This document shows positions 1 through 64,000 of a stretch of 64,000 nucleotides of DNA, piece after piece; positions within the stretch are counted from its first letter, which is position 1; each line of letters opens with the position of its first letter. The notes under the pieces are model-generated. The model had not been told where the DNA came from. It was given only the letters and a program-made list of their open reading frames with translations, and did not search any database. A program made the translations under genes and the position numbers. This DNA is from Candidatus Eiseniibacteriota bacterium (GTDB taxonomy: Bacteria; Eisenbacteria; RBG-16-71-46): assembly GCA_963717935.1 (NCBI GenBank), contig CAVQXP010000004.1, positions 1,369,280 to 1,433,279 on the forward strand. Reading direction: 5' to 3'.

Positions 1-1487
1 GGGGCCCGGTCCGCGGCAAACTGCTCTTCCCAGAGCACCACCTGTCGCACGCCGCGAGTGCCTTCTACCCGTCGCCCTACGACGAGGCTGCGGTCCTCAC
101 GGTGGACGGCGTGGGCGAGTACGCCACGACCACGGGCGGACACGGCCGGGGAAGGGACCTGCGAATCACCCGACAGATCGACTTCCCGCACTCACTCGGC
201 CTGCTCTACTCAGCCTTCACCTACCATACCGGCTTCAAGGTGAACTCCGGCGAATACAAGGTCATGGGCCTGGCGCCCTATGGCGAGCCTCGCTATGTGA
301 AGACACTCTATGAGCATATCATCGACGTGCGACCGGACGGCTCGTACCGGCTCGATATGAAGTACTTCGAGTACGCCACCGGCCTGAAGATGACCAGCGG
401 CGCATTCGACGAGTTGTTCGGGCACAAGCCCCGTGATCCCGAGAGCACGCTCACGCAGCACGAGATGGACATGGCCGCCTCCCTGCAGGTCGTCACCGAG
501 GAGGTCATGCTCAAGCTCGCCTGCCACGCGCACGAGCAGACCCGCTCAAAGAACCTGGTGCTGGCCGGTGGGGTCGCGCTCAACTGTGTGGCCAACGGTC
601 GGATCCTGCGGGAGGGGCCTTTCGAGAATGTCTGGATTCAGCCCGCCGCGGGCGATGCCGGCGGCGCGGTCGGCGCGGCGCTCGCGGTGTGGCACATGTA
701 TCTTGGCAATGGGCGCCAGAGCGACGGGCGGACCGACCGCATGAAGGGCGCCTACCTTGGCCCGGAGTTCAGCGACGACGAGGTCGAGCGCCGACTTGCG
801 CGCCTGGGCGCGGTCGCCACGCGCATCCCGGACGACGACGTGCTCTACCGCGAGGCCGCCCGGCTGATCGACGAGGGCAATGTCATCGGCTGGCACCAGG
901 GCCGCATGGAGTTCGGCCCCCGCGCGCTCGGCGCGCGCTCGATCGTGGGTGACGCGCGAAACAAGGAAATGCAGAAGAAGATGAATCTGAAGATCAAGTA
1001 CCGCGAGTCGTTCCGGCCCTTTGCGCCCTCGGTCATGCTCGAGATGGTCAACGAGTACTTCGACCTCGACCGCGAGTCCCCGTACATGCTGCTGGTCGAC
1101 TACGTCAAGAAGGGGCGCCAGAATCCGATGACCGAGGAGCAGGAGCGGCTCTTTGGCATCGACAAGCTGAACATCATCCGGTCTGACATCCCAGCCATCA
1201 CGCACATCGACTATTCCGCGCGTATCCAGACCGTGGACCGCGCCACCGCCCCGCGGTACTGGAACCTGATCAACGCCTTCAAGGAGCGCTCGGGCTACGG
1301 CATCGTCGTCAACACCTCGTTCAACGTTCGCGGCGAGCCGATCGTGTGCACGCCCGAGGATTCGTACCTATGCTTCATGCGCACCGAGATGGACTACCTC
1401 TTCTGCGGGAACTGGATGATGTCGAAGACCGAGCAGCCAAAGCTGCGCGACGACGTCGACTGGCGCCGGCAGTACGAACTCGACTAG
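1..1487 (+). CDS. Carbamoyltransferase, NodU/CmcH family (5' end outside window)
   Basis: Open frame from window start; translation contains EHHLSHAASAFYPSPYDEAAVLTVDGVGEYATTT and the C-terminal carbamoyltransferase region (VNTSFNVRGEPIVCTPEDSY); ORF-track 102..1487 is the in-window portion. Confidence 0.9.
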   Translation, partial: GPVRGKLLFPEHHLSHAASAFYPSPYDEAAVLTVDGVGEYATTTGGHGRGRDLRITRQIDFPHSLGLLYSAFTYHTGFKVNSGEYKVMGLAPYGEPRYVKTLYEHIIDVRPDGSYRLDMKYFEYATGLKMTSGAFDELFGHKPRDPESTLTQHEMDMAASLQVVTEEVMLKLACHAHEQTRSKNLVLAGGVALNCVANGRILREGPFENVWIQPAAGDAGGAVGAALAVWHMYLGNGRQSDGRTDRMKGAYLGPEFSDDEVERRLARLGAVATRIPDDDVLYREAARLIDEGNVIGWHQGRMEFGPRALGARSIVGDARNKEMQKKMNLKIKYRESFRPFAPSVMLEMVNEYFDLDRESPYMLLVDYVKKGRQNPMTEEQERLFGIDKLNIIRSDIPAITHIDYSARIQTVDRATAPRYWNLINAFKERSGYGIVVNTSFNVRGEPIVCTPEDSYLCFMRTEMDYLFCGNWMMSKTEQPKLRDDVDWRRQYELD

Positions 1488-1511
1488 CCCGACCGGAGGA
1501 GGGAGACCACG

Positions 1512-1907
1512 ATGTCGAAAGTCTCTGACTACCAGACGCGCCTCGGCTCCATGCAACTGGCGGGGGCTTTTGCGCTGCTCTTCCTAGTCCTGCATCTGCT
1601 GCACCAACGTTCCGACCCGCTGTTCCTCCACATCGCGGTCGGCTGCCTGGTGCTCGGGGTGTTCTTCTATCGCCTGCTGACGCCGGTCTTCTGGCTCTGG
1701 TCCCGCTTCGGCACGCTCCTCAACAAGGTGATCGGGCCGCTCGTCTTTGGCCTGCTCTTCTACGGCTTCCTGACGCCGATTGCGCTGCTGCGCCGGCTGG
1801 CAGGCGGCAAGGGTCTGCCGACCGGCTTCGCGCCGCCGGGGGAGAGCGCCTGGATCAAGCGCGGGGACGAGCCGTTCAAGCCCGCCGAGTTCGAGAGGCA
1901 GTTCTAG
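1512..1907 (+). CDS. SxtJ-like small polytopic membrane protein (carbamoyltransferase-associated)
   Basis: 131 aa, 3-4 predicted TM helices, immediately downstream of carbamoyltransferase as in sxtI-sxtJ-sxtK-type cassettes; family assignment from recall of that neighbourhood. Confidence 0.55.
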   Translation: MSKVSDYQTRLGSMQLAGAFALLFLVLHLLHQRSDPLFLHIAVGCLVLGVFFYRLLTPVFWLWSRFGTLLNKVIGPLVFGLLFYGFLTPIALLRRLAGGKGLPTGFAPPGESAWIKRGDEPFKPAEFERQF

Positions 1908-1923
1908 CCCGCCGGGTCGCGCG

Positions 1924-3300
1924 ATGACCGATCCCCGGCACGCACGGAACGTCAGGGTCCTCTTCGGGCTCGTCACCCTGGCGGGTTTCGTCACGGTGAT
2001 CATCGGGCTGCTGTTCACCGAGCGGCTGCTCACTCCGTTTGCAGACCACCCGCACATCAATCCGATCAATGTGCGCTACATCCGCCTTGTGCAGATCCGC
2101 TATCTCGTCCTTGGAGCGTCGCTATCCGCGCTCGGGCTGCTGCTCCCACGCATCATCGGGTTCCGGGACTGGCTGGCGGGGCAGCCCCGCGCGATCAACG
2201 TCATCCTGCTGCTGTCCTTCGTCGCGTGGCCGTGCGCGATTCTTGAGCTGGCGCTCTGGGCGCACCCGCAGTTCTCGACCGCCGAGACCCTCAAGCGCTC
2301 GATCAGCTACGTTCCCTCCGCGTTCAGCGTCCACCGCATGGTAGAGCGCGAGCAGACCGTGCTTGCCCCCGACCTGCTGAACCGCAGGCCCATCTACTCG
2401 ATTCGAAATGGCTACCGAAGCCGGCCCTTCGACGTGCGCAAGCCGGCGGGGGAGATCCGCATCTTCATCATCGGCGGGTCCCACGTCCTGGACGCCTGGT
2501 CCTACGGGGAGCAGGACTGGCCCACCGCGACCGAGACCCGTCTGCACGAGCTCGGCTTCCGCAACGTGCGCGTCATCAATGCCGGCACGGCGGGCCACCG
2601 CACCTTCGACGCGCTGGGGCGACTGGTCTCGGAGATCCACCTCTACGCCCCCGACTACGTGGTGCTCTGCTGCACGTACAACGACCTCAAGTTCTTTCCC
2701 TGGGTGAGCCCGGAAAGAACCCTGCTCAAGGGCATCGAGCCGCTGCCGGGCCCGACGCACCGCCCGATCGGGTTCCTGCGCTGGCTGCTCGAACACAGCC
2801 AGCTCTATGTGCGCGCGAGCAACGCCGTTGCACAGCTCACCGGGCGTGTCGCGAAGCAAGCGGGCGGCGACCTCGACGTCGCCCCAACCGAGGGCGGCTA
2901 CCAGGAGATCAGCCCCTACGCGCTGCGGCAGTATCAGCTGCAGCTGCGGGTCTTCGCGGACATTTGCACGAACGCCGGCATCCAGCCGGTATTCTTCACC
3001 GAATCGCGGCTGATCACCCAGGCCAACTACGCCGAGATTGAGAAGAAGGGTGGCTACCGGACCACGATCAGGCTCGCCCCGGGAACCCTGGCCGACACGT
3101 ATCGGCAGTGTGACTCGCTGCTGCGTCTGGTGGCCGAGGAGAAACACGCCTACTTCTTCGATCTGGCGAAGACCGTAAGCGGCATCGAAGCCGACTTCCG
3201 TGACCCGATTCACCTTGAACCACAGGGTAGCGCTGTCGTCGCGGCGAGCGCGGCCGACTACCTTTCCACCATCCTCAAGAAACGAAAGAGCGAGAGGTGA
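1924..3300 (+). CDS. Membrane-anchored SGNH/GDSL-family hydrolase (N-terminal 4-TM domain + SGNH domain)
   Basis: ATG at 1924 within ORF 1780..3300; IFIIGGSHVLD (block I Ser) and DPIHL (DxxH block V) motifs; hydrophobic N-terminus. Confidence 0.7.
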   Translation: MTDPRHARNVRVLFGLVTLAGFVTVIIGLLFTERLLTPFADHPHINPINVRYIRLVQIRYLVLGASLSALGLLLPRIIGFRDWLAGQPRAINVILLLSFVAWPCAILELALWAHPQFSTAETLKRSISYVPSAFSVHRMVEREQTVLAPDLLNRRPIYSIRNGYRSRPFDVRKPAGEIRIFIIGGSHVLDAWSYGEQDWPTATETRLHELGFRNVRVINAGTAGHRTFDALGRLVSEIHLYAPDYVVLCCTYNDLKFFPWVSPERTLLKGIEPLPGPTHRPIGFLRWLLEHSQLYVRASNAVAQLTGRVAKQAGGDLDVAPTEGGYQEISPYALRQYQLQLRVFADICTNAGIQPVFFTESRLITQANYAEIEKKGGYRTTIRLAPGTLADTYRQCDSLLRLVAEEKHAYFFDLAKTVSGIEADFRDPIHLEPQGSAVVAASAADYLSTILKKRKSER

Positions 3301-3303
3301 AGC

Positions 3304-3453
3304 ATGGACTTCCTGACTGACCTGTGGGTGTTCCTCAAGGAACGCAAGAAGTGGTGGCTGCTCCCCGTCATCGTCGTGGTGCTCGTGTTCGGCATCGTCC
3401 TCGTGTTCGGGGGCGCCTCTGCACTCTCGCCGTTCATCTACGCCCTGTTCTAG
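3304..3453 (+). CDS. DUF5989/SxtK-like 49-aa single-TM protein (below ORF-track length cutoff)
   Basis: ATG 3304, TAG 3451-3453; MDFLTDLWVFLKERKKWWLLPVIVVVLVFGIVLVFGGASALSPFIYALF; 3 nt after upstream stop; typical companion of the carbamoyltransferase/SxtJ pair. Confidence 0.55.
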   Translation: MDFLTDLWVFLKERKKWWLLPVIVVVLVFGIVLVFGGASALSPFIYALF

Positions 3454-3670
3454 CAGCACGGAGCGTAGGGCGGGGGGGGGACGTCGGCGCGCGATCGAAA
3501 TCACACTCACCATGGGTCTGACTGCCCCCGCTGCTGCGCCCCCCACGCCGGGCGTCCGGGGCGCGGCGCGCTTGCGTGCCAGTGGGTCCGCAGGAAGGCC
3601 GGCATGTGGCCGGGGTCCGCGCGTTCCGGCAAGTTGCCGCCGTCAGGTCGCCTCTTTCACCCGTACCAAA

Positions 3671-3675
3671 GCCGG
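3671..3675. repeat. Putative 5-bp target-site duplication (gccgg), left copy; right copy at 5905-5909
   Basis: gccgg immediately flanks both IS termini (aaaGCCGG|tgtca ... tgaca|GCCGGgag). Confidence 0.45.
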
Positions 3676-3748
3676 TGTCATCGGTCATGCAAAAGTCCCC
3701 ACTTGCGGTCAGTGAAAGTTCCCCACCCGCACCGAGAGGAGGAGCGGG

Positions 3749-5074
3749 ATGGCAGAGCAGCAAGTGGAGGAGCGTGGGACCATGGGCGCCGAGGGATTGG
3801 CCCTCGGGGAGGAACGCATGGTCCGGGAAGACCGTTGGCAGGAGATCCACCGACTGCATCGTGACGAGGGCGTGCCGATCGCCGAGATCGCCCGCCGGCT
3901 GGAGCTCGACCGCAAGACCGTCCGCCGCTGCCTGAGCCAGGGGGCGTGGCAGCCCTACCAGCGGCCGATCCGCACCGACACGCTACTCGCCGAACATGCC
4001 GAGCACCTGCGGCGCCGGGCGCCCGAGGTCCACTACTCGGCCCAGATCCTGTTCCAGGAGCTGCGCCAGCGCGGCTACGGGGGTAGCTACCCGACGGTGA
4101 AGCGGTTCGTGCAGCCGCTGCGCCGGGCCGAGACGCTGGCCGAACGGGCGACGGTGCGCTTCGAGACCCCGCCGGGCCAGCAGAGCCAGATCGACTGGGG
4201 CTCGAGTCGGGCGCGCTTCCGCCATGAACCGGTGGTCCTGCACTGGTTCGTGCTGACCCTGGGCTACAGTCGGCGCAGCTACTTCGACGTCGCGCTCAAC
4301 GAGCAGTTGCCCCAGTTCCTCGACGCCCACGAGCGCGCCTTCGATCACTTCGGCGGCCGCACCCGCGAGCACCTCTACGACCGCCCACGCACCATCTGCA
4401 GCCCGGCCGGGGACGGGACGGTGATCTGGAACTCGACCTTCAAGAGCTTCGCCGACTACTGGGGCTTCGAGGCCCGGCTGTGCCGGCCCTACCGGGCCCA
4501 GACCAAGGGCAAGGTCGAGTCGGGGGTCAAGTACGTGAAGCACAACTTCGTGCCGGGGCGCGACTTCGTCGACCTGCTCGACACCCGCGAGCAACTGGCC
4601 GAGTGGAACGCCACCATCGCCGACCTGCGCGTGCACGGCACCACCCATGAGCGGCCGCTCGACCGCTTCGCGGTTGAGCGTGGCCATCTGCTGCCCACCA
4701 CCCAGCACCCCAGCTACCGGCTCGAGACCCGCTACGGCCGGATCGTGGCCGACGACTACCTGGTGAGCCTCGACACCAACCGCTACTCGGTGCCCTTCAC
4801 CCTGATCGGCCAGACCGTGGAGGTCGAGCGCCGTGCGGGCGAGGTGCGGATCCACCACGCGGGCCGGCTGGTGGTGGCCCACTCCGAGCTCAGTGGCCGT
4901 CACCAGGTACGCGTGCTGCCCGAGCATGGACCCGGCGCCAGCGCCCGCAACCCCCGCCTGCGCAGCTCCACGGCGCCGGCGACGACGTCGCTCCACCAAC
5001 CCCACGGACTCGACGTCGAGGTCCGCGACCTGGCGCTCTACGAGGTGCTGTGCGGCCCGGGAGGTGAGGCATGA
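3749..5074 (+). CDS. istA: IS21 family transposase IstA
   Basis: 441 aa; N-terminal HTH (EDRWQEIHRLHRDEGVPIAEIARRLELDRKTVRRCL), DDE integrase core; GAGGAGG RBS 6 nt upstream of ATG 3749. Confidence 0.9.
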   Translation: MAEQQVEERGTMGAEGLALGEERMVREDRWQEIHRLHRDEGVPIAEIARRLELDRKTVRRCLSQGAWQPYQRPIRTDTLLAEHAEHLRRRAPEVHYSAQILFQELRQRGYGGSYPTVKRFVQPLRRAETLAERATVRFETPPGQQSQIDWGSSRARFRHEPVVLHWFVLTLGYSRRSYFDVALNEQLPQFLDAHERAFDHFGGRTREHLYDRPRTICSPAGDGTVIWNSTFKSFADYWGFEARLCRPYRAQTKGKVESGVKYVKHNFVPGRDFVDLLDTREQLAEWNATIADLRVHGTTHERPLDRFAVERGHLLPTTQHPSYRLETRYGRIVADDYLVSLDTNRYSVPFTLIGQTVEVERRAGEVRIHHAGRLVVAHSELSGRHQVRVLPEHGPGASARNPRLRSSTAPATTSLHQPHGLDVEVRDLALYEVLCGPGGEA

Positions 5075-5847
5075 ACCCGCTCCAACTCGAGCGCCTGAGC
5101 GAGCAGTTGCAGCGACTGCGGCTGTTCAAGAGCCGCGAACGGCTCGAGGCCCTGCTCCAGGAGGCCAGCGGTGAGGAACTGAGCTACGCCGACTTCCTCG
5201 ACCGGCTGCTCACCGAGGAGGTCACCTCCAAGACCGCCAAGAACGTCACCATGCGCACCAGCCTGGCCCGCTTCCCGTTCGTCAAGAGCCTCGAGAGCTT
5301 CGACTTCGGCTACCAGCCCTCGATCGACAAGAAGCAGCTCCAGACCCTGGCCAACTGCCACTTCATCGAGCACGGCGAGAACGTGCTCCTGCTCGGGCCC
5401 CCGGGCGTCGGCAAGACTCACCTGGCCGTCGGACTGGGCTTGAAGGCCATCGAGTGCGGCTACCGAGTGCTGTTCACCACCGCCGCCGGCATGATCGCCG
5501 CCCTCGGCAAGGCCCTGGCCGAGGGCCGGCTCGACGAGAAGCTCAAGCTCTACACCGTGCCACGGCTCTTGATCATCGACGAGATCGGCTACCTGCCCAT
5601 CGACCAGACCGGCGCCAACCTGTTCTTCCAACTCATCAGCCGGCGCTACGAGAAGGGGCCGATGATCCTCACCAGCAACCAGAGCTTCGGCAGCTGGGGC
5701 GACGTCTTCGGGGACCGGGTCATCGCCGCCGCCATCCTCGACCGGGTCCTCCACCACGCCGTCACCGTCAACATCCGCGGCAACAGCTACCGGCTCAAGG
5801 ACCGCCTCAAGGCCGGGCTGCTGCAGCCGGCCGAGACCGTCAGCTAA
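5071..5847 (+). CDS. istB: IS21 family helper ATPase IstB
   Basis: 258 aa; Walker A GPPGVGKTHLA, Walker B LLIIDEIGY; start overlaps istA stop (ATGA). Confidence 0.9.
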   Translation: MNPLQLERLSEQLQRLRLFKSRERLEALLQEASGEELSYADFLDRLLTEEVTSKTAKNVTMRTSLARFPFVKSLESFDFGYQPSIDKKQLQTLANCHFIEHGENVLLLGPPGVGKTHLAVGLGLKAIECGYRVLFTTAAGMIAALGKALAEGRLDEKLKLYTVPRLLIIDEIGYLPIDQTGANLFFQLISRRYEKGPMILTSNQSFGSWGDVFGDRVIAAAILDRVLHHAVTVNIRGNSYRLKDRLKAGLLQPAETVS

Positions 5848-5993
5848 CCCTGGGGTGGGGAGATTTCAATGACCGCAGGTGGGGAGATTTGGGTGACCGT
5901 TGACAGCCGGGAGACCCGACGAGGCGAGCCCGACGGACACCACGCTTTGCCCATGGGTGGCCCGCCTGTTCCCGACGATGTGTTCGGGGGCAT

Positions 5994-7070
5994 TCACGGG
6001 CGAACCTTTGCTGCCAGCCGGCGGGCTAGATCCTTGGCCGACTGCCAGGGCGTCTCGCCGCGGATCCCCGCGGTTCCCAGACGGATTTGCTGCCAGAGCA
6101 ACGAATAGAACAGGTTGGACCCGTCGAACAACCGATTCGGATCTCGAAGCTTCCAGGCCAGCATCTGGCGCAACCAGGGCGGATAGACGGCTTGAAATGC
6201 CCCGAGGGATTCTCTCGTAAAGCTCCGGACGATCCTCCACGCCTCGTCCCTCGCCTCGAATGGCAGATCTTCATGGGATCTCCGGGTCCCCACGCTCAAC
6301 GCCAACAACCGCCAAGCCGATATCCTCCGCAAGTGAGATGTGCCCGCGGACCGCTCCTCTGCAATCTGAGCCAGCACGCCCAAAGCCCGATAACAACTCG
6401 AAAACCGGACTATATCCATCCGGCGGTGCTGCGCAGAATCAGGTCGATGACACGCATGATAGAACACCTCGTCCACATAGCCCACACGCTTGGCTGAACG
6501 CAACGCCCGATGCAAGAAGATGCTATCCTCGTAATTGCTGAAGTCCTCCGGAAAGCGCAATGCGCCGAAGCGCTCTCGTGAGAAGAGCTTTGTGCAACAA
6601 CTCAATCCCGCTCTGATATACGCTCTCGCGGCTTCCGTATCATCCGCCATGTCCGAGATCCCTGAAAACGAGCGAACCGGCATCGCCTCTCCCGGCCCCT
6701 CCTTGCCGAAGGTGAGCCGACAACCAACCAAATCGCACTGCCCGTCCCCGGCCAGGGCGCACAGCCGCGTGTACATCTCGGGCTCTATCCAGTCATCCGC
6801 ATCGACAAAACCAACCCAACGGCCGCGTGCCACGTCCAAGCCCCGGTTGCGTGTAGACGAAACCCCCAGGCGCGAGGGGTTGTTCAGTAGGCGAATGCGC
6901 GGATCGTTCGCGGCAATAGCGGTCAAGATAGGCAGGCCGGCATCCCCCTCCCCATCGACCACGAAGATGAATTCGATGTCGGCAAGGGTCTGGCGTAGCA
7001 GAGAGTCCACGCATGTCCGCAACATCTCATCGGGCACTTGATACACTGGAACAACGACGGACACCTTCAT
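5994..7070 (-). CDS. Glycosyltransferase family 2
   Basis: MKVSVVVPVYQ...DADD motif; ATG at 7070 inside ORF 5994..7103; converges on the IS. Confidence 0.8.
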   Translation of the reverse strand: MKVSVVVPVYQVPDEMLRTCVDSLLRQTLADIEFIFVVDGEGDAGLPILTAIAANDPRIRLLNNPSRLGVSSTRNRGLDVARGRWVGFVDADDWIEPEMYTRLCALAGDGQCDLVGCRLTFGKEGPGEAMPVRSFSGISDMADDTEAARAYIRAGLSCCTKLFSRERFGALRFPEDFSNYEDSIFLHRALRSAKRVGYVDEVFYHACHRPDSAQHRRMDIVRFSSCYRALGVLAQIAEERSAGTSHLRRISAWRLLALSVGTRRSHEDLPFEARDEAWRIVRSFTRESLGAFQAVYPPWLRQMLAWKLRDPNRLFDGSNLFYSLLWQQIRLGTAGIRGETPWQSAKDLARRLAAKVRP

Positions 7071-7888
7071 GTCGTGTGCCCACGATCGATGTGCCCGGCC
7101 CATCTTCCGGGCGTACGAGCAGGCGGGAAAGACCGAGCGCAGTTCGGCAGCGGGGGCGGGGCGACGCGGATGCGCCGGCGCATGGCTTCGCTAGCAGGGT
7201 GCAACAACAGGTCTCCTGCAGCACTGGAGCCCAGCAGGCGCGCGCGAGGGAAATCGTTGACGACAACCGGTGCGCATGGCACCGGTCCGTTCAGCCAGCG
7301 AAGAGCCTCGATCATCGAGCGGACCATGTCGGACGAAGCAACTGCCTCTTCTCGCTCCTCTCGGCCTTCCGTGGAGCTTGGAGATGCGTTGACGGGGTGT
7401 GGCGGCCCGGTCGATCCACGGCCTCTCTTCTCCTACAAAGAGAGAGGGCCGGCAGGGTGAACCAGGAACTGGGCGATTGTGTCGCGACGTATCTCGGATT
7501 GCAAGGGTGCGCGGTGGTGGCGACGGCGCTCGTGCGACATCCCCGGCGCGGATGGGCGGCCGGCGGTGTCGTGCACGCGGCCGCCGGTCGCCGCGGTGCC
7601 CGGTGCTCTGGGCTCGTCCAGTTTGATGAAATCACTGCGGCATTTGTGCAGCAGATCGGCGGCAGCACGAGCGCGCGGGAGAGTGCCCCTGAGCCCGCGG
7701 TCATGAGGCATTCTGGCCAATCCGCTGAACCGGCCTCGCTGAGCGGGCAGCGAGCTGGGTCTTCAGAGGTTGCGAGGGCGTGGGGGCTGTTGAGCGCGGA
7801 TCGGAAGGGATGCTAGGCTCGGGATCGTTCGTGCCGTTCCCCGTCCTTCCACCACTTCTTCGTAGACGTCAGCGTATGGAGGCGTTGA

Positions 7889-9724
7889 ATGCCGGGCCTG
7901 ATGATTGTCGTCGGACCTCCGCCCTCGGGCCTCCTACCGGCCGAAACTGAGTGGCTCACGCCGGAAGCCGCGTGTGCGCGTGAACAGGTGTACGCGGGGC
8001 CACGCACCGAAGTCACCTTCGCCGCCCCACCCCACTACCCACGCCTGTCTTCCTCGAGTCCCGACTTCGAGTTGTTCGTCGAGGGACTGGTCTATGACCG
8101 GACCGATGACGAGCTGGTGGTCTTCGCCACCGAGCTTGCCCGAGTGGCACTCGCCGGCAGGCCGATCGATGAGCCCGTCCGCAGTTTCATGGCTGAAACG
8201 GATGGCGAGTACGTGTTCCTGCTCGTCCTCAAGCCGAGCGGTCGGGTGATTGTCTTCAACGATCCCTGGGGGCGCTTGCCGCTCTACACCGCCCAAACGC
8301 CTGCTGTGTTCCTGCTCGGTCGGGAACCAAAGGACCTGCTCGCTTATCTGCCCGAGATCCGCTTCGACCGCTACGCGATCACCGAATGGCTGGCATTCGA
8401 ATACACACTGAACCCGCGGTGGTTCGTGGAAGGTGTCGCTCAGGTGCCACCCGCGACGCTCTTTGACGTCACCGTCGGCGATGGCGCCGTGCGCGCCGCG
8501 CGGGAGGTCCTCATCGCCCAGGACTTCAGCGTGACCACGCCGCTCCGTGACCGCGCCGAGGCGGTCCGCCGCTACGCGGCGCACTACCTCGATGCCTACG
8601 CGGCACGCGTTGCCAAGCTCACCGAGCAGGGTTTCAGGCTCACCGCCGACCTGAGCGGGGGCTTCGACACGCGCGCCGTCTTCGCCGGCGCGCGCCGGCT
8701 CGATGCCCCGGTCGAGTTCTACACCGACGAACTGGTCACCGGCGACGAGACCGCCGCCGCCACTCGCCTGGCTGAGGCCGGCGGGGCGAGCGTGGTCCGA
8801 GTGCGCGGCGGCGGGTTCACGCGTGATGCCGCCGAGTGGCGTCGCGCTACGTTCCTGACCGGTGGTCGCGTGAACTGCAACACGATGATGGGAGCAGTGC
8901 TGCTCTCGCGGAGGCGCAAGGAGATCCTCAAGGACCGGGTCGCCCGGTTCATGGGCTTTGGCGGAGAGCTGGTGCGCCGGCCGTACGTGCAGCCCCACGG
9001 CTATCGGAGTTTTTCCGAGGCTCTCGCCGACGACGTGTACACGCGATACATCAAGGTCGCGGACGGCTGCCGACTGCTCGGTCTCGAGGCCCCCGGATTC
9101 CGGCAGCGCATGGCCGGCGCGGTGGAGGGCTGGAACGAGCGCAACGACGCGAACCGCGCCCGACGGCTCTACTTCGTGTTCCACTACGGGTTGGTCAATG
9201 CGGGAGAGGACCGCCAGCGCTGGTACTTCTGGACCGTGACCCCGATGTGGGCCCGCCCTGTGGTGCAATTCGCCTACCGTCGGCTCGAAGCGCAGGCGGT
9301 CGGCTACCCATTCTTCGTCGAGATGCTGCGGAGCATCTACCCGCAGGCGCTCGAACCCCCGCTTCACGGCAACCCCACCAACCTGACTTCCCGGTTCGAG
9401 GTCTGGTTTTACGCCGCCAAGACGGAATTGCTGGTGCAGTTGCGCAATCTCCGTGTCTATCGCCGTCTGCGCCGTGCCCTCTCACCCCGCGAGCGCTGGG
9501 CCATGCTGGCGACCAAGGAGGAGTTCGCCTGGTTCCGCGAGCAATTCGAGGCGACGTTCCGCGAGAGCAAAGCGGTGCGCGCCACGTTTGACGAGGCCGC
9601 GGTCATGGCGTTCGTGCAGCCCACCCAGGCGACCCAGCGTCTCAACCAGTTGCTGACGTCCGTCTACTTCGTGGCTGAGGTCGGCAAACGATTCTCCACG
9701 GTGCGGCTGGACCGCCAGCCTTGA
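7889..9724 (+). CDS. Asparagine synthetase B-like protein lacking the N-terminal Cys nucleophile (synthetase-domain PP-loop SGGFDTR present)
   Basis: 611 aa; begins MPGLMIVVG (no Cys2); AsnB N-domain pattern DGEYVFLLVL...GRLPLYTA; LSGGFDTR PP-loop; GGAGG RBS 7 nt upstream. Confidence 0.7.
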   Translation: MPGLMIVVGPPPSGLLPAETEWLTPEAACAREQVYAGPRTEVTFAAPPHYPRLSSSSPDFELFVEGLVYDRTDDELVVFATELARVALAGRPIDEPVRSFMAETDGEYVFLLVLKPSGRVIVFNDPWGRLPLYTAQTPAVFLLGREPKDLLAYLPEIRFDRYAITEWLAFEYTLNPRWFVEGVAQVPPATLFDVTVGDGAVRAAREVLIAQDFSVTTPLRDRAEAVRRYAAHYLDAYAARVAKLTEQGFRLTADLSGGFDTRAVFAGARRLDAPVEFYTDELVTGDETAAATRLAEAGGASVVRVRGGGFTRDAAEWRRATFLTGGRVNCNTMMGAVLLSRRRKEILKDRVARFMGFGGELVRRPYVQPHGYRSFSEALADDVYTRYIKVADGCRLLGLEAPGFRQRMAGAVEGWNERNDANRARRLYFVFHYGLVNAGEDRQRWYFWTVTPMWARPVVQFAYRRLEAQAVGYPFFVEMLRSIYPQALEPPLHGNPTNLTSRFEVWFYAAKTELLVQLRNLRVYRRLRRALSPRERWAMLATKEEFAWFREQFEATFRESKAVRATFDEAAVMAFVQPTQATQRLNQLLTSVYFVAEVGKRFSTVRLDRQP

Positions 9725-10026
9725 TCGCCCGGTGCGCCGTGAAGAAGCGCATGTCCCCAGCGGGTGTGAGTCCTGCCCGGCGGTTGTTGCTCCAGTCGGT
9801 GGCAAATCGGAGCGTCACGAGAGGCCATGAACTCGGCGAAGCCTCTGATGCAGGGGGGCACTGCAGGGTGAGCCGGCGAGCAGGCAGGCCGTGACGCGAG
9901 AGATTGCCGCGCAGGCCTCGAAAGGGATGCCGCGGAAGCCGACTCCGCTGCGTCTGGCGGAGCGCGGCCGAGGCAAAATCCGGGAGCTCCTCGCTCCAGC
10001 CTGGCTCTCCCGGACCTGAATCTCCA

Positions 10027-11268
10027 TCAGGCTCCGGGCGCGGACGGCTCCGGTCTCGGCGCCCGGAGGGAGAACTCCGCGTAGACCCGCTCCAGTCTCT
10101 CGGCGATGATGGCCCAGGAGTACTGGCGTGCCCGTTCGCGCAGGGCGGCCGGGTCCCAGGTGCGGCTGAGGGCGGCGTCGAGCGCGATGGCGAGTGCCGC
10201 TGCGTCCCCGGCCGGGACCAGCAGCCCATGCCGGTCCCGCTCCACGATCTCCCGAGTGCCTCCAACGGCGGAACTCACCAAGGGACGGCCCGCGGCCAGC
10301 GCTTCAAGGGCGGCAAGCGGCATGCCCTCGTTCATGCTGGGCAGTGCCACGACGTCGGCGGCGGCGAGGAGATCGGGAACTCGGCCGAAAGGCACCGGAC
10401 CGAAAAGACGTACGTGTTCGCCGAGGCCGCACAACCGGACTTGTGCTTCGAGCTCCGACCGGAGCGGGCCATCACCGACGATTGCCAGCGTTACGTCCCG
10501 GCGCCTTTCGCGCACCGCGCGGAAGGCATCGATCAGCACCCGGTGCCCCTTCACGGCCACGAGGTTGCCGACGCTTACAATCAGGTGGCCGGCGGCCGGC
10601 AGGCCCAGCGCGCGCCGGCCCGCGTCCCGATCGCCCGACTGGAAGGACTCCACGTTCACCCCGTTCGGGACATAGCGCAGGCACCGCTCTTCTACGCCGA
10701 GGTTCCTCGCGATGTCCAGGAGCTCACGCGAGACCACGACCACGCAGTCAGCCCGTCGGAGCGCCCAGCGGCTCCAGTGCCGGGTCCTCCACGGTCCCCG
10801 GATGGCTTCCGTGTGGAGATCCGAGCCGTGTGCCGTAATCACCGCGGGCAGGCCGCTGGCACGGGCCACGAGGACTGCGGCAAGCCCCATCGGGTACAGG
10901 CGATGTCCATGCACGACACAGGCATCGCGCGCATGCCGCAGTCGGACCCACAGGCCGATCAGGAACAACTGGAGCGGCTCCGTGAACACAAATAGCAGCG
11001 GAACGTGGATGTATCGTGGCCGCAGGACACGCAGCCCCGCGGTCGTCTGGTCGTCTTGCCGGCCAGCGGCGTTCTGCGCGGCCATGCGCCGCTCGCTGGC
11101 GTAGCGGGGCAGAGGCGGCAGCAGAATCTCGGGGGAAACCACGGTCACGCGCCAGCGTTGTGCGAGGACGTGCACTTGCTGGGATACCGAGAGGCGCACC
11201 CCCCCATTCAGTCGATGGGGCGGAAGGAAACCCTGGGTGAAGAGCAGCACATGTGGGGTGCGGTCCAT
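10027..11268 (-). CDS. Glycosyltransferase family 4
   Basis: ATG at 11268 (MDRTPHVLLFTQGF) inside ORF 10027..11358; C-domain motifs GLPAAGHLIVSVGNL...MNEGMPLAALEALAAGRPLV. Confidence 0.8.
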   Translation of the reverse strand: MDRTPHVLLFTQGFLPPHRLNGGVRLSVSQQVHVLAQRWRVTVVSPEILLPPLPRYASERRMAAQNAAGRQDDQTTAGLRVLRPRYIHVPLLFVFTEPLQLFLIGLWVRLRHARDACVVHGHRLYPMGLAAVLVARASGLPAVITAHGSDLHTEAIRGPWRTRHWSRWALRRADCVVVVSRELLDIARNLGVEERCLRYVPNGVNVESFQSGDRDAGRRALGLPAAGHLIVSVGNLVAVKGHRVLIDAFRAVRERRRDVTLAIVGDGPLRSELEAQVRLCGLGEHVRLFGPVPFGRVPDLLAAADVVALPSMNEGMPLAALEALAAGRPLVSSAVGGTREIVERDRHGLLVPAGDAAALAIALDAALSRTWDPAALRERARQYSWAIIAERLERVYAEFSLRAPRPEPSAPGA

Positions 11269-11596
11269 GGAGGCACGTTCCCTGTGGAAGCAGTGCCGCT
11301 TGCGGCACCAAGGCACCCACATAGCCCTAGCCCGCCAGCGCATCCCTGTCAAGGTCACGAGCCCGAAGGTTCTCGCGACCGGTCATTTTTCACGACTGGA
11401 ACAGGGGCCGGCTGGCGCGCGGGAGGCCCGCAGGCCCCACCCTTTGCGGCGAGCGTGATCGGCGACCGGAGGGACCTCCTGTGCTAGGATTGCGCACGCG
11501 AATTCATCGCGTCCCTTGGGGGTTTGAGCGCCCGCTTTCCCCCGTCACCCGAGGGGGGTCTTATCGCCCATCCTCAATCGTGAGCACCCATCTCCA

Positions 11597-13147
11597 ATGA
11601 GTCCGCTTTCCGACCCCGAGGTTCCCCCCGCGACGCCGCTCCCGTCTGGAGTTGGCAAGGGCCACGCACCGCAGATTCTCCACAACACGGGCGTGCTGGC
11701 CATCTCGGGGCTCTTCGTGCGCGGCATGGGGATGGTGATGATGGTGATCCTCGCTCGCAGCTTGGGGGCGGAGGGCTACGGCACCTACCAGCGCGCGGAA
11801 GCATTCGTCTACATGTTCAGCATCCTGGGGAGTCTCGGGCTGGACATGATCCTCACCCGCGAGGTTGCCCGCCGCGGTGCTCGAGCCCCCGAATACCTGA
11901 CGGGGGTCCTGATCCTCAAGCTGCTGCTGGCTCCCCTGTGCTTCGCGCTCATCCTCGGCTTCGCGTATGCACGCGGCTACCACGGGGAGTTCCTCTGGGG
12001 TATCTGGTGCTACAGCTTCGTCTTGTTCCTGACCACGACCGCACAAACCTGCGACGCGTACTTCCAGGGGCTCGACGAGATGGGCTACATCGCGATCACG
12101 AACATCGCCAATCAGCTGGCTTTCGTGGCCCTGGGAGGTGCCTGCGTCTGGCTCGGCAAGGACCTGCGCTGGATCCTCTCGGCGCTCGTCGTGGCGGCGG
12201 CGGTTCGGCTGATCGTCTCCACCTACATCATAACGCGCCTGCGGCTCCTGTTCGCGAAGCCCCGGCTGGGCACCCTCCTCTATCTGCTCAGGCAGTCCAT
12301 CCCCATCGCGTTCGCGGCCAGCTTCGTCATCGTGTACCAGCAACTGGACGCCGTGCTGCTGGGCGAGCTCAAGGGCAATACCCAGGTCGGCTGGTACAAG
12401 GCCGGCGTCAAGTTCCTCCTCTTCTTCACGGTTCTGCGCGAGAGCTTCCTGGTCGCGGTCTATCCCGTATTCGCCTCGGTCGCGCAACGCGGCCGCGAGC
12501 ACATGGGCACCCTGGTGACCCGCGCGGTGCGCTACCAACTGATCATAGCGCTGTACTTCATCATCTGCTTCGTCGTCCTTCCGCGGGTGGCCCCCACGCT
12601 GCTTGGGGACGCGTTCGCGAACACCGCTGCGATTCTCCCCATCATGGCGTTGATGCTCGTGCCGCAGACCATCAGCATCACCATGGGACGCGTGCTCGTC
12701 GCCTCTGGCAACCAGAAGCGCATCATGGCTGCGACCGGACTCGCGCTGGTCGTGAACGTGGCGCTCAACCTGTCCCTCATCCCGCGATTCGGCTACATGG
12801 GGGCGGCCGCCGCCGCTGCGACCAGCGAACTGGCGGTGGCCAGCATGAACGTATACTATGTGCAACGCTACGTGGCCCGCACCCAGATCCTCCGGGCGAT
12901 CCTGCGGCCGGTCGTCGCGGCCGCGATGACCGGCGGCGTGCTTTACCTGTTGCCCGGCCTGCATCTCTACCAGGCGCTGCCGCTGGCGGGGATCTTCTAC
13001 GTTGCCGGTCTCTTTGCCCTGCGCACCTTCTCTACCGAGGAGTTGAGCCAGTTCCGGACCGCTCTCCAGTCGGCGTGGGCGCGGTTGTGGAAGAACGGCG
13101 GGGGTACGGGTGGTGGCATCGACCCCGGTATGTCCGCGGGGGTCTAA
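11597..13147 (+). CDS. wzx: Wzx-type oligosaccharide flippase (MOP superfamily polysaccharide biosynthesis protein)
   Basis: 516 aa, ~12-14 TM helices, typical PST-family composition. Confidence 0.8.
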   Translation: MSPLSDPEVPPATPLPSGVGKGHAPQILHNTGVLAISGLFVRGMGMVMMVILARSLGAEGYGTYQRAEAFVYMFSILGSLGLDMILTREVARRGARAPEYLTGVLILKLLLAPLCFALILGFAYARGYHGEFLWGIWCYSFVLFLTTTAQTCDAYFQGLDEMGYIAITNIANQLAFVALGGACVWLGKDLRWILSALVVAAAVRLIVSTYIITRLRLLFAKPRLGTLLYLLRQSIPIAFAASFVIVYQQLDAVLLGELKGNTQVGWYKAGVKFLLFFTVLRESFLVAVYPVFASVAQRGREHMGTLVTRAVRYQLIIALYFIICFVVLPRVAPTLLGDAFANTAAILPIMALMLVPQTISITMGRVLVASGNQKRIMAATGLALVVNVALNLSLIPRFGYMGAAAAAATSELAVASMNVYYVQRYVARTQILRAILRPVVAAAMTGGVLYLLPGLHLYQALPLAGIFYVAGLFALRTFSTEELSQFRTALQSAWARLWKNGGGTGGGIDPGMSAGV

Positions 13148-13245
13148 GGGGATGACGCTCGCCATCCGGCAAGCGGATTGGCACGGGCCCCCGCCCGAGC
13201 CGCTGCGTGCGGACTCACGGGCAGGCCGAGGAGACCTGGACGTCC

Positions 13246-14799
13246 ATGAACCCGCTTCCCGCTGATTCCGTCCCCGTCCGCCTCCCGCACTACCGGCTGC
13301 GGGACGGCGGGTTGTACTTCCTCATCTCCCAGCGGCCCGTGGCCGTGCTCAACGCCCACGAGCAGGAGGTGTGGGAGTCGTTGGATGGCTCGGTCCGCGT
13401 ACGGGACTTGGCCGCCCGTTTTCCCGCCGGGGCTGGCGAGGCCGCGCTCCGCCGGTTCGTGGAGCTCGGAGTCTGTCTGCCGATCGCGACGAGCTTCCCC
13501 GAGGGACGTCGGCGGGTCGTAGTCATCGAGCCCCACATGGACGACGGCACGCTGAGCCTGGGCGGGACGATGTGGAGCCGTCGCGCGCAGTGCGAGTTCA
13601 CCATCGTCACGGTCGCGGGCCGCTGTAACTTCACGAGCTACTACTACCTCGAGCGCGACTACTTCGACGTGGACGAGGTGTCGGCGCTGCGCCGGGCCGA
13701 GAGCGCACTGGTGGCACGCGCCATCGGTGGGCGCCACGTGGTGCTCGACCTGCCCGAGGCGCCGCTGCGCTACCGGGCCGGGAACTGGGCCCTGGACTGG
13801 TACCGCCGGCACCGCGCCTCGATCTCGGCCTTCATCAGCCACACCTCGGGGCCCGAGGAGCTGCGCGCGTGGACCGAGGCGATCCGGCAGGCGCTGCGCG
13901 AGCTGCCGGCCGACGAGGTGTGGATGCCCATCGGCGTGGGCCCGCACACCGATCACGAGCTCACCCGGAACGCCTCCCTGACCCTCCTGGCGGAGGATCC
14001 GGAGTTGTTTTCGCGGTGCGCGGTCCGCCTCTACCAGGAGGTGCCCTACGCCGCGCGGTTCCCGCGCTTCACGGCTGCGATCGTGGAGGAGTTGACGCGC
14101 TCCGGCGCGAAGCTCGAGATCGAGAGGGTCCCCGTCACGGAGGCGTTCCCCGACAAGCTGCGGCTCATCTCGTACTTCGGCTCCCAGTTCAAGCTCCAGG
14201 TCCTGCGACCGGACATCGAGGCCTCGGCCCGAGCTGCCGCCGGCGACGGCGGCGGGATGGCGGAGATTCTCTACCGCGTCGTGGCCCCGCCGAAACGCCT
14301 GGATTTCTTGGCGCTCTCCGTGGGCGCGCCGGAGGTGCGGCAGCTGGCGCAGGAACTCGGGCCCTGGATCGAGCGGCACCGGCGTGCCCGTCGGATTCGC
14401 GTGTTCATCCGCCCGCCTGCGGGCCGCTGGGTGGAGGACATGCAGTTGTTGCTGGACGCCTTCCCTGCGGCCCGCTTCGCTGTCCGAGCCTCCAGGGCAG
14501 CGCTGGCGGAGGCGACGGAGGTCCGCTCCCCGCGCATCGAGGTCAGTCCCATCGGCCAGGGCGCCGCCGCGTGGGTGCTGGGCGTGTCTGGCGCCAACCT
14601 GCGGGGGCCCGCGCCCACCCTCATGATCGCGTTCGCAGACCGCATGCGTGAGGGCCGCCGCCTGAGCATGCTGCTTCCACTGAGTGACACGCTGGTCGTG
14701 CCCAGCATGAACCACCTCGCGCTCGCGCTGCGCCTCCTGGCGGACGTCGACGACCCCCGGCGAGCGTCGGAAGATCCGAAGGGATCCGCCGGGCCCTGA
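13246..14799 (+). CDS. Fusion protein: N-terminal PqqD-like (RRE-type) domain + PIG-L/LmbE-family zinc deacetylase + ~200-aa C-terminal extension of unknown function
   Basis: PqqD-like segment HYRLRDGGLYFLISQRPVAVLNAHEQEVWESLDGSVRVRDLAARFP...AEAALRRFVELGV; PIG-L motifs VVVIEPHMDDGTLSLGGTM and GVGPHTDHELT; ATG 13246 (alternative GTG 13207). Confidence 0.65.
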   Translation: MNPLPADSVPVRLPHYRLRDGGLYFLISQRPVAVLNAHEQEVWESLDGSVRVRDLAARFPAGAGEAALRRFVELGVCLPIATSFPEGRRRVVVIEPHMDDGTLSLGGTMWSRRAQCEFTIVTVAGRCNFTSYYYLERDYFDVDEVSALRRAESALVARAIGGRHVVLDLPEAPLRYRAGNWALDWYRRHRASISAFISHTSGPEELRAWTEAIRQALRELPADEVWMPIGVGPHTDHELTRNASLTLLAEDPELFSRCAVRLYQEVPYAARFPRFTAAIVEELTRSGAKLEIERVPVTEAFPDKLRLISYFGSQFKLQVLRPDIEASARAAAGDGGGMAEILYRVVAPPKRLDFLALSVGAPEVRQLAQELGPWIERHRRARRIRVFIRPPAGRWVEDMQLLLDAFPAARFAVRASRAALAEATEVRSPRIEVSPIGQGAAAWVLGVSGANLRGPAPTLMIAFADRMREGRRLSMLLPLSDTLVVPSMNHLALALRLLADVDDPRRASEDPKGSAGP

Positions 14800-15254
14800 G
14801 GAGGTGCGCCGTCGAGGCGTGCCGCCGCAGCGCAGCGCGTGTTCTTCGAGTCGTTGCCCGGGCTGCGGATGCGGCAGTCGATGGTCCGCCATGCTAGAAT
14901 CACTCGATGCCCAGGCAGAACCGGCGCCCGCCCTCGCGGCCATCCCGATGGTGGAGGACGGGTGACCAGGAGCGATGCGAGGCCCCTCGGGTTGGCTCCC
15001 GCGGCCGTTCCGGTTCCCATGTGGCTGGTTCCACGCCATCGAGATTTGCCACGACGATGCGGCCTTCGGCCCCGGCGATGTCGGAGTAGCGGGTCGGTTG
15101 GGCGGCGAATCTCGCAGACCGGGGCCTTGCGTGCTAGTCTCGGCTAGAAATGGGCTGCTTGCGCTCCGAATCAGGATTCGAGGCGCGGGTGGTTTTGTGT
15201 GGCCGGATTTCGAGTCTCTTTCAAGACAGGCGTGGACACGTGGACAACTTCTCG

Positions 15255-16024
15255 ATGGCGCTCGTCGGGCCCTATCCGCCTCCCCGTGGCGGGTATTGGT
15301 CCACCTCACGCGTTTCCAGCGGCGACTCGCCGCTCTGGCCATCCCGTCGTGGGCCTGCTACCAGCCTTTGCCCACATCGGGCCCCGAGGAGCACGTTATC
15401 CCGGCTGCCCGCAGGTTCTCCCGGCATTGCTGGATTCCTGAGCATGCGCGGCGACGCAGCACGAGCACCGTGCACCTTGGCTCGTACTGGGCGCCGGCCG
15501 CGCGTGCGATGCTTTTGCACCGCAAGAAGGTCGTCATGACCTTCCACGATCAACAAAGGGGGGGCAGGATGTGGCAGGCCACCTCATGGCTGGAACGATG
15601 GGTGAGCCGGTGGCCCTTCCGACACCTGCGGGTCTGGTGGGTTGTCGCGAGCCGGGAGGTGAGGTGGCAGTTGATCGAGAGGGGGGTGCCTCCGGCAAGG
15701 ATCTCGATGGCCCCTGCCTGCATCTCGCCCCGGGCTGGCGCACACGCATCGAGCCTGCCCGCCTACGTCGGGGACTTCCTCCAGAGGTATTCTCCTGTGC
15801 TGTCAGGCTACGCTTGGAGGCTGACCCGCGATGCGCGGGGCGTCGGCGTCTATGGGTTCGACCATTACATCGAGATGATTCGGTCGCTCAAGGCCGACCT
15901 CCCGAAGATCGGTCTGGGGCTCTCGCTGCCGCGGGTCTCCGACATCGACTACTTCCGCGCCCTGAAGGCGCGTGTCGACGACAACTTCCCACCACTCCTG
16001 GATCTCTACCGTGCGATCGCATAG
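15255..16024 (+). pseudogene. GT4-family glycosyltransferase remnant: frameshift after the N-terminal MALVGPYPPPRGG motif and truncated (lacks C-terminal EX7E half)
   Basis: MALVGPYPPPRGG in one frame (15255-15293), continuation VLVHLTRFQRRLAALAIP...KKVVMTFHD...ASREVRWQLIERGVPPARI in ORF 14975..16024 frame; ends after only ~100 aa of C-domain. Confidence 0.4.
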
Positions 16025-16063
16025 TCGAGGGGCCGTCCGCATCATCCACCACGGGGACAGTTC

Positions 16064-17011
16064 ATGAAAGCACTTGTCACCGGCGGGGCCGGTTTCATCG
16101 GCTCCAATGTCGTGAGCGCCCTGATGGAGCTCGGCCACGAGCCGGTCGTGCTGGACGACCTGTCCAGCGGCTACCGGGAGAATCTCGTCGCCGGTGTTCC
16201 ATTCGTGGAGGGGGATGTCCGCCATCTGGAGACCGTCGCGCGGGCGATGGCGGGGTGCCAGGTGGTCTTCCACCTGGCGGCCAGCGTCGGCAACGTGCGC
16301 TCCATCGAGCATCCGCAGACCGATTCGGCCATCAACGTCCTGGGCACCCTCAACGTGCTGGCGACCGCCAGGGCCTGCCGGATCGATCGGGTGGTGTTCT
16401 CGTCGTCGGCGGGCATCTTCGGGGAATTGAAGACGCTGCCGATCTCCGAAGACCACCCCCAGGATCCCGATTCCCCGTACGGCACCAGCAAGCTGGCCGC
16501 CGAGAAGATGTGCCTCGTCTACAACAAGCTGTACGGGATGCACAACGTCTGCCTGAGGTACTTCAACGTCTATGGCCCCCATCAGCGCTACGACGCCTAC
16601 GGGAACGTGATTCCGATCTTCGCCGACCGGATCCTGAAGAAGGAATCCCTGACGATCTTCGGGGATGGCGAGCAGACCCGCGATTTCGTCAACGTGCGCG
16701 ATGTCGCGGCCGCCAACGTCCAGGCGGGATTGACGCAGGGTGTGCGTGGCGCCTTCAACATCGGCAGCGGTACCCGCATCACGATCAACGAGCTGGCGCG
16801 GGCCATGCAGGAGATCGCGGCCGTCCAGAACGAGCTTCAGTACGCCGCGCCCCGGATGGGTGACGTGCGCGACAGCCTGGCGGACATCCAGGCGGCCCGG
16901 TCGGCCTTCGGCTTCGACCCGCGGACCCCGATCGTCCGGGGCCTGGCGGAGTACTGGGACTGGTTCAGCGGCGATGGACTGACGTTGAAGCGCCTGGGGA
17001 TCGCGACATGA
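16064..17011 (+). CDS. NAD-dependent epimerase/dehydratase (UDP-glucose/GlcNAc 4-epimerase-like extended SDR)
   Basis: MKALVTGGAGFIGSNV, YGTSK catalytic motif, 315 aa. Confidence 0.85.
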   Translation: MKALVTGGAGFIGSNVVSALMELGHEPVVLDDLSSGYRENLVAGVPFVEGDVRHLETVARAMAGCQVVFHLAASVGNVRSIEHPQTDSAINVLGTLNVLATARACRIDRVVFSSSAGIFGELKTLPISEDHPQDPDSPYGTSKLAAEKMCLVYNKLYGMHNVCLRYFNVYGPHQRYDAYGNVIPIFADRILKKESLTIFGDGEQTRDFVNVRDVAAANVQAGLTQGVRGAFNIGSGTRITINELARAMQEIAAVQNELQYAAPRMGDVRDSLADIQAARSAFGFDPRTPIVRGLAEYWDWFSGDGLTLKRLGIAT

Positions 17012-17901
17012 GAATCCTCATCCTGGGTGGCACCGGCATGCTGGGTCACCGGCTGTGGATCGACCTGCAGGGAGAGCACGAGGTCTGGGTCACCGTCCGC
17101 GGGGACCGCGATCTCTTCCCGGACGTGCCGCAGTTCCCCGCCGGCCGGATCGTCCGCCGCGTGGACGGGCTGGCGTCCGATGACGTGATCCAGGCCCTGG
17201 CGGCGGTCCGCCCGGAGCTCGTGATCAACTGCATCGGGCTGATCAAGCAGATGGAGCACGCGGGCGACCCGCTCCCGGCGCTCTCGATGAACGCAGTCCT
17301 GCCGCACCGGATGGCGGCGATCTGCCGCGCCGTCGGCGCCCGGTTCGTCCACATCAGCACCGACTGCGTCTTCTCCGGCCGCAAGGGCAGCTACTCGGAA
17401 TCCGATCCCTCGGACGCGGAAGACGTCTACGGGCGGACGAAGTTCCTCGGGGAGGTCCCGGGACCGGGCGCCATCACCCTGCGCACGTCGATCATCGGGC
17501 AGGAGCTCAAGAACCGGCTCGGCCTGGTCGAGTGGTTCCTCGCGCAGACCGGCACGATCAAGGGCTACCGCCGGGCGATGTACTCCGGGTTCACCACCCG
17601 CGAGCTGGCGCGGGTCATCCTGCGGCACGTGATCCCGGCCCCGGGGCTGGAGGGGCTGTACCACGTCTCCAGCGGGCCGATCAGCAAGTACGACCTGCTC
17701 CGGCTGGTGAAGGAGGCGTACGGAAGGGACGTCGAGATCCTCCCCGAGGACCAGTTCATCTGCGACCGCACGCTGGATTCGACGCGCTTCCGGAAGGCGA
17801 CGGGGTACGTCCCGCCCGCCTGGGAGGAGATGATCCGGGAACTGGCGTCGGATGTGGCATTCTACGATCGGCTCCGCAAGCTGTCCCCGGCCACCCTGTG
17901 A
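17008..17901 (+). CDS. RmlD-like 4-ketoreductase (dTDP-4-dehydrorhamnose reductase family; WbvR-like)
   Basis: MRILILGGTGMLG, YGRTK motif, 297 aa; start overlaps upstream stop. Confidence 0.8.
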   Translation: MRILILGGTGMLGHRLWIDLQGEHEVWVTVRGDRDLFPDVPQFPAGRIVRRVDGLASDDVIQALAAVRPELVINCIGLIKQMEHAGDPLPALSMNAVLPHRMAAICRAVGARFVHISTDCVFSGRKGSYSESDPSDAEDVYGRTKFLGEVPGPGAITLRTSIIGQELKNRLGLVEWFLAQTGTIKGYRRAMYSGFTTRELARVILRHVIPAPGLEGLYHVSSGPISKYDLLRLVKEAYGRDVEILPEDQFICDRTLDSTRFRKATGYVPPAWEEMIRELASDVAFYDRLRKLSPATL

Positions 17902-17954
17902 GTCCCGTTGTCGAATCGTCTGGTGCTTCCGACACCTCATCGAGGATGAAAGAC

Positions 17955-19013
17955 ATGCTAGAGAACAAGCGGGTCCTGATCACGGGGGGCACGGGCTCCT
18001 TGGGGAAAGTCCTGGTGCGCAGGCTGCTGTCGGGCGAGCTGGGGACCCCCCGCAAGCTCCTCGTCTTCTCGCGTGACGAGGGGAAGCAGCATGCCATGCG
18101 CGTGGAGTACATGCAGAAGACCAGCGCGACCGATGAGGTGATCTACCAGAACTTCAAGGATCTGCTGGAATTCCGGATCGGCGATGTGCGCGACTTCCAC
18201 AGCATCGCCTCCGCCCTCGGTGAGGTGGATGTCGTGTTCAGCGCTGCCGCGCTGAAGCAGGTCCCGACCTGCGAGTATTTCCCGTATCAGGCGGTGATGA
18301 CGAACATCGGAGGGCCCGAGAACATCGTGCGGGCGATCCAGGAGCTGCGCCTGCCGGTGGAGACGGTCGTCGGCATCTCGACGGACAAGGCCTGCAAGCC
18401 CGTCAACGTGATGGGGATGACCAAGGCCATCCAGGAGCGGGTGTTCATCCAGGCCAACATGCGGTGCTCGGACACGCGCTTCATCTGCGTCCGCTACGGG
18501 AATGTCCTGGCGTCGCGCGGGTCCGTCATCCCGTTGTTCCACGAGCAGATCCGGAACGGCGGGCCCGTGACGATCACGACGACGGACATGACTCGCTTCC
18601 TGCTGAGCCTGGATCAGGCGGTCGACACCGTCTTCGCCGCGATCCGCGAGGCCCGACGGGGTGAGACGTACATCCCCCGCGTGCCCTCGGCCAATGTCAC
18701 CGACATCGTCGAGGTGCTGATCGGCGACCGGCCGATCCAGACCGTCGTCACCGGCATCCGTCCGGGCGAGAAGGTCCACGAGATCCTCGTCTCGGAGGAG
18801 GAGTGCCATCGTACGGTGGATCGGGGTAGCTACTATTCCATCCTGCCCATGTTGCCGGAGATCCAGAGCGAGAAGGAGTTCAAGCCTGCGCTCTGCGGGG
18901 AGTACAGCTCTGCCGGGAGCGTGATGGACCAGAAAACCCTGGCGGAACTGCTCCGGAAGCATCGACTGAGGGTCGAGGATCAACTGATCATCGAAGGAGA
19001 GCTCCTGCGATGA
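17955..19013 (+). CDS. UDP-N-acetylglucosamine 4,6-dehydratase/5-epimerase (FnlA/CapE/WbjB/WbvB family)
   Basis: MLENKRVLITGGTGSLG...TDKACKPVNVMGMTKAIQE; ATG 17955 with GAGGA RBS (alt ATG 17946); within ORF 17532..19013. Confidence 0.85.
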   Translation: MLENKRVLITGGTGSLGKVLVRRLLSGELGTPRKLLVFSRDEGKQHAMRVEYMQKTSATDEVIYQNFKDLLEFRIGDVRDFHSIASALGEVDVVFSAAALKQVPTCEYFPYQAVMTNIGGPENIVRAIQELRLPVETVVGISTDKACKPVNVMGMTKAIQERVFIQANMRCSDTRFICVRYGNVLASRGSVIPLFHEQIRNGGPVTITTTDMTRFLLSLDQAVDTVFAAIREARRGETYIPRVPSANVTDIVEVLIGDRPIQTVVTGIRPGEKVHEILVSEEECHRTVDRGSYYSILPMLPEIQSEKEFKPALCGEYSSAGSVMDQKTLAELLRKHRLRVEDQLIIEGELLR

Positions 19014-20098
19014 AGGTTCTGACGCTTCTGGGCACCCGCCCGGAGATCATCCGTCTGAGCCGGGTGATCGAGGGTCTGGACCGGCTGTGCCAGCATGTGC
19101 TGGTCCACACAGGCCAGAACTTCGACCCGAACCTGAGCGACATCTTCTTCGAGCAGTTGCGCCTGCGCCGGCCGGACCACCATCTCGGGGTGACCGGCGA
19201 GACGTTCGGTCAACAGATCGGCCGGATCCTGGTCGCGGTGGATGGTGTGCTCCGTGAGGAACGTCCGGATGCCCTGTTGATCCTCGGGGACACGAACACC
19301 GGGTTGTGCAGCATCCTCGGGAAACGGATGGGCATCCCCGTGTATCACATGGAGGCGGGGAACCGCTGCTATGACGACCGCGTGCCGGAGGAGGTCAATC
19401 GACGCGTGATCGACCATTCGAGCACGATCCTGATGCCCTATACGCAGCGCAGCAAGGAGAACCTGCTCCGGGAGGGCATCGACGCCCACCGCATCTACGT
19501 GACCGGCAATCCGATCAACGAGGTCATCCAGCACTACGATGCGGAGATCCGCGCCTCGCAGGTGCATGCGCAACTCGGCGTGGAGCCGGGCCGTTTCGTC
19601 CTGGTCACGATGCACCGCGCCGAGAATGTCGATGTCGATTCCCGCCTCAAGAACCTCGCCCTGGCGCTGGACCAGGTGCAGCGGAAGTACGACTGTCCGG
19701 TGGTCTGCAGCCTGCACCCGCGGACGAAGCACAAGATGCAGCAGTACGGGGTGGGGGTCGACAACGACCGGGTCCGCTTCACCACGCCCCTGGGGTTCTT
19801 CGATTTCGTGGCGTTGGAGCGCACGGCGCTCTGCGCGCTCTCCGACAGCGGGACGGTCCAGGAGGAGTGCTGCATCTTCCACGTTCCCACCGTGACGATC
19901 CGCGACGTCACCGAGCGGCCGGAGACCATCGAGTGCGGGAGCAACATGCTCTCCGGCTGCGAGCCGGCAGTGATCCTGCGCTGCATGGAGACGGTGCTGT
20001 CGCAGCCACCGTCGTGGGCGCCGCCGGTCGAGTACCTGGCGAAGGCCGTGTCGGCGACGGTGGTGAAGATCGTACTCGGCGGGGGGACGGTCGTGTAA
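19010..20098 (+). CDS. UDP-N-acetylglucosamine 2-epimerase, non-hydrolysing (WecB/FnlC family)
   Basis: MKVLTLLGTRPEIIRLS...VHTGQNFD...HMEAGNRCYDDRVPEEVNRRVIDH; 362 aa; ATGA overlap with upstream gene. Confidence 0.9.
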   Translation: MKVLTLLGTRPEIIRLSRVIEGLDRLCQHVLVHTGQNFDPNLSDIFFEQLRLRRPDHHLGVTGETFGQQIGRILVAVDGVLREERPDALLILGDTNTGLCSILGKRMGIPVYHMEAGNRCYDDRVPEEVNRRVIDHSSTILMPYTQRSKENLLREGIDAHRIYVTGNPINEVIQHYDAEIRASQVHAQLGVEPGRFVLVTMHRAENVDVDSRLKNLALALDQVQRKYDCPVVCSLHPRTKHKMQQYGVGVDNDRVRFTTPLGFFDFVALERTALCALSDSGTVQEECCIFHVPTVTIRDVTERPETIECGSNMLSGCEPAVILRCMETVLSQPPSWAPPVEYLAKAVSATVVKIVLGGGTVV

Positions 20099-20341
20099 GG
20101 ATCGTGGCCCTGGCCGCCGCGGGGTCGGCCTCCCCAACGGCCTTGCAGCGACCGCGAAAGTCGCGGCGCCACGGGATTGCGCGGTGGCTCCCGTCGTCGT
20201 CTCGCCATTCCCGCAAGGAAGGCGGTTCCGCCGCTGCCGCTCTCGGCCTTCCTCCCGGTCTACGACGAGCGGCCCCCTCGAAGCCTTCCTCGCGCCGCTG
20301 CGGTGGCACTTCACGGAGTGACGTTCCAGGACGACCGCCGT

Positions 20342-21784
20342 TTACTGGGAGGATGTGCGACCGCGGGCGGCTGCCGGTGCGGTGAGCAGGCGATGGGCAG
20401 CGACCATCAGGGCGAACATCATCCAGACCTGGAACGCGTAGTTGATGTTGCGCAAGTACTCGACCTTGATTTCGTCCACGAGGAAGATGAGCATCTGCAC
20501 GCGGGCGATGATCATGTAACTGCGCAAGAAGTCCGGGTGCCGCAGGTCGTCCGTCGTCGGCCGGGTGATCCGGAACAGGGTCCACAGCAGCCACGCGAAG
20601 ATGGCAAATCCGATGAAGCCCACGTTGTTCGCGAGATAGAGCGGAAGCGAGTGCGGCCAGTGGTAGACTTGGGTGCCGCTGAGTGGCGAGTAATAGGGCC
20701 CGTGTCCCAGGAGCGGATGCTCGAAGATGCGGTCCCAGGCTCGCGGCCACACCACCGAGCGGTTGTCGGGCACGAAACCGACGACGGTCGAGCCGGCGAG
20801 ACGCTCGAACAGGTCCCCCGTGCGCGTGTAGGTTGCGACGAACCAGTTCATGCCGATCAGTCCCGCGGCCACCACCCCGGTCGTGACGGTCACCCCGACC
20901 ATGGTGAGGCGACGCCGTACCAGCCACAAGAGGTAAAGGATTCCGATTCCGAGCGCGATGACCCCACCCCGGGTGACCGTCGCGAACATGACGAACACGA
21001 CCAGCGCCAGCAGGCCGCCGTACGCGGTGCGGAGCAGGATCGACTCCGCACGCAGAAGCAGGAACAGGATGAGCGGTACATAGATGGCGCAATACTCGCA
21101 GAGCAACTCGTAGTCATAGAAGGTGGAACCGACGCGGATGCCGAAGGCGGACGCGCCCGGGCTCGAGAGTCTCTCGAACTCGATCCAGCCGGAGATGAAT
21201 GTCTGGCCCGGATGGGTCATCTCGAAGATGGCGACGAGGCAGACAAGCAGCACCGAGATGGTCTGGAAGCCGAGCAGGCTCTCGAAGTCCCGCCGGGTCT
21301 CCGGAATGCTCGCGACCAGGTAGAACATGAGCCAGGTGACCGCCATCATCAGGAAGTTCCCGATGCCCTGAAACAGGCCCGCGCCGTCGAGGTTGTAGAA
21401 GGAGACGACGTAGGAGATGAACAGCATGACCAGCGGGGTGTCGATCGGCGAGCGCTGCGGCGGGGCGCTCTGCCGCAGCGAGACCCGCAGTAGCCAGATC
21501 ACCAACATCAGCGCGACCAAGTACACATTCGTGTTGCCGAAGGTGGTGGTGCGCGGGAAGGGTAGGGCGACGGCCATGATGCCCAGCCCGGAGGTCGTGT
21601 TGAGGCGCCAGGCCAGGCCGAACATCAGGAAGGCCGTGAGCACCGAGAGCACGCGCTTGTTGGGCATGATGTACTGGAGGCCCAGCACCGCGCCGGTGCT
21701 GGCCATGAGGAGAACCACGCCGACACGGTCGAGCAGCCCGGCCCGCGGGCTGGGTGACCGCGCTGGGCGGGGCGCGACGCTCAT
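20342..21784 (-). CDS. O-antigen ligase/Wzy-like polytopic membrane protein
   Basis: ATG at 21784 (MSVAPRPARSP...) inside ORF 20342..22645; ~10-12 TM helices with large periplasmic loop; start overlaps stop of upstream GT2 (ATGA). Confidence 0.65.
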   Translation of the reverse strand: MSVAPRPARSPSPRAGLLDRVGVVLLMASTGAVLGLQYIMPNKRVLSVLTAFLMFGLAWRLNTTSGLGIMAVALPFPRTTTFGNTNVYLVALMLVIWLLRVSLRQSAPPQRSPIDTPLVMLFISYVVSFYNLDGAGLFQGIGNFLMMAVTWLMFYLVASIPETRRDFESLLGFQTISVLLVCLVAIFEMTHPGQTFISGWIEFERLSSPGASAFGIRVGSTFYDYELLCEYCAIYVPLILFLLLRAESILLRTAYGGLLALVVFVMFATVTRGGVIALGIGILYLLWLVRRRLTMVGVTVTTGVVAAGLIGMNWFVATYTRTGDLFERLAGSTVVGFVPDNRSVVWPRAWDRIFEHPLLGHGPYYSPLSGTQVYHWPHSLPLYLANNVGFIGFAIFAWLLWTLFRITRPTTDDLRHPDFLRSYMIIARVQMLIFLVDEIKVEYLRNINYAFQVWMMFALMVAAHRLLTAPAAARGRTSSQ

Positions 21785-22455
21785 GCCCGCTCGAAGCGCT
21801 TGCGCAGCAGGAAGACGAGGTTGCCCCAGCCGTCGCGCCACCGCTGCAGCTTGACCTCGCCGGCGCGGACTCCGTAGGGGATGTGCTCCTCGCCGAAGCG
21901 CAGACCGCGGAGCAGGGCCTCGAGCTTGATCTCCTCGCTGAAGGCCATGCCGTCGGAGGTCAGGTGCAGGCGTTCGCGCGCGGAGCGCCGGAACACCCAC
22001 ATGCCGGACTGGCTGTCGCGAATGGGCCTCGAGAACAGCAGCGCCGCGGCGATCGTGAGCACGCCGTTGCCGATGCGGTTGGTGAGGCCCATGGCGCGCC
22101 CGTCGGCCAGCGGGAAACGGCTGGTCGAGAGGAAGTCGAGACGCCGCGCGATCAGGGCGTCCACGAGCCTGGGGATCTCCTCGGGGGGGTACGTTCCGTC
22201 GCCGTCCATCGTCACCACGATGTCGCTCTGGACCGCCCGCAGACCGGCCTTGTAGGCCGCCCCGTAACCGGACGTCTTCTCGGGCACGACACGGGCCCCC
22301 AGGGAGGTGGCCACTTCGGCGGTGCGGTCGGTGCAGTTGTTGTCGACCACCACGATCTCGTCCACCGCCCGCGGCATCCGACGGATGACCTCCCGGACGC
22401 CCTCCTCCTCGTTGTAGCAGGGGATGACGACCCCGATCGTGAGGTTGGAGTGCAT
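21781..22455 (-). CDS. Glycosyltransferase family 2, GtrB/DPM1-like polyprenyl-phosphate glycosyltransferase
   Basis: ATG 22455 (MHSNLTIGVVIPCYNEEEG...VVDNNCTDRT...VTMDGDGTYPPEEI) inside ORF 21781..23505; 224 aa. Confidence 0.75.
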   Translation of the reverse strand: MHSNLTIGVVIPCYNEEEGVREVIRRMPRAVDEIVVVDNNCTDRTAEVATSLGARVVPEKTSGYGAAYKAGLRAVQSDIVVTMDGDGTYPPEEIPRLVDALIARRLDFLSTSRFPLADGRAMGLTNRIGNGVLTIAAALLFSRPIRDSQSGMWVFRRSARERLHLTSDGMAFSEEIKLEALLRGLRFGEEHIPYGVRAGEVKLQRWRDGWGNLVFLLRKRFERA

Positions 22456-22779
22456 GGGCAGGGTGAGAACCTTCCCGATTTGGAGGGCGGCATGGCAGCC
22501 GCGGGCGGGCAGACTCGGGCGGGAGTCTAGCAGCGGCGCGCGTGGCCCGGCAAGGCTCGGAGGCCCCGCGGTCGCGGGGCCGGCCTTGGCCCGGCCCCGC
22601 GTGCGCCCGTATGATGGAGCATCGTCTGCAGGCACCATTCTCCACGCCGCCTCGGAACGAGGCGGCGTCCCCTCGCTGGAGGCCGCGGTGGAAGATTCAG
22701 GACAGCGAGAGATTCTGGCTCGAACGCAGGGGCGTCGTCGCCGTGGACCGGAAGCGGAGCCGCCCGGCGTGAGTCCCGC

Positions 22780-23499
22780 GTGACGATCGACCCCCGGAAG
22801 GTCGCGGTCGTGGTGCCGGCCTGGAACGAGGCCGGCAAGATCGGCGATGTGGTGCGCAAGGTGCCGCGCCGGCTGGTCTCGTGCGTGATCGTGGTGGACG
22901 ACTGCTCGAGTGACGGGACCGCGGACGAGGCGCGGGCGGCGGGGGCGGAGCGGGTCGTCCGGCACGAGCGGAACCGCGGCGTGGGCGCCGCGATCCGCAC
23001 CGGCCTCATGGAGGCGAAGCAGGCAGGCTACGAGTTCGCGGCCATCCTCTCGGGGGACGACCAGCACGAGCCGGAGGAGCTGCCGCGCGTGCTCGAACCG
23101 CTCTTCGCCGGCGAGGCCGACCTGGTGCAGGGCTCCCGCTGGCTGCCCGGCGGGGCCACCCCGGGCATCCCGCCTGCGCGCCGCTGGCTCACGCGCATCT
23201 ATCCGGTGCTCTTCCGGCTGGCCAGCGGCGCCCCGTGCACCGACGGCACCAACGGCCTGCGCGCCTTCCGCCTCTCGCTGCTCGACGACCCGTGCATCCG
23301 GCTCGAGCAGGACTGGCTCGACCGCTACGAGCTCGAGCCCTACCTGCTCTACCAGACCCTGCGCTGCGGCCACCGCGTGCGGGAGGTCCCCATCACGGTG
23401 CGTTACCATGGACGCGGCACCAGCAAGATGCACCTGCTGCGCGACGGCTGGCGCATCCTGCGACCGATCGTCTACCTGCGGCTCGGTCTCAAGCACTGA
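22780..23499 (+). CDS. Glycosyltransferase family 2, GtrB/DPM1-like polyprenyl-phosphate glycosyltransferase
   Basis: VAVVVPAWNEAGKIGDVV...VVDDCSSDGT...ILSGDDQHEPEEL; divergent from the 21781..22455 paralogue across a 325-bp promoter region. Confidence 0.75.
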   Translation: MTIDPRKVAVVVPAWNEAGKIGDVVRKVPRRLVSCVIVVDDCSSDGTADEARAAGAERVVRHERNRGVGAAIRTGLMEAKQAGYEFAAILSGDDQHEPEELPRVLEPLFAGEADLVQGSRWLPGGATPGIPPARRWLTRIYPVLFRLASGAPCTDGTNGLRAFRLSLLDDPCIRLEQDWLDRYELEPYLLYQTLRCGHRVREVPITVRYHGRGTSKMHLLRDGWRILRPIVYLRLGLKH

Positions 23500-23518
23500 T
23501 CCCACCCGGAGGATTCAG

Positions 23519-24526
23519 ATGACGTCGAATCGACCTGAGGAGAAGGGTCCAGCCGCAAGCGGAGTCCACACGCTGGCGGGTCGCCGCGTGCTGGTCACGG
23601 GCGGAGCGGGTTTCGTGGGCTGCAACCTGGTGCGCCGCCTGCTGCGCGAGGGGGCCCGGGTCACGGTCCTGGACGACCTCTTCACCGGGCGCCGCGAGAA
23701 CCTGCCCGAATCGGGCTTCGAGTTCGTGCACGGCTCGGTCTGCGATTCGCCGGCGGTGGAGCGGCTGGTGGGGCTGAGCGAGGTCATCATCCACGCCGCC
23801 GCGCGCAACATCGTGGTGTCCACGCGCGACCCTCGCGAGGACTACGAGACCAACATCGGCGGCACGCTCAACGTGCTGCTGGCCGCGCGCGCCGCGGGCG
23901 GCCGGCGGATCGTCTACACGTCTTCCACCTCGGTCTACGGCAACCCCCGCTACATGCCGGTCAACGAGGACGACCACCTCTCCCTGCTCACGCCCTACGC
24001 CGTCTCGAAGCTCGCGGGCGAGAACTACTGCATGGCGTTCTACGAGTCCTACGGGTTGACGACGACTGCCGTGCGCTACTCGAACATCTTCGGTCCGGGG
24101 CAGGACCCGGCGAACCCCTATTGCGGCGTGGTCGCCAAGTTCGCCGAGGCGTTGTTCGCGGGGAAGCCGCCCGTCATCCACGGCGACGGCAACCAGACGC
24201 GCGACTTCACCTTCATCGACGACGCGGTCGAGGCGACCCTGTTGGCCGCGACCTCGGAGCGGGCCATCGGCGAGGTCTTCAACGTGGGCACGGGTGTCGA
24301 GACCCGCGTGAACCAGCTCGCGGAGATCCTCATCCGCACGATCGGGGTGGACGCCGTGCCGGTGCACAACGACCGGCGTGACGTGGACAACATCCGCCGG
24401 CGCGTCGTCAGCATCGAGAAGGCCCGGCGCGCGCTGCGCTGGGTGCCGGAAGTGACGCTGGAGGAGGGCCTGCGGCGCACGGTGGAGTGGCAGCGCGGAG
24501 TGCAGGAGCGGGGCGTTGCGCGTTGA
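23519..24526 (+). CDS. NAD-dependent epimerase/dehydratase (UDP-glucuronate decarboxylase/4-epimerase-like SDR)
   Basis: ATG 23519 with GGAGG RBS; RVLVTGGAGFVGCNLV...YAVSKLAGE; 335 aa within ORF 22910..24526. Confidence 0.85.
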   Translation: MTSNRPEEKGPAASGVHTLAGRRVLVTGGAGFVGCNLVRRLLREGARVTVLDDLFTGRRENLPESGFEFVHGSVCDSPAVERLVGLSEVIIHAAARNIVVSTRDPREDYETNIGGTLNVLLAARAAGGRRIVYTSSTSVYGNPRYMPVNEDDHLSLLTPYAVSKLAGENYCMAFYESYGLTTTAVRYSNIFGPGQDPANPYCGVVAKFAEALFAGKPPVIHGDGNQTRDFTFIDDAVEATLLAATSERAIGEVFNVGTGVETRVNQLAEILIRTIGVDAVPVHNDRRDVDNIRRRVVSIEKARRALRWVPEVTLEEGLRRTVEWQRGVQERGVAR

Positions 24527-24996
24527 ACCAGGGCGGCCGGCGGCGGCCACCCGTGGCCTCCGCCGGGTCCCGGTGACCCGGTCGGGCACCGTTTGCGACC
24601 GCCCGGTCTGCACCGGTGGCGGGATCTGGACAGCCTGTCCCGGTCGCCGGGGCGGGCCCGAGCGGGCCCGCCTGGCGGTGGGGCCGGGTGGAGGCGGGTG
24701 GTCCGGGCGCCGGGAACTCGTGGCCGACCCAAGGTTTGCCTTGCGCCTGCCGTCAGCGATTTGATAACATTCTTGCGTTGTGAGGGCCCCGTCGAGTTCC
24801 CAGTGGAGGAGGCGCTAGCGCTCCGTTGCTACAGCGGTTCGCCGTAGGATCGGCCAACACGTTGGTCGCCCGAACGACCTGGCCACCTACCGAGCCCAGG
24901 ATATGCTTCCGAGGATCGACAACTTGCGGTTTCCCCCCCTGTTGCTCGTGGTCGGTCAGACCGGGTCCGAGTGCGATTGCATTAGGCGAGAGCTTT

Positions 24997-25026
24997 GAGC
25001 CGAGGGTTTCTCCACACCCTCGGCTC
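24997..25026 (+). terminator. Perfect 11-bp GC-rich stem-loop (gagccgagggt-ttctccac-accctcggctc) followed by TTGCTT, 37 nt upstream of the phosphoglycosyltransferase start; terminator/attenuator candidate
   Basis: Read directly from sequence; lies in a 535-bp gene-free leader. Confidence 0.4.
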
Positions 25027-25062
25027 TTGCTTCGCGGGCAACGCAACAGAGAGCAAGCATCT

Positions 25063-25983
25063 ATGGAGCCCAACATCCTCGCCTCCACGCACAAGAGCGC
25101 GGCTCCGGGCGCCGACGGCTGGCCCCCCCAGCTGGGTGAGTCCGCGCGGGTATCCCCCCGGGACGGGACGGCGGCCGTTTCGAGGCCCGTGGTTGCGACC
25201 GGCACACACGCGATGGCAGGCCTCAGCGGCGCGGCCGCGGCCGTCCGTAACGGCGGGAACGGCCCCGTGAGAGCGAACGGAAACGGCAACGGCAACGCCG
25301 GCTGGCCCGAGTTGGTCCTGCTCCCGGGCGGCGCGCTCGCCCGGGCCCTCCCGGCCTACGAAGCACCGGCCGAGACCGGCCTGTACCTGTGCTTCGGCAA
25401 GCGCTTGCTCGACCTCCTGGGTGCGTCGCTCGGCCTCCTCCTCAGCTCGCCGTTGCTGTTGATCGCCGCGATCCTCATCAAGCTCGAATCTCGCGGGCCC
25501 GTGATCTACAAGTCCGTCCGCGTCGGCCGCGGCGCGCGGCCCTTCACCTTCTTGAAGCTGCGCTCGATGGTGGACGGAGCGGACCAGCACCGGCACAAGC
25601 TCTCCCACCTGAACGAGACCGACGGTCCGGTCTTCAAGATCGCGGCCGACCCCCGCATGACACGCGTCGGCCGGCTGCTGCGCGTGACCAGCATCGACGA
25701 GATCCCACAGCTCTGGAACGTGCTCCGGGGTGAGATGAGCCTCGTCGGGCCGCGCCCGCCCATCGCCGAGGAGGTCGTGCAGTACGAGCCCTGGCAGCTG
25801 CGTCGGCTGGACGTGGTGCCGGGCATCACGTGCCTCTGGCAGATCAGCGGCCGCAGCCGCATCGGTTTCCAGGAGTGGATGCGGCTCGATCTGGAGTACA
25901 TCCGGCACCGCTCGTTCTGGCTCGACCTGAAGATCCTGATTCGGACGATCCCCGCGGTGCTGTCCCGCGAGGGCGCCTTCTGA
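25063..25983 (+). CDS. Monotopic phosphoglycosyltransferase (bacterial sugar transferase, PglC/WcaJ C-domain type) initiating on undecaprenyl-phosphate
   Basis: ATG 25063 inside ORF 24826..25983; core KRLLDLLGASLGLLLSSPLLLIAAILIKLESRGPVIYKSVRVGRGARPFTFLKLRSM...PQLWNVLRGEMSLVGPRP; N-terminal ~100 aa low-complexity (NGNGNGN). Confidence 0.8.
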   Translation: MEPNILASTHKSAAPGADGWPPQLGESARVSPRDGTAAVSRPVVATGTHAMAGLSGAAAAVRNGGNGPVRANGNGNGNAGWPELVLLPGGALARALPAYEAPAETGLYLCFGKRLLDLLGASLGLLLSSPLLLIAAILIKLESRGPVIYKSVRVGRGARPFTFLKLRSMVDGADQHRHKLSHLNETDGPVFKIAADPRMTRVGRLLRVTSIDEIPQLWNVLRGEMSLVGPRPPIAEEVVQYEPWQLRRLDVVPGITCLWQISGRSRIGFQEWMRLDLEYIRHRSFWLDLKILIRTIPAVLSREGAF

Positions 25984-26347
25984 TCCCGCCCGCCGGACCG
26001 GAGTAGCCGCCGAGGACCCGCCGCCGGCCGACCGGCCGTCGCGCCCCCGTCTCCGTACCCTGCCCGCGATCTCATCGCCAGCGTGCTCACCGTGGGTGCA
26101 GAATGGCCGATCTCCTAGTAGTATCAGGCTCCGCTCTTCGTGGACCGGTTCTGGCCAGGCTTCGTGGGACAGCCTCGGCATCTGGAGCGGGAGCTGGACG
26201 GGAGATGGATGGGCGCGCGCGGTGCGTGGATCGCACTCAGCCGCCCCACGATCCCCAACAGATGGGCGCCTGCAACGGCAGGCGCTTCCTGGAGGCCATG
26301 GCGTGGGAGGACTCTGCGGTGGAGTCGCTCCGCGCCTACCGGACCCT

Positions 26348-27547
26348 GTGCGAGCCAAGACCGAACGCCTGAGGCTGCTGCTGGTCGAGAGCGGCACCGC
26401 CGTCGGCGGCACCGAGCGGGTGGTGTGGGAGCTGGCCACGCGCCTGCCCCGCGCCCGCTGGGACGTGCGCGTGTGGCTCTCGCCGGTGCCGGGCGTGGAC
26501 GAGTTCGCCAGCGCCCTCGAGGCTCACGGCCTCCCGGTCACCCGGGTCGCCGAGGTGGATTCGCGCTGGGACTGGCCCTGCATGCTGGGGACCTGGCGGC
26601 GACTCCGGCGCGAGCGGCCCGACCTGCTTCACGTCCACCATGTGTGGCCCGCGGCCGACCGCTACCTCGCGACGCTGGCGGAGGCCGCAGGCGTGCCCCA
26701 CCTGGTGGTGACCGAGCACATCGAGGGTCACGCGCACTCCACCGCGCAGGGCCGGCTCAAGCGGCGCGAGCTCGCGCGGGCCGAGGTCGTCACGGCGGTC
26801 AGCGCGGCGGTGGCCGATTCGCTGATGCGTGATTATGGCGTGGACCGCGCGCGGGTGCGGGTCGTGCCGAATGGCGCCGAGTTGCCGGACGAGGATGCCG
26901 AGCAGCCCGCGGCGCGGCGCGTGCGCGAGCAACTCGGCGCGGGCGCGCTGCGGCCGCTGTGGGTATGTGCGGGGCGGCTCGAGCACCAGAAGGGCCAGGA
27001 CGTGCTGCTCGACGCGCTGGCGGAGGTCCGCCGGCGGGGGCTCGAGTTCGTGGCGGCGCTGGCGGGCGAAGGCTCGCTGCGCGGAGCGCTCGAGCAGCGA
27101 GCCCGCTCGCTCGGGATCGAGGCCAACGTGCGCTTCCTCGGGCAGGTCGAGGACCTGGGCCCGTTGCTCACCGCCGCGGACGCGGTGGTGCTGCCGTCGC
27201 GCTGGGAGGGCATGCCGCTCGTGCTGCTCGAGGCGCTGGCGCGCGCGCGCCCGGTGGTGGCGAGCGCGGTGGGCGGCGTGCCCGAGGTGGTGACGGACGG
27301 AGAGCACGCGCGGCTCGTGCCGCCCGAGGACGCCCGCGCTCTCGCCGAGGCGCTCGAGGACTTCCATCGCCATCCCGACCCGGCGCTGCGCCTGGGGCGC
27401 CACGCGGCGGCGCGGGTGCGAGAGAGCTTCACCTGGCCGCGCGTGGTCGAAGCCTTCGAGTCGGTGTACGACGAGGTGCTGGGCCTCGCGAGCTTCGCCG
27501 TCGAGGACGCCCGCACGCCGGACGCCGGACGCGGGGGCCCGCGATGA
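26348..27547 (+). CDS. Glycosyltransferase family 4
   Basis: GTG 26348 (MRAKTERLRLLLVESGTAVGGTER...) inside ORF 26096..27547; C-domain SRWEGMPLVLLEALARARPVVAS. Confidence 0.8.
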   Translation: MRAKTERLRLLLVESGTAVGGTERVVWELATRLPRARWDVRVWLSPVPGVDEFASALEAHGLPVTRVAEVDSRWDWPCMLGTWRRLRRERPDLLHVHHVWPAADRYLATLAEAAGVPHLVVTEHIEGHAHSTAQGRLKRRELARAEVVTAVSAAVADSLMRDYGVDRARVRVVPNGAELPDEDAEQPAARRVREQLGAGALRPLWVCAGRLEHQKGQDVLLDALAEVRRRGLEFVAALAGEGSLRGALEQRARSLGIEANVRFLGQVEDLGPLLTAADAVVLPSRWEGMPLVLLEALARARPVVASAVGGVPEVVTDGEHARLVPPEDARALAEALEDFHRHPDPALRLGRHAAARVRESFTWPRVVEAFESVYDEVLGLASFAVEDARTPDAGRGGPR

Positions 27548-28566
27548 GGATCGGGGTGGTGGTGTCGTGCTACCGGCAGGAGCGGTTCCTCGCCCGGACC
27601 GTGGCGGCGATCGAGCGCGCGCTCGAAGGCGAGGACTGGCAGGGCGTGCTGGAGTTCGCCGCGCCGTCGGACGAGCCGCTGCCCCCGCGTTCGGGACGCT
27701 GGCGGGTGATCTCGAGCTTCGACCCGGTGACGCGGCGTCCGTCGCGTCCGCTCACGCCGGGCGCGGGCCGCATGCTGGGCTTCGCCGCCTGCGGGGGCGA
27801 CTGGGTGTTGTTCGCGGACTCCGACATGGAGCTCGACGCCTCCTGGGTGCGCGCGATCATCGCGACCGCGGCCCGCGAGCCCCGGCTGGGCGGGATCGGT
27901 GGCCGGATCGAGGAGTGGTTCGTGGATGGCCCCGTGGAGCGGCCGGGCAAGCACGACATGTACGGCACGGGAGACCGCGACCGCGCCGTGGGCTATTTCG
28001 GGAACGTCGCCTTCTACCGGCGCGAGGCGCTGGCCGCCGCCGGCGGCTACGACGTGCGGCTCAGCTCGGACGAGGATTTCGAGCTGGGCATGAGGCTCCG
28101 CTGGCTGGGGTTCGAGTTGCGCTCGCTGGGCGTGCGCGCCGGCCGGCACTGGAGCGCGCCGCGCCCGAGCTTCCCGGAGCTCTCCCGCCGCTGGCGGACG
28201 GGGCTGTGCTTCGGGCAGGGCCAGGTGTTGAGGCTCTATCTCGGGCGCCGCGGATTCGGCACGCTGCTCGGGAGGCAATGGCTCTACATCGCCACGCTCG
28301 GGATCTGGTCGCTGGGCGTGGCGACGCTCGTGGCGTGGCTCGTGTCGGGTGACCCTCGCCTGCTCGCGCGCTGGGTGGTGCTCCTGCTGGCGTTGCTCGC
28401 GTTCATGACCGTCCGCAAGCGGAGCCCGCGGCTCGCGGTGCATTCGCTGCTCACCTGGACCCTGAACGGGCTCGGTATGCTGGTCGGGTTGACGCGGCCG
28501 CCGCGCGCGGAGCGACCGGCGGTCGCCGGCGCCGCGGGGCCCGGTGGCGGGGAGGCGGCATGCTGA
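27544..28566 (+). CDS. Glycosyltransferase family 2 with C-terminal TM helices
   Basis: ATG 27544 (MRIGVVVSCYRQERFLARTV...) overlapping upstream stop; DSD motif; hydrophobic C-terminus. Confidence 0.75.
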   Translation: MRIGVVVSCYRQERFLARTVAAIERALEGEDWQGVLEFAAPSDEPLPPRSGRWRVISSFDPVTRRPSRPLTPGAGRMLGFAACGGDWVLFADSDMELDASWVRAIIATAAREPRLGGIGGRIEEWFVDGPVERPGKHDMYGTGDRDRAVGYFGNVAFYRREALAAAGGYDVRLSSDEDFELGMRLRWLGFELRSLGVRAGRHWSAPRPSFPELSRRWRTGLCFGQGQVLRLYLGRRGFGTLLGRQWLYIATLGIWSLGVATLVAWLVSGDPRLLARWVVLLLALLAFMTVRKRSPRLAVHSLLTWTLNGLGMLVGLTRPPRAERPAVAGAAGPGGGEAAC

Positions 28567-29779
28567 TCCACGCCGCCACCGACAACGACATCCATCCCCC
28601 GTTGTTCGGCGGGCCGCAGCGCACCTTCGGGCTGTTGCGCGGCCTGGCCCGCCGCCACGAGGTCGAGGCGCTCTGCGTGGTCCCGAACCGGAACCAGGCC
28701 CCGCGCGAGGAGCGCGCGGCGGGGGTGAGGATCCTGCGCCGCAAGGCCTGGTACACGAGCGCGGTGTGGCGGCTCGAACAGGCGCGGCTCGCGCCCATGT
28801 TCCTCGCCGCCGCCGGGCACACGCTCGCGGCGGGGCGCCTGGCGCGCGCCTTCTCGGCGCCCGCGGAGGCGCTGCTGGCCGACCTGAATCTGAGCGGGCT
28901 GTTCGGTGCGGACCCGGCCCCGCTGAAGGTCTACACGGCGCACAACGTCGAGTTCGACCATTTCCGCACGGCTCGCGCCGAGGTGGTGGGGCCTGCGTTC
29001 TGGGGCGCGCGCCTGCGCGCCCTCGAGACGCGCGCGGTGGAGCGCGCCGGCCTCACCGTGGTGTGCGGCGACGAGGACGCGGCGCGGCTGCGGGAGCTCT
29101 ACGGGGCCCGCGACGAGTCGCTGGCCGTCATCCCGAACGGCTTCGACGAGACCGCGGTCCACGCGCCGTCCCCCGAAGAGCGCGCGCGGGCGCGCGCGGC
29201 CCTCGGCCTGGGCGAGCGCGAGTACGCGGCGCTCTTCGTGGGCTCGGACTTCCCCCACAACCGTGCGGCGCTCGCCTGGCTCATGGACCGCGTCATGCCG
29301 CCGCTGGCGGGCGAGGGCTTCCGGTTGCTGGTCGCGGGCTCGGTCACGCGCTCGCTCGCCGGGCGGCGCGAGGGCTGGCTGCTCGCGCGGCCCGAGACGC
29401 CGGACCTCGCGCCGATGCTCCAGGCTGCGGACGCGGGCCTCAACCCGGTGACCAGCGGCGGTGGCAGCAACGTGAAGCTCCCGACCTATCTGGCGGCCGG
29501 GCTCGCGGTGCTGAGCACGCCCTTCGGGTTGCGTGGCTTCGCGTCACTCAAACCCTGGGTCGTGACTGCGGGATTGGAGGGGCTGACCGAGGCGCTGCGC
29601 ACGCGCCCGGCCGGCTGGCTGGCGCGCGGACTGCCGATGCCGGTCGAGGTGGTGGAGCACGCCTGGGGCCGGCTGGGCGAGCGGTTGGGCGAGATGCTGG
29701 AAGCGAAGCGACGGGGCAAGGACATCCACACCGCCCGTGGGGGCCCCTCGGCGTCCGCGGTGGGGGGGCGGGCGCATGA
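28560..29779 (+). CDS. Glycosyltransferase family 4; 3' end ambiguous because a G7 homopolymer (29762-29768) leaves the frame open to 31028 (predicted stop TGA 29777-29779 if the run were G8)
   Basis: GGGAGG RBS + ATG 28560; GT4 domain occupies first ~400 aa of the 822-aa ORF 28560..31028, remainder is Arg-rich out-of-frame read of the next gene. Confidence 0.7.
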
Positions 29780-30903
29780 GAATCGCGATGATCGGGCAGA
29801 AGGGCATCCCGGCCACCTACGGCGGCATCGAGCGCCACGTCGAGGAGATCGCGCGACGGCTCGCGGCCATGGGACACCAGGTGGACGTCTTCTGCCGGCT
29901 TCACTACACGGCGCCGGGGACGACCTGCCACGGCGTCCGCCTGCTGCGGCGTCCGAGTGTGCACACCAAGCACTTCGACACCCTGACGCACGTGGTCTGG
30001 GCCACGGCCGAGTCCATGATGCGACGTTACGACATCGTCCAGTTCCACGCCCTGGGCCCGTCGGTGTTCGCGTGGCTGCCGCGTCTGAGCGGGGCCCGCA
30101 CCGTGGTCACCGTGCACGGCCTCGACTGGCAGCGCGAGAAGTGGGGCATGGTTGCGTCGTGGTTCCTCAAGCAGTGCGAGGGGCCGGCCGCGCATTTCCC
30201 GGACCGCACCATCGTGGTCTCGAAGACGCTGCGCGACTACTTCAACGCCCACCACCACTGCGACGCCGCGTTCATCCCCAACGGCACGAACCTGCTGCCG
30301 GCGCGCCCGGCGCGCAGGATCCTGCAACTCGGGCTCACGCCCGGCAAGTACGTGCTCTTCGTCGGGCGCCTGGTGCCCGAGAAGGGCGTGCACTTCCTGT
30401 GCGAGGCGTTCTCGAAGATCGACACCGACATGAAGCTCGCGCTGGTGGGGGGCACCGCGGCCTCCGAGGACTACGTCAACCTCATCCGGGGCTACGAGAG
30501 CGACCGCATCCGGCTGCTCGACTACGTCTACGGCGAGGGGCTCGAGGAGCTGTGGAGCAACGCCTACCTGGTGGTGCAGCCCTCCACCATGGAGGGGCTC
30601 TCGATCGCGTTGCTCGAGGCGCTCTCCTACGGGCGCTGCGTGCTGCTCTCGGACATCCCCGAGAACCTGGAGGTGGCCGAGGAGTGCGCCGTGCCGTTCA
30701 AGAGCCGCGACGTGGAGGACCTGCGTGTCAAACTCGAGGCGCTGCTGCGCGACCCCGCCCTGGTGAAGAGCTTCGAGTCGAAGGCGCAGGAGCACATCCG
30801 CCAGCACTACTCGTGGGACCGCGTGGCGAAGAACACCGAGACCGTCTACCTGGACCTGCTCGGGGGCCGCCGCCGGCGCGGCCAAGAGCGCCTCACAGAA
30901 TGA
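29776..30903 (+). CDS. Glycosyltransferase family 4
   Basis: ATG 29776 (MRIAMIGQKGIPATYGGIERHVEEIARRLAAMGHQVDVFC...), EX7E region STMEGLSIALLEALSYGRCVLLSD; 375 aa. Confidence 0.85.
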   Translation: MRIAMIGQKGIPATYGGIERHVEEIARRLAAMGHQVDVFCRLHYTAPGTTCHGVRLLRRPSVHTKHFDTLTHVVWATAESMMRRYDIVQFHALGPSVFAWLPRLSGARTVVTVHGLDWQREKWGMVASWFLKQCEGPAAHFPDRTIVVSKTLRDYFNAHHHCDAAFIPNGTNLLPARPARRILQLGLTPGKYVLFVGRLVPEKGVHFLCEAFSKIDTDMKLALVGGTAASEDYVNLIRGYESDRIRLLDYVYGEGLEELWSNAYLVVQPSTMEGLSIALLEALSYGRCVLLSDIPENLEVAEECAVPFKSRDVEDLRVKLEALLRDPALVKSFESKAQEHIRQHYSWDRVAKNTETVYLDLLGGRRRRGQERLTE

Positions 30904-31089
30904 GTGCAGGCGGGCCTGCAGGGCGGACGCCTGGCGCTCGTGCGCGAGGCGCCGCTCCGGCTGCCGGTCTGCGGATGCAGCAGCAACCTGCGTGGTTTGC
31001 GAGCGGCTGCGCCGCCACGGTACGATAGCCGCTGTCCCCCTTCGACTGACGAATCCACATTCCACACTCAGGCGTATGGGGGTCGCACG

Positions 31090-32715
31090 TTGTCCGATGA
31101 TTCTCTTGCGGGCGATTCGCGCTCGCTCGGCAGGCGCAGACGGCCGCTCCTTCTCCGGATTGCGCCTCCCATTCTCCTGTTTGTCATGTTCATGGGTTTG
31201 TATGGAACAGTCCGATCAAATCAGCTGACCCAGGACTCGATGACCTACGCGGCTTCGGTCATCCAGCCGGACACGGCCTTTTTTCACCCGCATCACATCC
31301 TATACAACGGCGCCATGCGGATGGCCTTCCTCGGTGCTGCACCTTGGCTGAACGGCCCGGACGCCCGACTCCGCTTCCTGCAGTACGTGAACATCTCGCT
31401 CAGTGCGTTGCTTCCTGTCGTCGTCTACGCAGTTTGCATGACCATCGGGGTGCAGATACTGCTCTCGCTGGGGTCAGCCCTGTTGTTTGGGCTGTCCTCG
31501 GCCTTCTCCGTCTACAGTTCGCAAATCGAAGTCTACAATGTGACCGCTCTCTGTCTTTCGCTTGCCGTCCTAGGTCTGACCACGAGAGGTGGATGGCGAG
31601 GTCTCCTCGTTCCTGCGGGATATGCACTCGCGATGTGTTTCCACCAGACCGCGCTCTTCTTCGGACTGGCCATCCTGATTACGCATCTCCTGGCCGCGGA
31701 GAAGCAGCGCATGTGGATGCGGCTGTTGCGGGATCTTGTCGTCCCGCTGCTGGCCGTCGGAACCGTTTGCGCGGTCGTGGGTACGAGCCTTGGTCATGCG
31801 AGCCCAAGAGCCCTTTGGGCCTGGCTCACAACCTATGCGCACCTGGGAATCTGGGGCACGACGGGGCTGTCGATCCAGACCCTGCGCGCCGCGTGGATCG
31901 GCGGGCGAAGCGCATTCATCGATAGCCCCGGTCACCTGCAAAACTACCTTCTTGTCGTGCTCTTGGGACTTTATGTGGCGGTCAGTCTTGTTGGTGAGGG
32001 GAAGCGTACGATCGCAGAACGTAAGTTCGTGGTCGCGCTGTTAGCATGGTGGATTGTCTCGGCGGTGTTCAATGTGTGGTGGGATGGGGGGAACCGCGAG
32101 TTCTGGATACTGCCGACGCTCGCGGCCGTTGTCCTTCTGGCAGCCATCGATGGGGGTGGGGCGGGGATGAAGAGCCTGTGGGTTCGCAGCACCCGGTCCG
32201 TGATGCTGATTCTCTGCCTCCCTCTGCTGCTGACTTCCTACGTTATGCACTATAGGTCAAACCAGCGGCCGAACGAATTCAGGGCGACTGCCCTGGTCTG
32301 CGCGGAGGTCATGCGCGACGGCGACATGATGCTCGCCGTCGGCGGGGACCGTGCCGCATACTACCGCGTGTACCTGATTCCCCGACGAATCGACGTCGCG
32401 ACCTTGAACGGCTACGATGTCGCTGGCGTTGCCTTGCGAAGAGGGACCCAGGAGGCGTTCACCCGCGCGTTGCTCGACGTCATCGCTGAGAGGATCGGGG
32501 CGACCACGTCCCGCGGGGGCCGGGCCTTCGTTGATTCGTGGATTCAGGGAGGGGATCTGCCTACGACCCGGTTGGTCAGAGATTTGGACGTCCCGGCGTT
32601 CATGGTCGGCCTGGACGAACGGTTTGTTCTGGAGCCTGTCCACCGCGAGGGGGGGGCTCTGATCTACAGAGTTCTGGCGAAGAAGAGCGGACCGGGGCCT
32701 CTCGGCGGCCGATGA
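31090..32715 (+). CDS. Polytopic membrane protein, GT-C-like (putative polyprenyl-P-sugar-dependent glycosyltransferase/polymerase); start uncertain
   Basis: ≥10 TM helices in ORF 30904..32715; first ~60 codons non-protein-like, candidate TTG start 31090 after GGGGGT; family not resolved. Confidence 0.45.
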   Translation: MSDDSLAGDSRSLGRRRRPLLLRIAPPILLFVMFMGLYGTVRSNQLTQDSMTYAASVIQPDTAFFHPHHILYNGAMRMAFLGAAPWLNGPDARLRFLQYVNISLSALLPVVVYAVCMTIGVQILLSLGSALLFGLSSAFSVYSSQIEVYNVTALCLSLAVLGLTTRGGWRGLLVPAGYALAMCFHQTALFFGLAILITHLLAAEKQRMWMRLLRDLVVPLLAVGTVCAVVGTSLGHASPRALWAWLTTYAHLGIWGTTGLSIQTLRAAWIGGRSAFIDSPGHLQNYLLVVLLGLYVAVSLVGEGKRTIAERKFVVALLAWWIVSAVFNVWWDGGNREFWILPTLAAVVLLAAIDGGGAGMKSLWVRSTRSVMLILCLPLLLTSYVMHYRSNQRPNEFRATALVCAEVMRDGDMMLAVGGDRAAYYRVYLIPRRIDVATLNGYDVAGVALRRGTQEAFTRALLDVIAERIGATTSRGGRAFVDSWIQGGDLPTTRLVRDLDVPAFMVGLDERFVLEPVHREGGALIYRVLAKKSGPGPLGGR

Positions 32716-32881
32716 ACGGTTTCTCCGGGCCTCCTCACCCGAGGGCAGGCGGTGAACGAGCGCAGTCCTGGAGGAAGGTGGGTCCCATCGGTTTGCGCTG
32801 TGACGCCGCGTCTGAGTCGTAGCCCGGGGATAGTGCCCCTCTCCGGAGCCTGCGCTATAGTGCGGCTGACCCGAGGTCCAA

Positions 32882-33946
32882 TTGAGCCCTTCCTCTGAGA
32901 ACCACTCTGTCCTGATCCTGGCCGGGGGCCGCGGCGAGCGCTTCTGGCCATGGAGCCGCCCCGAACGGCCGAAGCAGCTCCTCCCGCTGGCCCGCGGTGG
33001 CCGTACCCTGCTCGGTGCCACGCTCGACCGCGCCCTGCGCCTGGTCCCGCGGGAGCGCGTGCTCATCCTCACCGCGCGCGACCTGGTCGAGGCGGTGCGT
33101 GCCGAGTGCCCCGGCGTGTCCGTCGTCGGCGAGCCCGTCCCGCGCAACACGGCACCGGCCATCGGCGCGGCGGCCGCGTGGTTCCAGGGCCGCGGCTCCG
33201 GCGCTTTCATGGTGCTCCCGTCCGACCACGTCATCGACGACTTGGACGCCTTCGTCGCCGATGCCACCCGGGCCTTCGAGGCCGCCGGGAACGAGCGCAT
33301 GCTGCTCACCTTCGGCATCCCCGGCTCCCACCCCGAGACCAACTTCGGCTACATCGAGCGCGGTGCGCAGGTGGGGCCCCGGCTCCACCGCGTGGCGCGC
33401 TTCACCGAGAAGCCCGATCGCACCCGGGCCGAGCAGTACCTGGCGGGCGGGAAGCACCTCTGGAACAGCGGCATGTTCGTCTGGCGCCCCGACGTGTTCC
33501 TGGCGGCGCTCGAGGCGAGCCGGCCTGCGCTGGCTGCGCCCCTGCGCGCCATCGCGGCGGCTGCCGGCGACGAGCGCGGCTTCGAGCGGGCGCTCGATCC
33601 CGTCTTCCCGGGGCTCGAAGCGATCTCGGTGGACTACGCCGTGCTCGAGCACGCGCCCAACACGCTCGTGCTCGAGGCCGCCTTCGACTGGGACGACCTG
33701 GGCTCGTGGGGCGCCTGGGCGCGCCGCCAGCCCCGCGACGGGCACGGCAACGTGCTCTTCGGCGACGCCGTGGCTGTGGACTGCCGCTCCTGCATCGTGG
33801 TGGGCGAGGGTGGCACGGCCGCCGCGCTCGGTCTCGAGGACATGGTGGTCGTGCACGTGGACGGCTCGACCCTCGCGTGCCGCCTGGCGGACACCGACCG
33901 CGTGCGCAAGGTGAGCGAAGCCGTCCGCGAGCGGGGGAGGCGATGA
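32882..33946 (+). CDS. manC: Mannose-1-phosphate guanylyltransferase (nucleotidyltransferase domain only)
   Basis: VLILAGGRGERFWP...KQLLPL; 354 aa; TTG start per ORF track. Confidence 0.8.
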   Translation: MSPSSENHSVLILAGGRGERFWPWSRPERPKQLLPLARGGRTLLGATLDRALRLVPRERVLILTARDLVEAVRAECPGVSVVGEPVPRNTAPAIGAAAAWFQGRGSGAFMVLPSDHVIDDLDAFVADATRAFEAAGNERMLLTFGIPGSHPETNFGYIERGAQVGPRLHRVARFTEKPDRTRAEQYLAGGKHLWNSGMFVWRPDVFLAALEASRPALAAPLRAIAAAAGDERGFERALDPVFPGLEAISVDYAVLEHAPNTLVLEAAFDWDDLGSWGAWARRQPRDGHGNVLFGDAVAVDCRSCIVVGEGGTAAALGLEDMVVVHVDGSTLACRLADTDRVRKVSEAVRERGRR

Positions 33947-34653
33947 GCCGCAGCGCGCTCGGCCTGGCGCCTGTCCTGGCGCTGGGGGCGCTGCTTGCGC
34001 TGGCCGGATGCGCGAGCGTGCCGCCGTACGCGGGCCGCGCGGCTCGCGGGCCCGCTGCGACGCCGGCGCCGCGCGAGACGCCGGCCGCGCGCCCGACGCC
34101 TTCGCCCATCGCGCCGCAACCCGTGCCGGCCGCGGTGGACACCGCGCCCTCGCGCGACGCGCTGGACGTGCTGGCCACCATCCCCGAGCCGCTCGCGCCC
34201 GAGGAGCGCGTGCCCCCGCCGGAGGTCGCATCCGCTTCGGCGGCGGAGGATTCCGGGCGCACCGACGTGCCCGTGCCGGCCCTCACGCCCGTGCTCGGCG
34301 AGCGGCCCCTGCCCGAGGTCGTGGCGTCCACGGACACGACCTCGCCGCCGGCTGCTCCCGCTCCCCGCGCGCTGGTGGATCCGCCGCCCGCGCCGGGCCT
34401 GGCCGCTCCGGCCGTGACGGACACGTGCTGGCGCGTGCAGATCGCGGCTTCGGCCGAGCGGAGGAAGGCCGAGCGCTACCTGGAGGCGGGCCGCTCCCAG
34501 CTTCTCGTTCCCCTGGTGATCGAGTCGGAGAAGGGGCTCTTCAAGGTGCGCACGCGCGACTGCCTGGACAGGCAGGCCGCTGATGGGCTGCGCCGGCGCG
34601 CGCTGGACGCCGGCTTCGACGGGGCGTTCCGTATCAGGGGGAGGAAGGCGTGA
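33943..34653 (+). CDS. SPOR-domain lipoprotein (Pro/Ala-rich linker)
   Basis: ATG 33943 overlapping manC stop, GGGGGAGG RBS; lipobox LALAGC; C-terminal SPOR-like WRVQIAASAERRKAERYL...LFKVRTRD...GFDGAFRI. Confidence 0.7.
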   Translation: MSRSALGLAPVLALGALLALAGCASVPPYAGRAARGPAATPAPRETPAARPTPSPIAPQPVPAAVDTAPSRDALDVLATIPEPLAPEERVPPPEVASASAAEDSGRTDVPVPALTPVLGERPLPEVVASTDTTSPPAAPAPRALVDPPPAPGLAAPAVTDTCWRVQIAASAERRKAERYLEAGRSQLLVPLVIESEKGLFKVRTRDCLDRQAADGLRRRALDAGFDGAFRIRGRKA

Positions 34654-35918
34654 AGCGTTTCCTGCTGCTCTACGAGGGCTCGCGCTGGGAGCGGCTGAGT
34701 CCCCTGGCGGATCTGTCGCCCGTGCCCGGCCTGCGCTTCGGCGCCTCGACCCTGGGTGCCCGCTGGGTGGGTGCGCTGGGTCTGCCGCTGCTCGCGATCG
34801 AGGCGCGTGCCGAAGTGCTGGCGGCGTGGCGCGAGCCGCTCGCGCTCGCGGGCGAGCGGCCTGCGGCGGACGACGAGGTCCTGGCCGTGAACGCGGCGGC
34901 GCTGCCCGGCGGCTGGCTCGCGGCCCTGGTCGAGGGCGGCCCGCCGACGCTCTTCGTGGCGGACGGGGAGCCGGTGGCCGCGCGCCTGCGCTTCGGCGCA
35001 CTCACGCCCTGCCTTGGCGCGGGTGCCAGCTTCGAGGCCCGGCTCGCGGACCTGGGCCTGGCGCGCGTCGAGGCGGAGGCCGACTCGCTGCGCTGGCCGT
35101 GGGACCTCGTCATCCGCAACCCCGCCGCGCTCGAGGCCGACCTCGCGCGCCTGCCCGGCCGCATCGCGGGGGCGGTGGACCCGAACGTGGCGCTGCTCGA
35201 GCGCGCGCGCATCACCGTCGAGGCCGGCGCCCGCGTGGACCCCTTCGCGGTGCTGGATGCGCGTGGTGGTCCGATCCTGATTGGTCGCGATGCCGTCGTG
35301 CTGGCGCACAGCGTGATCGTGGGGCCGTGCGTGATCGGTGCGGGCAGCCACGTGCTGGGCGGTGTGGTGGGCCACTCGACCGTGGGACCGCAGTGCCGCC
35401 TGGCCGGCGAAGTGGAGGACAGCCTCTGGCAGGGCTGGGCCAACAAGCGGCACCACGGCTTCGTGGGACACAGCGTGGTGGGCGAGTGGGTGAACCTCGG
35501 GGCGCTCACGACCACCAGTGACCTGAAGAACAACTACGGCCCGGTGCGCGTATGGGCCACGGGCGGCGAGCGCGACTCCGGCTCGAACAAGGTGGGTTCC
35601 ATCATCGGCGCCCACGTCAAGACCGGCATCGGCACGTTGCTGCCGACCGGATGCTCCATCGGCGCGGGCGCGAACCTCTTCGGCGGTGGAAGATTCGCCC
35701 CGAAACGCCTGCCCGCCTTCTCGTGGTGGGACGGCGAGCGCACGGTCGAGCACCGGCTCGAGGCCTTCCTCGAGACCGCGGCGGTCGCGATGGGCCGCCG
35801 TGGGGCCACCCTGCAGGCCGCGGACGCGGTGCTGCTGCGCGGCCTGTTCGCCGCGAGCGGCGACGAGCGGGAACGCCGGATCGCCAACGAACTCGAGACC
35901 CGGGCCGGCCGGGGCTGA
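34650..35918 (+). CDS. GlgC/GlgD-like ADP-glucose pyrophosphorylase-family protein with degenerate N-terminal nucleotide-binding motif and C-terminal left-handed beta-helix
   Basis: 422 aa; N-terminal segment GSRWERLSPLADLSPVPGLRFGAS resembles GlgC's GGRGTRL...PAVPFGG motif but the catalytic Gly/Arg/Lys positions are substituted; C-terminal hexapeptide repeats. Confidence 0.45.
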   Translation: MKRFLLLYEGSRWERLSPLADLSPVPGLRFGASTLGARWVGALGLPLLAIEARAEVLAAWREPLALAGERPAADDEVLAVNAAALPGGWLAALVEGGPPTLFVADGEPVAARLRFGALTPCLGAGASFEARLADLGLARVEAEADSLRWPWDLVIRNPAALEADLARLPGRIAGAVDPNVALLERARITVEAGARVDPFAVLDARGGPILIGRDAVVLAHSVIVGPCVIGAGSHVLGGVVGHSTVGPQCRLAGEVEDSLWQGWANKRHHGFVGHSVVGEWVNLGALTTTSDLKNNYGPVRVWATGGERDSGSNKVGSIIGAHVKTGIGTLLPTGCSIGAGANLFGGGRFAPKRLPAFSWWDGERTVEHRLEAFLETAAVAMGRRGATLQAADAVLLRGLFAASGDERERRIANELETRAGRG

Positions 35919-36071
35919 GGCTGTCAGCCGAAGACGCGGCCCGCGACGACCTTGACCGGAAAGCGTCCGCATCACTAAACTGCAGCGCACTTCCTGGCAC
36001 CCGGCTCCCCGGTCGGGCCCTGGATGGGTCGGGCCGCGGACGGCGGCATTCGTGGAACTTCGGAGAGCCTC

Positions 36072-37085
36072 ATGCCGGAATTGCGCAAGGATCCGGTGGT
36101 TGGCCGGTGGGTGATCATCTCCACCGATCGCAGCCGCCGTCCCACGAACTTCACCCCGGTCCGCGTCGAGAAGACCACGAACTTCTGTCCCTTCTGCCCC
36201 GGGCAGGAGGACAAGACCCCACCCGAGGTCTACGCCTGCCGCCAGGACGGCGGTGGCCCCAACAGCACGGGCTGGAAGGTCCGGGTCGTCCCGAACAAGT
36301 TCCCGGCCCTGCAGATCGAGGGGGCTCTCGACCGTCGCGGCGAGGGGCTCTACGACAAGATGAACGGGGTGGGCGCTCACGAGGTCGTGATCGAGGGGCC
36401 CGCGCACGGTCTGGACCTCGCGGACCTTCCGTTGGAGCACCTGGTGGAGGTGCTCAAGGCCTACCGCGAGCGCATGATGGACCTGCACCGCGACCGGCGC
36501 TTCCGCTACGTCCTCATCTTCAAGAACCACGGTGCCGGCGCTGGCGCCACGCTCGAGCACACGCACACCCAGCTCATCGCCACGCCCATCATCCCGAAGA
36601 TCCTGATGGAGGAGCTGGAGGGGGCGCGACGCTACCATGAACTCAAGGAACGCTGCGTGTTCTGCGACATCATCCAGCAGGACACCGCGGACCACAACGG
36701 GCGGCGCGTCGTGGCGATGAACGACCGCTTCCTCACCATCGAACCCTTCGCCCCGCGTTTCCCGTTCGAGACCTGGATCCTGCCGCGCCGCCACGACTCG
36801 TCGTTCCAGGTCGTGCAGGACGACGACGAATTCAAGGACCTCGCGAGGATCCTCAAGGACACGCTGGGGCGGCTCAACCGCGCACTCGACCGGCCACCTT
36901 ACAACTTCGTGATCCACACCGCCCCGGTGACCGAGGGTGAGCTGGAGTACTTCCACTGGCATCTCGAGATCATGCCCGTGCTGACGCGGGTGGCGGGCTT
37001 CGAGATCGGCTCGGGCTTCTACATCAACCCGACCCCGCCCGAGGACGCCGCGCAGTACCTGAGGGAGATCGCGGTCGAAGACTGA
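36072..37085 (+). CDS. galT: Galactose-1-phosphate uridylyltransferase (HIT-family GalT)
   Basis: ATG 36072 with GGAGAG RBS inside ORF 36024..37085; CPFCPG zinc motif, HTHTQ histidine motif. Confidence 0.85.
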   Translation: MPELRKDPVVGRWVIISTDRSRRPTNFTPVRVEKTTNFCPFCPGQEDKTPPEVYACRQDGGGPNSTGWKVRVVPNKFPALQIEGALDRRGEGLYDKMNGVGAHEVVIEGPAHGLDLADLPLEHLVEVLKAYRERMMDLHRDRRFRYVLIFKNHGAGAGATLEHTHTQLIATPIIPKILMEELEGARRYHELKERCVFCDIIQQDTADHNGRRVVAMNDRFLTIEPFAPRFPFETWILPRRHDSSFQVVQDDDEFKDLARILKDTLGRLNRALDRPPYNFVIHTAPVTEGELEYFHWHLEIMPVLTRVAGFEIGSGFYINPTPPEDAAQYLREIAVED

Positions 37086-37128
37086 CCGGCCTTCCGGGAC
37101 CTCCGTTGCCCCACTCCAGCCGCAGGAC

Positions 37129-38679
37129 ATGAGCCGCTCCGCTCTGGCGGTGGTGCATCTCGCGAGCGAGATGGCGCCGCTCGTGAAGGTCGGCGGGCTT
37201 GGCGACGTGGTCGGTTCGCTTGCTGCAGAGCAGGCGGGGCGCGGGCACCGCGTCACGGTCTGCGTGCCCGCCTATCGCGCGCTGGCGGTCCCCGAGGGCT
37301 GGACGCGCGAGGTGCTGGCCGGCGCCGACGTGCCGTGGGGGATGGGCCGCGAACGCGCCCGCTTCGAGTTGCTGCACTCCCCGTCCCGCGCCGACGCTCC
37401 GGGCTCGTTGCGCGTGCTGTTGGTCGGACATGCCGGCGAGCGGCGCTTCTTCGAGCGGCCGGGCATCTACACCGAGCCCGCGACCGGGGCCGGCTACCCC
37501 GACAACGCCGAGCGCTTCCTGTTCTTCGCGCGCGCCGCCCTCGAGGGCCTCAAGGCCCTCGGCGAGCCGGTGGACGTGCTGCACGCCCACGATCAACAGG
37601 CGGCCTGGGCGCCCTGCTTCGTGCGCACCCTCGAAAAGCGTGCCCGGATCTTCCGTGGTTCCGCCACCGTCTTCACCATCCACAACCTCGGCTACCAGGG
37701 CATCCACGACCCGTGGGTGCTGGGGCTGGCGGGTTTCCCGGGGCACCTCTTCCACGCCGCGAGTCCGTTCGAGTTCTGGGGACGTGTCAACTACATGAAG
37801 GTCGGGCTCGCCTTCGCCGACCTGCTCTCGACCGTGAGCCCGCGCTACGCGCAGGAGATCCAGCAGGACGGCGAGTACGGTTTCGGCCTCGAGGGCGTTC
37901 TGCAGCGCCGTGGCGCGGACCTGCGTGGCATCCTCAACGGCATCGACGACGTGGTCTGGGACCCGGCGCGCGACCCGTACCTGACGCGGCCCTACGACCG
38001 CGAGCACCTCGAAGGCAAGCGTGCCAGCCACGGGGCGTTGGCGGCCGAGTGCGACTTCGCGCCGGGCCGGCCCATCGTCGGCATGGTCACGCGACTCGTG
38101 GACCAGAAGGGCCTCGACCTGGTCGAGCAGGCCGCAGCGGAGCTGCTCGAACTCAACGCGAACTATGTCGTGCTGGGCTACGGCCAGTCGCGCTACGAAG
38201 AGCTGCTGGAGGGCCTCATGCTCGAGCATCCCGACCGGGTGCACCACTGTGCCCGGCAGGACGAGCGGCTCGCGCACCTGATCGAGGCCGGCGCCGACCT
38301 GTTCCTGATGCCCTCACGCTACGAGCCGTGCGGCTTGAACCAGATGTACTCGCTGCGCTACGGCACGGTCCCGGTGGTGCGCGAGACCGGGGGGCTGGCG
38401 GACACCGTGGAGGAGTTCGACCTGGGCTCCCGGCAGGGCACGGGCTTCCTCTTCGGCCCTTACGAGCCCGAGGCCATGGTGGGCGCGCTCAAGCGCGCGC
38501 TCGCCATCCAGAAGCAGCCGGAGCTGTGGCAGGCCCTGCAGCGTAACGGCATGGCCCGTGATTTCTCCTGGCGCGCCAGCGCCGACGGCTACGACCGGCT
38601 CTACGAGGACGCGCTCGAGCGGGTGCGTGCCGGGACGGTGCCCACGCTCGAATCGGTGAAGGCGACGCTCAAGGTCTGA
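37129..38679 (+). CDS. glgA: Glycogen/starch synthase (ADP-glucose type, GT5)
   Basis: 516 aa; MAPLVKVGGLGDVVGSL N-terminal KXGGL motif; full-length conservation. Confidence 0.9.
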   Translation: MSRSALAVVHLASEMAPLVKVGGLGDVVGSLAAEQAGRGHRVTVCVPAYRALAVPEGWTREVLAGADVPWGMGRERARFELLHSPSRADAPGSLRVLLVGHAGERRFFERPGIYTEPATGAGYPDNAERFLFFARAALEGLKALGEPVDVLHAHDQQAAWAPCFVRTLEKRARIFRGSATVFTIHNLGYQGIHDPWVLGLAGFPGHLFHAASPFEFWGRVNYMKVGLAFADLLSTVSPRYAQEIQQDGEYGFGLEGVLQRRGADLRGILNGIDDVVWDPARDPYLTRPYDREHLEGKRASHGALAAECDFAPGRPIVGMVTRLVDQKGLDLVEQAAAELLELNANYVVLGYGQSRYEELLEGLMLEHPDRVHHCARQDERLAHLIEAGADLFLMPSRYEPCGLNQMYSLRYGTVPVVRETGGLADTVEEFDLGSRQGTGFLFGPYEPEAMVGALKRALAIQKQPELWQALQRNGMARDFSWRASADGYDRLYEDALERVRAGTVPTLESVKATLKV

Positions 38680-38816
38680 GGAGCGCGGGCGTCACCCGGG
38701 GCCGTGGACCGGCCGGAGCCGGGGCGCGACCCGTGCCGGGGCCTGTATCTGCTCCGCCTCCGCCACGGGGAGCACGCAGCCGTCCGAATGGTGACCGTCG
38801 CTCGGCAGAGGATCGG

Positions 38817-40652
38817 CTAGCCTGACGGCTGATGATCCGGATGTCCCGTCTCGAAACGTCGCCGGGCGTAGGCCACCATGATGTCCCGTCGGGAGAGAAG
38901 CCCCAGCACGCGCGGCGCGTCCCCGGGCTCGACGACCGGGAGTTCCTCCACGCTCAGAGACATGAGTCGTTGCAGCGCCGTGTCGAGATCGTCATCCGGC
39001 GACAGCGTCGCCAGCGGACGGGAAGCCAGATCGTGGGCGATGACCGGCACGGTCTCGTCGTGCTCGTCGAGGAACTGACGGACCTGGGCGAGCGTGATGA
39101 GCCCGGTCATCTGTCCCTTCTTATCGACCACCGGGAAGCAGTGCTGCGAGGAGCGCATGCAGGCCTGGATCACGTCGCGCAGCGAGTCGGTCTGCTGCAG
39201 GGAATGGAGCGGCCGGTCGCCCAGCACGTCCTGCACGTGGATGGCCTGCAGGATCCCGCCGAGGATCGCACCGCGATGTGCCGGTGAATCCAGCCTGGAT
39301 GGGACCTGGCTGCGATAGAGGGTCCAGCGCCGGGCGAGCAGGTAGGAGAGGGAGCAGACCCACAGCGCCGGAAGCAGGAGCTGATAGTTCCCCGTCATCT
39401 CGGAGACCATGACGAGGGTCGAGATGGGCGTGCTCGCGGCTGCGGAGAAGAACCCCGCCATCCCCACGGCCACGAAGGCGCCGGGCTGCGTGACGACCTC
39501 GGGCATCAGCTGCTGCGCGACGAGCCCGGCAGCGCCACCGAGCGCCCCACCGATCACCATGGAAGGCCCGAAGACGCCGCCCGACCCCCCGGAGCCGATC
39601 GAGAAGGAGGTGGTGAGGATCTTTCCACCGGCCAGCACCAGCAGCAGGACGATGGGGAGCTCGCCCCGCAGCGCGTGCTGGATGGAGCCGTACCCGAAGG
39701 AAAGCACGTCCAGCGTGCGCGAGTCTCTCAGAGTGTAGTAGGCCACCAGGGCGAGTCCCCCGGTGAGGAGGCCGCCCAGCGCGGGCTTCAGGGCGCGGGG
39801 GATGTCGAGACGCTTGAAGAAGGCGTGTACGCCATAGAATGCCTTCACGAACACGATCGCACCCAGGGCCACCACGACCGCGAGGCCGGTGTAGGGGATC
39901 AGTTCGGCCGCGGAGTGGAACGCGAAGTGCGGCGTCTCGAAGAGCGGAGCGAAGCCGAACTTCAACGAGAACACGCAATACGCGATGATCGTCGAGATGG
40001 CGGCCGGGATGATGACGTCCGGCTCGAACTCGGGATCGGAATAGAGGACCTCGGCGGCGAACAACGCGCCCGCCAGAGGCGCGCGGAAGATGCTCCCGAC
40101 GCCCGCGCCCACGCCGGCCGCGAGCAGGATCCGCCGGTCCCGCTCGCTGAGCCCGAGTCTCGTGGCGAGGAACGACCCGAAGCCGGCGCCGATCTGAGCG
40201 ATCGGCCCTTCGCGCCCCCCCGAGCCCCCCGAGCCGAGGGTGATCGCCGAGGCGATGGTCTTGACGATTGGCACGCGCGCGCGGATGACGCCTCCGCGGC
40301 GGTGAAAGGCGTCCACGGCCTCGTCGGTCCCGTGGCCCGCGGCCTCGGGGGCGAAGCGCTGGACGATGATGCCGGTCAGGAGCCCTCCCAGGGTGGTGAC
40401 GACGGGCAGCATCCATGGGCGGAAGGGCGTCGCCGTCACGGAGAAGAGCGCCAGCTCGCCCGCTGGACCACCGAGTCGTGCCCCGGCGAGCCGATCCAGA
40501 AAGAGGTGCTGGGCGCCCTGGCAGAGGACCTGAAAGACGATGGCCCCGCTTCCGGCCACCACTCCCACGAGCGAGCTGAGGGCCACCGCGCGTCCGACCG
40601 CGTTCAGTCCCCACCTCTCGGTGTGTCGAGCGATGTGTCGGAGCGGGCTCAC
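38817..40652 (-). CDS. ClC-family chloride channel/Cl-/H+ antiporter with C-terminal CBS pair
   Basis: 611 aa; GSGGSGGREGP and GSGGSGGVFGPS selectivity motifs; CBS domains at C-terminus. Confidence 0.9.
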   Translation of the reverse strand: MSPLRHIARHTERWGLNAVGRAVALSSLVGVVAGSGAIVFQVLCQGAQHLFLDRLAGARLGGPAGELALFSVTATPFRPWMLPVVTTLGGLLTGIIVQRFAPEAAGHGTDEAVDAFHRRGGVIRARVPIVKTIASAITLGSGGSGGREGPIAQIGAGFGSFLATRLGLSERDRRILLAAGVGAGVGSIFRAPLAGALFAAEVLYSDPEFEPDVIIPAAISTIIAYCVFSLKFGFAPLFETPHFAFHSAAELIPYTGLAVVVALGAIVFVKAFYGVHAFFKRLDIPRALKPALGGLLTGGLALVAYYTLRDSRTLDVLSFGYGSIQHALRGELPIVLLLVLAGGKILTTSFSIGSGGSGGVFGPSMVIGGALGGAAGLVAQQLMPEVVTQPGAFVAVGMAGFFSAAASTPISTLVMVSEMTGNYQLLLPALWVCSLSYLLARRWTLYRSQVPSRLDSPAHRGAILGGILQAIHVQDVLGDRPLHSLQQTDSLRDVIQACMRSSQHCFPVVDKKGQMTGLITLAQVRQFLDEHDETVPVIAHDLASRPLATLSPDDDLDTALQRLMSLSVEELPVVEPGDAPRVLGLLSRRDIMVAYARRRFETGHPDHQPSG

Positions 40653-40801
40653 ACCTGATTTCCTGGATGGGGCGACCGAGGCTGTGCCAGGCCGGGGCCG
40701 GTCCTGACGTGCTCAAGGAATGGACGATTCTCGCCGTTCAGCACGGGTCTGGGCCCTCACCTGAGCAGGATGCGTCCTCCAATCTTGCGGACCACCGCAG
40801 G

Positions 40802-42060
40802 CTATCTGTCGTGGTTCGTGCCTCCCCGCTCCAACACGTGCGCGAAGATCGCCAGGTAGTCGCGTATCTCGCGAGGATGGAGGAAGTTGTCCCGCACGTG
40901 CTCGCGTCCCTCGCGCCCGAGTCTGCGGCGCAACGTGGGGTCTCGCAGCAGCCGGGTGATCTGGAACGCGCAGCCCTTCGATCGAGCGGACGAGCATGCC
41001 CGTCCGCTCGTGGATCACCTGCAGGGGAATGCCCCCGACGGCGCTCGCCACGACGGCGCGGCGCTTCCACAGCGCCTCCGAGACGGTCAGGGCGAATCCC
41101 TCGCGCAGCGACTTCTGCACCACCACGGCCGAGCGTCGCTGCAGGGCGTTGATGATCCGGTGCGCGTCGGGTGGCAGCGCCAGGATCGAGATGTCCTTGC
41201 GCCCGCCCGCCTTCTCCTGCGTCTCGGCCAGCACCGCCGCGCCCTCGGGGTCGTCGTCCGCGGTGCCCCCGGCGAGCACGAGGTGCGCCTTCTCACGACG
41301 GCGCGCCAGCAGGAACGCCTCGATGACGCCGATCGGGTCCTTGAGACGGTCGAAGCGCGAGACCTGCGTGACGAGGGGCGTCTCCTGCGGCAGGTCGAAC
41401 GGTTCGAGGAGGGCCTCGAACTCGGACTCGGTGAGCTCACAGTTCTTGTCCGAGAGCGGGTCGATGGAGGGTGGCGCGAGGTAGCCCGGCGTGGGCAAGG
41501 GGGGGACGAAGGTCACGTGCGAGAAGACGGCCGCGTCGTAATGGCCGACGGCGGGGTCACGATGAAGTCGAGCACGTCCCGGTTGGCCCGCGAGAGATCG
41601 ATGTGACAGCGCCAGACCCAGTGCTGGCCGGGACGGCGGCGCAACTCGGCGAGCGCGGCCGGCTGGGGGTCGTGCACGAGGACCAGATCGGCGTCCAGCG
41701 GCCAGCGTCTCCGCCGCCTGCCGGTTCATCTCGAGGAAGTAGTCGTAGTCGTCCCGCGTGATCGTGCCCGGCCCGCCGTGCAGCGTGTTGTGGATCGTCT
41801 TGGTGATGTCGTAGAAGCGTGCGTCGCCGGGCATCACCTCCCAGGTCGTGGGGATCGCCCAGCTCGTTCAGCAGCGGCACCAGGCGGTGCAGGATCTCGG
41901 CCACGCCGCCGCCGGTGGCAGTGGCGTTGACCATCGCGATGCGGTGTCCTCGGAGCGCGCGAGCGAGCGATTCCAGTGCACGCATGGCGCCGTCGCCGAC
42001 CACCGCTCGATAGCCGTCCACGAGCGAGGTGCCGTCGGAGCGGACGTCGACCAGGCTCAT
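40802..42060 (-). pseudogene. treT: Trehalose glycosyltransferring synthase TreT (GT4) disrupted by at least four 1-nt frameshifts
   Basis: Conserved TreT segments are split over three frames. They are MSLVDV...VNATATGGGVAEILHRLVPLLNELG, IPTTWEVMPGDARFYDITKTIHNTLHGG, LDADLVLVHDPQPAALAEL...WRCHIDLS, PPSIDPLSDKNCELTESE...VTQVSRFDRLKD, SLREGFALTVSEALWKRRAVVASAVGG, and the C-terminus RDNFLHPREIRDYLAIFAHVLER* ending at TAG 40802-40804. The reading frame can be followed only by switching between ORF-track frames (41557..42732, 40713..41837) and an unlisted third frame. Confidence 0.7.
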
Positions 42061-42099
42061 GACACCTCCTCCGGGCGTGTGACGCGCCGCAGAGCCGCG

Positions 42100-42820
42100 C
42101 CATGGCCCGGCGACCGGCCTCACGGCGCGCGTCTTCCGGCGACGCCGCCGCTTCCGTGACCCGCCTGGCCGATGCGGCTCTGCCGCCAGCGCCGGTGGAG
42201 CTGTGCCGCGAGCCTTCTCGATGGGCAGACCCGAGCTCGCCGCATCCCGCAGCCACTTCGCCAGGCGGCGATCTCCCGTGACCAGGAGCCAGTCCAGCAG
42301 GGACGCGCGGCCCCTCCTGGAGCCACGGCTCCTCGACGAGGTGGAAGAACCACACGCCCGCGTCGGCCTCCAGCAGCGCTTCCACCAGCTCCTGGCCGTC
42401 CCGTACGCAGGACGCCGGTCGAGAAGCTCGACCGAGGTCGCTGACAGGAACAGGAAGCGACTCTCCTCGGGCGCATCGCGGTCCCGGCGGCGGCTTGCAG
42501 GCAGCGCGTCGAGCACCTCGAGCAGCGCGGCGCCGACGGCGCGTCGGCGAGGCGTGCCGGCTCTGCACGGCGAAGGACGATCCGCTCGGCCGTCTCGGCG
42601 TCCTGCACGACGCCGCCGATCCAGGCGCTGAAGTCGTCCGGAGGCAGCTCGCCGGCGCCCGGGATGGCGCAGCTGATACTGGACGGTGTGGTCGGAAGAG
42701 CACCTCGTCCGGCGCCGACGCGATGCCGTCACGCAGCTGGTCCAGGTCGCGGGCCGGGTCTCCCCACGGCTGGATCAGGTGAGTGACCGCCCTGAGCTCG
42801 AATGAAGTCGCGTCCAGCAT
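42100..42820 (-). pseudogene. Disrupted ORF of unknown function (protein-like segments spread over three frames)
   Basis: MLDATSFELRAVTHLIQPWGDPARDLDQLRDG..., ...LLEVLDALPAS...FLFLSATSVELLDRRP..., VRDGQELVEALLEADAGVWFFHLVEEPWLQEG, LLDWLLVTGDRRLAKWLRDAASSGLPIEKA in different frames of the minus strand. Confidence 0.3.
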
Positions 42821-43528
42821 CAGTCACTGGCCTCTTCGGCCGCTCCTCGTCGAGCGAGCGCAGGTACTCGACCACGAAGTCCCGGGTGAGCTCGCGGCAC
42901 CCGAGCCCGAACGCGAGGGCGAGGCCAAGACCTGCGGCGGCCACGGCGACGATGCCCAGAGCCATGACGAACTGGGCCGCGAAGCCGAGCTGCTCGAGCG
43001 CCAGCAGGGCGGCGAAGCCGATGAGGATCACGGAGACGACCTGGCCCTGGAGCCTGGCGGCGCGGATGCCGGCGGTCTCGAGAAAGCGCTGCGTGACGCT
43101 TCCCAGCAGCATGGCGACCAGGGAGCCGACCGCGAACAGCACGGCGGAGGTCACGATCCGAGGGACGACCTCGTTGAGGCGGTCACCCACCGAGGCAGCG
43201 AGGTTGAACCCGAGCATCTCGAGGGCGAGCAGGGCCGTGGAGGCGATGACGAGCCAGTAGATCGGCCCAGGCGGCCACTCCCGCGGGCTCGTGGCGGGCC
43301 GTCGCGCGCTCGCCGATCAGCCAGCGGACGCCTTCGTCGAACTGAGGGCGCGCAGGACAGCCGACGCAGGAGACGGTCGACGAGGGTCGCGAGCGCCCAG
43401 CCCACGAACATCACGACGACCGCGATCAGGAGACCGAGCGCCCCTCGCTCGGCACCGCGACCCAACTCGCCCAACCGGGCGAGGACGCCCGACCATGGTT
43501 CCACGTGAAGGACAACCAGGGTCCACAT
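42729..43528 (-). CDS. MscS-related 'conserved TM helix' repeat membrane protein; ORF track implies a frameshift near 43260, the displayed sequence as I read it does not
   Basis: N-terminus MWTLVVLHVEPWSGVLARLGELG...(in ORF 43151..44443 frame) and C-terminal part MLGFNLAASVGDRLNEVVPRIVTSAVLFAVGSLVAML... (ORF 42729..43217); paralogue of 60845..61549. Confidence 0.4.
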
Positions 43529-43559
43529 AGAATCACCTCCTGCGATTGCGTCCGGGGCC

Positions 43560-45216
43560 TCAGCCGGACGGCGGTCCGCCCTCGGTGGCAGGACTTGCCG
43601 CCGGAGCGTTCCTGGGTGGGAGTTCTGAGGTTCAGACCGACGATGGTGTCGAGCACGTCGAGCATCCAATCGAAGATGTTGCGGCGCAGGACGGTCTCGC
43701 GAAGCGCGCGCCATGCGTTCGCGTCGCGCGCTCGGGAGCGGCGGAGAGAGCGGCGTGATACGCGTCGGCGAGGCCCTCGCGGTCGTAGGGCGAGAGCGAT
43801 CCAGGCGCGTTCGAGCTCGCGGGCCGCACCGGTGAAGGGGGACAAGCACCAGGGCGCCCTCGAGATCGGGCGAGGCGGCGATGTACTCCTTGGCGACGAG
43901 ATTCATGCCGTCGTGGAGGGACGTGACCGTGCACAGGTCCGCCATCCGATAGTAGGGGACCAGCTCGCGGAAGTCGAGATTGGCCTCGATCAGATGCACC
44001 GTGGGGCCCGCCGCCCGCGGGAAGCGGCGGTTGATGTTCTCGGCCCAGCGCCGCACACGTGCCTGCACGTTGCGGTATTCACGCAACTCGATGCGGGAGG
44101 GCACGCCGATCTGGATGAAGGCGAAGCGCCCCTGCCACTCGGGTGCTTCTCGAACAGGCGCTCGAGCGCTTCGAAGCGCTCGGCGATGCCCTTGGTGTAG
44201 TCGAGGCGGTCCACGCCGAGGCCGACCTTGCAGCCCGTCCAGGCCCAGCCGCCCGCGGAGGTCGGCTCTCGGCCCGTCGGGTCTCCGGCGGCCTCCGCGA
44301 GCGTGGCGATCTCCTCCGCGTCCACGCTGATGGCGAACGGCTGAACCCAGGTGCGCCTGCCGGCGCGGTCGACGGCGAATCGCTCGAGGTCCACGCGGGC
44401 CTCGAAGCGTCTCCGCGACCGTGTCCAGGAAGTTCATGCGCATGTCGGCGGATGTGGAACCCCACCACGTCGTTCGCCAGCATCCCCTCGAGGATCTCCT
44501 CCTTCCAGGGCAGCACGCGGAACACCTCGGGGTTCGGCCACGGGATGTGCCAGAACATCGCCACCTGAAGGTCCGGTCGCCGTTCCTTGATGAAACGGGC
44601 CGCCAGCGCCAGGTGGTAGTCCTGGATGAAGATCAGGGCCGGCTCATCCTCCACCTCCTCGAGCACCGCCGCGGCGAAACGCCGGTTGACCTCGCAGTAG
44701 GACTGCCAATCAGCCAGGTGGAAGCGTGGCCGGACGTACACCACGTGGCACAGCGGCCAGAGGGCGCTGTTGGCGAAACCAGAGTAGTAGCGGGCGTGGT
44801 CCTCATGGGTGAGCCACAGACGTCGCAGTGTGTAGCGTGGTCGATCCGGCGGACAGGCCACGCGGTCGTGAGCATCGACGACGTCCCGGTCGGCGTCACC
44901 GCTGCCGTGGGCCACCCATGCTGCCGCCGAGCGCCTGCATGACCGCATCGAGTGCCACCGTGAGGCCGCCGGCGTTGCGGATCGTGTGGATGCGGTCGCC
45001 GTGGTGGACGTGGGAGTACGGCTCCCGGTTCGAGACGACGACCAGCTTGCGGTCGGGCAGGTGGGCCCGTGCCCAATCGACGAGCTCGCCCGGGTCGTGC
45101 GGGGGGGACCTTCGCTGCGCTGCTGGCTGCGGATCGCAGCCCGGCTCAGCGCGGATCGGGTACGGGCTCTGATGCTCATGCGCGCCTCCGCGGCGGGAAT
45201 CGATCGGCCCCACCAC
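43560..45216 (-). pseudogene. otsA: Trehalose-6-phosphate synthase OtsA (GT20) disrupted by ≥5 frameshifts
   Basis: OtsA segments are distributed over ORF-track entries 44896..45216, 44079..45242, 43990..44394, 43151..44443, 43632..43934 and 43426..43845, all in different frames. The segments are RKLVVVSNREPYSH, YYSGFANSALWPLCH...IFIQDYHLALAARFIKERRPD...WHIPWPNPE, DLERFAVDRAGRRTWVQPFAISVD, GLGVDRLDYTKGI, GRFAFIQIGVPSR...LHDGMNLVAKEY, LSPYDREGLADAYHAAL and FDWMLDVLDTIVGL. Confidence 0.7.
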
Positions 45217-46033
45217 CGGCGGCCCCTGCTACACGCAGCCATTCCTCGAGGAAGTCGGCGACCGAAGCGCAGGTTGGAAGGTGCGCAGCGGCGACCGTCC
45301 GTCGATCGCTCTCACCGACACGCACGCCGAAACCGAATCCCTGGACGGCCTCGAACGCGTCCTCGTCCGTGACATCGTCTCCCAGGAAGACCGCGAGTGT
45401 GTCTTCGGGAGACTGCGAGACGAGCGAGAGAACGGCCGTGCCCTTGTTCCAGCCGCACACACGCAACTCGATGCCTCCGTCGATTCGCTGGAGACGGACC
45501 TTCTCCTCCCCCTCGGCCAGGGTCTGCCACGCGGTCCACGTCTGGTCCTCCAGCTCGCGTGCGAGTCCCCCCCCCGCGACGCCCCGGGTATGGAGCACAA
45601 GCCCCGTACGCTTCCGCTCGAGGAGTCCTCCCATCCCCCTGTCACGAGCCGTCCGCTCGGCGCGATCCAGGATCTCCACCGATGCCGCTGAGACCGGATG
45701 CTGCAGGACCGAACCATCCCTCTGCCGCATCTCCCATCCATGCTCTCCCACCAGCGTGACGGGGAGTGGCCCCAGCAGTCGTCCCACCTCGCTCAGGGAC
45801 CGGCCCGACACGACCGCCACGCTCGTATGGGGCTCCGCGGCGATCGCGCCCACCAACTCAAGAGAGCGTGGCAGCGGGAGTGCCAGTTCACGGGTCACAT
45901 GGAATGGGGCCAGAGTCCCATCGTAGTCCAGCATCAGCAGCCGGTGATGGGCCAGCGAAACCAGCCGCCAGAGTCGTCGCGGGACCCCGGTCAGCAGATG
46001 CGGCTGCTGTACGCGCTTTGCCATGACAGACAT
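45176..46033 (-). CDS. otsB: Trehalose-6-phosphate phosphatase OtsB (HAD-IIB), apparently intact
   Basis: 285 aa; HRLLMLDYDGTLAPF motif I, GDDVTDEDAF motif; C-terminus abuts/overlaps otsA remnant. Confidence 0.8.
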   Translation of the reverse strand: MSVMAKRVQQPHLLTGVPRRLWRLVSLAHHRLLMLDYDGTLAPFHVTRELALPLPRSLELVGAIAAEPHTSVAVVSGRSLSEVGRLLGPLPVTLVGEHGWEMRQRDGSVLQHPVSAASVEILDRAERTARDRGMGGLLERKRTGLVLHTRGVAGGGLARELEDQTWTAWQTLAEGEEKVRLQRIDGGIELRVCGWNKGTAVLSLVSQSPEDTLAVFLGDDVTDEDAFEAVQGFGFGVRVGESDRRTVAAAHLPTCASVADFLEEWLRVAGAAGGGADRFPPRRRA

Positions 46034-46055
46034 CCGCCCGGCGCCGCCGCGCCGC

Positions 46056-46637
46056 CTACTTCAGTCCCGTTGGGACCGGCATCTTCATCTCGGTCATGAG
46101 ATCGACCGCGCTGGCCTTCACTCCGCGGGCCCTGGTGACGGCCTCGGCCAGCTTGCCGTCCTTCATGGCGGTTGTCGCCTCGCCCCACCTGGTCTTCATG
46201 TCCGCCAGGGTGGTCTGGGCGATGGCGAAGCCCGCCCTGTTCATCCCGGCCGGCGGCCTCGCCATCGCGCCCATCCTCTTGTCGAGCGAGGCCACCGCGC
46301 TCGGCAGGGTCGCATTGAGGCTTTTCCAGGCCGCCTGCAACTCCCCCGCCCTGGCGTACAGACCCTCATCCAACTCCTTCACCTTCGCCGGGAGGTCCCT
46401 GGTCGCCTCGAGAGCCGCCTTGGGATCGCCCTTCTCCACGTCCGCCCTGGCGGTGGCGATCGCGTCCTCGATCATCCTCGCTTGATCGGGCGCGACATTC
46501 ATCGCCTCGTCCCGGATCTCGTCGTAGGCGGCCTGCGCCGCCGAAATCGACGCTTCCGCCGCCTTCCTCTGCGTGCCACAAGCGGGGAGGAGCAGCATCA
46601 CCATCAGCGTCAGCACACTGTACGCGAACCGGCTCAT
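46056..46637 (-). CDS. Alpha-helical lipoprotein of unknown function
   Basis: ATG 46637 with AAGGAG RBS inside ORF 46056..47000; signal peptide + lipobox LLLPAC; 193 aa. Confidence 0.6.
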   Translation of the reverse strand: MSRFAYSVLTLMVMLLLPACGTQRKAAEASISAAQAAYDEIRDEAMNVAPDQARMIEDAIATARADVEKGDPKAALEATRDLPAKVKELDEGLYARAGELQAAWKSLNATLPSAVASLDKRMGAMARPPAGMNRAGFAIAQTTLADMKTRWGEATTAMKDGKLAEAVTRARGVKASAVDLMTEMKMPVPTGLK

Positions 46638-47125
46638 CTCCAGGCTCCTTTCCACTGCGGATGCACACCTGTGACGTCCGCTCGGGACGACCGGGGTCCT
46701 ATCGCAGGGCCAGATGGGCGCGGCGGTTCCTCGCCCATGTGAATTCGTCGTGGGCACCCCCGAAGGGCCGTTCCCTGCCATGGGAAACGATCTGGATCCG
46801 CGGGCCGCCGCATCGGCGGCAACGAGGGCCGCCCGGGCTCGCCTTTCTCCAGGCGCCGGATTGTACTCGACCGTGCCCCGCTCATCACAATGCCCCGATC
46901 GTGATCCGCGCTTCGGCGTGCTCGCGCAAGAGCTTGGCGTCCCGGCCGAGCGCCGCCCGCGCGTCGCCGCACAGCCCGACGGCGGATGCCGGGCAAGCAC
47001 AGGCCGGGGCCCCGCCGTGTCGAAGCCGTCACGCGAGTCTCTCCATCCGCGAGCCGCTCGCTCGGCCGGGGGGCGCTGCGGGAGAACTAGACGGCCCCGC
47101 GGGATTGCGCTACAAGTGCGCGGTC

Positions 47126-48454
47126 ATGGGACCCCGCGTGCTCAGGAGCCACCTCGCGTTGCCGGTCATCCTCGGGACGGTGCTCGCCTCGGGAGCCGCT
47201 CATGCGGCCGCCCAGTCCCATGGCCCCGACTTGCCGCCGGTCCTGGCGGCGCTGGTTCTGATCCTCCTCGGTGCGAAGCTTGGCGGCGTGCTCGTTGCCC
47301 GACTCGGCCAGCCGGCCGTGTTGGGGGAGTTGGTCGTGGGCGTCCTCCTCGGCAATCTCGGTCTCCTCGGCTTCCACGGCCTGGAATCGATCAAGGAACT
47401 CGCCGCGATCGATCTGTTGGCCCAGATCGGTGTTCTCTTCCTGCTCTTCGCCGCCGGTCTCGAGTCCGACGTGGGGGAGATGGCGGCGGTCGGCGCGTCC
47501 TCGCTGCTGGTGGCCGTCGTCGGTGTCATCGTACCCATCGCCCTGGGCTTCCTGTGCTCGGCCTGGTTCTTCCCGGGCCACAACCTGCTCAGCCACTGGT
47601 TCGTGGGAGCTGCGCTCTGCGCCACGAGCGTGGGGATCACCGCACGGGTCCTTGCCGACCTCAAGCGCACGAGGAGCAAGGAGGGCCGGATCATCCTTGG
47701 TGCGGCGGTCATCGACGACGTGCTCGGCCTGATCGTGCTCGCGGTCGTCGCGGGTGTCATCAAGGCTGCCGACGCGGGACAGGTGTTCCGCGCCTCCACC
47801 GTGCTCTGGATCGTCGCGAAGGCACTCCTCTTTCTTGCGGGGGCGATCCTGATCGGCCGGTGGCTCTCGCCGCACGCCTTCAGACTGGCCACGCGCCTCA
47901 GGGGGGAGGGCTTGCTCCTCACGGGAGCGCTGGGTTTCTGCTTCGGTCTGGCCTACCTCGCGGGCCTGGCAGGGCTGGCCCCGATTGTCGGTGCCTTCGC
48001 AGCCGGACTCATCCTCGACGAGGTGCACTACCGGGACCTGCTTGACCAGGACAATGCGCGGCGCGCCGTCCCCGAACTGCTCGAGCCCATCACGACGTTC
48101 TTCGTGCCGGTGTTCTTCGTCCTGATGGGCATGCGGGTGGATCTCTCGGTCTTCGGAGTGCCGGGGGTGGTGGGCTTCGCCGCGACGCTGACCGCAGCCG
48201 CCGTGGTGGCAAAACAGGCGTGTGGACTCGGGGTGCTCGAAAGGGGCGTGGACAAGATCGCGGTCGGGCTGGGGATGATCCCGCGAGGCGAGGTCGGTCT
48301 CATCTTCGCGGGGATCGGCTCGACGCTCACGATCGCGGGCGTGCGGGTCGTGGATGACGCGGTCTTCTCGGCCGTCGTGGCGATGGTGGCGCTCACCACT
48401 CTCGTGACCCCGCCGTTGCTCGCGTGGCGGCTCCGGCGCACGGGCGCTGCATGA
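47126..48454 (+). CDS. Monovalent cation:proton antiporter (CPA1/CPA2, Na+/H+ or K+/H+ exchanger membrane domain)
   Basis: ATG 47126 inside ORF 46661..48454; 442 aa, ~12 TM helices, IDDVLGLIVLAVV motif. Confidence 0.85.
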   Translation: MGPRVLRSHLALPVILGTVLASGAAHAAAQSHGPDLPPVLAALVLILLGAKLGGVLVARLGQPAVLGELVVGVLLGNLGLLGFHGLESIKELAAIDLLAQIGVLFLLFAAGLESDVGEMAAVGASSLLVAVVGVIVPIALGFLCSAWFFPGHNLLSHWFVGAALCATSVGITARVLADLKRTRSKEGRIILGAAVIDDVLGLIVLAVVAGVIKAADAGQVFRASTVLWIVAKALLFLAGAILIGRWLSPHAFRLATRLRGEGLLLTGALGFCFGLAYLAGLAGLAPIVGAFAAGLILDEVHYRDLLDQDNARRAVPELLEPITTFFVPVFFVLMGMRVDLSVFGVPGVVGFAATLTAAAVVAKQACGLGVLERGVDKIAVGLGMIPRGEVGLIFAGIGSTLTIAGVRVVDDAVFSAVVAMVALTTLVTPPLLAWRLRRTGAA

Positions 48455-48572
48455 AGGGGAGGCTGCAGCCCGCGCCCGGGGCTTCCTCCCACGACTGAGG
48501 GGGGCGGGAGGAGAGCAGAAGACGATTCCAGCCGGCGACCGGCGGTCGCCGGCGCGAGGGAGGCGCCGGTTC

Positions 48573-49475
48573 TCAGCCGAAGATCTCCCGCCGTGCTCGC
48601 TCGGTGATGGCCAGCACGGCGGGATGGCGGATCCGGCGCTCCCCGGTGATCGCGTAGAAGCGCTGCCGGATCGTGTCCACGCGGCCCACGACCTCCACCC
48701 GGTATCGCCTCCGGATCTCCCGCTCGTCGACCGAGGGCCCGGCGAACACTCCCCGCCCCGCTTCCCCAAAGAGCTTGAGCAGTGCGCTGTCGTCGATCTC
48801 GCCCATGACCTTGGGTCGTATGCCCTGTGCAGCGAACCACTGCTCAAGAGCCCGGTAGAGCGCCGAATTCCTCCCCGGCAGCAGCACGGCCTCGCCGTTC
48901 AGAGAGGCCGGGAATCCCCTCCGAAGCCGCTGCGCGATCCTGCCAGTCGCGAAGAAGCTCGTGCCCGACTCGCCCAGCAAGTGGTTGAACAATCGCACGG
49001 AGAGACCCGGACCGGCCGGCGAATCGGAGAGGATCATGTCCAGGCCGTAGACTGCGAGTTCGGACAGGAATCCGTCGAGAGAGCGATCCTCCCGGCACAC
49101 GACCCGGATGTCCTCCTGCTCCGCGAACACCGGATCGAGGATGCGTTGGACCATCGGTTTGGGCATCACGTCGAGCAGCCCGACGACGACACGTACGGGT
49201 CGCCCGGCTCTCTGACCCCGGAGTGTCTCCAGGAACTCCTGGCCGAGCGAGAAGATCTCGTCCGCATAGCGGAACGCGATCCGGCCCGCCTCCGTGAGCT
49301 CCAGTCGGCGCCCGCGTCGCGCGAAGAGCTTCTCGCCGAGCATGTCCTCGAAACGGTGGATCTGGCCGCTGAGCGTGGACTGCGCCAGCCGGAGCTGCTC
49401 GGCCGCCCGTGCGACCGTGCCCTCGCGGGCCACCATCCACACGTACAGCAGGTGCTGGTAGTTGAGTCGCTCCAT
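48573..49475 (-). CDS. LysR-family transcriptional regulator (NhaR-like position next to antiporter)
   Basis: MERLNYQHLLYVWMVAREGTVARAAEQLRLAQSTLSGQIHRFE HTH; 300 aa. Confidence 0.9.
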   Translation of the reverse strand: MERLNYQHLLYVWMVAREGTVARAAEQLRLAQSTLSGQIHRFEDMLGEKLFARRGRRLELTEAGRIAFRYADEIFSLGQEFLETLRGQRAGRPVRVVVGLLDVMPKPMVQRILDPVFAEQEDIRVVCREDRSLDGFLSELAVYGLDMILSDSPAGPGLSVRLFNHLLGESGTSFFATGRIAQRLRRGFPASLNGEAVLLPGRNSALYRALEQWFAAQGIRPKVMGEIDDSALLKLFGEAGRGVFAGPSVDEREIRRRYRVEVVGRVDTIRQRFYAITGERRIRHPAVLAITERARREIFG

Positions 49476-49682
49476 GACCGGCAGGATACATCGAGCCAGA
49501 CGATGGATTCCATCGAAACTTTGTACTTATCGAAGTCCCGGGAGGCCGGCACACTGGGCTCGCGAGGGGCAAGAGCGCCGCGTGCGCAACGCGCACCATC
49601 CCCCGCGCCGCCGCCTCGTGACACGGGAGCCGGAGCGCAAGCCGATCCGGCTCCCGCGGGCGGGGACCGAAGAGGGAATCGC

Positions 49683-50036
49683 ATGCAACTGGACATTCGG
49701 GGCTCGAACGTCCGTCTTTCGCAACGGATGCGCTCGTACGTCGAGCGCCGGGTGGGCTTCGCTCTTTCGCGCTTCGGGGCGCGCGTGGCCCGGGTTCGGG
49801 TTCGCCTCTCGGACGCGAACGGCCCCGGGCGGGAAGTGGATCGGGTCTGCAGAGTGATGACCACGGTGCCGGGCGCTACCCCGCTCGTGGTCGAGCAACG
49901 TGATCCCAGACTGACTCTGGCGGTCGATCATGCGCTGGACCGAGTGGCCCGCCAGGTGGCGCGCACGATGGAGCGGATTGACGCGGGCTGGGTGGATCCG
50001 AGTGGTCCGGGGACCCGGCGAGCGGGCCGCAGGTGA
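49683..50036 (+). CDS. hpf: Ribosome hibernation promoting factor / RaiA (short HPF)
   Basis: ATG 49683 inside ORF 48624..50036; MQLDIRGSNVRLSQRMRSYVERRVGFALSRFG...VRVRL, 117 aa. Confidence 0.75.
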   Translation: MQLDIRGSNVRLSQRMRSYVERRVGFALSRFGARVARVRVRLSDANGPGREVDRVCRVMTTVPGATPLVVEQRDPRLTLAVDHALDRVARQVARTMERIDAGWVDPSGPGTRRAGRR

Positions 50037-50068
50037 AGCCGGTCTCGCTCGCGACGCGGAGGAGGCAA

Positions 50069-50938
50069 ATGACCATGCTGGCACCGTCCTCCCACGAGGG
50101 CCGGTCTGAGCGAAGTGACCTGTCTCCGCGGTTCTGGGACCAGGTTCGCCACAGCCGGCACCGCCTGCTGATGCTGGACTACGACGGCACCCTGGCGCCC
50201 TTTCGTGTGCAACGCAGCCAGGCGCGGATCCCGCCTCCGACACTTGCGGTTCTCCGCAGGCTCGTATCGAGCGGAACGACGAGGATCGCGATCGTCTCCG
50301 GTCGGCAGGTCCAGGAACTCGAGAGATTGACCGGCGGGCTTCCCGTGCGCCTGATCGGAGAGCATGGGTGGGAGGAGCGCTCCCCCGGAGGCGCGGTCCT
50401 GCGAAGAAGGCTGCCTCCGGGGGTGGCGCGGTGTCTGGAACAGGCGTCCCGGGCCGCCAGGGCCAGCGGTTGGGGCCCCCATCTCGAGTGCAAGCGCAGT
50501 TCGCTCGTGCTGCATACTCGCGGGCTCCCCGCAGACGAGGCCCGTGAGCTCGAGTTCGCCTGCGGGAGGTTGTGGAGGTCCTTCTTCGAGCGCGATGGCA
50601 TTCGTCTGCAGCGGATCGACGGCGGGATTACGCTGCGCGCGTTCCACCGGCACAAGGGCACGGCGGTCGCGGAGCTGGTCGCCGGCTTGCTCCCGGGCAC
50701 GCTCGCCGTCTACCTTGGCGACGATACCGCGGATGAGGATGCCTTCCACGAACTCCTTGACTGTGGCGTGGCGATTCACGTGGGGGCAACGACTCGCTCC
50801 TCGGCGGCCCGCTTTCATCTGGGGTCCACGGACGATGTCCTCTCCTTTCTCGAACGGTGGGAGGCGACGATGCGGGACGGGGAAGCGGTGTCCGGCGCGC
50901 ATGCGTGCGGGACGCGCTCGATCGGCGGCCGGACATGA
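50069..50938 (+). CDS. otsB: Trehalose-6-phosphate phosphatase OtsB paralogue
   Basis: ATG 50069 with GGAGGAGG RBS (alt GTG 50033); HRLLMLDYDGTLAPF, GDDTADEDAF; 289 aa. Confidence 0.8.
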   Translation: MTMLAPSSHEGRSERSDLSPRFWDQVRHSRHRLLMLDYDGTLAPFRVQRSQARIPPPTLAVLRRLVSSGTTRIAIVSGRQVQELERLTGGLPVRLIGEHGWEERSPGGAVLRRRLPPGVARCLEQASRAARASGWGPHLECKRSSLVLHTRGLPADEARELEFACGRLWRSFFERDGIRLQRIDGGITLRAFHRHKGTAVAELVAGLLPGTLAVYLGDDTADEDAFHELLDCGVAIHVGATTRSSAARFHLGSTDDVLSFLERWEATMRDGEAVSGAHACGTRSIGGRT

Positions 50939-51978
50939 ACCGTGAGGACGTGATCCGCTGGCTGCTCGGGGCCGCCATCGCAGCGGGCACCTGGCTCGTC
51001 GGCTGGCTGGTGCGCCGGTTCGCCATGGGGCGCCTGGCGCGGCTCCTCCGTCACACGCCGACCAACCTCGACGACATCGTGCTCGAGGTGCTTCGGCCTC
51101 ATGTCCCGGTCTGGTTCCTCCTGCTCGGCGTCGTGGCCGCCGCGCGATTCGTCGAACCCGGAGCCCCGGCGCTCGCGATCGTGGACCGGGCGAGCCTGAT
51201 CGTGGTGATCGCCTCGCTGACGTTGGCCACGTCTTCGTTCCTCTCGCGGCTGATCGCGAGCGGTGCCGCCCGCTGGCCCGAGACGCTGCCCGCGACCACG
51301 CTGACCCAGAACGCCGTGCGGATCGCGATCGTGGGGCTCGGCCTCCTGGTCGTCCTCTCGAACCTGGGCATCGCCGTCACGCCGCTCCTCACGGCGCTCG
51401 GCGTGGGTTCCCTGGCGGTGGCGCTGGCGCTGCAACCCACGCTCTCGAATCTCTTCGCCGGCTTCCACATCTCGTTCGCCCGGCAGATCCGCGTGGGGGA
51501 CTACGTCGAGCTCGAGTCCGGGCAGCAGGGGTACGTCACGGACATCGGCTGGCGCTCCACGCAGATCCGCGAGCTTCCCAACAACATGATCATCGTGCCG
51601 AACGCGCGGATCGCGGAGATCATCCTGAAGAACTACGCGCTCCCCGAGAAGGAGCAGGCGGCGCTCGTGCAGGTGGGCGTGAGCTACGGATCGAGTCTCC
51701 CGGTGGTCGAGCAGGTGACCATCGAGGTCGCGCGCGAGGTGCAGCGCAGCGTGCCCGGAGCGGTCCCCGATTTCGAGCCGTTCGTCCGCTTTCACACCTT
51801 CGGCGACTCGTCCGTCAACTTCACGGTGATCCTCCGCGTGAAGGAATACGTCGACCGCCACCTGGTCACGCACGAGTTCGTGAAGCGGCTGCATCAGCGA
51901 TATTTGGCGGAGGGGATCGAGATCCCGTTCCCGCAACGGGTCGTGCATATCGCTTCCGCGGTTCCCGGGGAGTGTTAG
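50935..51978 (+). CDS. Small-conductance mechanosensitive channel MscS family
   Basis: ATG 50935 overlapping otsB stop (ATGA); TM3-like LGVGSLAVALALQPTLSNLFAGFHISFARQIRVGDYVE; 347 aa. Confidence 0.9.
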   Translation: MNREDVIRWLLGAAIAAGTWLVGWLVRRFAMGRLARLLRHTPTNLDDIVLEVLRPHVPVWFLLLGVVAAARFVEPGAPALAIVDRASLIVVIASLTLATSSFLSRLIASGAARWPETLPATTLTQNAVRIAIVGLGLLVVLSNLGIAVTPLLTALGVGSLAVALALQPTLSNLFAGFHISFARQIRVGDYVELESGQQGYVTDIGWRSTQIRELPNNMIIVPNARIAEIILKNYALPEKEQAALVQVGVSYGSSLPVVEQVTIEVAREVQRSVPGAVPDFEPFVRFHTFGDSSVNFTVILRVKEYVDRHLVTHEFVKRLHQRYLAEGIEIPFPQRVVHIASAVPGEC

Positions 51979-52353
51979 GATACGGGCCGGGCTTCTCCCA
52001 CGCGCGGCGTCGCGATCGGGGGGGCCGAGAGGAGGACCGCTGGATGATGCGCGGCGTCGGTGTCATGCTCGTCGTCATCCTCTCACCGGCCTACCACGCG
52101 GTTTGCGACGCGAACGCGCCGATCCTGTCGACGGAGCCCGCCGGGCCCCGGCCGGCGCCTTCCGGGTTCCGTATCCGCAACCCGGGATAGGCGCGCGAAT
52201 CCGATGCGGAGGGAACCGCCCGGGCACGTCGCCAGCCAGCCAGCACGTCCAGAGGAGGTGGGTCTCGTGGCCGGAACCTCAGGACCACCAGCCCGGGAGC
52301 CCGGAGGGTGCTCCCACGCGCGGGGCGGGAGGGCGGTGTCCCTCGGAACACTG

Positions 52354-54108
52354 ATGGCGCTGCTGGCGGCCGGGATCCTGACGATCGGGATCGCGCGCGC
52401 CGACGGCGTCCGCGACGGAGACCGGGCCTTCGAGGCGGGCCGGATCGAGGACGCGTTGAGATCCTACGAGCAGGCCGCCCGCGCGGGGAGCGCGGGAGGC
52501 CAGGCCGGGATCGGGCGGGTCTTCCTGCGGCGGGGCCGGTACGAGAAGGCGATGGAAGCCTTCCGTCGCGCGCAGGAGTTGGACCCGGACCTGGCGTTGG
52601 CCTACTACGGGGAGGGCGAGGTGCTTCGGCGCCAGGGCAGGTGCGCCGAGGCCATCCCGGCTTACGAGCGAGCGACCCGGATCAACCGCAAGTTCCCCGA
52701 GGCGCAACTCGGCCTGGGCAACTGCCTCGTCGCCACGGGGCAGTTCGACCGGGGCATCGCGGAACTGGACAAGGGACTCGCGCGGGGACGGACGTGGGCG
52801 CCGCGGTTCCTGGTCGCGCGCGGAACGGCATGGATGTCGCGCGACTCCCTCCGGCGCGCGGGAATCGACTTCACGCGGGCGCGCGAGCTGGCGCCCGGCG
52901 ACCCCTCGGTCCGAAGGGCCATCGGGGACTTCTACGTGCAACGGGGCACCTGGGCACTGGCGATCCCCGAGCTGAGGGCCGCCGTGGCTCTCGATTCCAG
53001 CGACGCCGAGGCGCTGCACTCGCTCGCCCGGGCGCTCTTCTACACCCAGGACTACGACCAGGCGTTGGCGACCTATCGGTTGCTGACCACACGGTCCCCC
53101 GACTTTGCACCCGGGCAGCTCGGCCTGGGCGACCTCCTCTATCGCGCGGGGCCGGCCGATCCCCGGCGATACGCCGAGGCGAGGGGGCCGCTGGAGGAGT
53201 ACGTGCGGCTGGAACCCGATGACCCGAGAGGGTGGAGTCTTCTGGGACGCACCGGCTACCACCTGGGAGAGCGCGACACCGCGCTCGCCCGGATGCTCGA
53301 GGCGGAGCGGCTCGGGGACCAGAGCAAGGAGCTCCACCTCACGATGGGACTGGCCTATGCCAATCAGAGGGAATGGGACAAGGCGCTTGTCTCCCTCGAG
53401 AAGGGCGAGCCCGGGCCCCGCGAGTATCCGCTCCTCGCGCAGATCTACGACGTCACGGGGCATCCCCTGCAGGCCGACTCCGTCTACGGGCTCGTTCTTG
53501 CCCGGGACTCCACGTCGGCGGCGGCCGCCTTCGCCTTCAACCAGCGCGGGAAGCTCCACTTCCGGACCCAGGACTACGCCGGCGCCGAGCGTCTGCTCGA
53601 GCGCGCGACCTTCCTCGAGCCGGGGAACGGCGAAGCCTGGTTCTATCGCGGCCTCTCCCTGCGGGAGCTGGACCGTGATCCGGAGGCCCTGCATGCGCTT
53701 CGGGAAGCAGCCGCGATCGACACGGGCAAGGCCGACCGGTACTTCTGGCTCGGCGTACTCGCGGACCGCCAGAAGCAGACCGGTGACGCGCGGGTGGCAT
53801 TCCGCAGGGCGGTCGATCTCGATTCGACGAGCCAGCTGGCGAGCAAGTCCTACCGGCAGCTTGGATACTACCGGTTGCTGAAGAAGGAGTGGAGGGCCGC
53901 ACTCCCGCTCCTGCAGCGGGCGGTGGCGCTCGATGAGCAGGATGCGCAGGCATGGCTCTGGCTCGCGCAGGCCCAGCAGAACGCGGGCAGTCGCGAGAAG
54001 GCCCGGGAATGTTACGAGCGTGTTCTCGTGCTCGATCCGGCCAGCGCCGCAGCCAGAAAGGGACTGAAGACACTCGGGGGTTCTCTTCCGGCGTCACCAC
54101 GCAGGTAG
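52354..54108 (+). CDS. Secreted tetratricopeptide-repeat protein (start uncertain; in-frame alternatives 52204/52060)
   Basis: Signal-peptide-like MALLAAGILTIGIARA; ≥12 TPR units (AxxxYxxA/LG patterns) through 54108. Confidence 0.7.
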   Translation: MALLAAGILTIGIARADGVRDGDRAFEAGRIEDALRSYEQAARAGSAGGQAGIGRVFLRRGRYEKAMEAFRRAQELDPDLALAYYGEGEVLRRQGRCAEAIPAYERATRINRKFPEAQLGLGNCLVATGQFDRGIAELDKGLARGRTWAPRFLVARGTAWMSRDSLRRAGIDFTRARELAPGDPSVRRAIGDFYVQRGTWALAIPELRAAVALDSSDAEALHSLARALFYTQDYDQALATYRLLTTRSPDFAPGQLGLGDLLYRAGPADPRRYAEARGPLEEYVRLEPDDPRGWSLLGRTGYHLGERDTALARMLEAERLGDQSKELHLTMGLAYANQREWDKALVSLEKGEPGPREYPLLAQIYDVTGHPLQADSVYGLVLARDSTSAAAAFAFNQRGKLHFRTQDYAGAERLLERATFLEPGNGEAWFYRGLSLRELDRDPEALHALREAAAIDTGKADRYFWLGVLADRQKQTGDARVAFRRAVDLDSTSQLASKSYRQLGYYRLLKKEWRAALPLLQRAVALDEQDAQAWLWLAQAQQNAGSREKARECYERVLVLDPASAAARKGLKTLGGSLPASPRR

Positions 54109-54263
54109 CCGAGCGGAACGGCCATCTCCAGCCGAGTCCCGCTCGGGAGGGCCGCCTGCCGTTCGCCGCTCTTCACGGAGGAGCAGCGCGACCGATGCCG
54201 AATGCAGCGTGGCCGCGCGCGCGGCCGACGCCGACGGCACGGAACGAAAGCGAGGGCATCACG

Positions 54264-55400
54264 ATGGCGATTCTCACTCGAGACCGGCTCCAGCCGCTGC
54301 TGAAGGTGGGGTCACGCCCCTGCATCTCTCTGTACATGCCGACGCACCGCCACCATCCCGGGACGGAGCAGGACCCCATCCGCTTCAGGAACGCTCTCAA
54401 GGAGGCCGAGCGGCTGTTGTCCGACCGCCATTCCCCGCAGGAGATTCGCAGCCTCCTCGACCCGGTGGAGGCCCTGCCGAACGTCGAGTTCTGGCGTCAT
54501 CAGGCCGATGGGCTTGCGATCCTGCGCTCCCCGGACGTGCTGGAACAATTCCGGGTCCCGTTGAGCATGCCCGAACTCGTCGTGGTCGCGGAGAGCTTCC
54601 ATGTCAGGCCACTGATCCGTTGCCTCAACTCGAACGAGCGCTACTTCCTGATCGCGATCACCCAGAACGGGGTCGGGGTGTACGAGGGGGCGATGACCTC
54701 CCTGACACCCACCGAGGTCCCGGGCCTGCCGGGCGGCCTGTCCGAGTTCTCGAGCAAGAAGAGGCGCGGCACGGCCCTGAGCGCGCATGCGACCGGTCGT
54801 GGCAGCGGCAGCCGTCAGGTGCATGCCGCCGGGGGTGCCGGGGCCCCACCGGAGGAGGTCCTCCTCCCGTTCTTCCGCGCGATCGATCGGGCCCTGCAGC
54901 GCGCGCTCCGGCACGACACGGCTCCCGTGATCCTCGCCGGAGTCGAGTACTACCTGCCCATCTACCGGCAGGTCAGTCACCTGAAGCGCCTGGCGGACGT
55001 GATCGTCACCGGCAGCCCGGATGCGATGACTCTGGATGAGCTTCGATCCAGAGCCTGGCCCGTCGCCGAGACCGTCTTGCGCGGGAACGAGGACCGAGCG
55101 CTCGAGAAGTACTGGCGCGCCGCCGAGCGAGGGCGCACCCGGGAGCCCCTCGAGGACATCGTTCGCGAGGCCCGGCGCGGCCGGGTCCGGCGCCTCTTCC
55201 TCGCATCCGGGGTCCGGATCTGGGGAACGGTCGACCCGAACACCGGTCACATCCACCGGACGTCCGCACAGCAAGGCAGCCACGACGACGACGTCCTCGA
55301 TGACGTGGCCGAAGCCGTGTTCCTGTACGGTGGTGACGTGATCACTCTTCCGGCCGAGCGCATGCCGAATGCGCAGGAGGTGGCGGCCGAGTTGCGCTGA
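54264..55400 (+). CDS. Hypothetical protein, possibly eRF1/Dom34-like 'baeRF' family
   Basis: ATG 54264 inside ORF 53952..55400. N-terminal PCISLYMPT, Gly-rich central loop HATGRGSGSRQVHAAGGAG, and C-terminal RRLFLASG...VFLYGGDVITL resemble baeRF proteins. This assignment is by recall only. Confidence 0.3.
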   Translation: MAILTRDRLQPLLKVGSRPCISLYMPTHRHHPGTEQDPIRFRNALKEAERLLSDRHSPQEIRSLLDPVEALPNVEFWRHQADGLAILRSPDVLEQFRVPLSMPELVVVAESFHVRPLIRCLNSNERYFLIAITQNGVGVYEGAMTSLTPTEVPGLPGGLSEFSSKKRRGTALSAHATGRGSGSRQVHAAGGAGAPPEEVLLPFFRAIDRALQRALRHDTAPVILAGVEYYLPIYRQVSHLKRLADVIVTGSPDAMTLDELRSRAWPVAETVLRGNEDRALEKYWRAAERGRTREPLEDIVREARRGRVRRLFLASGVRIWGTVDPNTGHIHRTSAQQGSHDDDVLDDVAEAVFLYGGDVITLPAERMPNAQEVAAELR

Positions 55401-55429
55401 CCGCCAGGGCACAACCTCGGACTCAGACC

Positions 55430-56740
55430 ATGGGCATGACCACGAATCGGCTGGGAATCCTGGTGGCGAGCGGCGCGATCGCGTTGCTGGCACTGGCCTG
55501 CGCTCCCTCGCGGCCGGCGCGGGAGCGGGGCGCGACGCTCACGGTGATGCTGCCTCCAAGCGAGCGGCCCTTCTGGGAACCGATCGCTCGCGGCTTCGAG
55601 TGGGACCATCCTGGAACCCGCGTGGATCTCGTCGAAGGCCCGCAATCCACCGATCTGCGCGAGAACCTCTACACGGCTTCGTTGCTGGCCGGGGACCCGA
55701 CGTTCGACCTCGTCTACATGGACGTGACCTGGACGCCGAAGTTCGCCGCGGCCGGCTGGCTGCTGCCGCTCGACCCATGGCTCCCCGACGTCGAGCGGCG
55801 GCGATTCCTTCCGGCCGCGCTCGCCGCGGGGGAGTACCAGGGCAGGCTCTATCGCGTACCGGTGCGCACCGACGTCGGACTGCTCTACTTCCGCCGGGAC
55901 CTGCTCGAGCGGGCCGGACTCCCCCCTCCGCGCAGCTTCGTGGAGCTGACGCGGACGGCCCGGGCCCTCCAGTCCCCACCCGGGATCTGGGGCTTCGTCT
56001 GGCAGGGCAAGCAATACGAGGGTCTGGTCTGCGCCTACCTGGAGGTGCTTCGCGGCCAGGGCGGGTTCTGGGTGGATCCTGTCTCGCTCGCGGTCGGGCT
56101 CGACCGTCCCGAGGCGGTGGCCGCTCTGTCGTTCCTCGCGCTCTGCCTTCGCCAGGAGCCCATCAGCCCGCCCGGCAGCACGACCTACCAGGAGGAGGAG
56201 AGCCGCCGGCTGTTCCAGGATGGACGAGCGGTCTTCCTGCGCAACTGGCCCTACGTGTGGCAGCTTGCGCAGTCGGCCGGGTCGCCGGTACGCGGGCGGA
56301 TCGGCGTCCTGCCCATGGTGCACGCCCCCGGTGGGCGGCCCGCCGGCACTCTGGGTGGGTGGGGACTCGGCATCTCGGCTTTCAGCGGCCAGGCCCAGCT
56401 CGCCATGGAGTTCATCCGCGCCGTCACGTCGCTCGACGGCCAGCGGGCGCTGTGTGCGCCGACGGGCTACGCCCCCGCGCTCCAGGATGCGTACGCGGAC
56501 CCCGAGCTGCTGGCGGCGAATCCGTTTCTGGCGGAGCTCGAGAGGCTCCATGCGAACGCCGTGGCCCGGCCGTCCATCGCCCGGTACGCGCTCGCCTCCG
56601 ACATCCTGCAGCGGCATCTGAGCGCCGTGCTCTCGGGCAGCGACGAGCCGGAGCACGCGTTGCGCGCGGCGGCCCGCGAGACCCGGGCGATGCTGGGCGT
56701 CCCCCGGGGCCGGAAGCTGCGAGCGGGTCCGGCCTCATGA
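55430..56740 (+). CDS. ABC transporter substrate-binding lipoprotein, carbohydrate family (SBP family 1)
   Basis: Lipobox LALACA; 436 aa; first gene of SBP-permease-permease-ATPase operon. Confidence 0.85.
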   Translation: MGMTTNRLGILVASGAIALLALACAPSRPARERGATLTVMLPPSERPFWEPIARGFEWDHPGTRVDLVEGPQSTDLRENLYTASLLAGDPTFDLVYMDVTWTPKFAAAGWLLPLDPWLPDVERRRFLPAALAAGEYQGRLYRVPVRTDVGLLYFRRDLLERAGLPPPRSFVELTRTARALQSPPGIWGFVWQGKQYEGLVCAYLEVLRGQGGFWVDPVSLAVGLDRPEAVAALSFLALCLRQEPISPPGSTTYQEEESRRLFQDGRAVFLRNWPYVWQLAQSAGSPVRGRIGVLPMVHAPGGRPAGTLGGWGLGISAFSGQAQLAMEFIRAVTSLDGQRALCAPTGYAPALQDAYADPELLAANPFLAELERLHANAVARPSIARYALASDILQRHLSAVLSGSDEPEHALRAAARETRAMLGVPRGRKLRAGPAS

Positions 56741-57624
56741 GAGCCAGGGTCTGGACCAGGGAGCGCCTGCTCCTGCTCGTGCCCGCGCTGCTGCTGCTGG
56801 CGCTGGTCGTGGCGCTCCCCATCCTCCGCGTCGTGCAGCTCAGCCTGTGCCGGGTGGAGCTCCACGGGGGGATCGTCACGCAATGGGCCGGGCTCGACCA
56901 GTTCTGGCGGCTCTGGCAGGACGGCCGGTGGTGGGCCGCGCTTCGCAACACCGCGTTGTTCACTGCCCTGTCGGTGGCGCTCGAGATGGCACTGGGCATC
57001 GCCTTCGCTCTGCTGCTCCACCAGCGCTTCCGGGGCCGGGGCGGCGTGCGGGCCCTGATGATGCTGCCCTGGGCCTTGCCGACCGCCGTGATGGCCCTGG
57101 CCTGGGCGTGGATCTTCAACGACTCGTTCGGCGTGCTCAACGACCTGCTCGAACATCTGGGACTCATCGCGCGCCCGGTGGCCTGGCTGGGCGGGCCGGC
57201 CACCGCGATGCTGGCGCTGGTGATCGCGGACGTATGGAAGACCACTCCCTTCGTCGCGCTCATCGTGCTGGCGGGGCTGCAGGGCATCCCGGAGCAGGTG
57301 CTGGAGGCGGCCCGCGTGGATGGTCTGTCCGCGGGACAGCGGCTGAGGCGGGTGGTGCTGCCGCTGCTGGCGCCCTCGCTGCTCGTGGCCCTCGCCTTCC
57401 GCACGGTGCAGGCCTACGGGGCCTTCGACCTGCCCTACGTCATGACGGGTGGTGGCCCGGGAGGGGCGACCGAGACGGTGGCCCTGTACGCGTACCAGAA
57501 CTACTTCCGCTATCTCGAGTTCGGGTACGGGTCCGCCGTCGCCGTGCAGGGGGCCCTGCTGGCCGCCCTGCTGGTGGCCGCGATGATGAGCCTCGCGGGC
57601 GCGCGGGAACGGAGGGGGACGTGA
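56737..57624 (+). CDS. Sugar ABC transporter permease (MalF/UgpA-like)
   Basis: ATG 56737 overlapping SBP stop; EAA-type loop EAARVDGLSAGQRLRRVVLPLL; 295 aa in ORF 55369..57624. Confidence 0.85.
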   Translation: MRARVWTRERLLLLVPALLLLALVVALPILRVVQLSLCRVELHGGIVTQWAGLDQFWRLWQDGRWWAALRNTALFTALSVALEMALGIAFALLLHQRFRGRGGVRALMMLPWALPTAVMALAWAWIFNDSFGVLNDLLEHLGLIARPVAWLGGPATAMLALVIADVWKTTPFVALIVLAGLQGIPEQVLEAARVDGLSAGQRLRRVVLPLLAPSLLVALAFRTVQAYGAFDLPYVMTGGGPGGATETVALYAYQNYFRYLEFGYGSAVAVQGALLAALLVAAMMSLAGARERRGT

Positions 57625-58484
57625 GGAGCGCCGTCCCGAGGGCCGGAGGAGGCCGCGCGCGCCTGGCCGGAGGACTGCTCGCGCTGGCCGTCGCGCTGCT
57701 GCTGGCGTGGAGCCTGGCGCCGGCGATCTGGCAGGCCCTCACGGCGCTCAAGCCGGACGCCCAGATCACGCACGTGCCCACGATCTACCTGCCGCACCCG
57801 CCGACCTGGCGACACGTCGCGGCCCTGTGGGAGCGCAAGCCCTTCGGGCTCTACCTGGCGAACAGCGCCTGGGTCTCGGCCTGGGCGACCGTGCTGTGCC
57901 TGGGCGTCGCCTCGCTGGCCGCGGCGGCCCTCGCGCGGCTTCCGGGCCGCGGCCGCGAAGGGCTCCTGCTGGCCCTGCTGGTGGTCTCCCTGTTCCCGCC
58001 CATCCTTCTGCTCTTCCCTCTCTACGAGGGCGTGCGGGCGGTCGGTTGGATCAATCACCCGCTGGCCCTCGTGCTGCCGTACGCCGCACTGAACCTGCCG
58101 CTCGCCGTGTGGGTGCTGGAGAGCGCGCTGCGCGCCCTGCCGGTCGAACTCGACGAGGCCGCGCGGCTCGATGGCCTGCCCGCGCTGGGACGCCTGTGGC
58201 GCATCCACCTGCCCCTCGCGCTGCCGTCGCTGGCGACGGCGGGGATCCTGGTCTTCATCTTCTGCTGGAACGAGTTCATGCTGTCCCTGACCTTCATGAC
58301 GCGCGACGCGAACAAGACCGTGACCGCGGGGATCGCCAGCGTCAGCGGCGCCTCGCTCTACGAGATCCCCTGGGGCCAGTTGTCGGCCGCGATCGTCATC
58401 GCCACCGCACCGCTGATCGCCCTGGTACTGTTGTTCCAGCGGCGGATCGTCTCGGGGCTGACCCGGGGCGCGCTCAAGGGCTAG
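57621..58484 (+). CDS. Sugar ABC transporter permease (MalG/UgpE-like)
   Basis: GTG 57621 overlapping upstream stop; DEAARLDGLPALGRLWRIHLPLALP; 287 aa in ORF 56847..58484. Confidence 0.85.
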   Translation: MRSAVPRAGGGRARLAGGLLALAVALLLAWSLAPAIWQALTALKPDAQITHVPTIYLPHPPTWRHVAALWERKPFGLYLANSAWVSAWATVLCLGVASLAAAALARLPGRGREGLLLALLVVSLFPPILLLFPLYEGVRAVGWINHPLALVLPYAALNLPLAVWVLESALRALPVELDEAARLDGLPALGRLWRIHLPLALPSLATAGILVFIFCWNEFMLSLTFMTRDANKTVTAGIASVSGASLYEIPWGQLSAAIVIATAPLIALVLLFQRRIVSGLTRGALKG

Positions 58485-58486
58485 CC

Positions 58487-59566
58487 ATGACCGAACTGCA
58501 GGGCCGGGACCTGACCAAGATCTTCCCTGACGGGACCCGCGCGCTCGACGGGGTCTCCTTCGTGGCGCGCCCCGGGCGCGTGCTGACCCTGCTGGGGCCT
58601 TCGGGTTGTGGCAAGTCGACGCTGCTGCGCATCGTGGCCGGGCTCGACCGCGCCACGTCCGGGACCCTTCGCCTGGACGGCGAGTGTCTTGACGACGTCC
58701 CCGCCGGGCGGCGCGGTGTAGGGCTGGTGTTCCAGAACTACGCCCTCTACCCTCATCTCACCGTGCGGGGCAACCTGTCGCTGGCGCTCGAGACACAGCG
58801 GGTCCCGCGTCGGGAGGTGACCGCGCGCGTGCGCGAGACCGCTGCGCTGCTCGGCATCCTGGAGCTCCTCGAGCGGCGCCCGGGGCAGCTGTCCGGGGGC
58901 CAGCAGCAACGCGTGGCGCTGGGGCGCGCGCTGGTGCGCAGGCCGCGCCTGTATCTGCTCGACGAGCCGCTCTCGAACCTGGACGCGCTGCTGCGGGAGG
59001 GCATGCGGGCCGAGCTGAAGGCCCTCTTCGCGCGCGTCGGCGCGACGGTGATCTACGTGACGCACGATCAGACCGAGGCGATGAGCCTGTCGGACGACCT
59101 GGCCGTGATGCGCTCGGGACGGATCCTCCAGTGTGGAGCGCCGCTCGAGGTCTACCGGCGGCCAGCCGACGTGTTCGTCGCCACCTTCGTCGGCAGCCCG
59201 CGCATGACGGTCTGGCACGGGCACCGCGATGGAGACGCGCTCGCGTGCCGCGGCGTACGGGTGCCGGTGCCGGCCGGCCTGCAAACCGGGGGCCGGCTCG
59301 CCGTGGGCATCCGGCCGGAGGACGCCGAGGTCTCGCCCCGTCCCCTGGAGGGAGGGTGGGCGGCGCAGCGCACGGTGATGGAGCCCCTGGGGTCGAGAGT
59401 GCTGATCACCGTGAGAGTCGGGGGCGAGGACGCGCGGGTCCTGGTGGAGCCGGCCGACTGGCCGGAGGCCCTGTGGATGCGCTGGCCACCCGGTCGACTA
59501 CACTGGTTCGATGCCGAGAGCGGCGCGCGGCTCGACGCCACGGACCACGGGCGGGAGAGGATCTGA
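58487..59566 (+). CDS. Sugar ABC transporter ATP-binding protein (MalK/UgpC-like)
   Basis: ATG 58487; Walker A GPSGCGKST, signature LSGGQQQRVALGRAL, Walker B LYLLDEP; 359 aa in ORF 57707..59566. Confidence 0.9.
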   Translation: MTELQGRDLTKIFPDGTRALDGVSFVARPGRVLTLLGPSGCGKSTLLRIVAGLDRATSGTLRLDGECLDDVPAGRRGVGLVFQNYALYPHLTVRGNLSLALETQRVPRREVTARVRETAALLGILELLERRPGQLSGGQQQRVALGRALVRRPRLYLLDEPLSNLDALLREGMRAELKALFARVGATVIYVTHDQTEAMSLSDDLAVMRSGRILQCGAPLEVYRRPADVFVATFVGSPRMTVWHGHRDGDALACRGVRVPVPAGLQTGGRLAVGIRPEDAEVSPRPLEGGWAAQRTVMEPLGSRVLITVRVGGEDARVLVEPADWPEALWMRWPPGRLHWFDAESGARLDATDHGRERI

Positions 59567-59567
59567 C

Positions 59568-60848
59568 ATGGTCGAACCCACGATCCTGCGTGAGGACGTC
59601 AGGGAGCAACTGGACACCATCGGCGGGGCCGACATCGTCGTCGGCATCCCGTCTTACAACAACGCCCGCACCATCGCCCACGTCGTCCAGGCGGTGACGG
59701 CGGGGCTGGCCAAGTACTTCCCGACGCGACGCGCCGTGCTGGTCAACTCCGACGGTGGCTCCAAGGACGGCACGCCGGCGCTGGTGGCGAGCGCCGAACT
59801 CGGGACGACCCGGGCCATCCTCCTGACCCAACCGCCGCCGCCGGTCCACAAGGTCATCACGGCGTACCAGGGCCTGCCGGGGAAGGGCAGTGCCTTCCGC
59901 ACCATCTTCGAGATCGCGCACCGCCTGGAGGCCCGCGCCTGCGCGGTCGTCGATTCCGACCTCCGGAGCATCACGCCGGAGTGGCTCCAGCTCCTGCTGG
60001 CCCCGGTGACGGATGAGGGCTTCGACTATGTCTGTCCGCTCTACGCGCGGCACAAGTTCGACGGCACGATCACGAATTCCATCGTCTATCCCCTGGTCCG
60101 TGCCCTCTACGGGCGCCGCATCCGGCAGCCCATCGGCGGGGACTTCGGCTTCTCGGGGCGGCTGGCCGCGCACTTCCTCCGCCACGACGTCTGGCAGAGC
60201 GACGTGGCGCGTTTCGGGATCGACATCTGGATGACGACCACGGCGCTGGTGGGCGACTTCCGCGTGTGCCAGTCCTACCTGGGCGCGAAGATCCACGACG
60301 CGAAGGACCCCGGGGCCCACCTGAGCACGATGCTCATGCAGGTCACCGGCTCGCTGTTCGCCCAGGTGGAGGCCCACGCACAGCACTGGCTCGGCGTGGA
60401 AGGCTCCGAGCCGGTGCCCGAGTTCGGCTTCCGCTATGAGGTCGGACTCGAGCCGGTCGCCGTGGATGTCGGGCGGATGGTCCGCGCCTACGACCAGGGT
60501 GTGCGGGACTTCGTCTCCCTGTACGCCCAGTTCCTCGACGCGGAGACCCGCCGCGACCTCGAGAGGCTCGCCGGGCAGGCGCCCGGGACGTTCCGATGCC
60601 GACGGACCTCTGGGTGCGGACGATCTACGCGTTCGCGCTCGCCTACCACCTGCGGCGCCTGAACCCGGAGCACCTGCTGCGAGAGTCTCACGCCGCTCTA
60701 CCTCGGGCGCACGGCGTCCTGGGTCAACCAGGCCGCCGACTACGGGGCCGAGGAAGTGGAAGTCGAGCTGAACGCGCTGTGCGAGCGCTTCGAGGCGCTC
60801 AAACCACATCTCGCCGACGCCTGGCGGGAAGGGAGGATGCCATCATGA
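59568..60848 (+). pseudogene. GT81-like glucosyl/mannosyl-3-phosphoglycerate synthase-family glycosyltransferase; C-terminal region carries a compensating pair of frameshifts (~60590 and ~60690) with an in-frame stop at 60660-60662
   Basis: GGAGAGGA RBS + ATG 59568. DIVVGIPSYNN...LPGKGSAF...VVDSDLRS motifs are present. True continuation MPTDLWVRTIYAFALAYHLRRLNPEHLL is in the ORF 60596 frame. The C-terminus PLYLGRTASWVNQAADYGAEEVEVELNALCERFEALKPHLADAWREGRMPS* is back in the original frame and ends at TGA 60846-60848, overlapping the next ATG. Family call is by architecture/recall. Confidence 0.4.
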
Positions 60849-61549
60849 TTGCCGTGACGATGAGTTCGCTGTGGGACCCGATCACCCGGTTTCTGCAGCG
60901 GAGCGAGGGCCTGCTGCCCGTGTTGCTGGCCATCGCCATCGTGCTGGTGGCCGGCCTGCTGCTGGCCTGGCTGGCCGACGCGCTGTTGCGCTGGGTCCTG
61001 AGGGCCGCTGGTTTCGACCGCATCGCGCACCGCCCGCGCGTGTCGGATTCGCTGCGCCGCGCCGGCCTGCGGCAGCAGCCGTCCGTGCTGGTGGGGCAGC
61101 TGGTCCGCTGGCTGATCGTGATCCTGACGCTGCTCGGCGCTCTGTCGATCCTGAGCGCCGAGGCGACCGATGTCGTGCTCGCTGCGATGGTGACCTACCT
61201 GCCGCGACTCGTCGCGGGCTTGCTCCTGCTCGTGGCCGGCTACGCCGTGAGCATCTTCGCGGGGCGCAGCGTCCTGATCTGGTCGGTCAACGCGCGGGTC
61301 CAGGGTGCGCGCTGGCTGGCCGGCGGCGTGCGGCTGCTGGTGGGCATCTTCTTCGCCGCGCTGGCACTGGAGAACCTGGGGTTCGGGCGTGACATCGCGC
61401 TGGTGGTGCTGGCGATCCTGCTCGGCGGGGGCGTGCTCGCAGCCGCCCTGGCCTATGGGCTGGCCGGCAAGGACCTCGCCCGCCAGTCCCTCGATCGCAT
61501 GACTCGCGAGGCCCGTGGCGAGGATGACGAGACGCTGTCCCACCTCTAG
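60845..61549 (+). CDS. MscS-related 'conserved TM helix' repeat membrane protein (paralogue of 42729..43528)
   Basis: ATG 60845 (MIAVTMSSLWDPITRF...) inside ORF 60596..61549; repeated TM-helix pairs; 234 aa. Confidence 0.6.
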   Translation: MIAVTMSSLWDPITRFLQRSEGLLPVLLAIAIVLVAGLLLAWLADALLRWVLRAAGFDRIAHRPRVSDSLRRAGLRQQPSVLVGQLVRWLIVILTLLGALSILSAEATDVVLAAMVTYLPRLVAGLLLLVAGYAVSIFAGRSVLIWSVNARVQGARWLAGGVRLLVGIFFAALALENLGFGRDIALVVLAILLGGGVLAAALAYGLAGKDLARQSLDRMTREARGEDDETLSHL

Positions 61550-61564
61550 TCCGGAGGTCGCGCC

Positions 61565-62775
61565 ATGAGCGATTTCTTCCAGAACGGCGTCATCACGACG
61601 CTGCACCGGCTCGGCTCGGCTCCGCCCGACAAGATCGAGGCGGAACTGCGTCTGCACAGCCGCACCAACCCGGTCACCCTGATCATCCCGTGCCTCATCA
61701 CCGAGCTCGAGCGGCACGCGATTCGCAAGATCGTGGAGGAGTTGACGAAGGTCGACTACCTGGACGAGATCGTGATCCCGATCGGGCGGGCGGACCGGTC
61801 ATCAGTTCGAGTATGCCCGCCGCTTCTTCGCGCCGCTGGGATCGCGTTGCCGGCTCGATCTGGATCGAAGGCGAGAGGGTCCAGGACTTCATCCGGCTGC
61901 TGCTCGACAACCGGCTCGACATCGGGCCCCCCGGCAAGGGGCGCGCCACCTGGCTCTCCATCGGCTACGTGCTGGCCGGCAATCGCAGCAAGGCCATCGC
62001 GCTCCACGACGCGGACATCGTTTCCTTCGATCGGTCGCTGGTCGGCCGGCTCTGCTACCCGCTGGTGCATCCCAGTCTCGGCTACGAGTACTCGAAGGGC
62101 TACTACGCCCGCGTGACCGATCGCCTGCACGGACGGGTCACGCGGCTGTTCCTCACGCCGCTGGTCCGGTCGCTGATCCAGGTCGTCGGATCGGTGCCCT
62201 TCCTGCGATACCTCGACAGCTTCCGCTACCCTCTGTCGGGGGAGTTCGCGATGCATGCGGACCTCGCCCGCTACGTCCGCATCCCGGGGGACTGGGGACT
62301 GGAGATCGGGATGCTCGCCGAGGTCTACCGGAACACCTCCCTGCGCCGGGTCTGTCAGGTGGACGTGGCCGAGAACTACGAGCACAAACACCAGGCCCTC
62401 TCGCAGGACGATGCTTCGGGCGGCCTCAACCGCATGTCGGGGGACATCTGCAAGTCGGTGCTGCGGACGCTGGCCATGGAGGGAGTGGTCTTCGGGCCGG
62501 GGTTCTACACCACGCTCAAGGTGACCTACCTGCGGCACGCCCAGGACGCCATCCGCAGCTACCACGACGATGCGGTGACCAATGGTCTGCTGTTCGACCG
62601 CCACTCCGAGACGATGGCGGTGGAGGTGTTCCTCAACGCCCTCGAGCGGGGCTGCGAGGAGTTCGAGCGGGCCCCGCTGGCGCTGACCGGGCTGCCCAAC
62701 TGGAACCGGGTCACGTCCGCGATCCCGGACTTCCTCCCGCGCTATCGCGAGGCGATCGATGCCGACAACGCCTAG
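61565..62775 (+). pseudogene. Mannosyl-3-phosphoglycerate synthase-like glycosyltransferase (MpgS/GT55-type) with two closely spaced frameshifts near codon 80
   Basis: N-terminus MSDFFQNGVITTLHRL...IVIPIGRADR (ORF 61565..62116 frame), short third-frame segment HQFEYARRFFAPLGSR, then SIWIEGERVQDFIRLL...GRATWLSIGYVLAGNRSKAIALHDADIVSF...GRVTRLFLTPLV...SGEFAMHADLARYVRIPGDWGLEIGML (ORF 61690..62775 frame); similarity to archaeal/Thermus MpgS recalled from memory. Confidence 0.45.
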
Positions 62776-63647
62776 CCCGCGCCCCGCTCCGGGCCTGGTG
62801 GTGTTCACCGACCTGGACGGGACGCTGCTCCGCCACGAGGACTACGATTGGTCCGCGGCGCGGGAGGCCCTGGCCGAGCTGGCGCGGCGCCGCGTCCCGC
62901 TGGTGATCGCGAGCAGCAAGACGCGCGCCGAGATCGAGGCATGGCGACGCCGGATCGGGAATCAGGATCCATTCATCAGCGAGAACGGAGGCGCGCTCTA
63001 CGTGCCGCCCGGCTCGGTGCCGCGGCCCGATCCCGGGGAGCGTGCCCGCGGAAGGGTATCTGCGCGTCGAGTTCGGCACGCCGTACGCCCGTCTGCGCGA
63101 TGCCCTGAAGCTCCTGGCCCGCGACCTCGGGGTCGGCATGAAGGGATTCGGCGACATGGAAGCCGGCGAGATCGCGCGCCTGACCGGGCTGTCCGGCGAG
63201 GACCTCGATCTCGCCCGGCGCGGGAGTACGACGAGCCCTTCGTGCCGGAAGGCCCGTGGCGCGGCGCAGGAGGAGGCCCGACTGGAGGAGATGGCCGGCG
63301 CGCTCGGCCTGCGGGTGACGCGCGGCGGCCGCTTCCACCACCTGATCGGCCCGAACAGCAAGGGCGAGGCGGCCCGTCTCCTGATGTCGGGCTACCGGGC
63401 GGGCAGCGAGTCCGTCGCGTCGCTCGGTCTGGGCGACGGTCCCAACGATCTGGAGCTGCTGCTGGCCGTGGACCACCCGGTCGTGGTGGCCCGTCCCGAC
63501 GGCACGCACGCGCCCGAGCTGCGGGCCGGGACTGCCGCCGCACGCGCACTTCACTCGCGGAGCGGGCCCGGAGGGGTTCGCGGAGGCGGTGCTCGATTGT
63601 CTGGCGCGGCTCCCGTAGCACCTCCTCGCCGATCGCGCTATGGGTAG
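62759..63647 (+). pseudogene. mpgP: Mannosyl-3-phosphoglycerate phosphatase MpgP (HAD-IIB, YedP family) with ≥3 frameshifts
   Basis: ATG 62759 overlapping upstream gene. The first segment is LVVFTDLDGTLL...LVIASSKTRAEIEAWRRRIG...ENGGALYVP. The protein then continues in the ORF 63042..63647 frame as YLRVEFGTPYARLRDALKLLARDLGVGMKGFGDMEAGEIARLTGL, ...EEARLEEMAGALGLRVTRGGRFHHLIGPNSKGEAARLL and LGLGDGPNDLELLLAVDHPVVV. A short EYDEPFVPEG segment lies in a third frame. Confidence 0.6.
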
Positions 63648-64000
63648 GCGAGCGCGACGACCAGGTCGTTGACGTTGGTCCCGCTCGGGCCCGTGACCCA
63701 CAGGTCCCCGAGGGCCTCGAAGAAGGGCGCGGTGTCGCTGTCGGCGAGGGCCTGGTGCGCCGAGCGGCCGAGGGCCGCGGCGCGCGCCAGCGAGTCCCCC
63801 GTGGCGATGGCCCCCGCCGCTCCGCTCGATCCGTCCGCTCCGTCGGTGGCGAAGCTGAAGACGGCTGCGCGCGGGCAGCCGTCGAGCGCCAGCGCGGCAC
63901 CGAGCGCCAGCTCCAGGTTGCGCCCTCCGCGTCCGTGCCCGCGCACCGTCACGGTCGTCTCGCCTCCCAGCACCAGGCAACCCGGCGGGGGGAACGGGAG
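63638..64000 (-). CDS. Glycerate kinase (MOFRL/GckA family), C-terminal part; start beyond window end
   Basis: GGETTVTVRGHGRGGRNLELALGAALAL...FATDGADGSSGAAGAI...TGPSGTNVNDLVVALAYP* on minus strand; stop at 63638. Confidence 0.7.
   Translation of the reverse strand, partial: LPFPPPGCLVLGGETTVTVRGHGRGGRNLELALGAALALDGCPRAAVFSFATDGADGSSGAAGAIATGDSLARAAALGRSAHQALADSDTAPFFEALGDLWVTGPSGTNVNDLVVALAYP

Follow-up and report, generated by a model that had tools for sequence, protein, structure and literature searches.

A Cys-less AsnB-like protein and a three-domain PIG-L deacetylase encoded in a putative Wzx/Wzy-type polysaccharide locus

The Wbp/Vim pathway (WbpS, VimE and VimA) combines an AsnB-type enzyme with a sugar de-N-acetylase. 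In P. gingivalis the AsnB-type enzyme shares its pathway with the de-N-acetylase VimE and turns a uronic acid into a uronamide; VimE and VimA follow a deacetylase-then-ligase logic in this glycan pathway (PMC7468200). WbpS, WbqG and PGN_1234 (eps_aminotran_1, TIGR03108), which belong to O-antigen and Wbp/Vim loci, are likewise AsnB-superfamily proteins encoded beside Wzx and glycosyltransferases. On its family assignment, WbpS presumably carries the glutamine-hydrolysing Cys. The locus discussed here also encodes an AsnB-like protein and a predicted sugar deacetylase, a combination which the initial annotation was unable to assign to a described pathway; the Wbp/Vim pathway is nevertheless a described analogue, in which a Wzx locus encodes both types of enzyme. 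The two deacetylases differ in family, VimE being a CE4 enzyme and ours a PIG-L protein.

The locus and its intergenic regions

The window, that is the whole stretch of 64,000 nucleotides analysed, encodes GT2 and GT4 glycosyltransferases, Wzx, Wzy, an initiating Bac_transf transferase and further GT4 proteins, together with sugar-nucleotide enzymes of the SDR, RmlD-like, Polysacc_synt_2 and Epimerase_2 types; no uronic-acid dehydrogenase was found among its annotated genes. The best reading of the region is as part of a Wzx/Wzy-dependent heteropolysaccharide cluster of the O-antigen, capsule or EPS type. The nearest genomes are Candidatus Eisenbacteria MAGs.

Table 1. Features of the locus, with window coordinates.
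Feature	Position	Strand	Evidence or remarks
GT2 glycosyltransferase	5994..7103	-	Pfam Glycos_transf_2 E = 8.6e-28; divergent from AsnB-like gene
Divergent-promoter region, non-coding	7104..7888	.	Flat codon-position GC
Cys-less "MPG" AsnB-superfamily enzyme, 611 aa	7889..9724	+	Start MPGLMIVVG
PP-loop motif SGGFDTR, residues 256-262	8654..8674	+	Family alignment
GT4 glycosyltransferase	10027..11358	-	Pfam Glycos_transf_1 E = 3.7e-38, Glyco_transf_4 E = 2e-18; convergent with AsnB-like gene
Wzx-type flippase	11597..13147	+	Pfam Polysacc_synt E = 1.1e-44
Three-domain PIG-L protein, 517 aa	13246..14799	+	N-terminal PqqD-like + PIG-L + orphan C-terminal domain
PqqD-like N-terminal domain	13246..13491	+	AlphaFold2 secondary structure; hhalign vs genuine PqqD
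Predicted PIG-L/LmbE zinc de-N-acetylase domain, residues ~88-350	13507..14295	+	HMDD nt 13534-13545; HTDH nt 13945-13956
Orphan Rossmann-like alpha/beta C-terminal domain (~residues 351-502), disordered tail, stop codon	14296..14799	+	AlphaFold2 model
Intergenic region with conserved promoter-like ATGCTAGAATC at 14891-14901	14800..14974	.	Three-way alignment with L008 and L003; motif statistics
349-aa ORF, weak GT4-like	14975..16024	+	Pfam Glyco_transf_4 E = 1.1e-6

The GT2 gene is found at the same place in the relative L003, where there is a 4-nt overlap between the AsnB-like gene and the GT4 gene. A plus-strand ORF overlapping the GT4 gene (9904-10995) gave no match in a Pfam search. A stretch of approximately 300 bp that is absent from L003 contains a hit to the Rfam model for group II intron D1-D4-4 (RF02003; 9758..9899, plus strand; E = 6.5e-9, 50 bits with a gathering score of 49); this hit is no part of the enzyme pair.

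The AsnB-like and deacetylase genes do not form one operon, because the GT4 gene lies between them on the minus strand. This gene and the promoter-like motifs at 7810 and 14891 argue for separate transcription units; the former motif is ATGCTAGGCTC (7810-7820), and ATGCTAGNNTC occurs twice in the window, where 0.09 occurrences are expected.

The regions 7104-7888 and 14800-15254 had been described as a gene-free region and a gap, respectively, and proposed as places for a small precursor ORF. The first description holds: codon-position GC gives no coding signal there (0.69/0.62/0.68 for ORF 7013-7816), and the small ORFs are rich in Arg, Pro and Gly, as expected from non-coding high-GC DNA. 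Alignment with L003 reveals a conserved block of some 190 nt (~7350-7540), but the corresponding L003 region measures only 366 bp, and much of the window gap is without a counterpart in it. The second description holds only in part. Since ORF 14975-16024 is kept in the relative L008 (52% amino acid identity over 365 aa, tblastn), the gap after the deacetylase gene may measure only about 175 bp; in L003 tblastn finds this ORF degraded to fragments. In the three-way alignment of the window, L008 and L003, every small ORF of these 175 bp is broken by indels of 1-2 nt, which rules out small precursor ORFs after the deacetylase gene. Neither region holds a credible precursor ORF. Conserved small ORFs are lacking both from the two gaps and from the surroundings of the deacetylase gene in 45 loci of its family, and no leader peptidase, protease or other RiPP gene was found.

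The two proteins

The AsnB-like gene is preceded by GGAGG 8 nt upstream of its ATG, and its codon-position GC (0.69/0.48/0.83) indicates real coding sequence. In its product an N-terminal domain of degenerate Ntn type (~residues 1-210) precedes an adenylating PP-loop domain (~residues 220-611). Cys2 is absent, the protein having Pro2-Gly3 instead; among 128 full-length family representatives, 93 begin with MPG and none with MCG. That Pro2 is nearly strictly conserved in a supposedly dead Ntn domain is a point against the tailoring-enzyme reading given below. The family alignment has S256, G257, G258, D260 and R262 invariant, SGGxD[ST] is present in 123 of the 128 representatives, and the PP-loop and approximately 27 other positions are invariant among sequences down to 22% identity.

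The protein falls below the cut-offs of Pfam Asn_synthase (PF00733; E = 0.039, 14.1 bits vs 21), GATase_7 (20 bits vs 25), TIGR01536 (E = 2e-9, 36.8 bits vs 267) and the lasso-cyclase model NF033561 (E = 1.6e-5, 23.7 bits vs 300), and it differs from WbpS both in its Pro2 and in its low TIGR03108 score (23.6 bits, cut-off 817). We rejected a glutamine-dependent AsnB or WbpS-type amidotransferase on the missing Cys2 and the PF00733, TIGR01536 and TIGR03108 scores, and a lasso peptide cyclase on the NF033561 score, the lack of a precursor or leader peptidase (B/B2) nearby and the exclusively glycan-pathway neighbours. The AlphaFold2 model (pLDDT 90, pTM 0.92) has the two-domain AsnB fold, and Foldseek against the PDB aligns both domains with TsnB9, beta-lactam synthetase, carbapenam synthetase and AsnB (E = 1e-13 to 1e-17). 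With its Ntn-type and PP-loop domains and SGGFDTR motif, the modelled protein belongs to the AsnB superfamily at the level of fold. This family comprises 737 clusters at 50% identity (E <= 1e-30) and is always located in glycan loci, its neighbours being Wzx (19 loci, median distance 70 bp), GT4, SDR, DegT, Epimerase_2, hexapeptide transferases and GT2. No transmembrane segments are predicted in this protein or in the deacetylase.

The deacetylase gene likewise has a strong codon-position GC coding signal. Its central domain has the PIG-L fold and scores 40.2 bits with PF02585 (gathering threshold 28.2; residues 105-258, numbered from the GTG at 13207), and the HxDD and HxxH residues (H97, D99, D100, H234, D236, H237) are invariant in 37 family sequences; de-N-acetylase activity is predicted. 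The C-terminal domain, of approximately 150 aa, possesses a conserved GRWxxD motif and other invariant residues and has no match in Pfam or among PDB sequences; no sign that it duplicates the PIG-L domain was detected. At least 191 homologues are known from about ten phyla, across which the three-domain architecture is conserved, always in Wzx/glycosyltransferase loci. The initial annotation had described a Cys-less AsnB homologue keeping its PP-loop, and a complete PIG-L domain fused to an unknown C-terminal domain; the MPG start, intact SGGFDTR and modelled AsnB fold bear out the one, and the PF02585 score, invariant motifs and matchless C-terminus the other.

The claim that the first domain of the deacetylase is PqqD-like can be upheld at the level of fold. 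An RRE is defined by the order beta-beta-beta then alpha-alpha-alpha (PMC12710340), and this order is found in the secondary structure of the AlphaFold2 model (strands 9-12, 16-19 and 22-25; helices 37-45, 52-57 and 60-74), whose block-mean pLDDT is 88-95 over residues 1-80. When hhalign compares the domain with ten genuine pqqD genes, 55-60 columns align in register, a weak match with a probability of 18-44%; P is 1.3e-3 with a 28-sequence alignment and 2.3e-4 with 37 sequences, and none of 400 column shuffles reached the 28-sequence score. The domain fails the curated models, however: PF05402 does not match the window protein even at E <= 10 and matches only 2 of 28 family members (best E = 0.069), while the NCBIfam PqqD models and a profile search of PDB sequences return nothing. 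This failure is weak evidence, because in a control the genuine PqqD profile reached solved lasso RREs only at E = 0.006-1.5. By prediction the domain is PqqD-like in fold, the resemblance is genuine yet weak, and membership of the PqqD family is unproven.

Linkage and roles of the two genes

Of 80 AsnB-like loci, 3 have the deacetylase gene nearby, all within a clade of at least 64% identity; it is absent from the vicinity of the other 77, among which are loci of 53% identity that have 5-10 kb of flanking sequence. Conversely, an AsnB-like gene is near the deacetylase gene in one of 44 other deacetylase loci, the MPG type being missing from 43. Co-occurrence of the two genes is confined to the narrow lineage of the window, and they are no obligate pair. 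In this lineage the linkage takes three arrangements: syntenic in L003 and an 11-kb JGI contig, rearranged in L066, and adjacent and divergent in L069 (only 53-57% identity). Its persistence hints at some shared role there.

Because each family occurs alone in ordinary polysaccharide clusters, we read the products as separate sugar-modifying enzymes and not as a hidden RiPP module. The probability is about 0.68 that they are soluble tailoring enzymes which act independently of each other in the cytoplasm and serve a Wzx/Wzy-dependent polysaccharide locus, and the joint module suggested earlier is contradicted by the independent occurrence of each family's homologues in ordinary Wzx/glycosyltransferase loci. 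In the AsnB-like enzyme, the PP-loop domain would adenylate the carboxylate of a sugar or of one of its substituents; attack on the adenylate by an amine from a source other than glutamine (an amino acid, an amino sugar or free ammonia) would then give an amide. The substrate of the deacetylase would be a HexNAc residue in a cytoplasmic intermediate, carried by a nucleotide sugar or by a unit linked to undecaprenyl diphosphate; by stripping its N-acetyl group before Wzx flipping, the enzyme would provide an amine for re-acylation or a positive charge. The N- and C-terminal domains of the deacetylase may be integral accessory modules, most likely for binding the substrate outside its sugar moiety or for recruiting a partner protein. 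Guidance of the de-N-acetylation by a peptide or a carrier, as the initial annotation suggested, is conceivable.

An unlikely alternative is that the enzymes act in series, the PIG-L protein freeing a sugar amine to which the AsnB-like protein joins an adenylated carboxylic acid (amino, organic or uronic), yielding an unusual N-acyl sugar in the polysaccharide of this lineage. In mycothiol and bacillithiol biosynthesis (MshB/MshC, BshB/BshC) an ATP-dependent amide ligase acts after a PIG-L deacetylase, VimE/VimA share this logic, and the dead glutaminase domain makes an amine other than glutamine-derived ammonia plausible. The genes also stay within 5 kb of each other through the three arrangements, including the divergent one at 53-57% identity. 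The separate transcription units in the window and the 77 and 43 loci in which one gene lacks the other speak against such coupling. We consider it quite unlikely that the PqqD/RRE-like domain is a peptide-binding module working outside RiPP biosynthesis, which would recognise an extended stretch of a partner protein (for instance a glycosyltransferase, Wzx, Wzy or glycan-attachment target) and direct de-N-acetylation within an assembly complex, with the Cys-less AsnB-like ligase using the freed amine in the window's lineage.

It is very unlikely that either protein, or both, lacks catalysis and serves as a scaffold, with the AsnB-like protein reduced to a pseudo-enzyme and the deacetylase to a structural subunit of the assembly complex: the loss of the glutaminase site and the scores under every curated family threshold would fit, but the AsnB-like positions invariant down to 22% identity, the unchanging zinc-binding and catalytic motifs of 37 PIG-L sequences and the coding signal of both genes do not. 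Least probable, and disfavoured, is the cryptic RiPP-like or peptide-guided module of the initial annotation, with a true RRE for a precursor leader, a lasso cyclase-like or peptide-amidating AsnB-like protein and a deacetylase acting on a glycopeptide. Lasso cyclases are likewise Cys-less AsnB homologues, and the weak in-register PqqD similarity and the weak NF033561 match (E = 1.6e-5) point the same way; that match is nonetheless far below its cut-off, there is neither a conserved small ORF in the two gaps or the 45 loci nor a leader peptidase or other RiPP enzyme, both families reside everywhere in glycan loci, and the two genes are no conserved partners of each other.

Both proteins represent sizeable and apparently uncharacterised families, which recur in surface-polysaccharide loci of many environmental phyla under database labels no more specific than "LmbE family deacetylase", "asparagine synthase" and "hypothetical protein". 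The "MPG" family offers candidates for the as yet unknown enzymes that attach amide-linked substituents to bacterial glycans. If the N-terminal domain of the deacetylase did bind peptide, the RRE fold would have a role outside RiPP pathways, and genome-mining tools that find RiPPs by their RREs would have to filter out this family.

Comparison with known systems

The present result is an annotation refinement and describes no new system. Beta-lactam synthetase, carbapenam synthetase and lasso cyclases share with the AsnB-like protein the AsnB fold, a dead glutaminase domain and a PP-loop domain, which in them is active and forms an amide through an acyl-adenylate, as predicted for the window protein; the two synthetases rank near the top of its structural hits (E about 1e-15 to 1e-17). 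These Cys-less paralogues, however, make intramolecular amides in antibiotic or RiPP clusters, whereas the window family belongs to polysaccharide loci, is only ~13-17% identical to them and has a conserved MPG N-terminus of its own. The best structural match, the hydroxyamidotransferase TsnB9 (PDB 7ylz; E = 2.5e-17, TM 0.64/0.67), is only 13-14% identical and works in the unrelated context of trichostatin biosynthesis.

The one unusual feature of the locus is the RRE-like domain within a glycan deacetylase, a combination not found in full-text literature searches. It resembles PqqD and RREs (PF05402) in its in-register profile-profile match (P = 2.3e-4), but differs in lying below every curated HMM threshold and in having no precursor peptide or RiPP enzyme partner. 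The known PIG-L/LmbE enzymes of family CE14, namely MshB, BshB, Dbv21/Orf2*, diacetylchitobiose deacetylase and eukaryotic PIG-L, are single-domain proteins of ~220-310 aa, whereas in the window family the PIG-L domain is always flanked by two further domains, one of ~80 aa at the N-terminus and an alpha/beta one of ~150 aa at the C-terminus, and the genes lie in Wzx/glycosyltransferase loci.

Organization of the polysaccharide locus

The window has a G+C content of approximately 68%. The genes surrounding the AsnB-like gene and the deacetylase gene were delimited using codon-position GC and Pfam and, with the other features discussed below, are listed in the table. The locus is of the Wzx/Wzy-dependent polysaccharide type, and its more distant genes encode Polysacc_synt_2, Epimerase_2, Wzy (minus strand), GT2, an initiating Bac_transf transferase and further GT4 enzymes. 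The closest genomic relatives of the deacetylase gene belong to two Candidatus Eisenbacteria MAGs (88% and 79% identity). An IS21-family element sits within the locus, directly adjoining the GT2 gene on its 3' side; at this position the relative L003 carries a GT4 gene and small genes instead.

Features of the polysaccharide locus (window positions)
Feature	Position	Strand	Basis or remark
Carbamoyltransferase ORF (NodU/CmcH type)	102-1487	+	
IS21-family element	3749-5847	+	IstA (rve and Mu-transposase C-terminal domains), IstB
GT2	5994-7103	-	codon-position GC, Pfam
Non-coding stretch	7104-7888		codon-position GC, Pfam
Conserved block, ~190 nt	~7350-7540		core GATTGTGTCGCGACnnATCTCGGnTTGCAAGGGT at 7475-7508
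ATGCTAGNNTC, first copy	7810-7820	+	
AsnB-like gene	7889-9724	+	codon-position GC, Pfam
RF02003 match (group II intron D1-D4-4)	9758-9899	+	50 bits, gathering score 49
GT4	10027-11358	-	codon-position GC, Pfam
Wzx	11597-13147	+	codon-position GC, Pfam
Three-domain PIG-L (deacetylase) gene	13246-14799	+	codon-position GC, Pfam
Gap 3' of deacetylase gene	14800-15254		
ATGCTAGNNTC, second copy	14891-14901	+	
Weakly GT4-like ORF, 349 aa	14975-16024	+	weak Glyco_transf_4 match
TGCTAGTCT, related to ATGCTAGNNTC	15132		
SDR and RmlD-like genes	from 16064		

Several assignments call for comment. The plus-strand ORF at 9904-10995 has no domain match, and the GT4 is encoded by the minus-strand ORF overlapping it. 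A second ORF of 611 aa (38817-40652), considered as an AsnB-like paralogue, actually encodes a ClC chloride channel. The N-terminal domain of the carbamoyltransferase ORF covers profile positions 156-346 only; the gene appears to be truncated at its 5' end, or there may be a frameshift upstream. The weakly GT4-like ORF is kept in the Eisenbacteria relative L008 (52% amino acid identity) and survives only as fragments in L003; it may be a glycosyltransferase gene in decay. The RF02003 match covers the full model and lies inside the gap of ~300 bp that separates the AsnB-like gene from the convergent GT4 gene, in which an intron-encoded protein would not fit. This gap is missing from L003, where the two genes share 4 nt. 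The match may represent an intron remnant or a chance-level hit.

The AsnB-like protein

Curated sequence models scarcely recognise this protein: it scores 20 bits with GATase_7 (cut-off 25), E = 0.039 with Asn_synthase, 36.8 bits with TIGR01536 (cut-off 267) and 23.7 bits with the lasso-type model NF033561 (cut-off 300), and when PDB sequences are searched with a profile of its family, E. coli AsnB comes up with no better than E = 0.077. The AlphaFold2 model, built with 22 homologues as input, is confident (pLDDT 90.3, pTM 0.92), and Foldseek finds the AsnB fold across both domains. The best match is TsnB9 (E = 2.5e-17, TM 0.64), the other top matches being beta-lactam synthetase, carbapenam synthetase, E. 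coli AsnB and human ASNS.

MPGLMIVVG forms the N-terminus of the protein and SGGFDTR occupies residues 256-262, in agreement with its initial annotation as an AsnB homologue that has lost Cys2 and kept the PP-loop. A word-indexed search returned only 26 relatives, while an exhaustive profile search gave 737 clusters (50% identity, E <= 1e-30). Ninety-three of the 128 full-length representatives (~73%) start with MPG and none with MCG, and 123 possess SGGxD[ST]; the cysteine was therefore lost long ago and throughout the family, and the adenylating site has been kept. Gly3 is present in nearly all family representatives (alignment A3). The M-P-G triplet (nt 7889-7897) occupies the position of M-C-G in true Ntn amidotransferases. 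Judging from the alignment, replacement of the nucleophile by proline is conserved rather than random, and the N-terminal Pro, once Met has been removed, could itself be functional.

The deacetylase, its N-terminal domain and the flanking intergenic regions

The ATG at 13246 is the start in all homologues of the deacetylase. At least 191 proteins match it across 94-100% of its length, at identities down to 42%, from which it follows that the three-domain architecture is old and not a recent fusion. The AlphaFold2 model (pLDDT 91.3, pTM 0.90) consists of three parts, in agreement with the domain order first proposed: a small N-terminal domain (strands 9-12, 16-19 and 22-25; helices 37-45, 52-57 and 60-74), the PIG-L/LmbE domain, and a five-stranded alpha/beta C-terminal domain (residues ~361-501). 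Residues H97, D99, D100, H234, D236 and H237 are invariant. Scanned in isolation and in every family member, the N- and C-terminal domains have no significant hit in Pfam or NCBIfam, and profile searches with both against PDB sequences gave no match. The C-terminal domain was also considered as a degenerate PIG-L duplicate, which was rejected at an hhalign probability of 5%. One cultured carrier of this family is Geomonas limicola Red745 (locus L051). In two genomes (loci L033, 9917-11509, and L035, 9657-11239), the N-terminal domain and the remainder of the protein are on separate ORFs, which in L033 share one frame with a single stop codon between them. The split may reflect an error in sequencing, a pseudogene, or a gene that is split in nature.

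The N-terminal domain had been likened to PqqD, the fold used as RiPP recognition element (RRE). Curated models did not bear this out: PF05402 does not match the window deacetylase at E <= 10 and matches only two of 28 family members (best E = 0.069), and NCBIfam and PDB sequence searches with the domain gave no match. These misses carry little weight for the PqqD fold, because with a genuine PqqD profile the solved RREs of lasso peptides score no better than E = 0.006-1.5. When the domain was aligned by hhalign to a reference profile of ten annotated pqqD genes taken from plasmids, 55 columns matched in the expected register (P = 1.3e-3); none of 400 column-shuffled controls reached the observed score of 22.3 (mean 10.9, sd 2.3, maximum 21.0). 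With all 37 family sequences the match extended to 60 columns (P = 2.3e-4, probability 44%). A published account of RREs cautions that false-positive rates are high for such a small fold. We consider the resemblance to be real but weak, with family membership, and especially peptide binding, unproven. Targeted full-text literature searches returned no paper on PqqD with LmbE or RRE with PIG-L, and deacetylases are not mentioned in the text and one supplement of a 2025 RRE survey. The only surprise here is that a glycan deacetylase carries an RRE-like domain.

A cryptic RiPP module, for which a precursor had been sought in the gaps upstream of the AsnB-like gene and 3' of the deacetylase gene, is not supported. 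All ORFs of at least 20 aa in the two gaps give Arg/Pro/Gly-rich translations, like non-coding high-GC DNA. Alignment of the downstream gap with L008 and L003 reveals 1-2 nt indels that interrupt every frame. The upstream gap, 785 bp in the window, measures 366 bp in L003; it is partly alignable, and large parts have no L003 counterpart. No credible precursor ORF was found in either gap, and across 45 deacetylase loci no conserved small ORF adjoins the deacetylase gene, only out-of-frame shadows of larger genes.

The conserved parts of these regions look regulatory. The 64-kb window contains exactly two copies of ATGCTAGNNTC (0.09 expected), both in intergenic DNA ~80 nt 5' of plus-strand start codons, and the second copy is kept in L008 and L003. 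The two copies resemble extended -10 promoter elements, and a related TGCTAGTCT is present further downstream. The ~190-nt block in the divergent GT2/AsnB-like intergenic region is kept in L003, has no match in Rfam, and may be regulatory.

Association of the two genes and proposed roles

The neighbourhood comparison suggested in the initial annotation was carried out on 45 deacetylase loci, namely the window's own and 44 in other genomes or contigs, by clustering the ORFs within at most 10 kb either side. It did not reveal general co-occurrence. The MPG AsnB-like family is present in one of the 44 other loci, that of the Eisenbacteria genome MFD05942, and a few loci carry canonical AsnB in its place. 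Conversely, the deacetylase is found in 3/80 metagenomic AsnB-like loci, all three within the clade at >= 64% identity; it is absent from AsnB-like loci at 53% identity in which 5-10 kb of flanking sequence is present, and from every one at <= 32% identity. The deacetylase family is usually accompanied by GT2, GT4, Acyl_transf_3, hexapeptide acyltransferases, Wzx and Wzy, and the AsnB-like family by Wzx (adjacent in 19 loci), GT4, SDR, DegT, Epimerase_2, hexapeptide transferases, GT2 and a PP-loop NAD_synthase-like protein. We conclude that the two genes are mostly not partners.

Within the window's lineage the link persists through rearrangement: L003 and an 11-kb contig are syntenic with the window, and L066 is rearranged. 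In the distant metagenomic relative L069 (697-4272; 53-57% identity), the two genes are directly adjacent and divergent, 207 bp apart. By analogy with MshB/MshC, the deacetylase of this lineage might free an amine that the AsnB-like ligase then acylates; given how seldom the two families meet elsewhere, we regard such coupling as unlikely.

Beyond the folds, motifs, contexts and independence of the two families documented here, separate roles can be proposed. For known PIG-L enzymes, the substrate is GlcNAc linked to an aglycone or a lipid. The PIG-L protein would de-N-acetylate a HexNAc on a cytoplasmic intermediate ahead of flipping by Wzx, and the AsnB-like enzyme would adenylate a carboxylate and form an amide with an amine of non-glutamine origin. 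Both proteins are new variants of enzymes of a known kind, and their families appear to be uncharacterised. A described analogue, in which an AsnB-type enzyme and a sugar deacetylase share a Wzx locus, is the Wbp/Vim pathway, where a uronamide is formed by WbpS, an N-acetyl group is cleaved off by VimE (CE4), and Ser or Gly is attached by VimA (PMC7468200).

Follow-up and report, generated by a model that had tools for sequence, protein, structure and literature searches.

Does the run of seven guanines between two glycosyltransferase genes of a Candidatus Eisenbacteria metagenome contig act as a switch for a surface glycan, or is the record simply one base short at this point? Phase-variable poly-G tracts are found in glycosyltransferase genes such as Campylobacter wlaN/cgtB, and the initial annotation of this locus proposed such a switch, with a homopolymer sequencing error as the alternative. 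We addressed the question in a window of 64,000 nucleotides, by which we mean the whole stretch of DNA that was analyzed, and in the same junction of relatives. The lineage is represented solely by MAGs and metagenome contigs. The source of the window is a metagenome contig of 2,138,985 bp (NCBI/ENA), and a contig of this length implies a long-read-type assembly. It holds the products of the GT2 gene (P0241) and the downstream GT4 gene (P0259) of the window. An exact copy of the 340-aa GT2 product is recorded both from this 2.14-Mb contig and from run ERR12035938.

The upstream GT4 gene has no stop codon near its end

The features of the locus are collected in Table 1. In the window sequence, the junction reads tGGGGGGGc on the plus strand, and the frame that opens at ATG 28560 meets its first stop only at 31028, which gives an ORF of 822 aa, just as the initial annotation had described. 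Several frames stay open in high-GC genomes; therefore, the real frame was checked first by GC3 and Pfam. GC3 of the 28560 frame was 0.88–1.00 over 28600–29650. Past 29800, it dropped to 0.35–0.51, and that of the 29776 frame climbed to 0.90–1.00. This switch between the two frames indicated that the final ~417 aa of the 822-aa ORF come from reading the next gene out of frame. Pfam analysis agreed, as GT4 domains were found in both genes, those of the upstream product being PF13439 and PF13692 in residues 22–325, and the GT4 of the downstream gene was complete. The first description of the tail as misread sequence of the neighboring GT4 was thus confirmed. The conserved TGA also ends another ORF, 28544..29779, but this candidate for the real gene was discarded as Arg/Ala/Gly-rich off-frame noise.

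A codon-position HMM run over the whole window identified the upstream GT4 gene as the sole plus-strand coding segment without a stop near its end. The number of G7 matches on both strands of the window was 18, compared to 28.3 ± 6.5 expected from dinucleotide shuffles, so that no over-representation of long G tracts relative to base composition was found in the window. The exceptional feature at the junction is the absent stop and not the G7 run itself. As for the rest of the HMM path, small frame flickers at 60.5–63.6 kb look like ordinary gene overlaps or short ORFs, not frameshifts.

We then modeled tracts that were longer and shorter by one base, and the frame arithmetic of the initial annotation was reproduced. 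Addition of one G (the G8 model) gave a 406-aa product ending in AVGGAGA-stop at TGA 29777–29779, thereby forming an ATGA overlap (29776–29779) with the downstream start, ATG 29776. Removal of one G (the G6 model) joined both GT4 genes in frame as a single product of 780 aa.

Table 1. Coordinates of the features discussed, in window numbering.
Feature	Position	Strand	Basis or remark
GT2 glycosyltransferase, 340 aa	27544..28566	+	Directly upstream, same overlapping operon
Upstream GT4, genuine part, residues 1–403 (to ...SAVGG)	28560..29768	+	GC3, Pfam, orthologues
G7 tract, encoding Gly-Gly of the upstream tail	29762..29768	+	One base shorter than the frame needs
TGA, conserved stop of the upstream GT4	29777..29779	+	One base out of frame as written; reached by the G8 model
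Downstream GT4 glycosyltransferase, 375 aa	29776..30903	+	Pfam PF13439/PF00534, partial DUF1972
Spurious read-through tail of the 822-aa ORF	29769..31028	+	Arg/Pro/Ala-rich; GC3 0.35–0.57; no Pfam domain
Cluster of ~28 isolated single-base indels and two 2-nt insertions	40973..45090	-	Alignment to L063 and L064

The stop/start overlap is kept in relatives

The order of the operon genes is conserved in relatives: Bac_transf, GT4(395), GT2(340), GT4(406), and GT4(369). Operon neighbors overlap too, by 4 nt and 7 nt; the start of the upstream GT4 overlaps the GT2 stop by 7 nt, which is the same in relatives. The downstream start, ATG 29776, is also kept in relatives as ATGA(G/A)(G/A)ATCGCGATGATCGG, although the source record annotates this gene from ATG 29788, with a product of 371 aa (P0259). 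Four genes were also compared with NCBIfam, and none of them received an equivalog-level assignment.

The junction was located in every fetched locus, and the 47 readable ones were counted. All 47 relatives (48–92% identity) had a stop/start overlap, either 4 nt (ATGA/GTGA) or 1 nt (TGATG), and the window was the sole exception among the junctions compared. The overlap of the coupled pair is therefore present in 47/47 relatives, broken in the window as written, and regained when one base is added. The genuine part of the upstream GT4 was 84–92% identical to orthologues of 406 aa. The closest homologues (82–91% identity) were 406–407 aa long and ended in AG(G/R)AGA-stop; one of them, P0004, has the tail AVGGAGA-stop, identical to that of the G8 model.

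Naturally fused orthologues had been named by the initial annotation as evidence that would speak against its reading. They were looked for, and none was found in the 47 loci or in the database proteins searched: no relative (0/47) had a fused or read-through junction, and none of the best 120 homologues of the upstream GT4 exceeded 438 aa. On these grounds, a natural GT4–GT4 fusion was rejected. A search with 200 aa from across the junction and into the tail retrieved no protein that reached into the read-through tail, the maximum query coverage of 63% corresponding to the genuine upstream part only, and the same query found no 100%-identical fragment from an independent assembly of the same population. 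Exact look-up of the 822-, 375-, and 388-aa products and of the modeled G8 (406 aa) and G6 (780 aa) products returned no record, and these look-ups and searches brought up no independent contig across the 29762 junction.

The position of the missing base was derived from alignment with three loci, L029 (93% identity), L030, and L001. Compared to these, the sole coding indel in the ~5-kb glycosyltransferase cluster was one base missing within 29761–29768. Since L001 carries TT followed by G7, the lost base could equally be a T; slippage in the poly-G run is the natural reading of the indel, not the sole one.

The G tract lies in a purine block before the downstream start

At the DNA level, the G tract is not conserved, and most relatives have GGGAGGG, GGAGAGGG, or GGGACGGG at this place. 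Among 37 distinct junctions, the stretch from −14 to −8 relative to the downstream start was G/A-rich, and positions −12 to −8 were nearly all purine. GGAG or GAGG was present within −18 to −5 in 25 of these 37 junctions, where the window has GGGGGGG. From its place in this purine block, 8–14 nt before the downstream ATG, the tract can be identified as the Shine-Dalgarno-like element of the second GT4, lying within the final codons of the first. Pure G runs were found in a few relatives, namely G9 in L033, G8 in L042, TT+G7 in L001, and G6 in several others; over all 47 relatives, the run ranged from G3 to G9, and every one was in frame. A comparison between L036 (GCG GCG GGG AGG GCG GGC GCA TGA) and the G8 model showed only one C-to-T and one A-to-G change, the latter being what produces the homopolymer.

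The tract corresponds to codons 402–403 of 406, four codons ahead of the stop, whereas the last Pfam GT4 domain reaches only to residue 325. Because of this position, a frameshift in the tract leaves the whole enzyme fold intact.

Single-base errors occur elsewhere in the assembly

A scan for other frame breaks pointed to minus-strand genes in the 41–45 kb region, which were then aligned to two intact syntenic orthologous loci, L063 (85%) and L064 (88.5%). The indel cluster in this region consists of 25 extra single bases, 3 missing bases, and the two 2-nt insertions, most of them outside homopolymers. It breaks four genes that are otherwise conserved (otsA, an MS-channel gene, a DUF5752 gene, and treT) and are here scattered over all three frames. 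Stitched OtsA was 89% identical to its closest homologue (P0121), no lower than the values of intact neighbors, indicating that the genes of the cluster are not old pseudogenes. That explanation was rejected on three grounds: the identity just given, the nature of the changes, which are nearly all +1 insertions, and the disagreement of an independent assembly. To our knowledge, no natural process yields ~25 one-base insertions in 4 kb.

The independent data are a Logan assembly of the same population, from run ERR12035938, which carries an identical 611-aa CLC protein. Upstream of CLC, the Logan contig has an open partial gene of 94 codons that ends exactly at TAG 40802–40804. The window as written has an in-frame stop inside those 94 codons, and deletion of the extra base at ~40973 restores ...EGCAFQITRLLRD..., as in the orthologue. 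Thus, as judged from gene coordinates in the Logan contig, at least the indel at ~40973 is missing from the independent data. The 94-aa TreT fragment predicted after this correction had no exact match in the collection, in which products cut by contig ends are apparently not stored. Taken together, the indel cluster and the disagreement with the Logan contig indicated that the assembly holds uncorrected single-base consensus errors. Its homopolymers are mostly right: 15 coding G/C runs of at least 6 keep the frame, as do G8 at 32649 and C9 at 45567.

A consensus error as the favored explanation

We propose that one base has been lost from the T/G run 29761–29768 of the window, probably through a consensus error of a long-read metagenome assembly, that is, a basecalling or polishing slip. 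In accordance with this, the lost base maps inside the run itself, an error-prone context. Sereika et al. (2022, PMC9262707) report that, for Nanopore R10.4, homopolymer accuracy at the read level varies at lengths 8–9 and that polishing is required for bins under 40x. The true sequence would be GTG GGG GGG GCG GGC GCA TGA (G8), or GTT GGG GGG GCG... like that of L001. With the base restored, the locus would be an ordinary translationally coupled GT4 pair, part of a polysaccharide operon (Bac_transf, GT4, GT2, GT4, GT4) that is conserved in Eisenbacteria; the upstream GT4 would end in the ATGA overlap, and the purine-rich ribosome-binding block for the gene downstream would fall within the last Gly/Arg/Ala codons of the upstream one. 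An A-to-G change in this block (GGGGAGGG to GGGGGGGG) may have built the homopolymer, at a length where long-read consensus starts failing.

The conserved architecture of the junction, the exact site of the lost base, and other single-base errors in the assembly are direct results of the comparisons above. From them, we infer that the particular base lost at 29761–29768 is an assembly error, because the architecture is conserved, the same record contains errors elsewhere, the context is a homopolymer, and the true tract would be of 8. Some observations point the other way. The junction is 11 kb from the indel cluster, in an otherwise clean region. The errors of the cluster are mainly insertions outside homopolymers, whereas the change at the junction is a deletion within a homopolymer. 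The 15 coding G/C runs, the G8, and the C9 mentioned above are all in frame. Furthermore, the far 3′ end of a gene is where a true frameshift is best tolerated, which somewhat favors a real deletion.

Such a real deletion is the alternative that survives best, and we regard it as possible but doubtful. It would be a recent loss of one base by replication slippage in G8 (or in TT+G7), fixed or frequent in the population, and would represent an incidental, possibly reversible mutation of the polysaccharide operon, for example under phage pressure, rather than an evolved switch. G:C tracts of at least 7 do frameshift reversibly, high-GC bacteria included, as in the 7C tract of M. tuberculosis glpK (10.1101/717272), and poly-G/C tracts are stated to support phase variation from a length of seven (PMC2193922). 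However, the frame and the overlap are kept in 47/47 relatives, implying purifying selection on exactly the feature that is broken here. The other homopolymers of the window are in frame, hence there is no sign of systematic miscalling, and ~5 kb around the junction is without other frame-breaking indels; nevertheless, single-base errors are proven in the same assembly. The deletion would have hit the least damaging site of the gene, the GT-B fold (residues 1–403) staying whole. A similar frameshift “fusion”, of GT4(395) and GT2, is present in another metagenome contig (P0245/L065), although it may itself be an error, and no other record in the collection has a G7-type product.

It is very unlikely that the tract is an evolved contingency locus, that is, a poly-G switch that would keep the two GT4s separate (G8), allow read-through (G7), or fuse them (G6), thereby varying the surface glycan. 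Close relatives do differ in the length of the tract (G3 to G9), but each of these variants is in frame, and neither an off state nor a fused state was found in the 47 relatives or in the database proteins searched. Glycosyltransferases of a polysaccharide cluster are a classic target class of such switches; however, the known switches truncate the protein, whereas this tract is 4 codons from the stop. The tract reaches the oft-quoted threshold of 7, but experimentally shown tracts, for example that of pgtA, have 9–20 G (PMC2193922). Moreover, the tract is missing from most relatives, and drift in a Shine-Dalgarno-like purine block explains it; G7 runs are also not enriched in the window (18 vs. 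the 28 expected). These points, in addition to the single-base errors of the assembly, led us to abandon the phase-variation headline of the initial annotation. A biological on/off switch at the junction is not supported. In contrast, the frame arithmetic of that annotation stands, and the homopolymer sequencing error, which it had offered as the alternative, is the reading now favored by the junctions of relatives and by the other errors of the assembly.

A different form of the idea, to which we give very little credence, is that a real G7 coexists with G8 (perhaps also with G6) in the natural population. The tract would then be a reversible toggle of the stop/start coupling of the two GT4 genes, not of truncation, and would vary the surface polysaccharide. 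In such a case, the homopolymer would have been born in the embedded ribosome-binding block, the states would be separate, uncoupled/extended, and fused, and some −1 slippage on G_GGG_GGG could make the off state leaky.

Recoding, by which a −1 ribosomal slip on G_GGG_GGG (or polymerase stutter adding a G) would yield the conserved 406-aa protein, is the least credible explanation: the zero-frame register of the heptamer is right (codons GTG GGG GGG), the shifted frame reads GCG GGC GCA TGA, which is the conserved AGA-stop tail, and low-level compensatory frameshifting on a 7-G run is known in herpesvirus thymidine kinase (PMC5009743), but 0/47 relatives need a frameshift, the RNA of 29769–29860 folds at −31.2 kcal/mol compared to −34.7 ± 3.6 for shuffled sequences (z = +0.98), offering no stimulatory structure, and a suitably spaced upstream stimulator is absent. 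At most, recoding would rescue a real deletion in a leaky manner and would not be programmed.

Meaning of the missing base

The locus is most probably an ordinary coupled GT4–GT4 junction that lacks one base through an assembly error. If so, the 822-aa “GT4” ORF and the 371-aa downstream call should not be propagated, and the 4-kb trehalose stretch, from otsA to treT, has to be polished before pseudogenes or gene loss are claimed from this record. Since there are few stops in the alternative frames of GC-rich genomes, one indel near a gene end gives a very long and striking ORF. Alternatively, in the case of a real deletion, residues 1–403 of the upstream enzyme would be retained and followed by ~417 Arg/Pro/Ala-rich residues. 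Ribosomes would then pass the downstream start out of frame, so that termination-reinitiation coupling would be lost and expression of the downstream GT4 would probably be lower. The junction would then be a modest case, from an uncultured phylum, of a homopolymer mutation that affects a polysaccharide operon through translational coupling and not through truncation.

Comparison with known systems

The junction shares with N. gonorrhoeae pgtA (PMC2193922) a G homopolymer that sets the frame of a glycosyltransferase gene. Alleles of pgtA without the tract have the interrupted form GGGAGCGGGG, and the equivalent at this locus in relatives is GGGGAGGG. However, the pgtA tract has 9–20 G, is on or off among isolates, and truncates the enzyme, whereas the tract of the window has 7 and the relatives are all in frame. 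The 7C tract of M. tuberculosis glpK (10.1101/717272) likewise is a G:C run of 7 that lies within a gene of a high-GC genome, and it makes a real indel plausible; unlike the junction, it is located mid-gene, and its variants were observed in cultured isolates and infected mice, whereas the window is a single metagenome consensus. The G7 run of herpesvirus thymidine kinase (PMC5009743) is similar in that an indel occurs in a 7-G run and slippage could restore some wild-type product. Frameshifting in the window is, by contrast, hypothetical, and this likeness is relevant only if the deletion is real.

Homopolymer errors of long-read (Nanopore-type) data (PMC9262707) resemble the junction in the probable one-base error in a G:C run, the megabase metagenome contig, the frameshifted gene call, and the further single-base indels in the same assembly. 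They differ in that most other homopolymers of the window are in frame and that the errors of the cluster are chiefly insertions outside homopolymers. Finally, compared to translationally coupled overlapping genes, the window as written is without the in-frame stop and its overlap is broken; the architecture of 47/47 relatives, in which the coding sequence of the first gene includes the Shine-Dalgarno sequence of the second, is that of such genes.

Gene overlaps and the start of the downstream GT4 gene

Each of the four glycosyltransferase genes in the operon (26360-30903) overlaps its neighbors, at the positions listed in the table below, which suggests that translation is coupled across the entire cluster. 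The conserved start of the downstream GT4 gene is ATG 29776, which is used by all relatives but not by the source record, where the gene is called from ATG 29788 as a 371-aa product (P0259). The gene caller was probably led to this shifted start by the frame problem. For the upstream GT4, no product is recorded from the source.

Features of the glycosyltransferase operon and the regions downstream
Feature	Coordinates	Location	Remark
ATGA overlap	27544-27547	glycosyltransferase operon	
7-nt overlap	28560-28566	glycosyltransferase operon	
ATGA overlap	29776-29779	glycosyltransferase operon	present only with the base restored
Multi-transmembrane ORF	30904-32715	inside 30883-32869	603 aa
CLC channel gene	38817-40652	flanks indel cluster	intact
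otsB-like gene	45176-46033	flanks indel cluster	intact

Length variation at the 3′ end of GT4(395)

Compared with two relatives' loci (L030 and L001), the window carries a 12-nt in-frame insertion (GACGCGGGGGCC) at 27528-27540, at the 3′ end of GT4(395) and directly ahead of the GT2 start, which is ordinary length variation in the poorly conserved tail of this gene. On another metagenome contig (L065, positions 1541-3724; JGI Ga0598252_0025333), a frameshift as recorded lies near the GT4(395) 3′ end and reads into GT2, and the protein called there (P0245) is a 727-aa "fusion" of GT4(395) and GT2. It is a long ORF of the same kind as that in the window, arising from one indel (mutation or error) in a stop-poor, GC-rich operon.

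Indel cluster and variable segment downstream

Compared with two intact orthologous loci, positions 40973-45090 of the window (minus strand) have approximately 25 isolated extra single bases, lack a single base at three places, and carry two 2-nt insertions. These indels break the reading frames of otsA (GT20), an MS-channel gene, a DUF5752 gene, and treT into many pieces. The region has the look of assembly sequence that was left unpolished or had low coverage, rather than of pseudogenes.

The ~2-kb segment at 30883-32869, with GC reduced to 0.60-0.65, varies among the relatives' loci: L005 lacks it and has 125 nt at that place, and L029 and L030 carry a different ~1.2 kb instead. A G8 run (32649-32656) close to the 3′ end of its 603-aa ORF keeps the frame. 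Searches of Pfam and NCBIfam gave no match for this ORF, which may encode a variable membrane protein of the polysaccharide cluster, similar to a polymerase or ligase.

What the first reader, a model, noticed from the sequence alone, without database searches (positions are those of the whole stretch)
40802..63647. All sugar-osmolyte synthase genes are multiply frameshifted while interleaved transport, channel and regulatory genes are intact
treT (≥4 shifts), otsA (≥5), an unknown ORF (≥2), a GT81-like GpgS/MpgS-family gene (2), the MpgS-like gene (2) and mpgP (≥3) together carry roughly 18 one-nucleotide frameshifts in about 7 kb. The ~16 kb of neighbouring genes show none (ClC, both otsB copies, lipoprotein, antiporter, LysR, HPF, MscS, a 2-kb TPR gene and the 4-kb ABC operon). 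If errors were uniform at about 1 per 400 nt, the chance of 16 kb being clean is negligible, so the damage is gene-specific. Two explanations fit. One is coordinated, very recent loss of trehalose and mannosyl/glucosylglycerate synthesis, with a shift to osmolyte uptake and efflux. The other is that these particular genes are heterogeneous in the sequenced population and the consensus is corrupted. No nonsense substitutions or large deletions were noticed: the segments between shifts remain highly protein-like. Such retention is unusual for old pseudogenes.
Basis: partly seen in the sequence, partly recalled or inferred. Interest (0 to 1): 0.85.

Follow-up and report, generated by a model that had tools for sequence, protein, structure and literature searches.

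The report
Assembly-error frameshift clusters, not pseudogenes
The many frameshifts in the trehalose and glucosylglycerate genes are really in the sequence, but they look like consensus errors from assembling a mixed population, with both versions of a variable base written in, so the genes are most likely intact in the organism.

Summary
The frameshifts exist and are more numerous than reported: 38 frame breaks in 8.4 kb. Thirty lie in otsA, an msc-like gene, DUF5752 and treT (40973-45088). Eight lie in GT2, the GpgS-like gene and the MPGP-family phosphatase (60595-63531). Template-verified flanks (13.3 kb) have 1-2 (Fisher P=7e-14).

The damage is not specific to osmolyte synthases:
- DUF5752 and an msc-like membrane gene are hit hardest.
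- Both otsB genes are intact.

The breaks do not behave like mutations:
- About 80% are single-base insertions, mostly outside homopolymers.
- There are no in-frame stops or amino-acid gaps.
- dN/dS of frame-corrected genes (otsA 0.09, treT 0.13, GpgS-like 0.06) equals that of intact neighbours (ClC 0.13, LysR 0.12).
- All 13 relatives' contigs have intact genes.

In 23/25 and 3/4 insertions, the inserted base and its neighbour are the two alleles that relatives show at one polymorphic site, mostly a third codon position. Expected by chance: 0.36 and 0.08 (slot null); 0.34 and 0.02 from simulated insertions, against re-aligned observed counts of 17/22 and 3/4. This points to a collapsed, mixed-haplotype long-read consensus.

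Verdict: artefact. Low interest.

The parts
43563..45179 (-). otsA (GT20 trehalose-6-phosphate synthase). 13 frame breaks, 92% aa identity to L001 OtsA after correction, dN/dS 0.086.
42828..43528 (-). msc-like 234-aa membrane protein (PF05552 helix; C-terminal part of NCBIfam 'msc'). 3 frame breaks, 90% identity after correction.
42060..42820 (-). DUF5752 gene. 10 frame breaks, the densest of all; 81% identity after correction.
40805..42060 (-). treT-like GT4 trehalose synthase. 4 frame breaks (41853, 41696, 41550, 40973), 88% identity after correction, dN/dS 0.128.
45203..46012 (-). otsB copy 1 (trehalose-phosphatase), intact. It marks the sharp right edge of error block 1 (P=0.003 of being clean at the block density).
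38820..40646 (-). ClC chloride channel, intact, 90% aa identity to L001. It forms the left edge of block 1.
46700..47120 (-). OmpA/Pal-like gene with at least 2 frame breaks (about 46896 and 46801). Conserved motifs are split over two frames.
59568..60845 (+). GT2 glycosyltransferase, 426 aa, with weak GpgS similarity. 2 breaks (60595 -1, 60681 +1), 94% identity to L002.
60845..61546 (+). Second msc-like 234-aa gene, 0 breaks. Not significant: P=0.15 at the block-2 density.
61565..62772 (+). GpgS_Meth-like glucosyl-3-phosphoglycerate synthase homologue, 402 aa. 2 insertions (61799, 61856), 98% identity to L002, dN/dS 0.057.
62759..63615 (+). Mannosyl-3-phosphoglycerate phosphatase-family HAD-IIB hydrolase, 285 aa. 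4 breaks (63030, 63219, about 63256-63268, 63530).
29762..29768 (+). G7 homopolymer where a GT4 gene (28560-29780; homologues 406 aa) loses frame 6 codons before its stop. This is a homopolymer-type error, unlike the block errors.

Best explanation
The frameshifts are consensus errors in a metagenome-assembled contig, probably long-read. They are not lesions in the organism's DNA. In three discrete segments the consensus was built from reads of two or more diverged haplotypes. These could be co-occurring strains, a close relative, or a second copy. At single-nucleotide differences between the haplotypes, the aligner or polisher represented the variant as an insertion and kept both alleles side by side. 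Less often it dropped a base next to such a site. Each event shifts the frame by one.

The underlying genes are most likely intact and functional: otsA, msc-like, DUF5752 and treT; GT2, msc-like, GpgS-like and the MPG-phosphatase family gene; and an OmpA/Pal-like gene.

Shown: the clustering, the indel spectrum, the two-allele signature, unchanged selection, and intact relatives.

Inferred: the assembly technology, the step at which the error arose, and why these segments are heterogeneous.
For: 1. Two-allele signature. At window-only single-base insertions, the inserted base and its neighbour are the two alleles that relatives carry at one site. For example, at 60681 the window has C[G]AGAG, L002 has A and L004-7 have G. 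At 43847 the window has GGT[G]CTT and relatives have C or G. Counts are 23/25 in block 1 (slot null 0.356, P=6e-9) and 3/4 in block 2 (slot null 0.079, P=0.002). With re-alignment, and with random insertions simulated into the corrected sequence, the figures are 17/22 vs 0.34, 11/25 vs 0.19 (only the 4 closest relatives), and 3/4 vs 0.02.

2. The polymorphic sites involved fall 16-20: 6: 2 on codon positions 3: 1: 2. This mirrors the natural substitution spectrum (0.29 / 0.07 / 0.045 per position).

3. Spectrum. There are about 31 insertions and about 7 deletions, nearly all 1 nt. Only 8/25 (block 1) and 0/4 (block 2) are homopolymer-type.

4. No decay. Nucleotide identity to L001 is 85.8% in block 1 and 85.0% in ClC, yet gaps are 44 vs 3. 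dN/dS is otsA 0.086, treT 0.128, MS1 0.163, GpgS-like 0.057 and GT2 0.171, against intact ClC 0.130, LysR 0.122 and baeRF 0.243. There are no in-frame stops and no codon gaps.

5. All 13 relatives' contigs have 0 frameshifts with the same method. These include L002 and L003, 93% identical in nucleotides, from independent sequencing-run assemblies.

6. Edges are sharp and independent of function. otsB, directly upstream of otsA on the same strand, is clean (P=0.003). DUF5752, msc-like and OmpA-like genes are hit.

7. Signs of a long-read assembly: a 2.14-Mb metagenomic contig and a separate G7 homopolymer frame error.

8. Precedent. Nearby allelic variants cause wrong read alignments and INDEL errors, hence apparent frameshifts, in a collapsed long-read consensus (PMC8445201).
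Against: - No reads, coverage or assembly metadata are available. The technology, the polishing history and the presence of a second haplotype are therefore inferred.
- I could not identify the source record; look-ups failed.
- The null rate for the two-allele pattern is high (0.34) when 12 relatives are used. With only 4 close relatives the enrichment is more modest (44% vs 19%).
- It is not explained why heterogeneity would be confined to these three segments.
- The OmpA-like locus could not be tested for the two-allele signature, because no orthologous DNA was available.
Confidence: 0.8

Rival explanations
1. Random residual long-read errors in locally low-coverage stretches. These would be accessory or bridging segments supported by very few reads, with no link to haplotype mixing.
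For: - Errors cluster in discrete segments with sharp edges.
- The insertion-dominated, non-homopolymer spectrum resembles raw single-molecule error profiles. This comparison rests on my own knowledge.
- Selection is unchanged and relatives are intact, which fits any artefact.
Against: Random errors should not coincide with sites that are polymorphic among relatives. They should not insert the alternative allele, nor follow the 3>1>2 codon-position spectrum. The observed rates are 77-92% against 34-36% expected, and 75% against 2-8%.
Confidence: 0.12
2. Genuine, very recent and coordinated pseudogenisation of the trehalose and glucosylglycerate/mannosylglycerate synthesis genes.
For: - The frameshifts are in the deposited sequence, and gene callers split the genes (P0001, P0121).
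- Uptake and efflux genes nearby are intact.
Against: - 38 indels come with no excess substitutions, no stops and dN/dS of 0.06-0.17, equal to neighbours.
- Insertions outnumber deletions about 5:1 and mostly avoid homopolymers. This is contrary to the deletion-biased, slippage-driven bacterial spectra I know of.
- Inserted bases duplicate alleles of polymorphic sites.
- Non-osmolyte genes are broken (DUF5752, msc-like, OmpA-like), while otsB directly upstream of otsA is not.
- One frameshift already inactivates a gene, so 10-13 per gene would need long neutral decay, which the substitution data exclude.
Confidence: 0.04
3. Programmed recoding (ribosomal frameshifting or transcriptional slippage) restores the reading frames in vivo.
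For: None, beyond the retention of protein-like sequence between the shifts.
Against: There are 38 different sites with no shared slippery motif, and most are not in homopolymers. Orthologues in 13 relatives need no recoding.
Confidence: 0.01

Closest known systems
Apparent frameshifts from collapsed or mosaic haplotype consensus in long-read assemblies (e.g. Trypanosoma brucei Tb427; PMC8445201)
   Same: ORFs are truncated by INDEL errors introduced where nearby allelic variants disturb read alignment. The genes are intact once haplotypes are separated. The errors concentrate where heterozygosity or heterogeneity is high.
   Different: Here the 'alleles' would be strains, relatives or paralogues in a metagenome rather than homologous chromosomes. 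The affected regions are three short segments. The both-alleles-retained signature is inferred here from relatives, not from reads.
Homopolymer indel errors of nanopore-type assemblies (PMC9262707 abstract)
   Same: They also create artificial frameshifts in MAG genes. One such case is present in this window (a G7 run at about 29.76 kb).
   Different: The block errors are mostly not in homopolymers (8/25 and 0/4 are homopolymer-type) and are mostly insertions.
True bacterial pseudogenes (reductive evolution, niche shift)
   Same: Several frameshifts per gene, with related pathway genes affected together.
   Different: Selection is not relaxed, there are no nonsense codons or deletions, the mutation spectrum is wrong, and no relative shares any lesion.
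Thermoproteus tenax tpsp-gt-msc trehalose operon (PMC3634074)
   Same: This concerns the underlying biology of block 1: trehalose synthesis genes are co-operonic with a GT4 glycosyltransferase and a short MscS-transmembrane-like protein.
   Different: This is a bacterial locus with separate otsB and otsA, an added DUF5752 gene and a TreT-like GT4. The same msc-like gene type also sits in the GpgS-like operon.

Membership tests
Degraded pseudogenes (neutral decay) | Reading frame disrupted by frameshifts and/or nonsense codons | tested here: met
   38 frame breaks. There are no nonsense codons in the corrected frames.
Degraded pseudogenes (neutral decay) | Relaxed selection: dN/dS raised towards 1 and excess substitutions relative to intact neighbours | tested here: not met
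   dN/dS is 0.06-0.26, the same range as intact neighbours (0.11-0.24). Nucleotide identity is 85.8% vs 85.0%.
Degraded pseudogenes (neutral decay) | Indel spectrum of spontaneous mutation (deletion bias, homopolymer or repeat slippage; from my own knowledge) | tested here: not met
   About 31 insertions vs about 7 deletions. Only 8/25 and 0/4 are homopolymer-type.
Collapsed/mixed-haplotype consensus indel artefact | Indels coincide with sites that vary between haplotypes or lineages | tested here: met
   23/25 and 3/4 against slot nulls of 0.356 and 0.079. With re-alignment, 17/22 and 3/4 against simulated rates of 0.34 and 0.02. The codon-position spectrum is 3>1>2.
Collapsed/mixed-haplotype consensus indel artefact | Inserted base is the alternative allele of the adjacent site (both alleles retained) | tested here: met
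   Examples at 60681, 61856, 63030, 44267, 44237, 43847, 43795, 43731, 42664, 42579, 41857, 41699 and 40977.
Collapsed/mixed-haplotype consensus indel artefact | Reads show two haplotypes over the affected segment, and the indels vanish after phasing or re-polishing | not testable with these tools
   No reads or coverage data are available, and the source record was not retrievable.
Collapsed/mixed-haplotype consensus indel artefact | Assembly derived from error-prone long reads | tested here: inconclusive
   A 2.14-Mb metagenomic contig and a G7 homopolymer frame error suggest it. The technology was not verified.
Programmed frameshifting / transcriptional slippage | Conserved slippery motif at the shift site, with the shift conserved in orthologues | tested here: not met
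   The contexts are heterogeneous and orthologues are in frame.
OtsA (GT20 trehalose-6-phosphate synthase) | Full-length GT20 domain match | tested here: met
   Pfam PF00982 matches fragments covering profile positions 24-404. The corrected protein is 92% identical to the 536-aa L001 OtsA. For the L001 orthologue, the NCBIfam equivalog TIGR02400 scores 423 bits, below its 565 cut-off.
GpgS (Methanococcoides-type glucosyl-3-phosphoglycerate synthase, NF040724) | Score at or above the curated equivalog cut-off | tested here: not met
   The alignment is full length (3-401 of 402) but scores 370 bits against a 700 cut-off. It is a homologue; substrate specificity is not established.
Mannosyl-3-phosphoglycerate phosphatase family (TIGR01486) | Score at or above the subfamily cut-off | tested here: met
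   224.7 bits against a 164.75 cut-off for the L002 orthologue, which is 87% identical to the corrected window gene.

The most novel reading that the evidence does not exclude
The artefact may report a real population feature. Two diverged allelic versions of the otsA-treT operon, the GpgS-like operon and the OmpA/Pal-like gene may coexist in the sampled population, or be shared with a co-resident relative through recent recombination or transfer. That would make osmoadaptation loci local hot spots of microdiversity on an otherwise clonal backbone. One hint: block 2 is about twice as close to L002 at synonymous sites (dS 0.13-0.28) as the flanking LysR and baeRF genes (dS 0.40).
Probability: 0.3. 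Interest if true: 0.4.

Novelty: not a real feature. Interest (0 to 1): 0.12.

Why it matters
As biology it matters little. There is no evidence that this bacterium has lost compatible-solute synthesis.

It matters for data quality.
- The deposited contig carries dense, localised consensus errors that split at least eight genes.
- Fragments of those genes already sit in public protein collections as separate proteins (P0001, P0121).
- Metabolic reconstruction from this MAG would wrongly score the trehalose (OtsA, TreT) and glucosylglycerate/mannosylglycerate-type pathways as absent or pseudogenised.

The 'both alleles retained at a polymorphic site' signature can be tested using relatives alone. 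It offers a way to tell such artefacts from true pseudogenes when reads are not available.

Tried and rejected
1. Finding the source record. Exact look-ups of otsB and of P0001 found nothing. The cluster look-up gave no accessions. Technology and coverage therefore remain unknown.

2. The genome-contig scan with OtsA returned only distant relatives. The best was 68% identical, 'Candidatus Eisenbacteria bacterium'. This suggests the phylum-level neighbourhood but gave no close template.

3. tblastn alone blurred the shift junctions and underestimated identity. I replaced it with my own frameshift-aware alignment and validated that on relatives.

4. GC bias as a cause is rejected. The highest-GC parts of the window (26-30 and 34-36 kb, 74-75% GC) are essentially clean.

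5. Large 'non-coding' Viterbi stretches (5.8-8.1 kb and others) were suspected of hiding broken genes. The 5.8-8.1 kb stretch holds an intact GT2 gene in the lowest-GC part of the window, so atypical codon usage probably explains that call.

6. Pfam on the individual OmpA-like frame fragments gave nothing because they are too short. The case rests on the frame-aware alignment to the L001 OmpA gene.

7. The HPF C-terminal '+2' at about 50038 lies in a divergent non-domain tail. I left it as ambiguous and did not count it.

8. Cross-mapping between the two blocks within the window is rejected. Their shared msc-like genes are only 29% identical.
Full report
**Context.** The window is about 70% GC, so long spurious ORFs abound. 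A GC3 frame plot shows stable frames in most genes but repeated phase switches at 40.8-45.3 kb and 60.6-63.6 kb. Pfam finds TreT and GT20 (OtsA) domains split over overlapping minus-strand ORFs.

One fragment is 100% identical to a public protein (P0001, 366 aa) called on a 2,138,985-bp contig. A fragment from block 2 likewise matches P0121 (320 aa). The frameshifts are therefore in the deposited sequence. The closest named relatives are 'Candidatus Eisenbacteria' MAGs.

**Templates.** L001 is a 3.6-Mb contig of a relative. It carries the intact syntenic operon otsA (536 aa), msc-like (234), DUF5752 (251), treT (417), OmpA and ClC. L002-L007 carry the intact operon GT2 (426), msc-like (234), GpgS-like (402) and MPGP-family phosphatase (285), followed by a convergent glycerate kinase. 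L002 and L003 are 93% identical in nucleotides and 98% in protein, and come from independent sequencing-run assemblies. A JGI metagenome scan added closer block-1 relatives: L095 at 90%, L088 at 84% and L089 at 81% nucleotide identity.

**Observation.** I wrote a frameshift-aware protein-to-DNA alignment. Frame breaks per gene:
- otsA: 13
- msc-like: 3
- DUF5752: 10
- treT: 4
- GT2: 2
- msc-like 2: 0
- GpgS-like: 2
- phosphatase: 4

That is 38 in 8423 nt. The following have none: ClC, otsB-1, LysR, baeRF, MscS, TPR, SBP, two permeases, the ATPase and the partial glycerate kinase. The same method calls zero frameshifts in 13 relatives' contigs wherever the genes are present, so it is specific, and all relatives are intact.

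Blocks versus template-verified flanks: 38/8423 against at most 2/13250, Fisher P=7e-14. otsB lies directly upstream of otsA on the same strand. The probability of it being clean at the block-1 density is 0.003, so the edge is sharp. A template-free codon-usage Viterbi over all 64 kb finds short frame segments only in the two blocks.

- The 'unknown ORF' is two genes, msc-like and DUF5752, with 13 breaks between them.
- An OmpA/Pal-like gene at about 46.70-47.12 kb (-) lies inside the supposedly clean region and is also broken. Its motifs 'AKLLREHAEARITI', 'GHCDERGTVEYN..GERRA' and 'RIQIVSHGRERPF..NRRAHLALR*' sit in two frames. It aligns to the L001 OmpA gene at 61% identity only with two frame jumps; otherwise it runs into '**'.
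- A GT4 gene (homologues all 406 aa) loses frame in a G7 run six codons before its stop.
- Both otsB genes, which belong to the trehalose pathway, are intact.

The damage is therefore specific to segments, not to function.

**What the indels are.**
- Against L002 the events are single bases, mostly insertions outside homopolymers: CTGC[G]AGAG, CCGG[T]CATC, GGCT[C]GATC, CCCG[A]TCC.
- Overall there are about 31 insertions and about 7 deletions.
- Nucleotide identity to L001 is the same in block 1 (85.8%) as in ClC (85.0%), while gaps are 44 against 3.
- After frame correction there are no in-frame stops and no codon gaps.
- dN/dS is otsA 0.086, treT 0.128, msc-like 0.163, DUF5752 0.223, GT2 0.171, GpgS-like 0.057 and phosphatase 0.257. 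Intact genes give ClC 0.130, LysR 0.122 and baeRF 0.243.

Ten to thirteen frameshifts per gene, with no sign of relaxed selection, is incompatible with pseudogene decay.

**The diagnostic signature.** In multiple alignments with relatives, the inserted base and its neighbour are the two alleles that relatives carry at a single polymorphic site. At 60681 the relatives have C-A-GAG or C-G-GAG, and the window has C-GA-GAG. At 61856 the alleles are G/C and the window has CG. At 63030 they are G/A and the window has GA. In block 1 the same holds at 44267, 44237, 43847, 43795, 43731, 42664, 42579, 41857, 41699, 40977 and others.

Counts against chance:
- 23/25 in block 1 against 0.356 expected (P=6e-9), and 3/4 in block 2 against 0.079 (P=0.002).
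- A stricter null inserted random bases into the corrected sequence and re-aligned. It gives 17/22 vs 0.34, 11/25 vs 0.19 (4 closest relatives only), and 3/4 vs 0.02.
- The sites involved fall 16-20: 6: 2 on codon positions 3: 1: 2, like natural substitutions between these lineages.

No mutational process I know of inserts the alternative allele next to a polymorphic base. A consensus built from mixed haplotypes does. A published precedent describes nearby allelic variants causing wrong read alignments and INDEL errors, hence apparent frameshifts, in a collapsed long-read consensus (PMC8445201).

A megabase-scale metagenomic contig and the separate G7 homopolymer error fit a long-read assembly. 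Large Nanopore-only soil MAG sets, assembled with Flye and polished once with Medaka, exist and report variable microdiversity (PMC12313526). I could not verify that this contig belongs to any such set.

**Mechanism (best estimate, 0.8).** In three segments (40973-45088, about 46.8-46.9 kb, and 60595-63531), reads from two or more diverged haplotypes were collapsed into one consensus. At SNPs, both alleles were retained as an insertion, or a neighbouring base was dropped. The genes are intact in vivo. Why these segments are affected is unknown. Candidates are strain-level allelic dimorphism, reads recruited from a co-resident relative that shares these operons, or a second genomic copy. One hint of separate operon history: dS to L002 is 0.13-0.28 in block 2 but 0.40 in the flanking LysR and baeRF genes.

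**Rivals.**
- Random low-coverage errors (0.12) fit the clustering but not the allele signature.
- Real coordinated pseudogenisation (0.04) is contradicted by selection, spectrum, relatives and the non-osmolyte genes that are hit.
- Programmed recoding (0.01) is excluded by heterogeneous sites and in-frame orthologues.

**Gene identities, from the intact orthologues**:
- The 402-aa protein aligns full length to GpgS_Meth but below the cut-off (370 vs 700 bits).
- The 285-aa protein passes the MPGP-family cut-off.
- The 426-aa GT2 has only weak GpgS similarity.
- TreT and OtsA match their families, although below the equivalog cut-offs.

Substrate specificity (glucosyl- vs mannosyl-glycerate) is not established.

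**Verdict.** The biological interpretation (loss of osmolyte synthesis) is not supported. This is not a real biological feature and is of low interest, apart from being a caution for annotating this MAG.

Noticed in passing
window 46700-47120 (-): An OmpA/Pal-like gene with at least 2 frame breaks lies between an intact lipoprotein gene (46056-46640, lipobox LLLPAC) and the Na+/H+ antiporter. The two-allele test was not possible because no orthologous DNA was available.
   Followed up: partly
window 29762-29768 (+): A G7 homopolymer causes a frame error 6 codons before the stop of a GT4 gene (28560-29780; homologues 406 aa). The true stop overlaps the next GT4 start (ATGA at 29737-29740). The public gene call would be a read-through ORF running to 31028.
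   Followed up: yes
window 42828-43528 (-) and 60845-61546 (+); L001 11639-12343; L002 4244-4948: Both osmolyte operons encode a paralogous 234-aa membrane protein. It resembles the C-terminal part of NCBIfam 'msc' and has a PF05552 helix; the two copies are 29% identical to each other. Block 1 also has DUF5752. This recalls the tpsp-gt-msc trehalose operon of Thermoproteus tenax (PMC3634074). The arrangement is conserved in many soil metagenome contigs.
   Followed up: partly
window 59568-63615 vs L002: Synonymous divergence to L002 is about half in the GT2-to-phosphatase operon (dS 0.13-0.28) of what it is in the flanking LysR and baeRF genes (0.40). L002 also lacks the MscS-TPR and ABC-transporter genes that lie between HPF and GT2 in the window. 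This suggests the operon has been exchanged or rearranged between lineages.
   Followed up: no
window 9758-9899 (+): An Rfam hit to group II intron domains D1-D4 (RF02003; 50 bits against a gathering score of 49; E=4.5e-8) lies just downstream of a 611-aa ORF (7889-9724) in the glycosyltransferase cluster.
   Followed up: no
window 1-36000: This is a large polysaccharide-biosynthesis cluster with several GT4 and GT2 genes, a Polysacc_synt flippase, PIG-L, Bac_transf and sugar nucleotidyltransferases. A lower-GC stretch (about 63% at 6-8 kb) has atypical codon usage and may have been acquired horizontally.
   Followed up: partly
window 50000-50070 (+): The HPF (Ribosomal_S30AE) C-terminal tail differs from L002 by a 2-nt indel and stops 10 residues earlier. 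It is unclear whether this is natural variation or another consensus error.
   Followed up: partly
L001 1-2945: In the relative's contig a glucokinase gene is split into 136-aa and 246-aa parts by a Transposase_mut insertion, and a 59-aa G6PD_C fragment is called at the locus edge.
   Followed up: no
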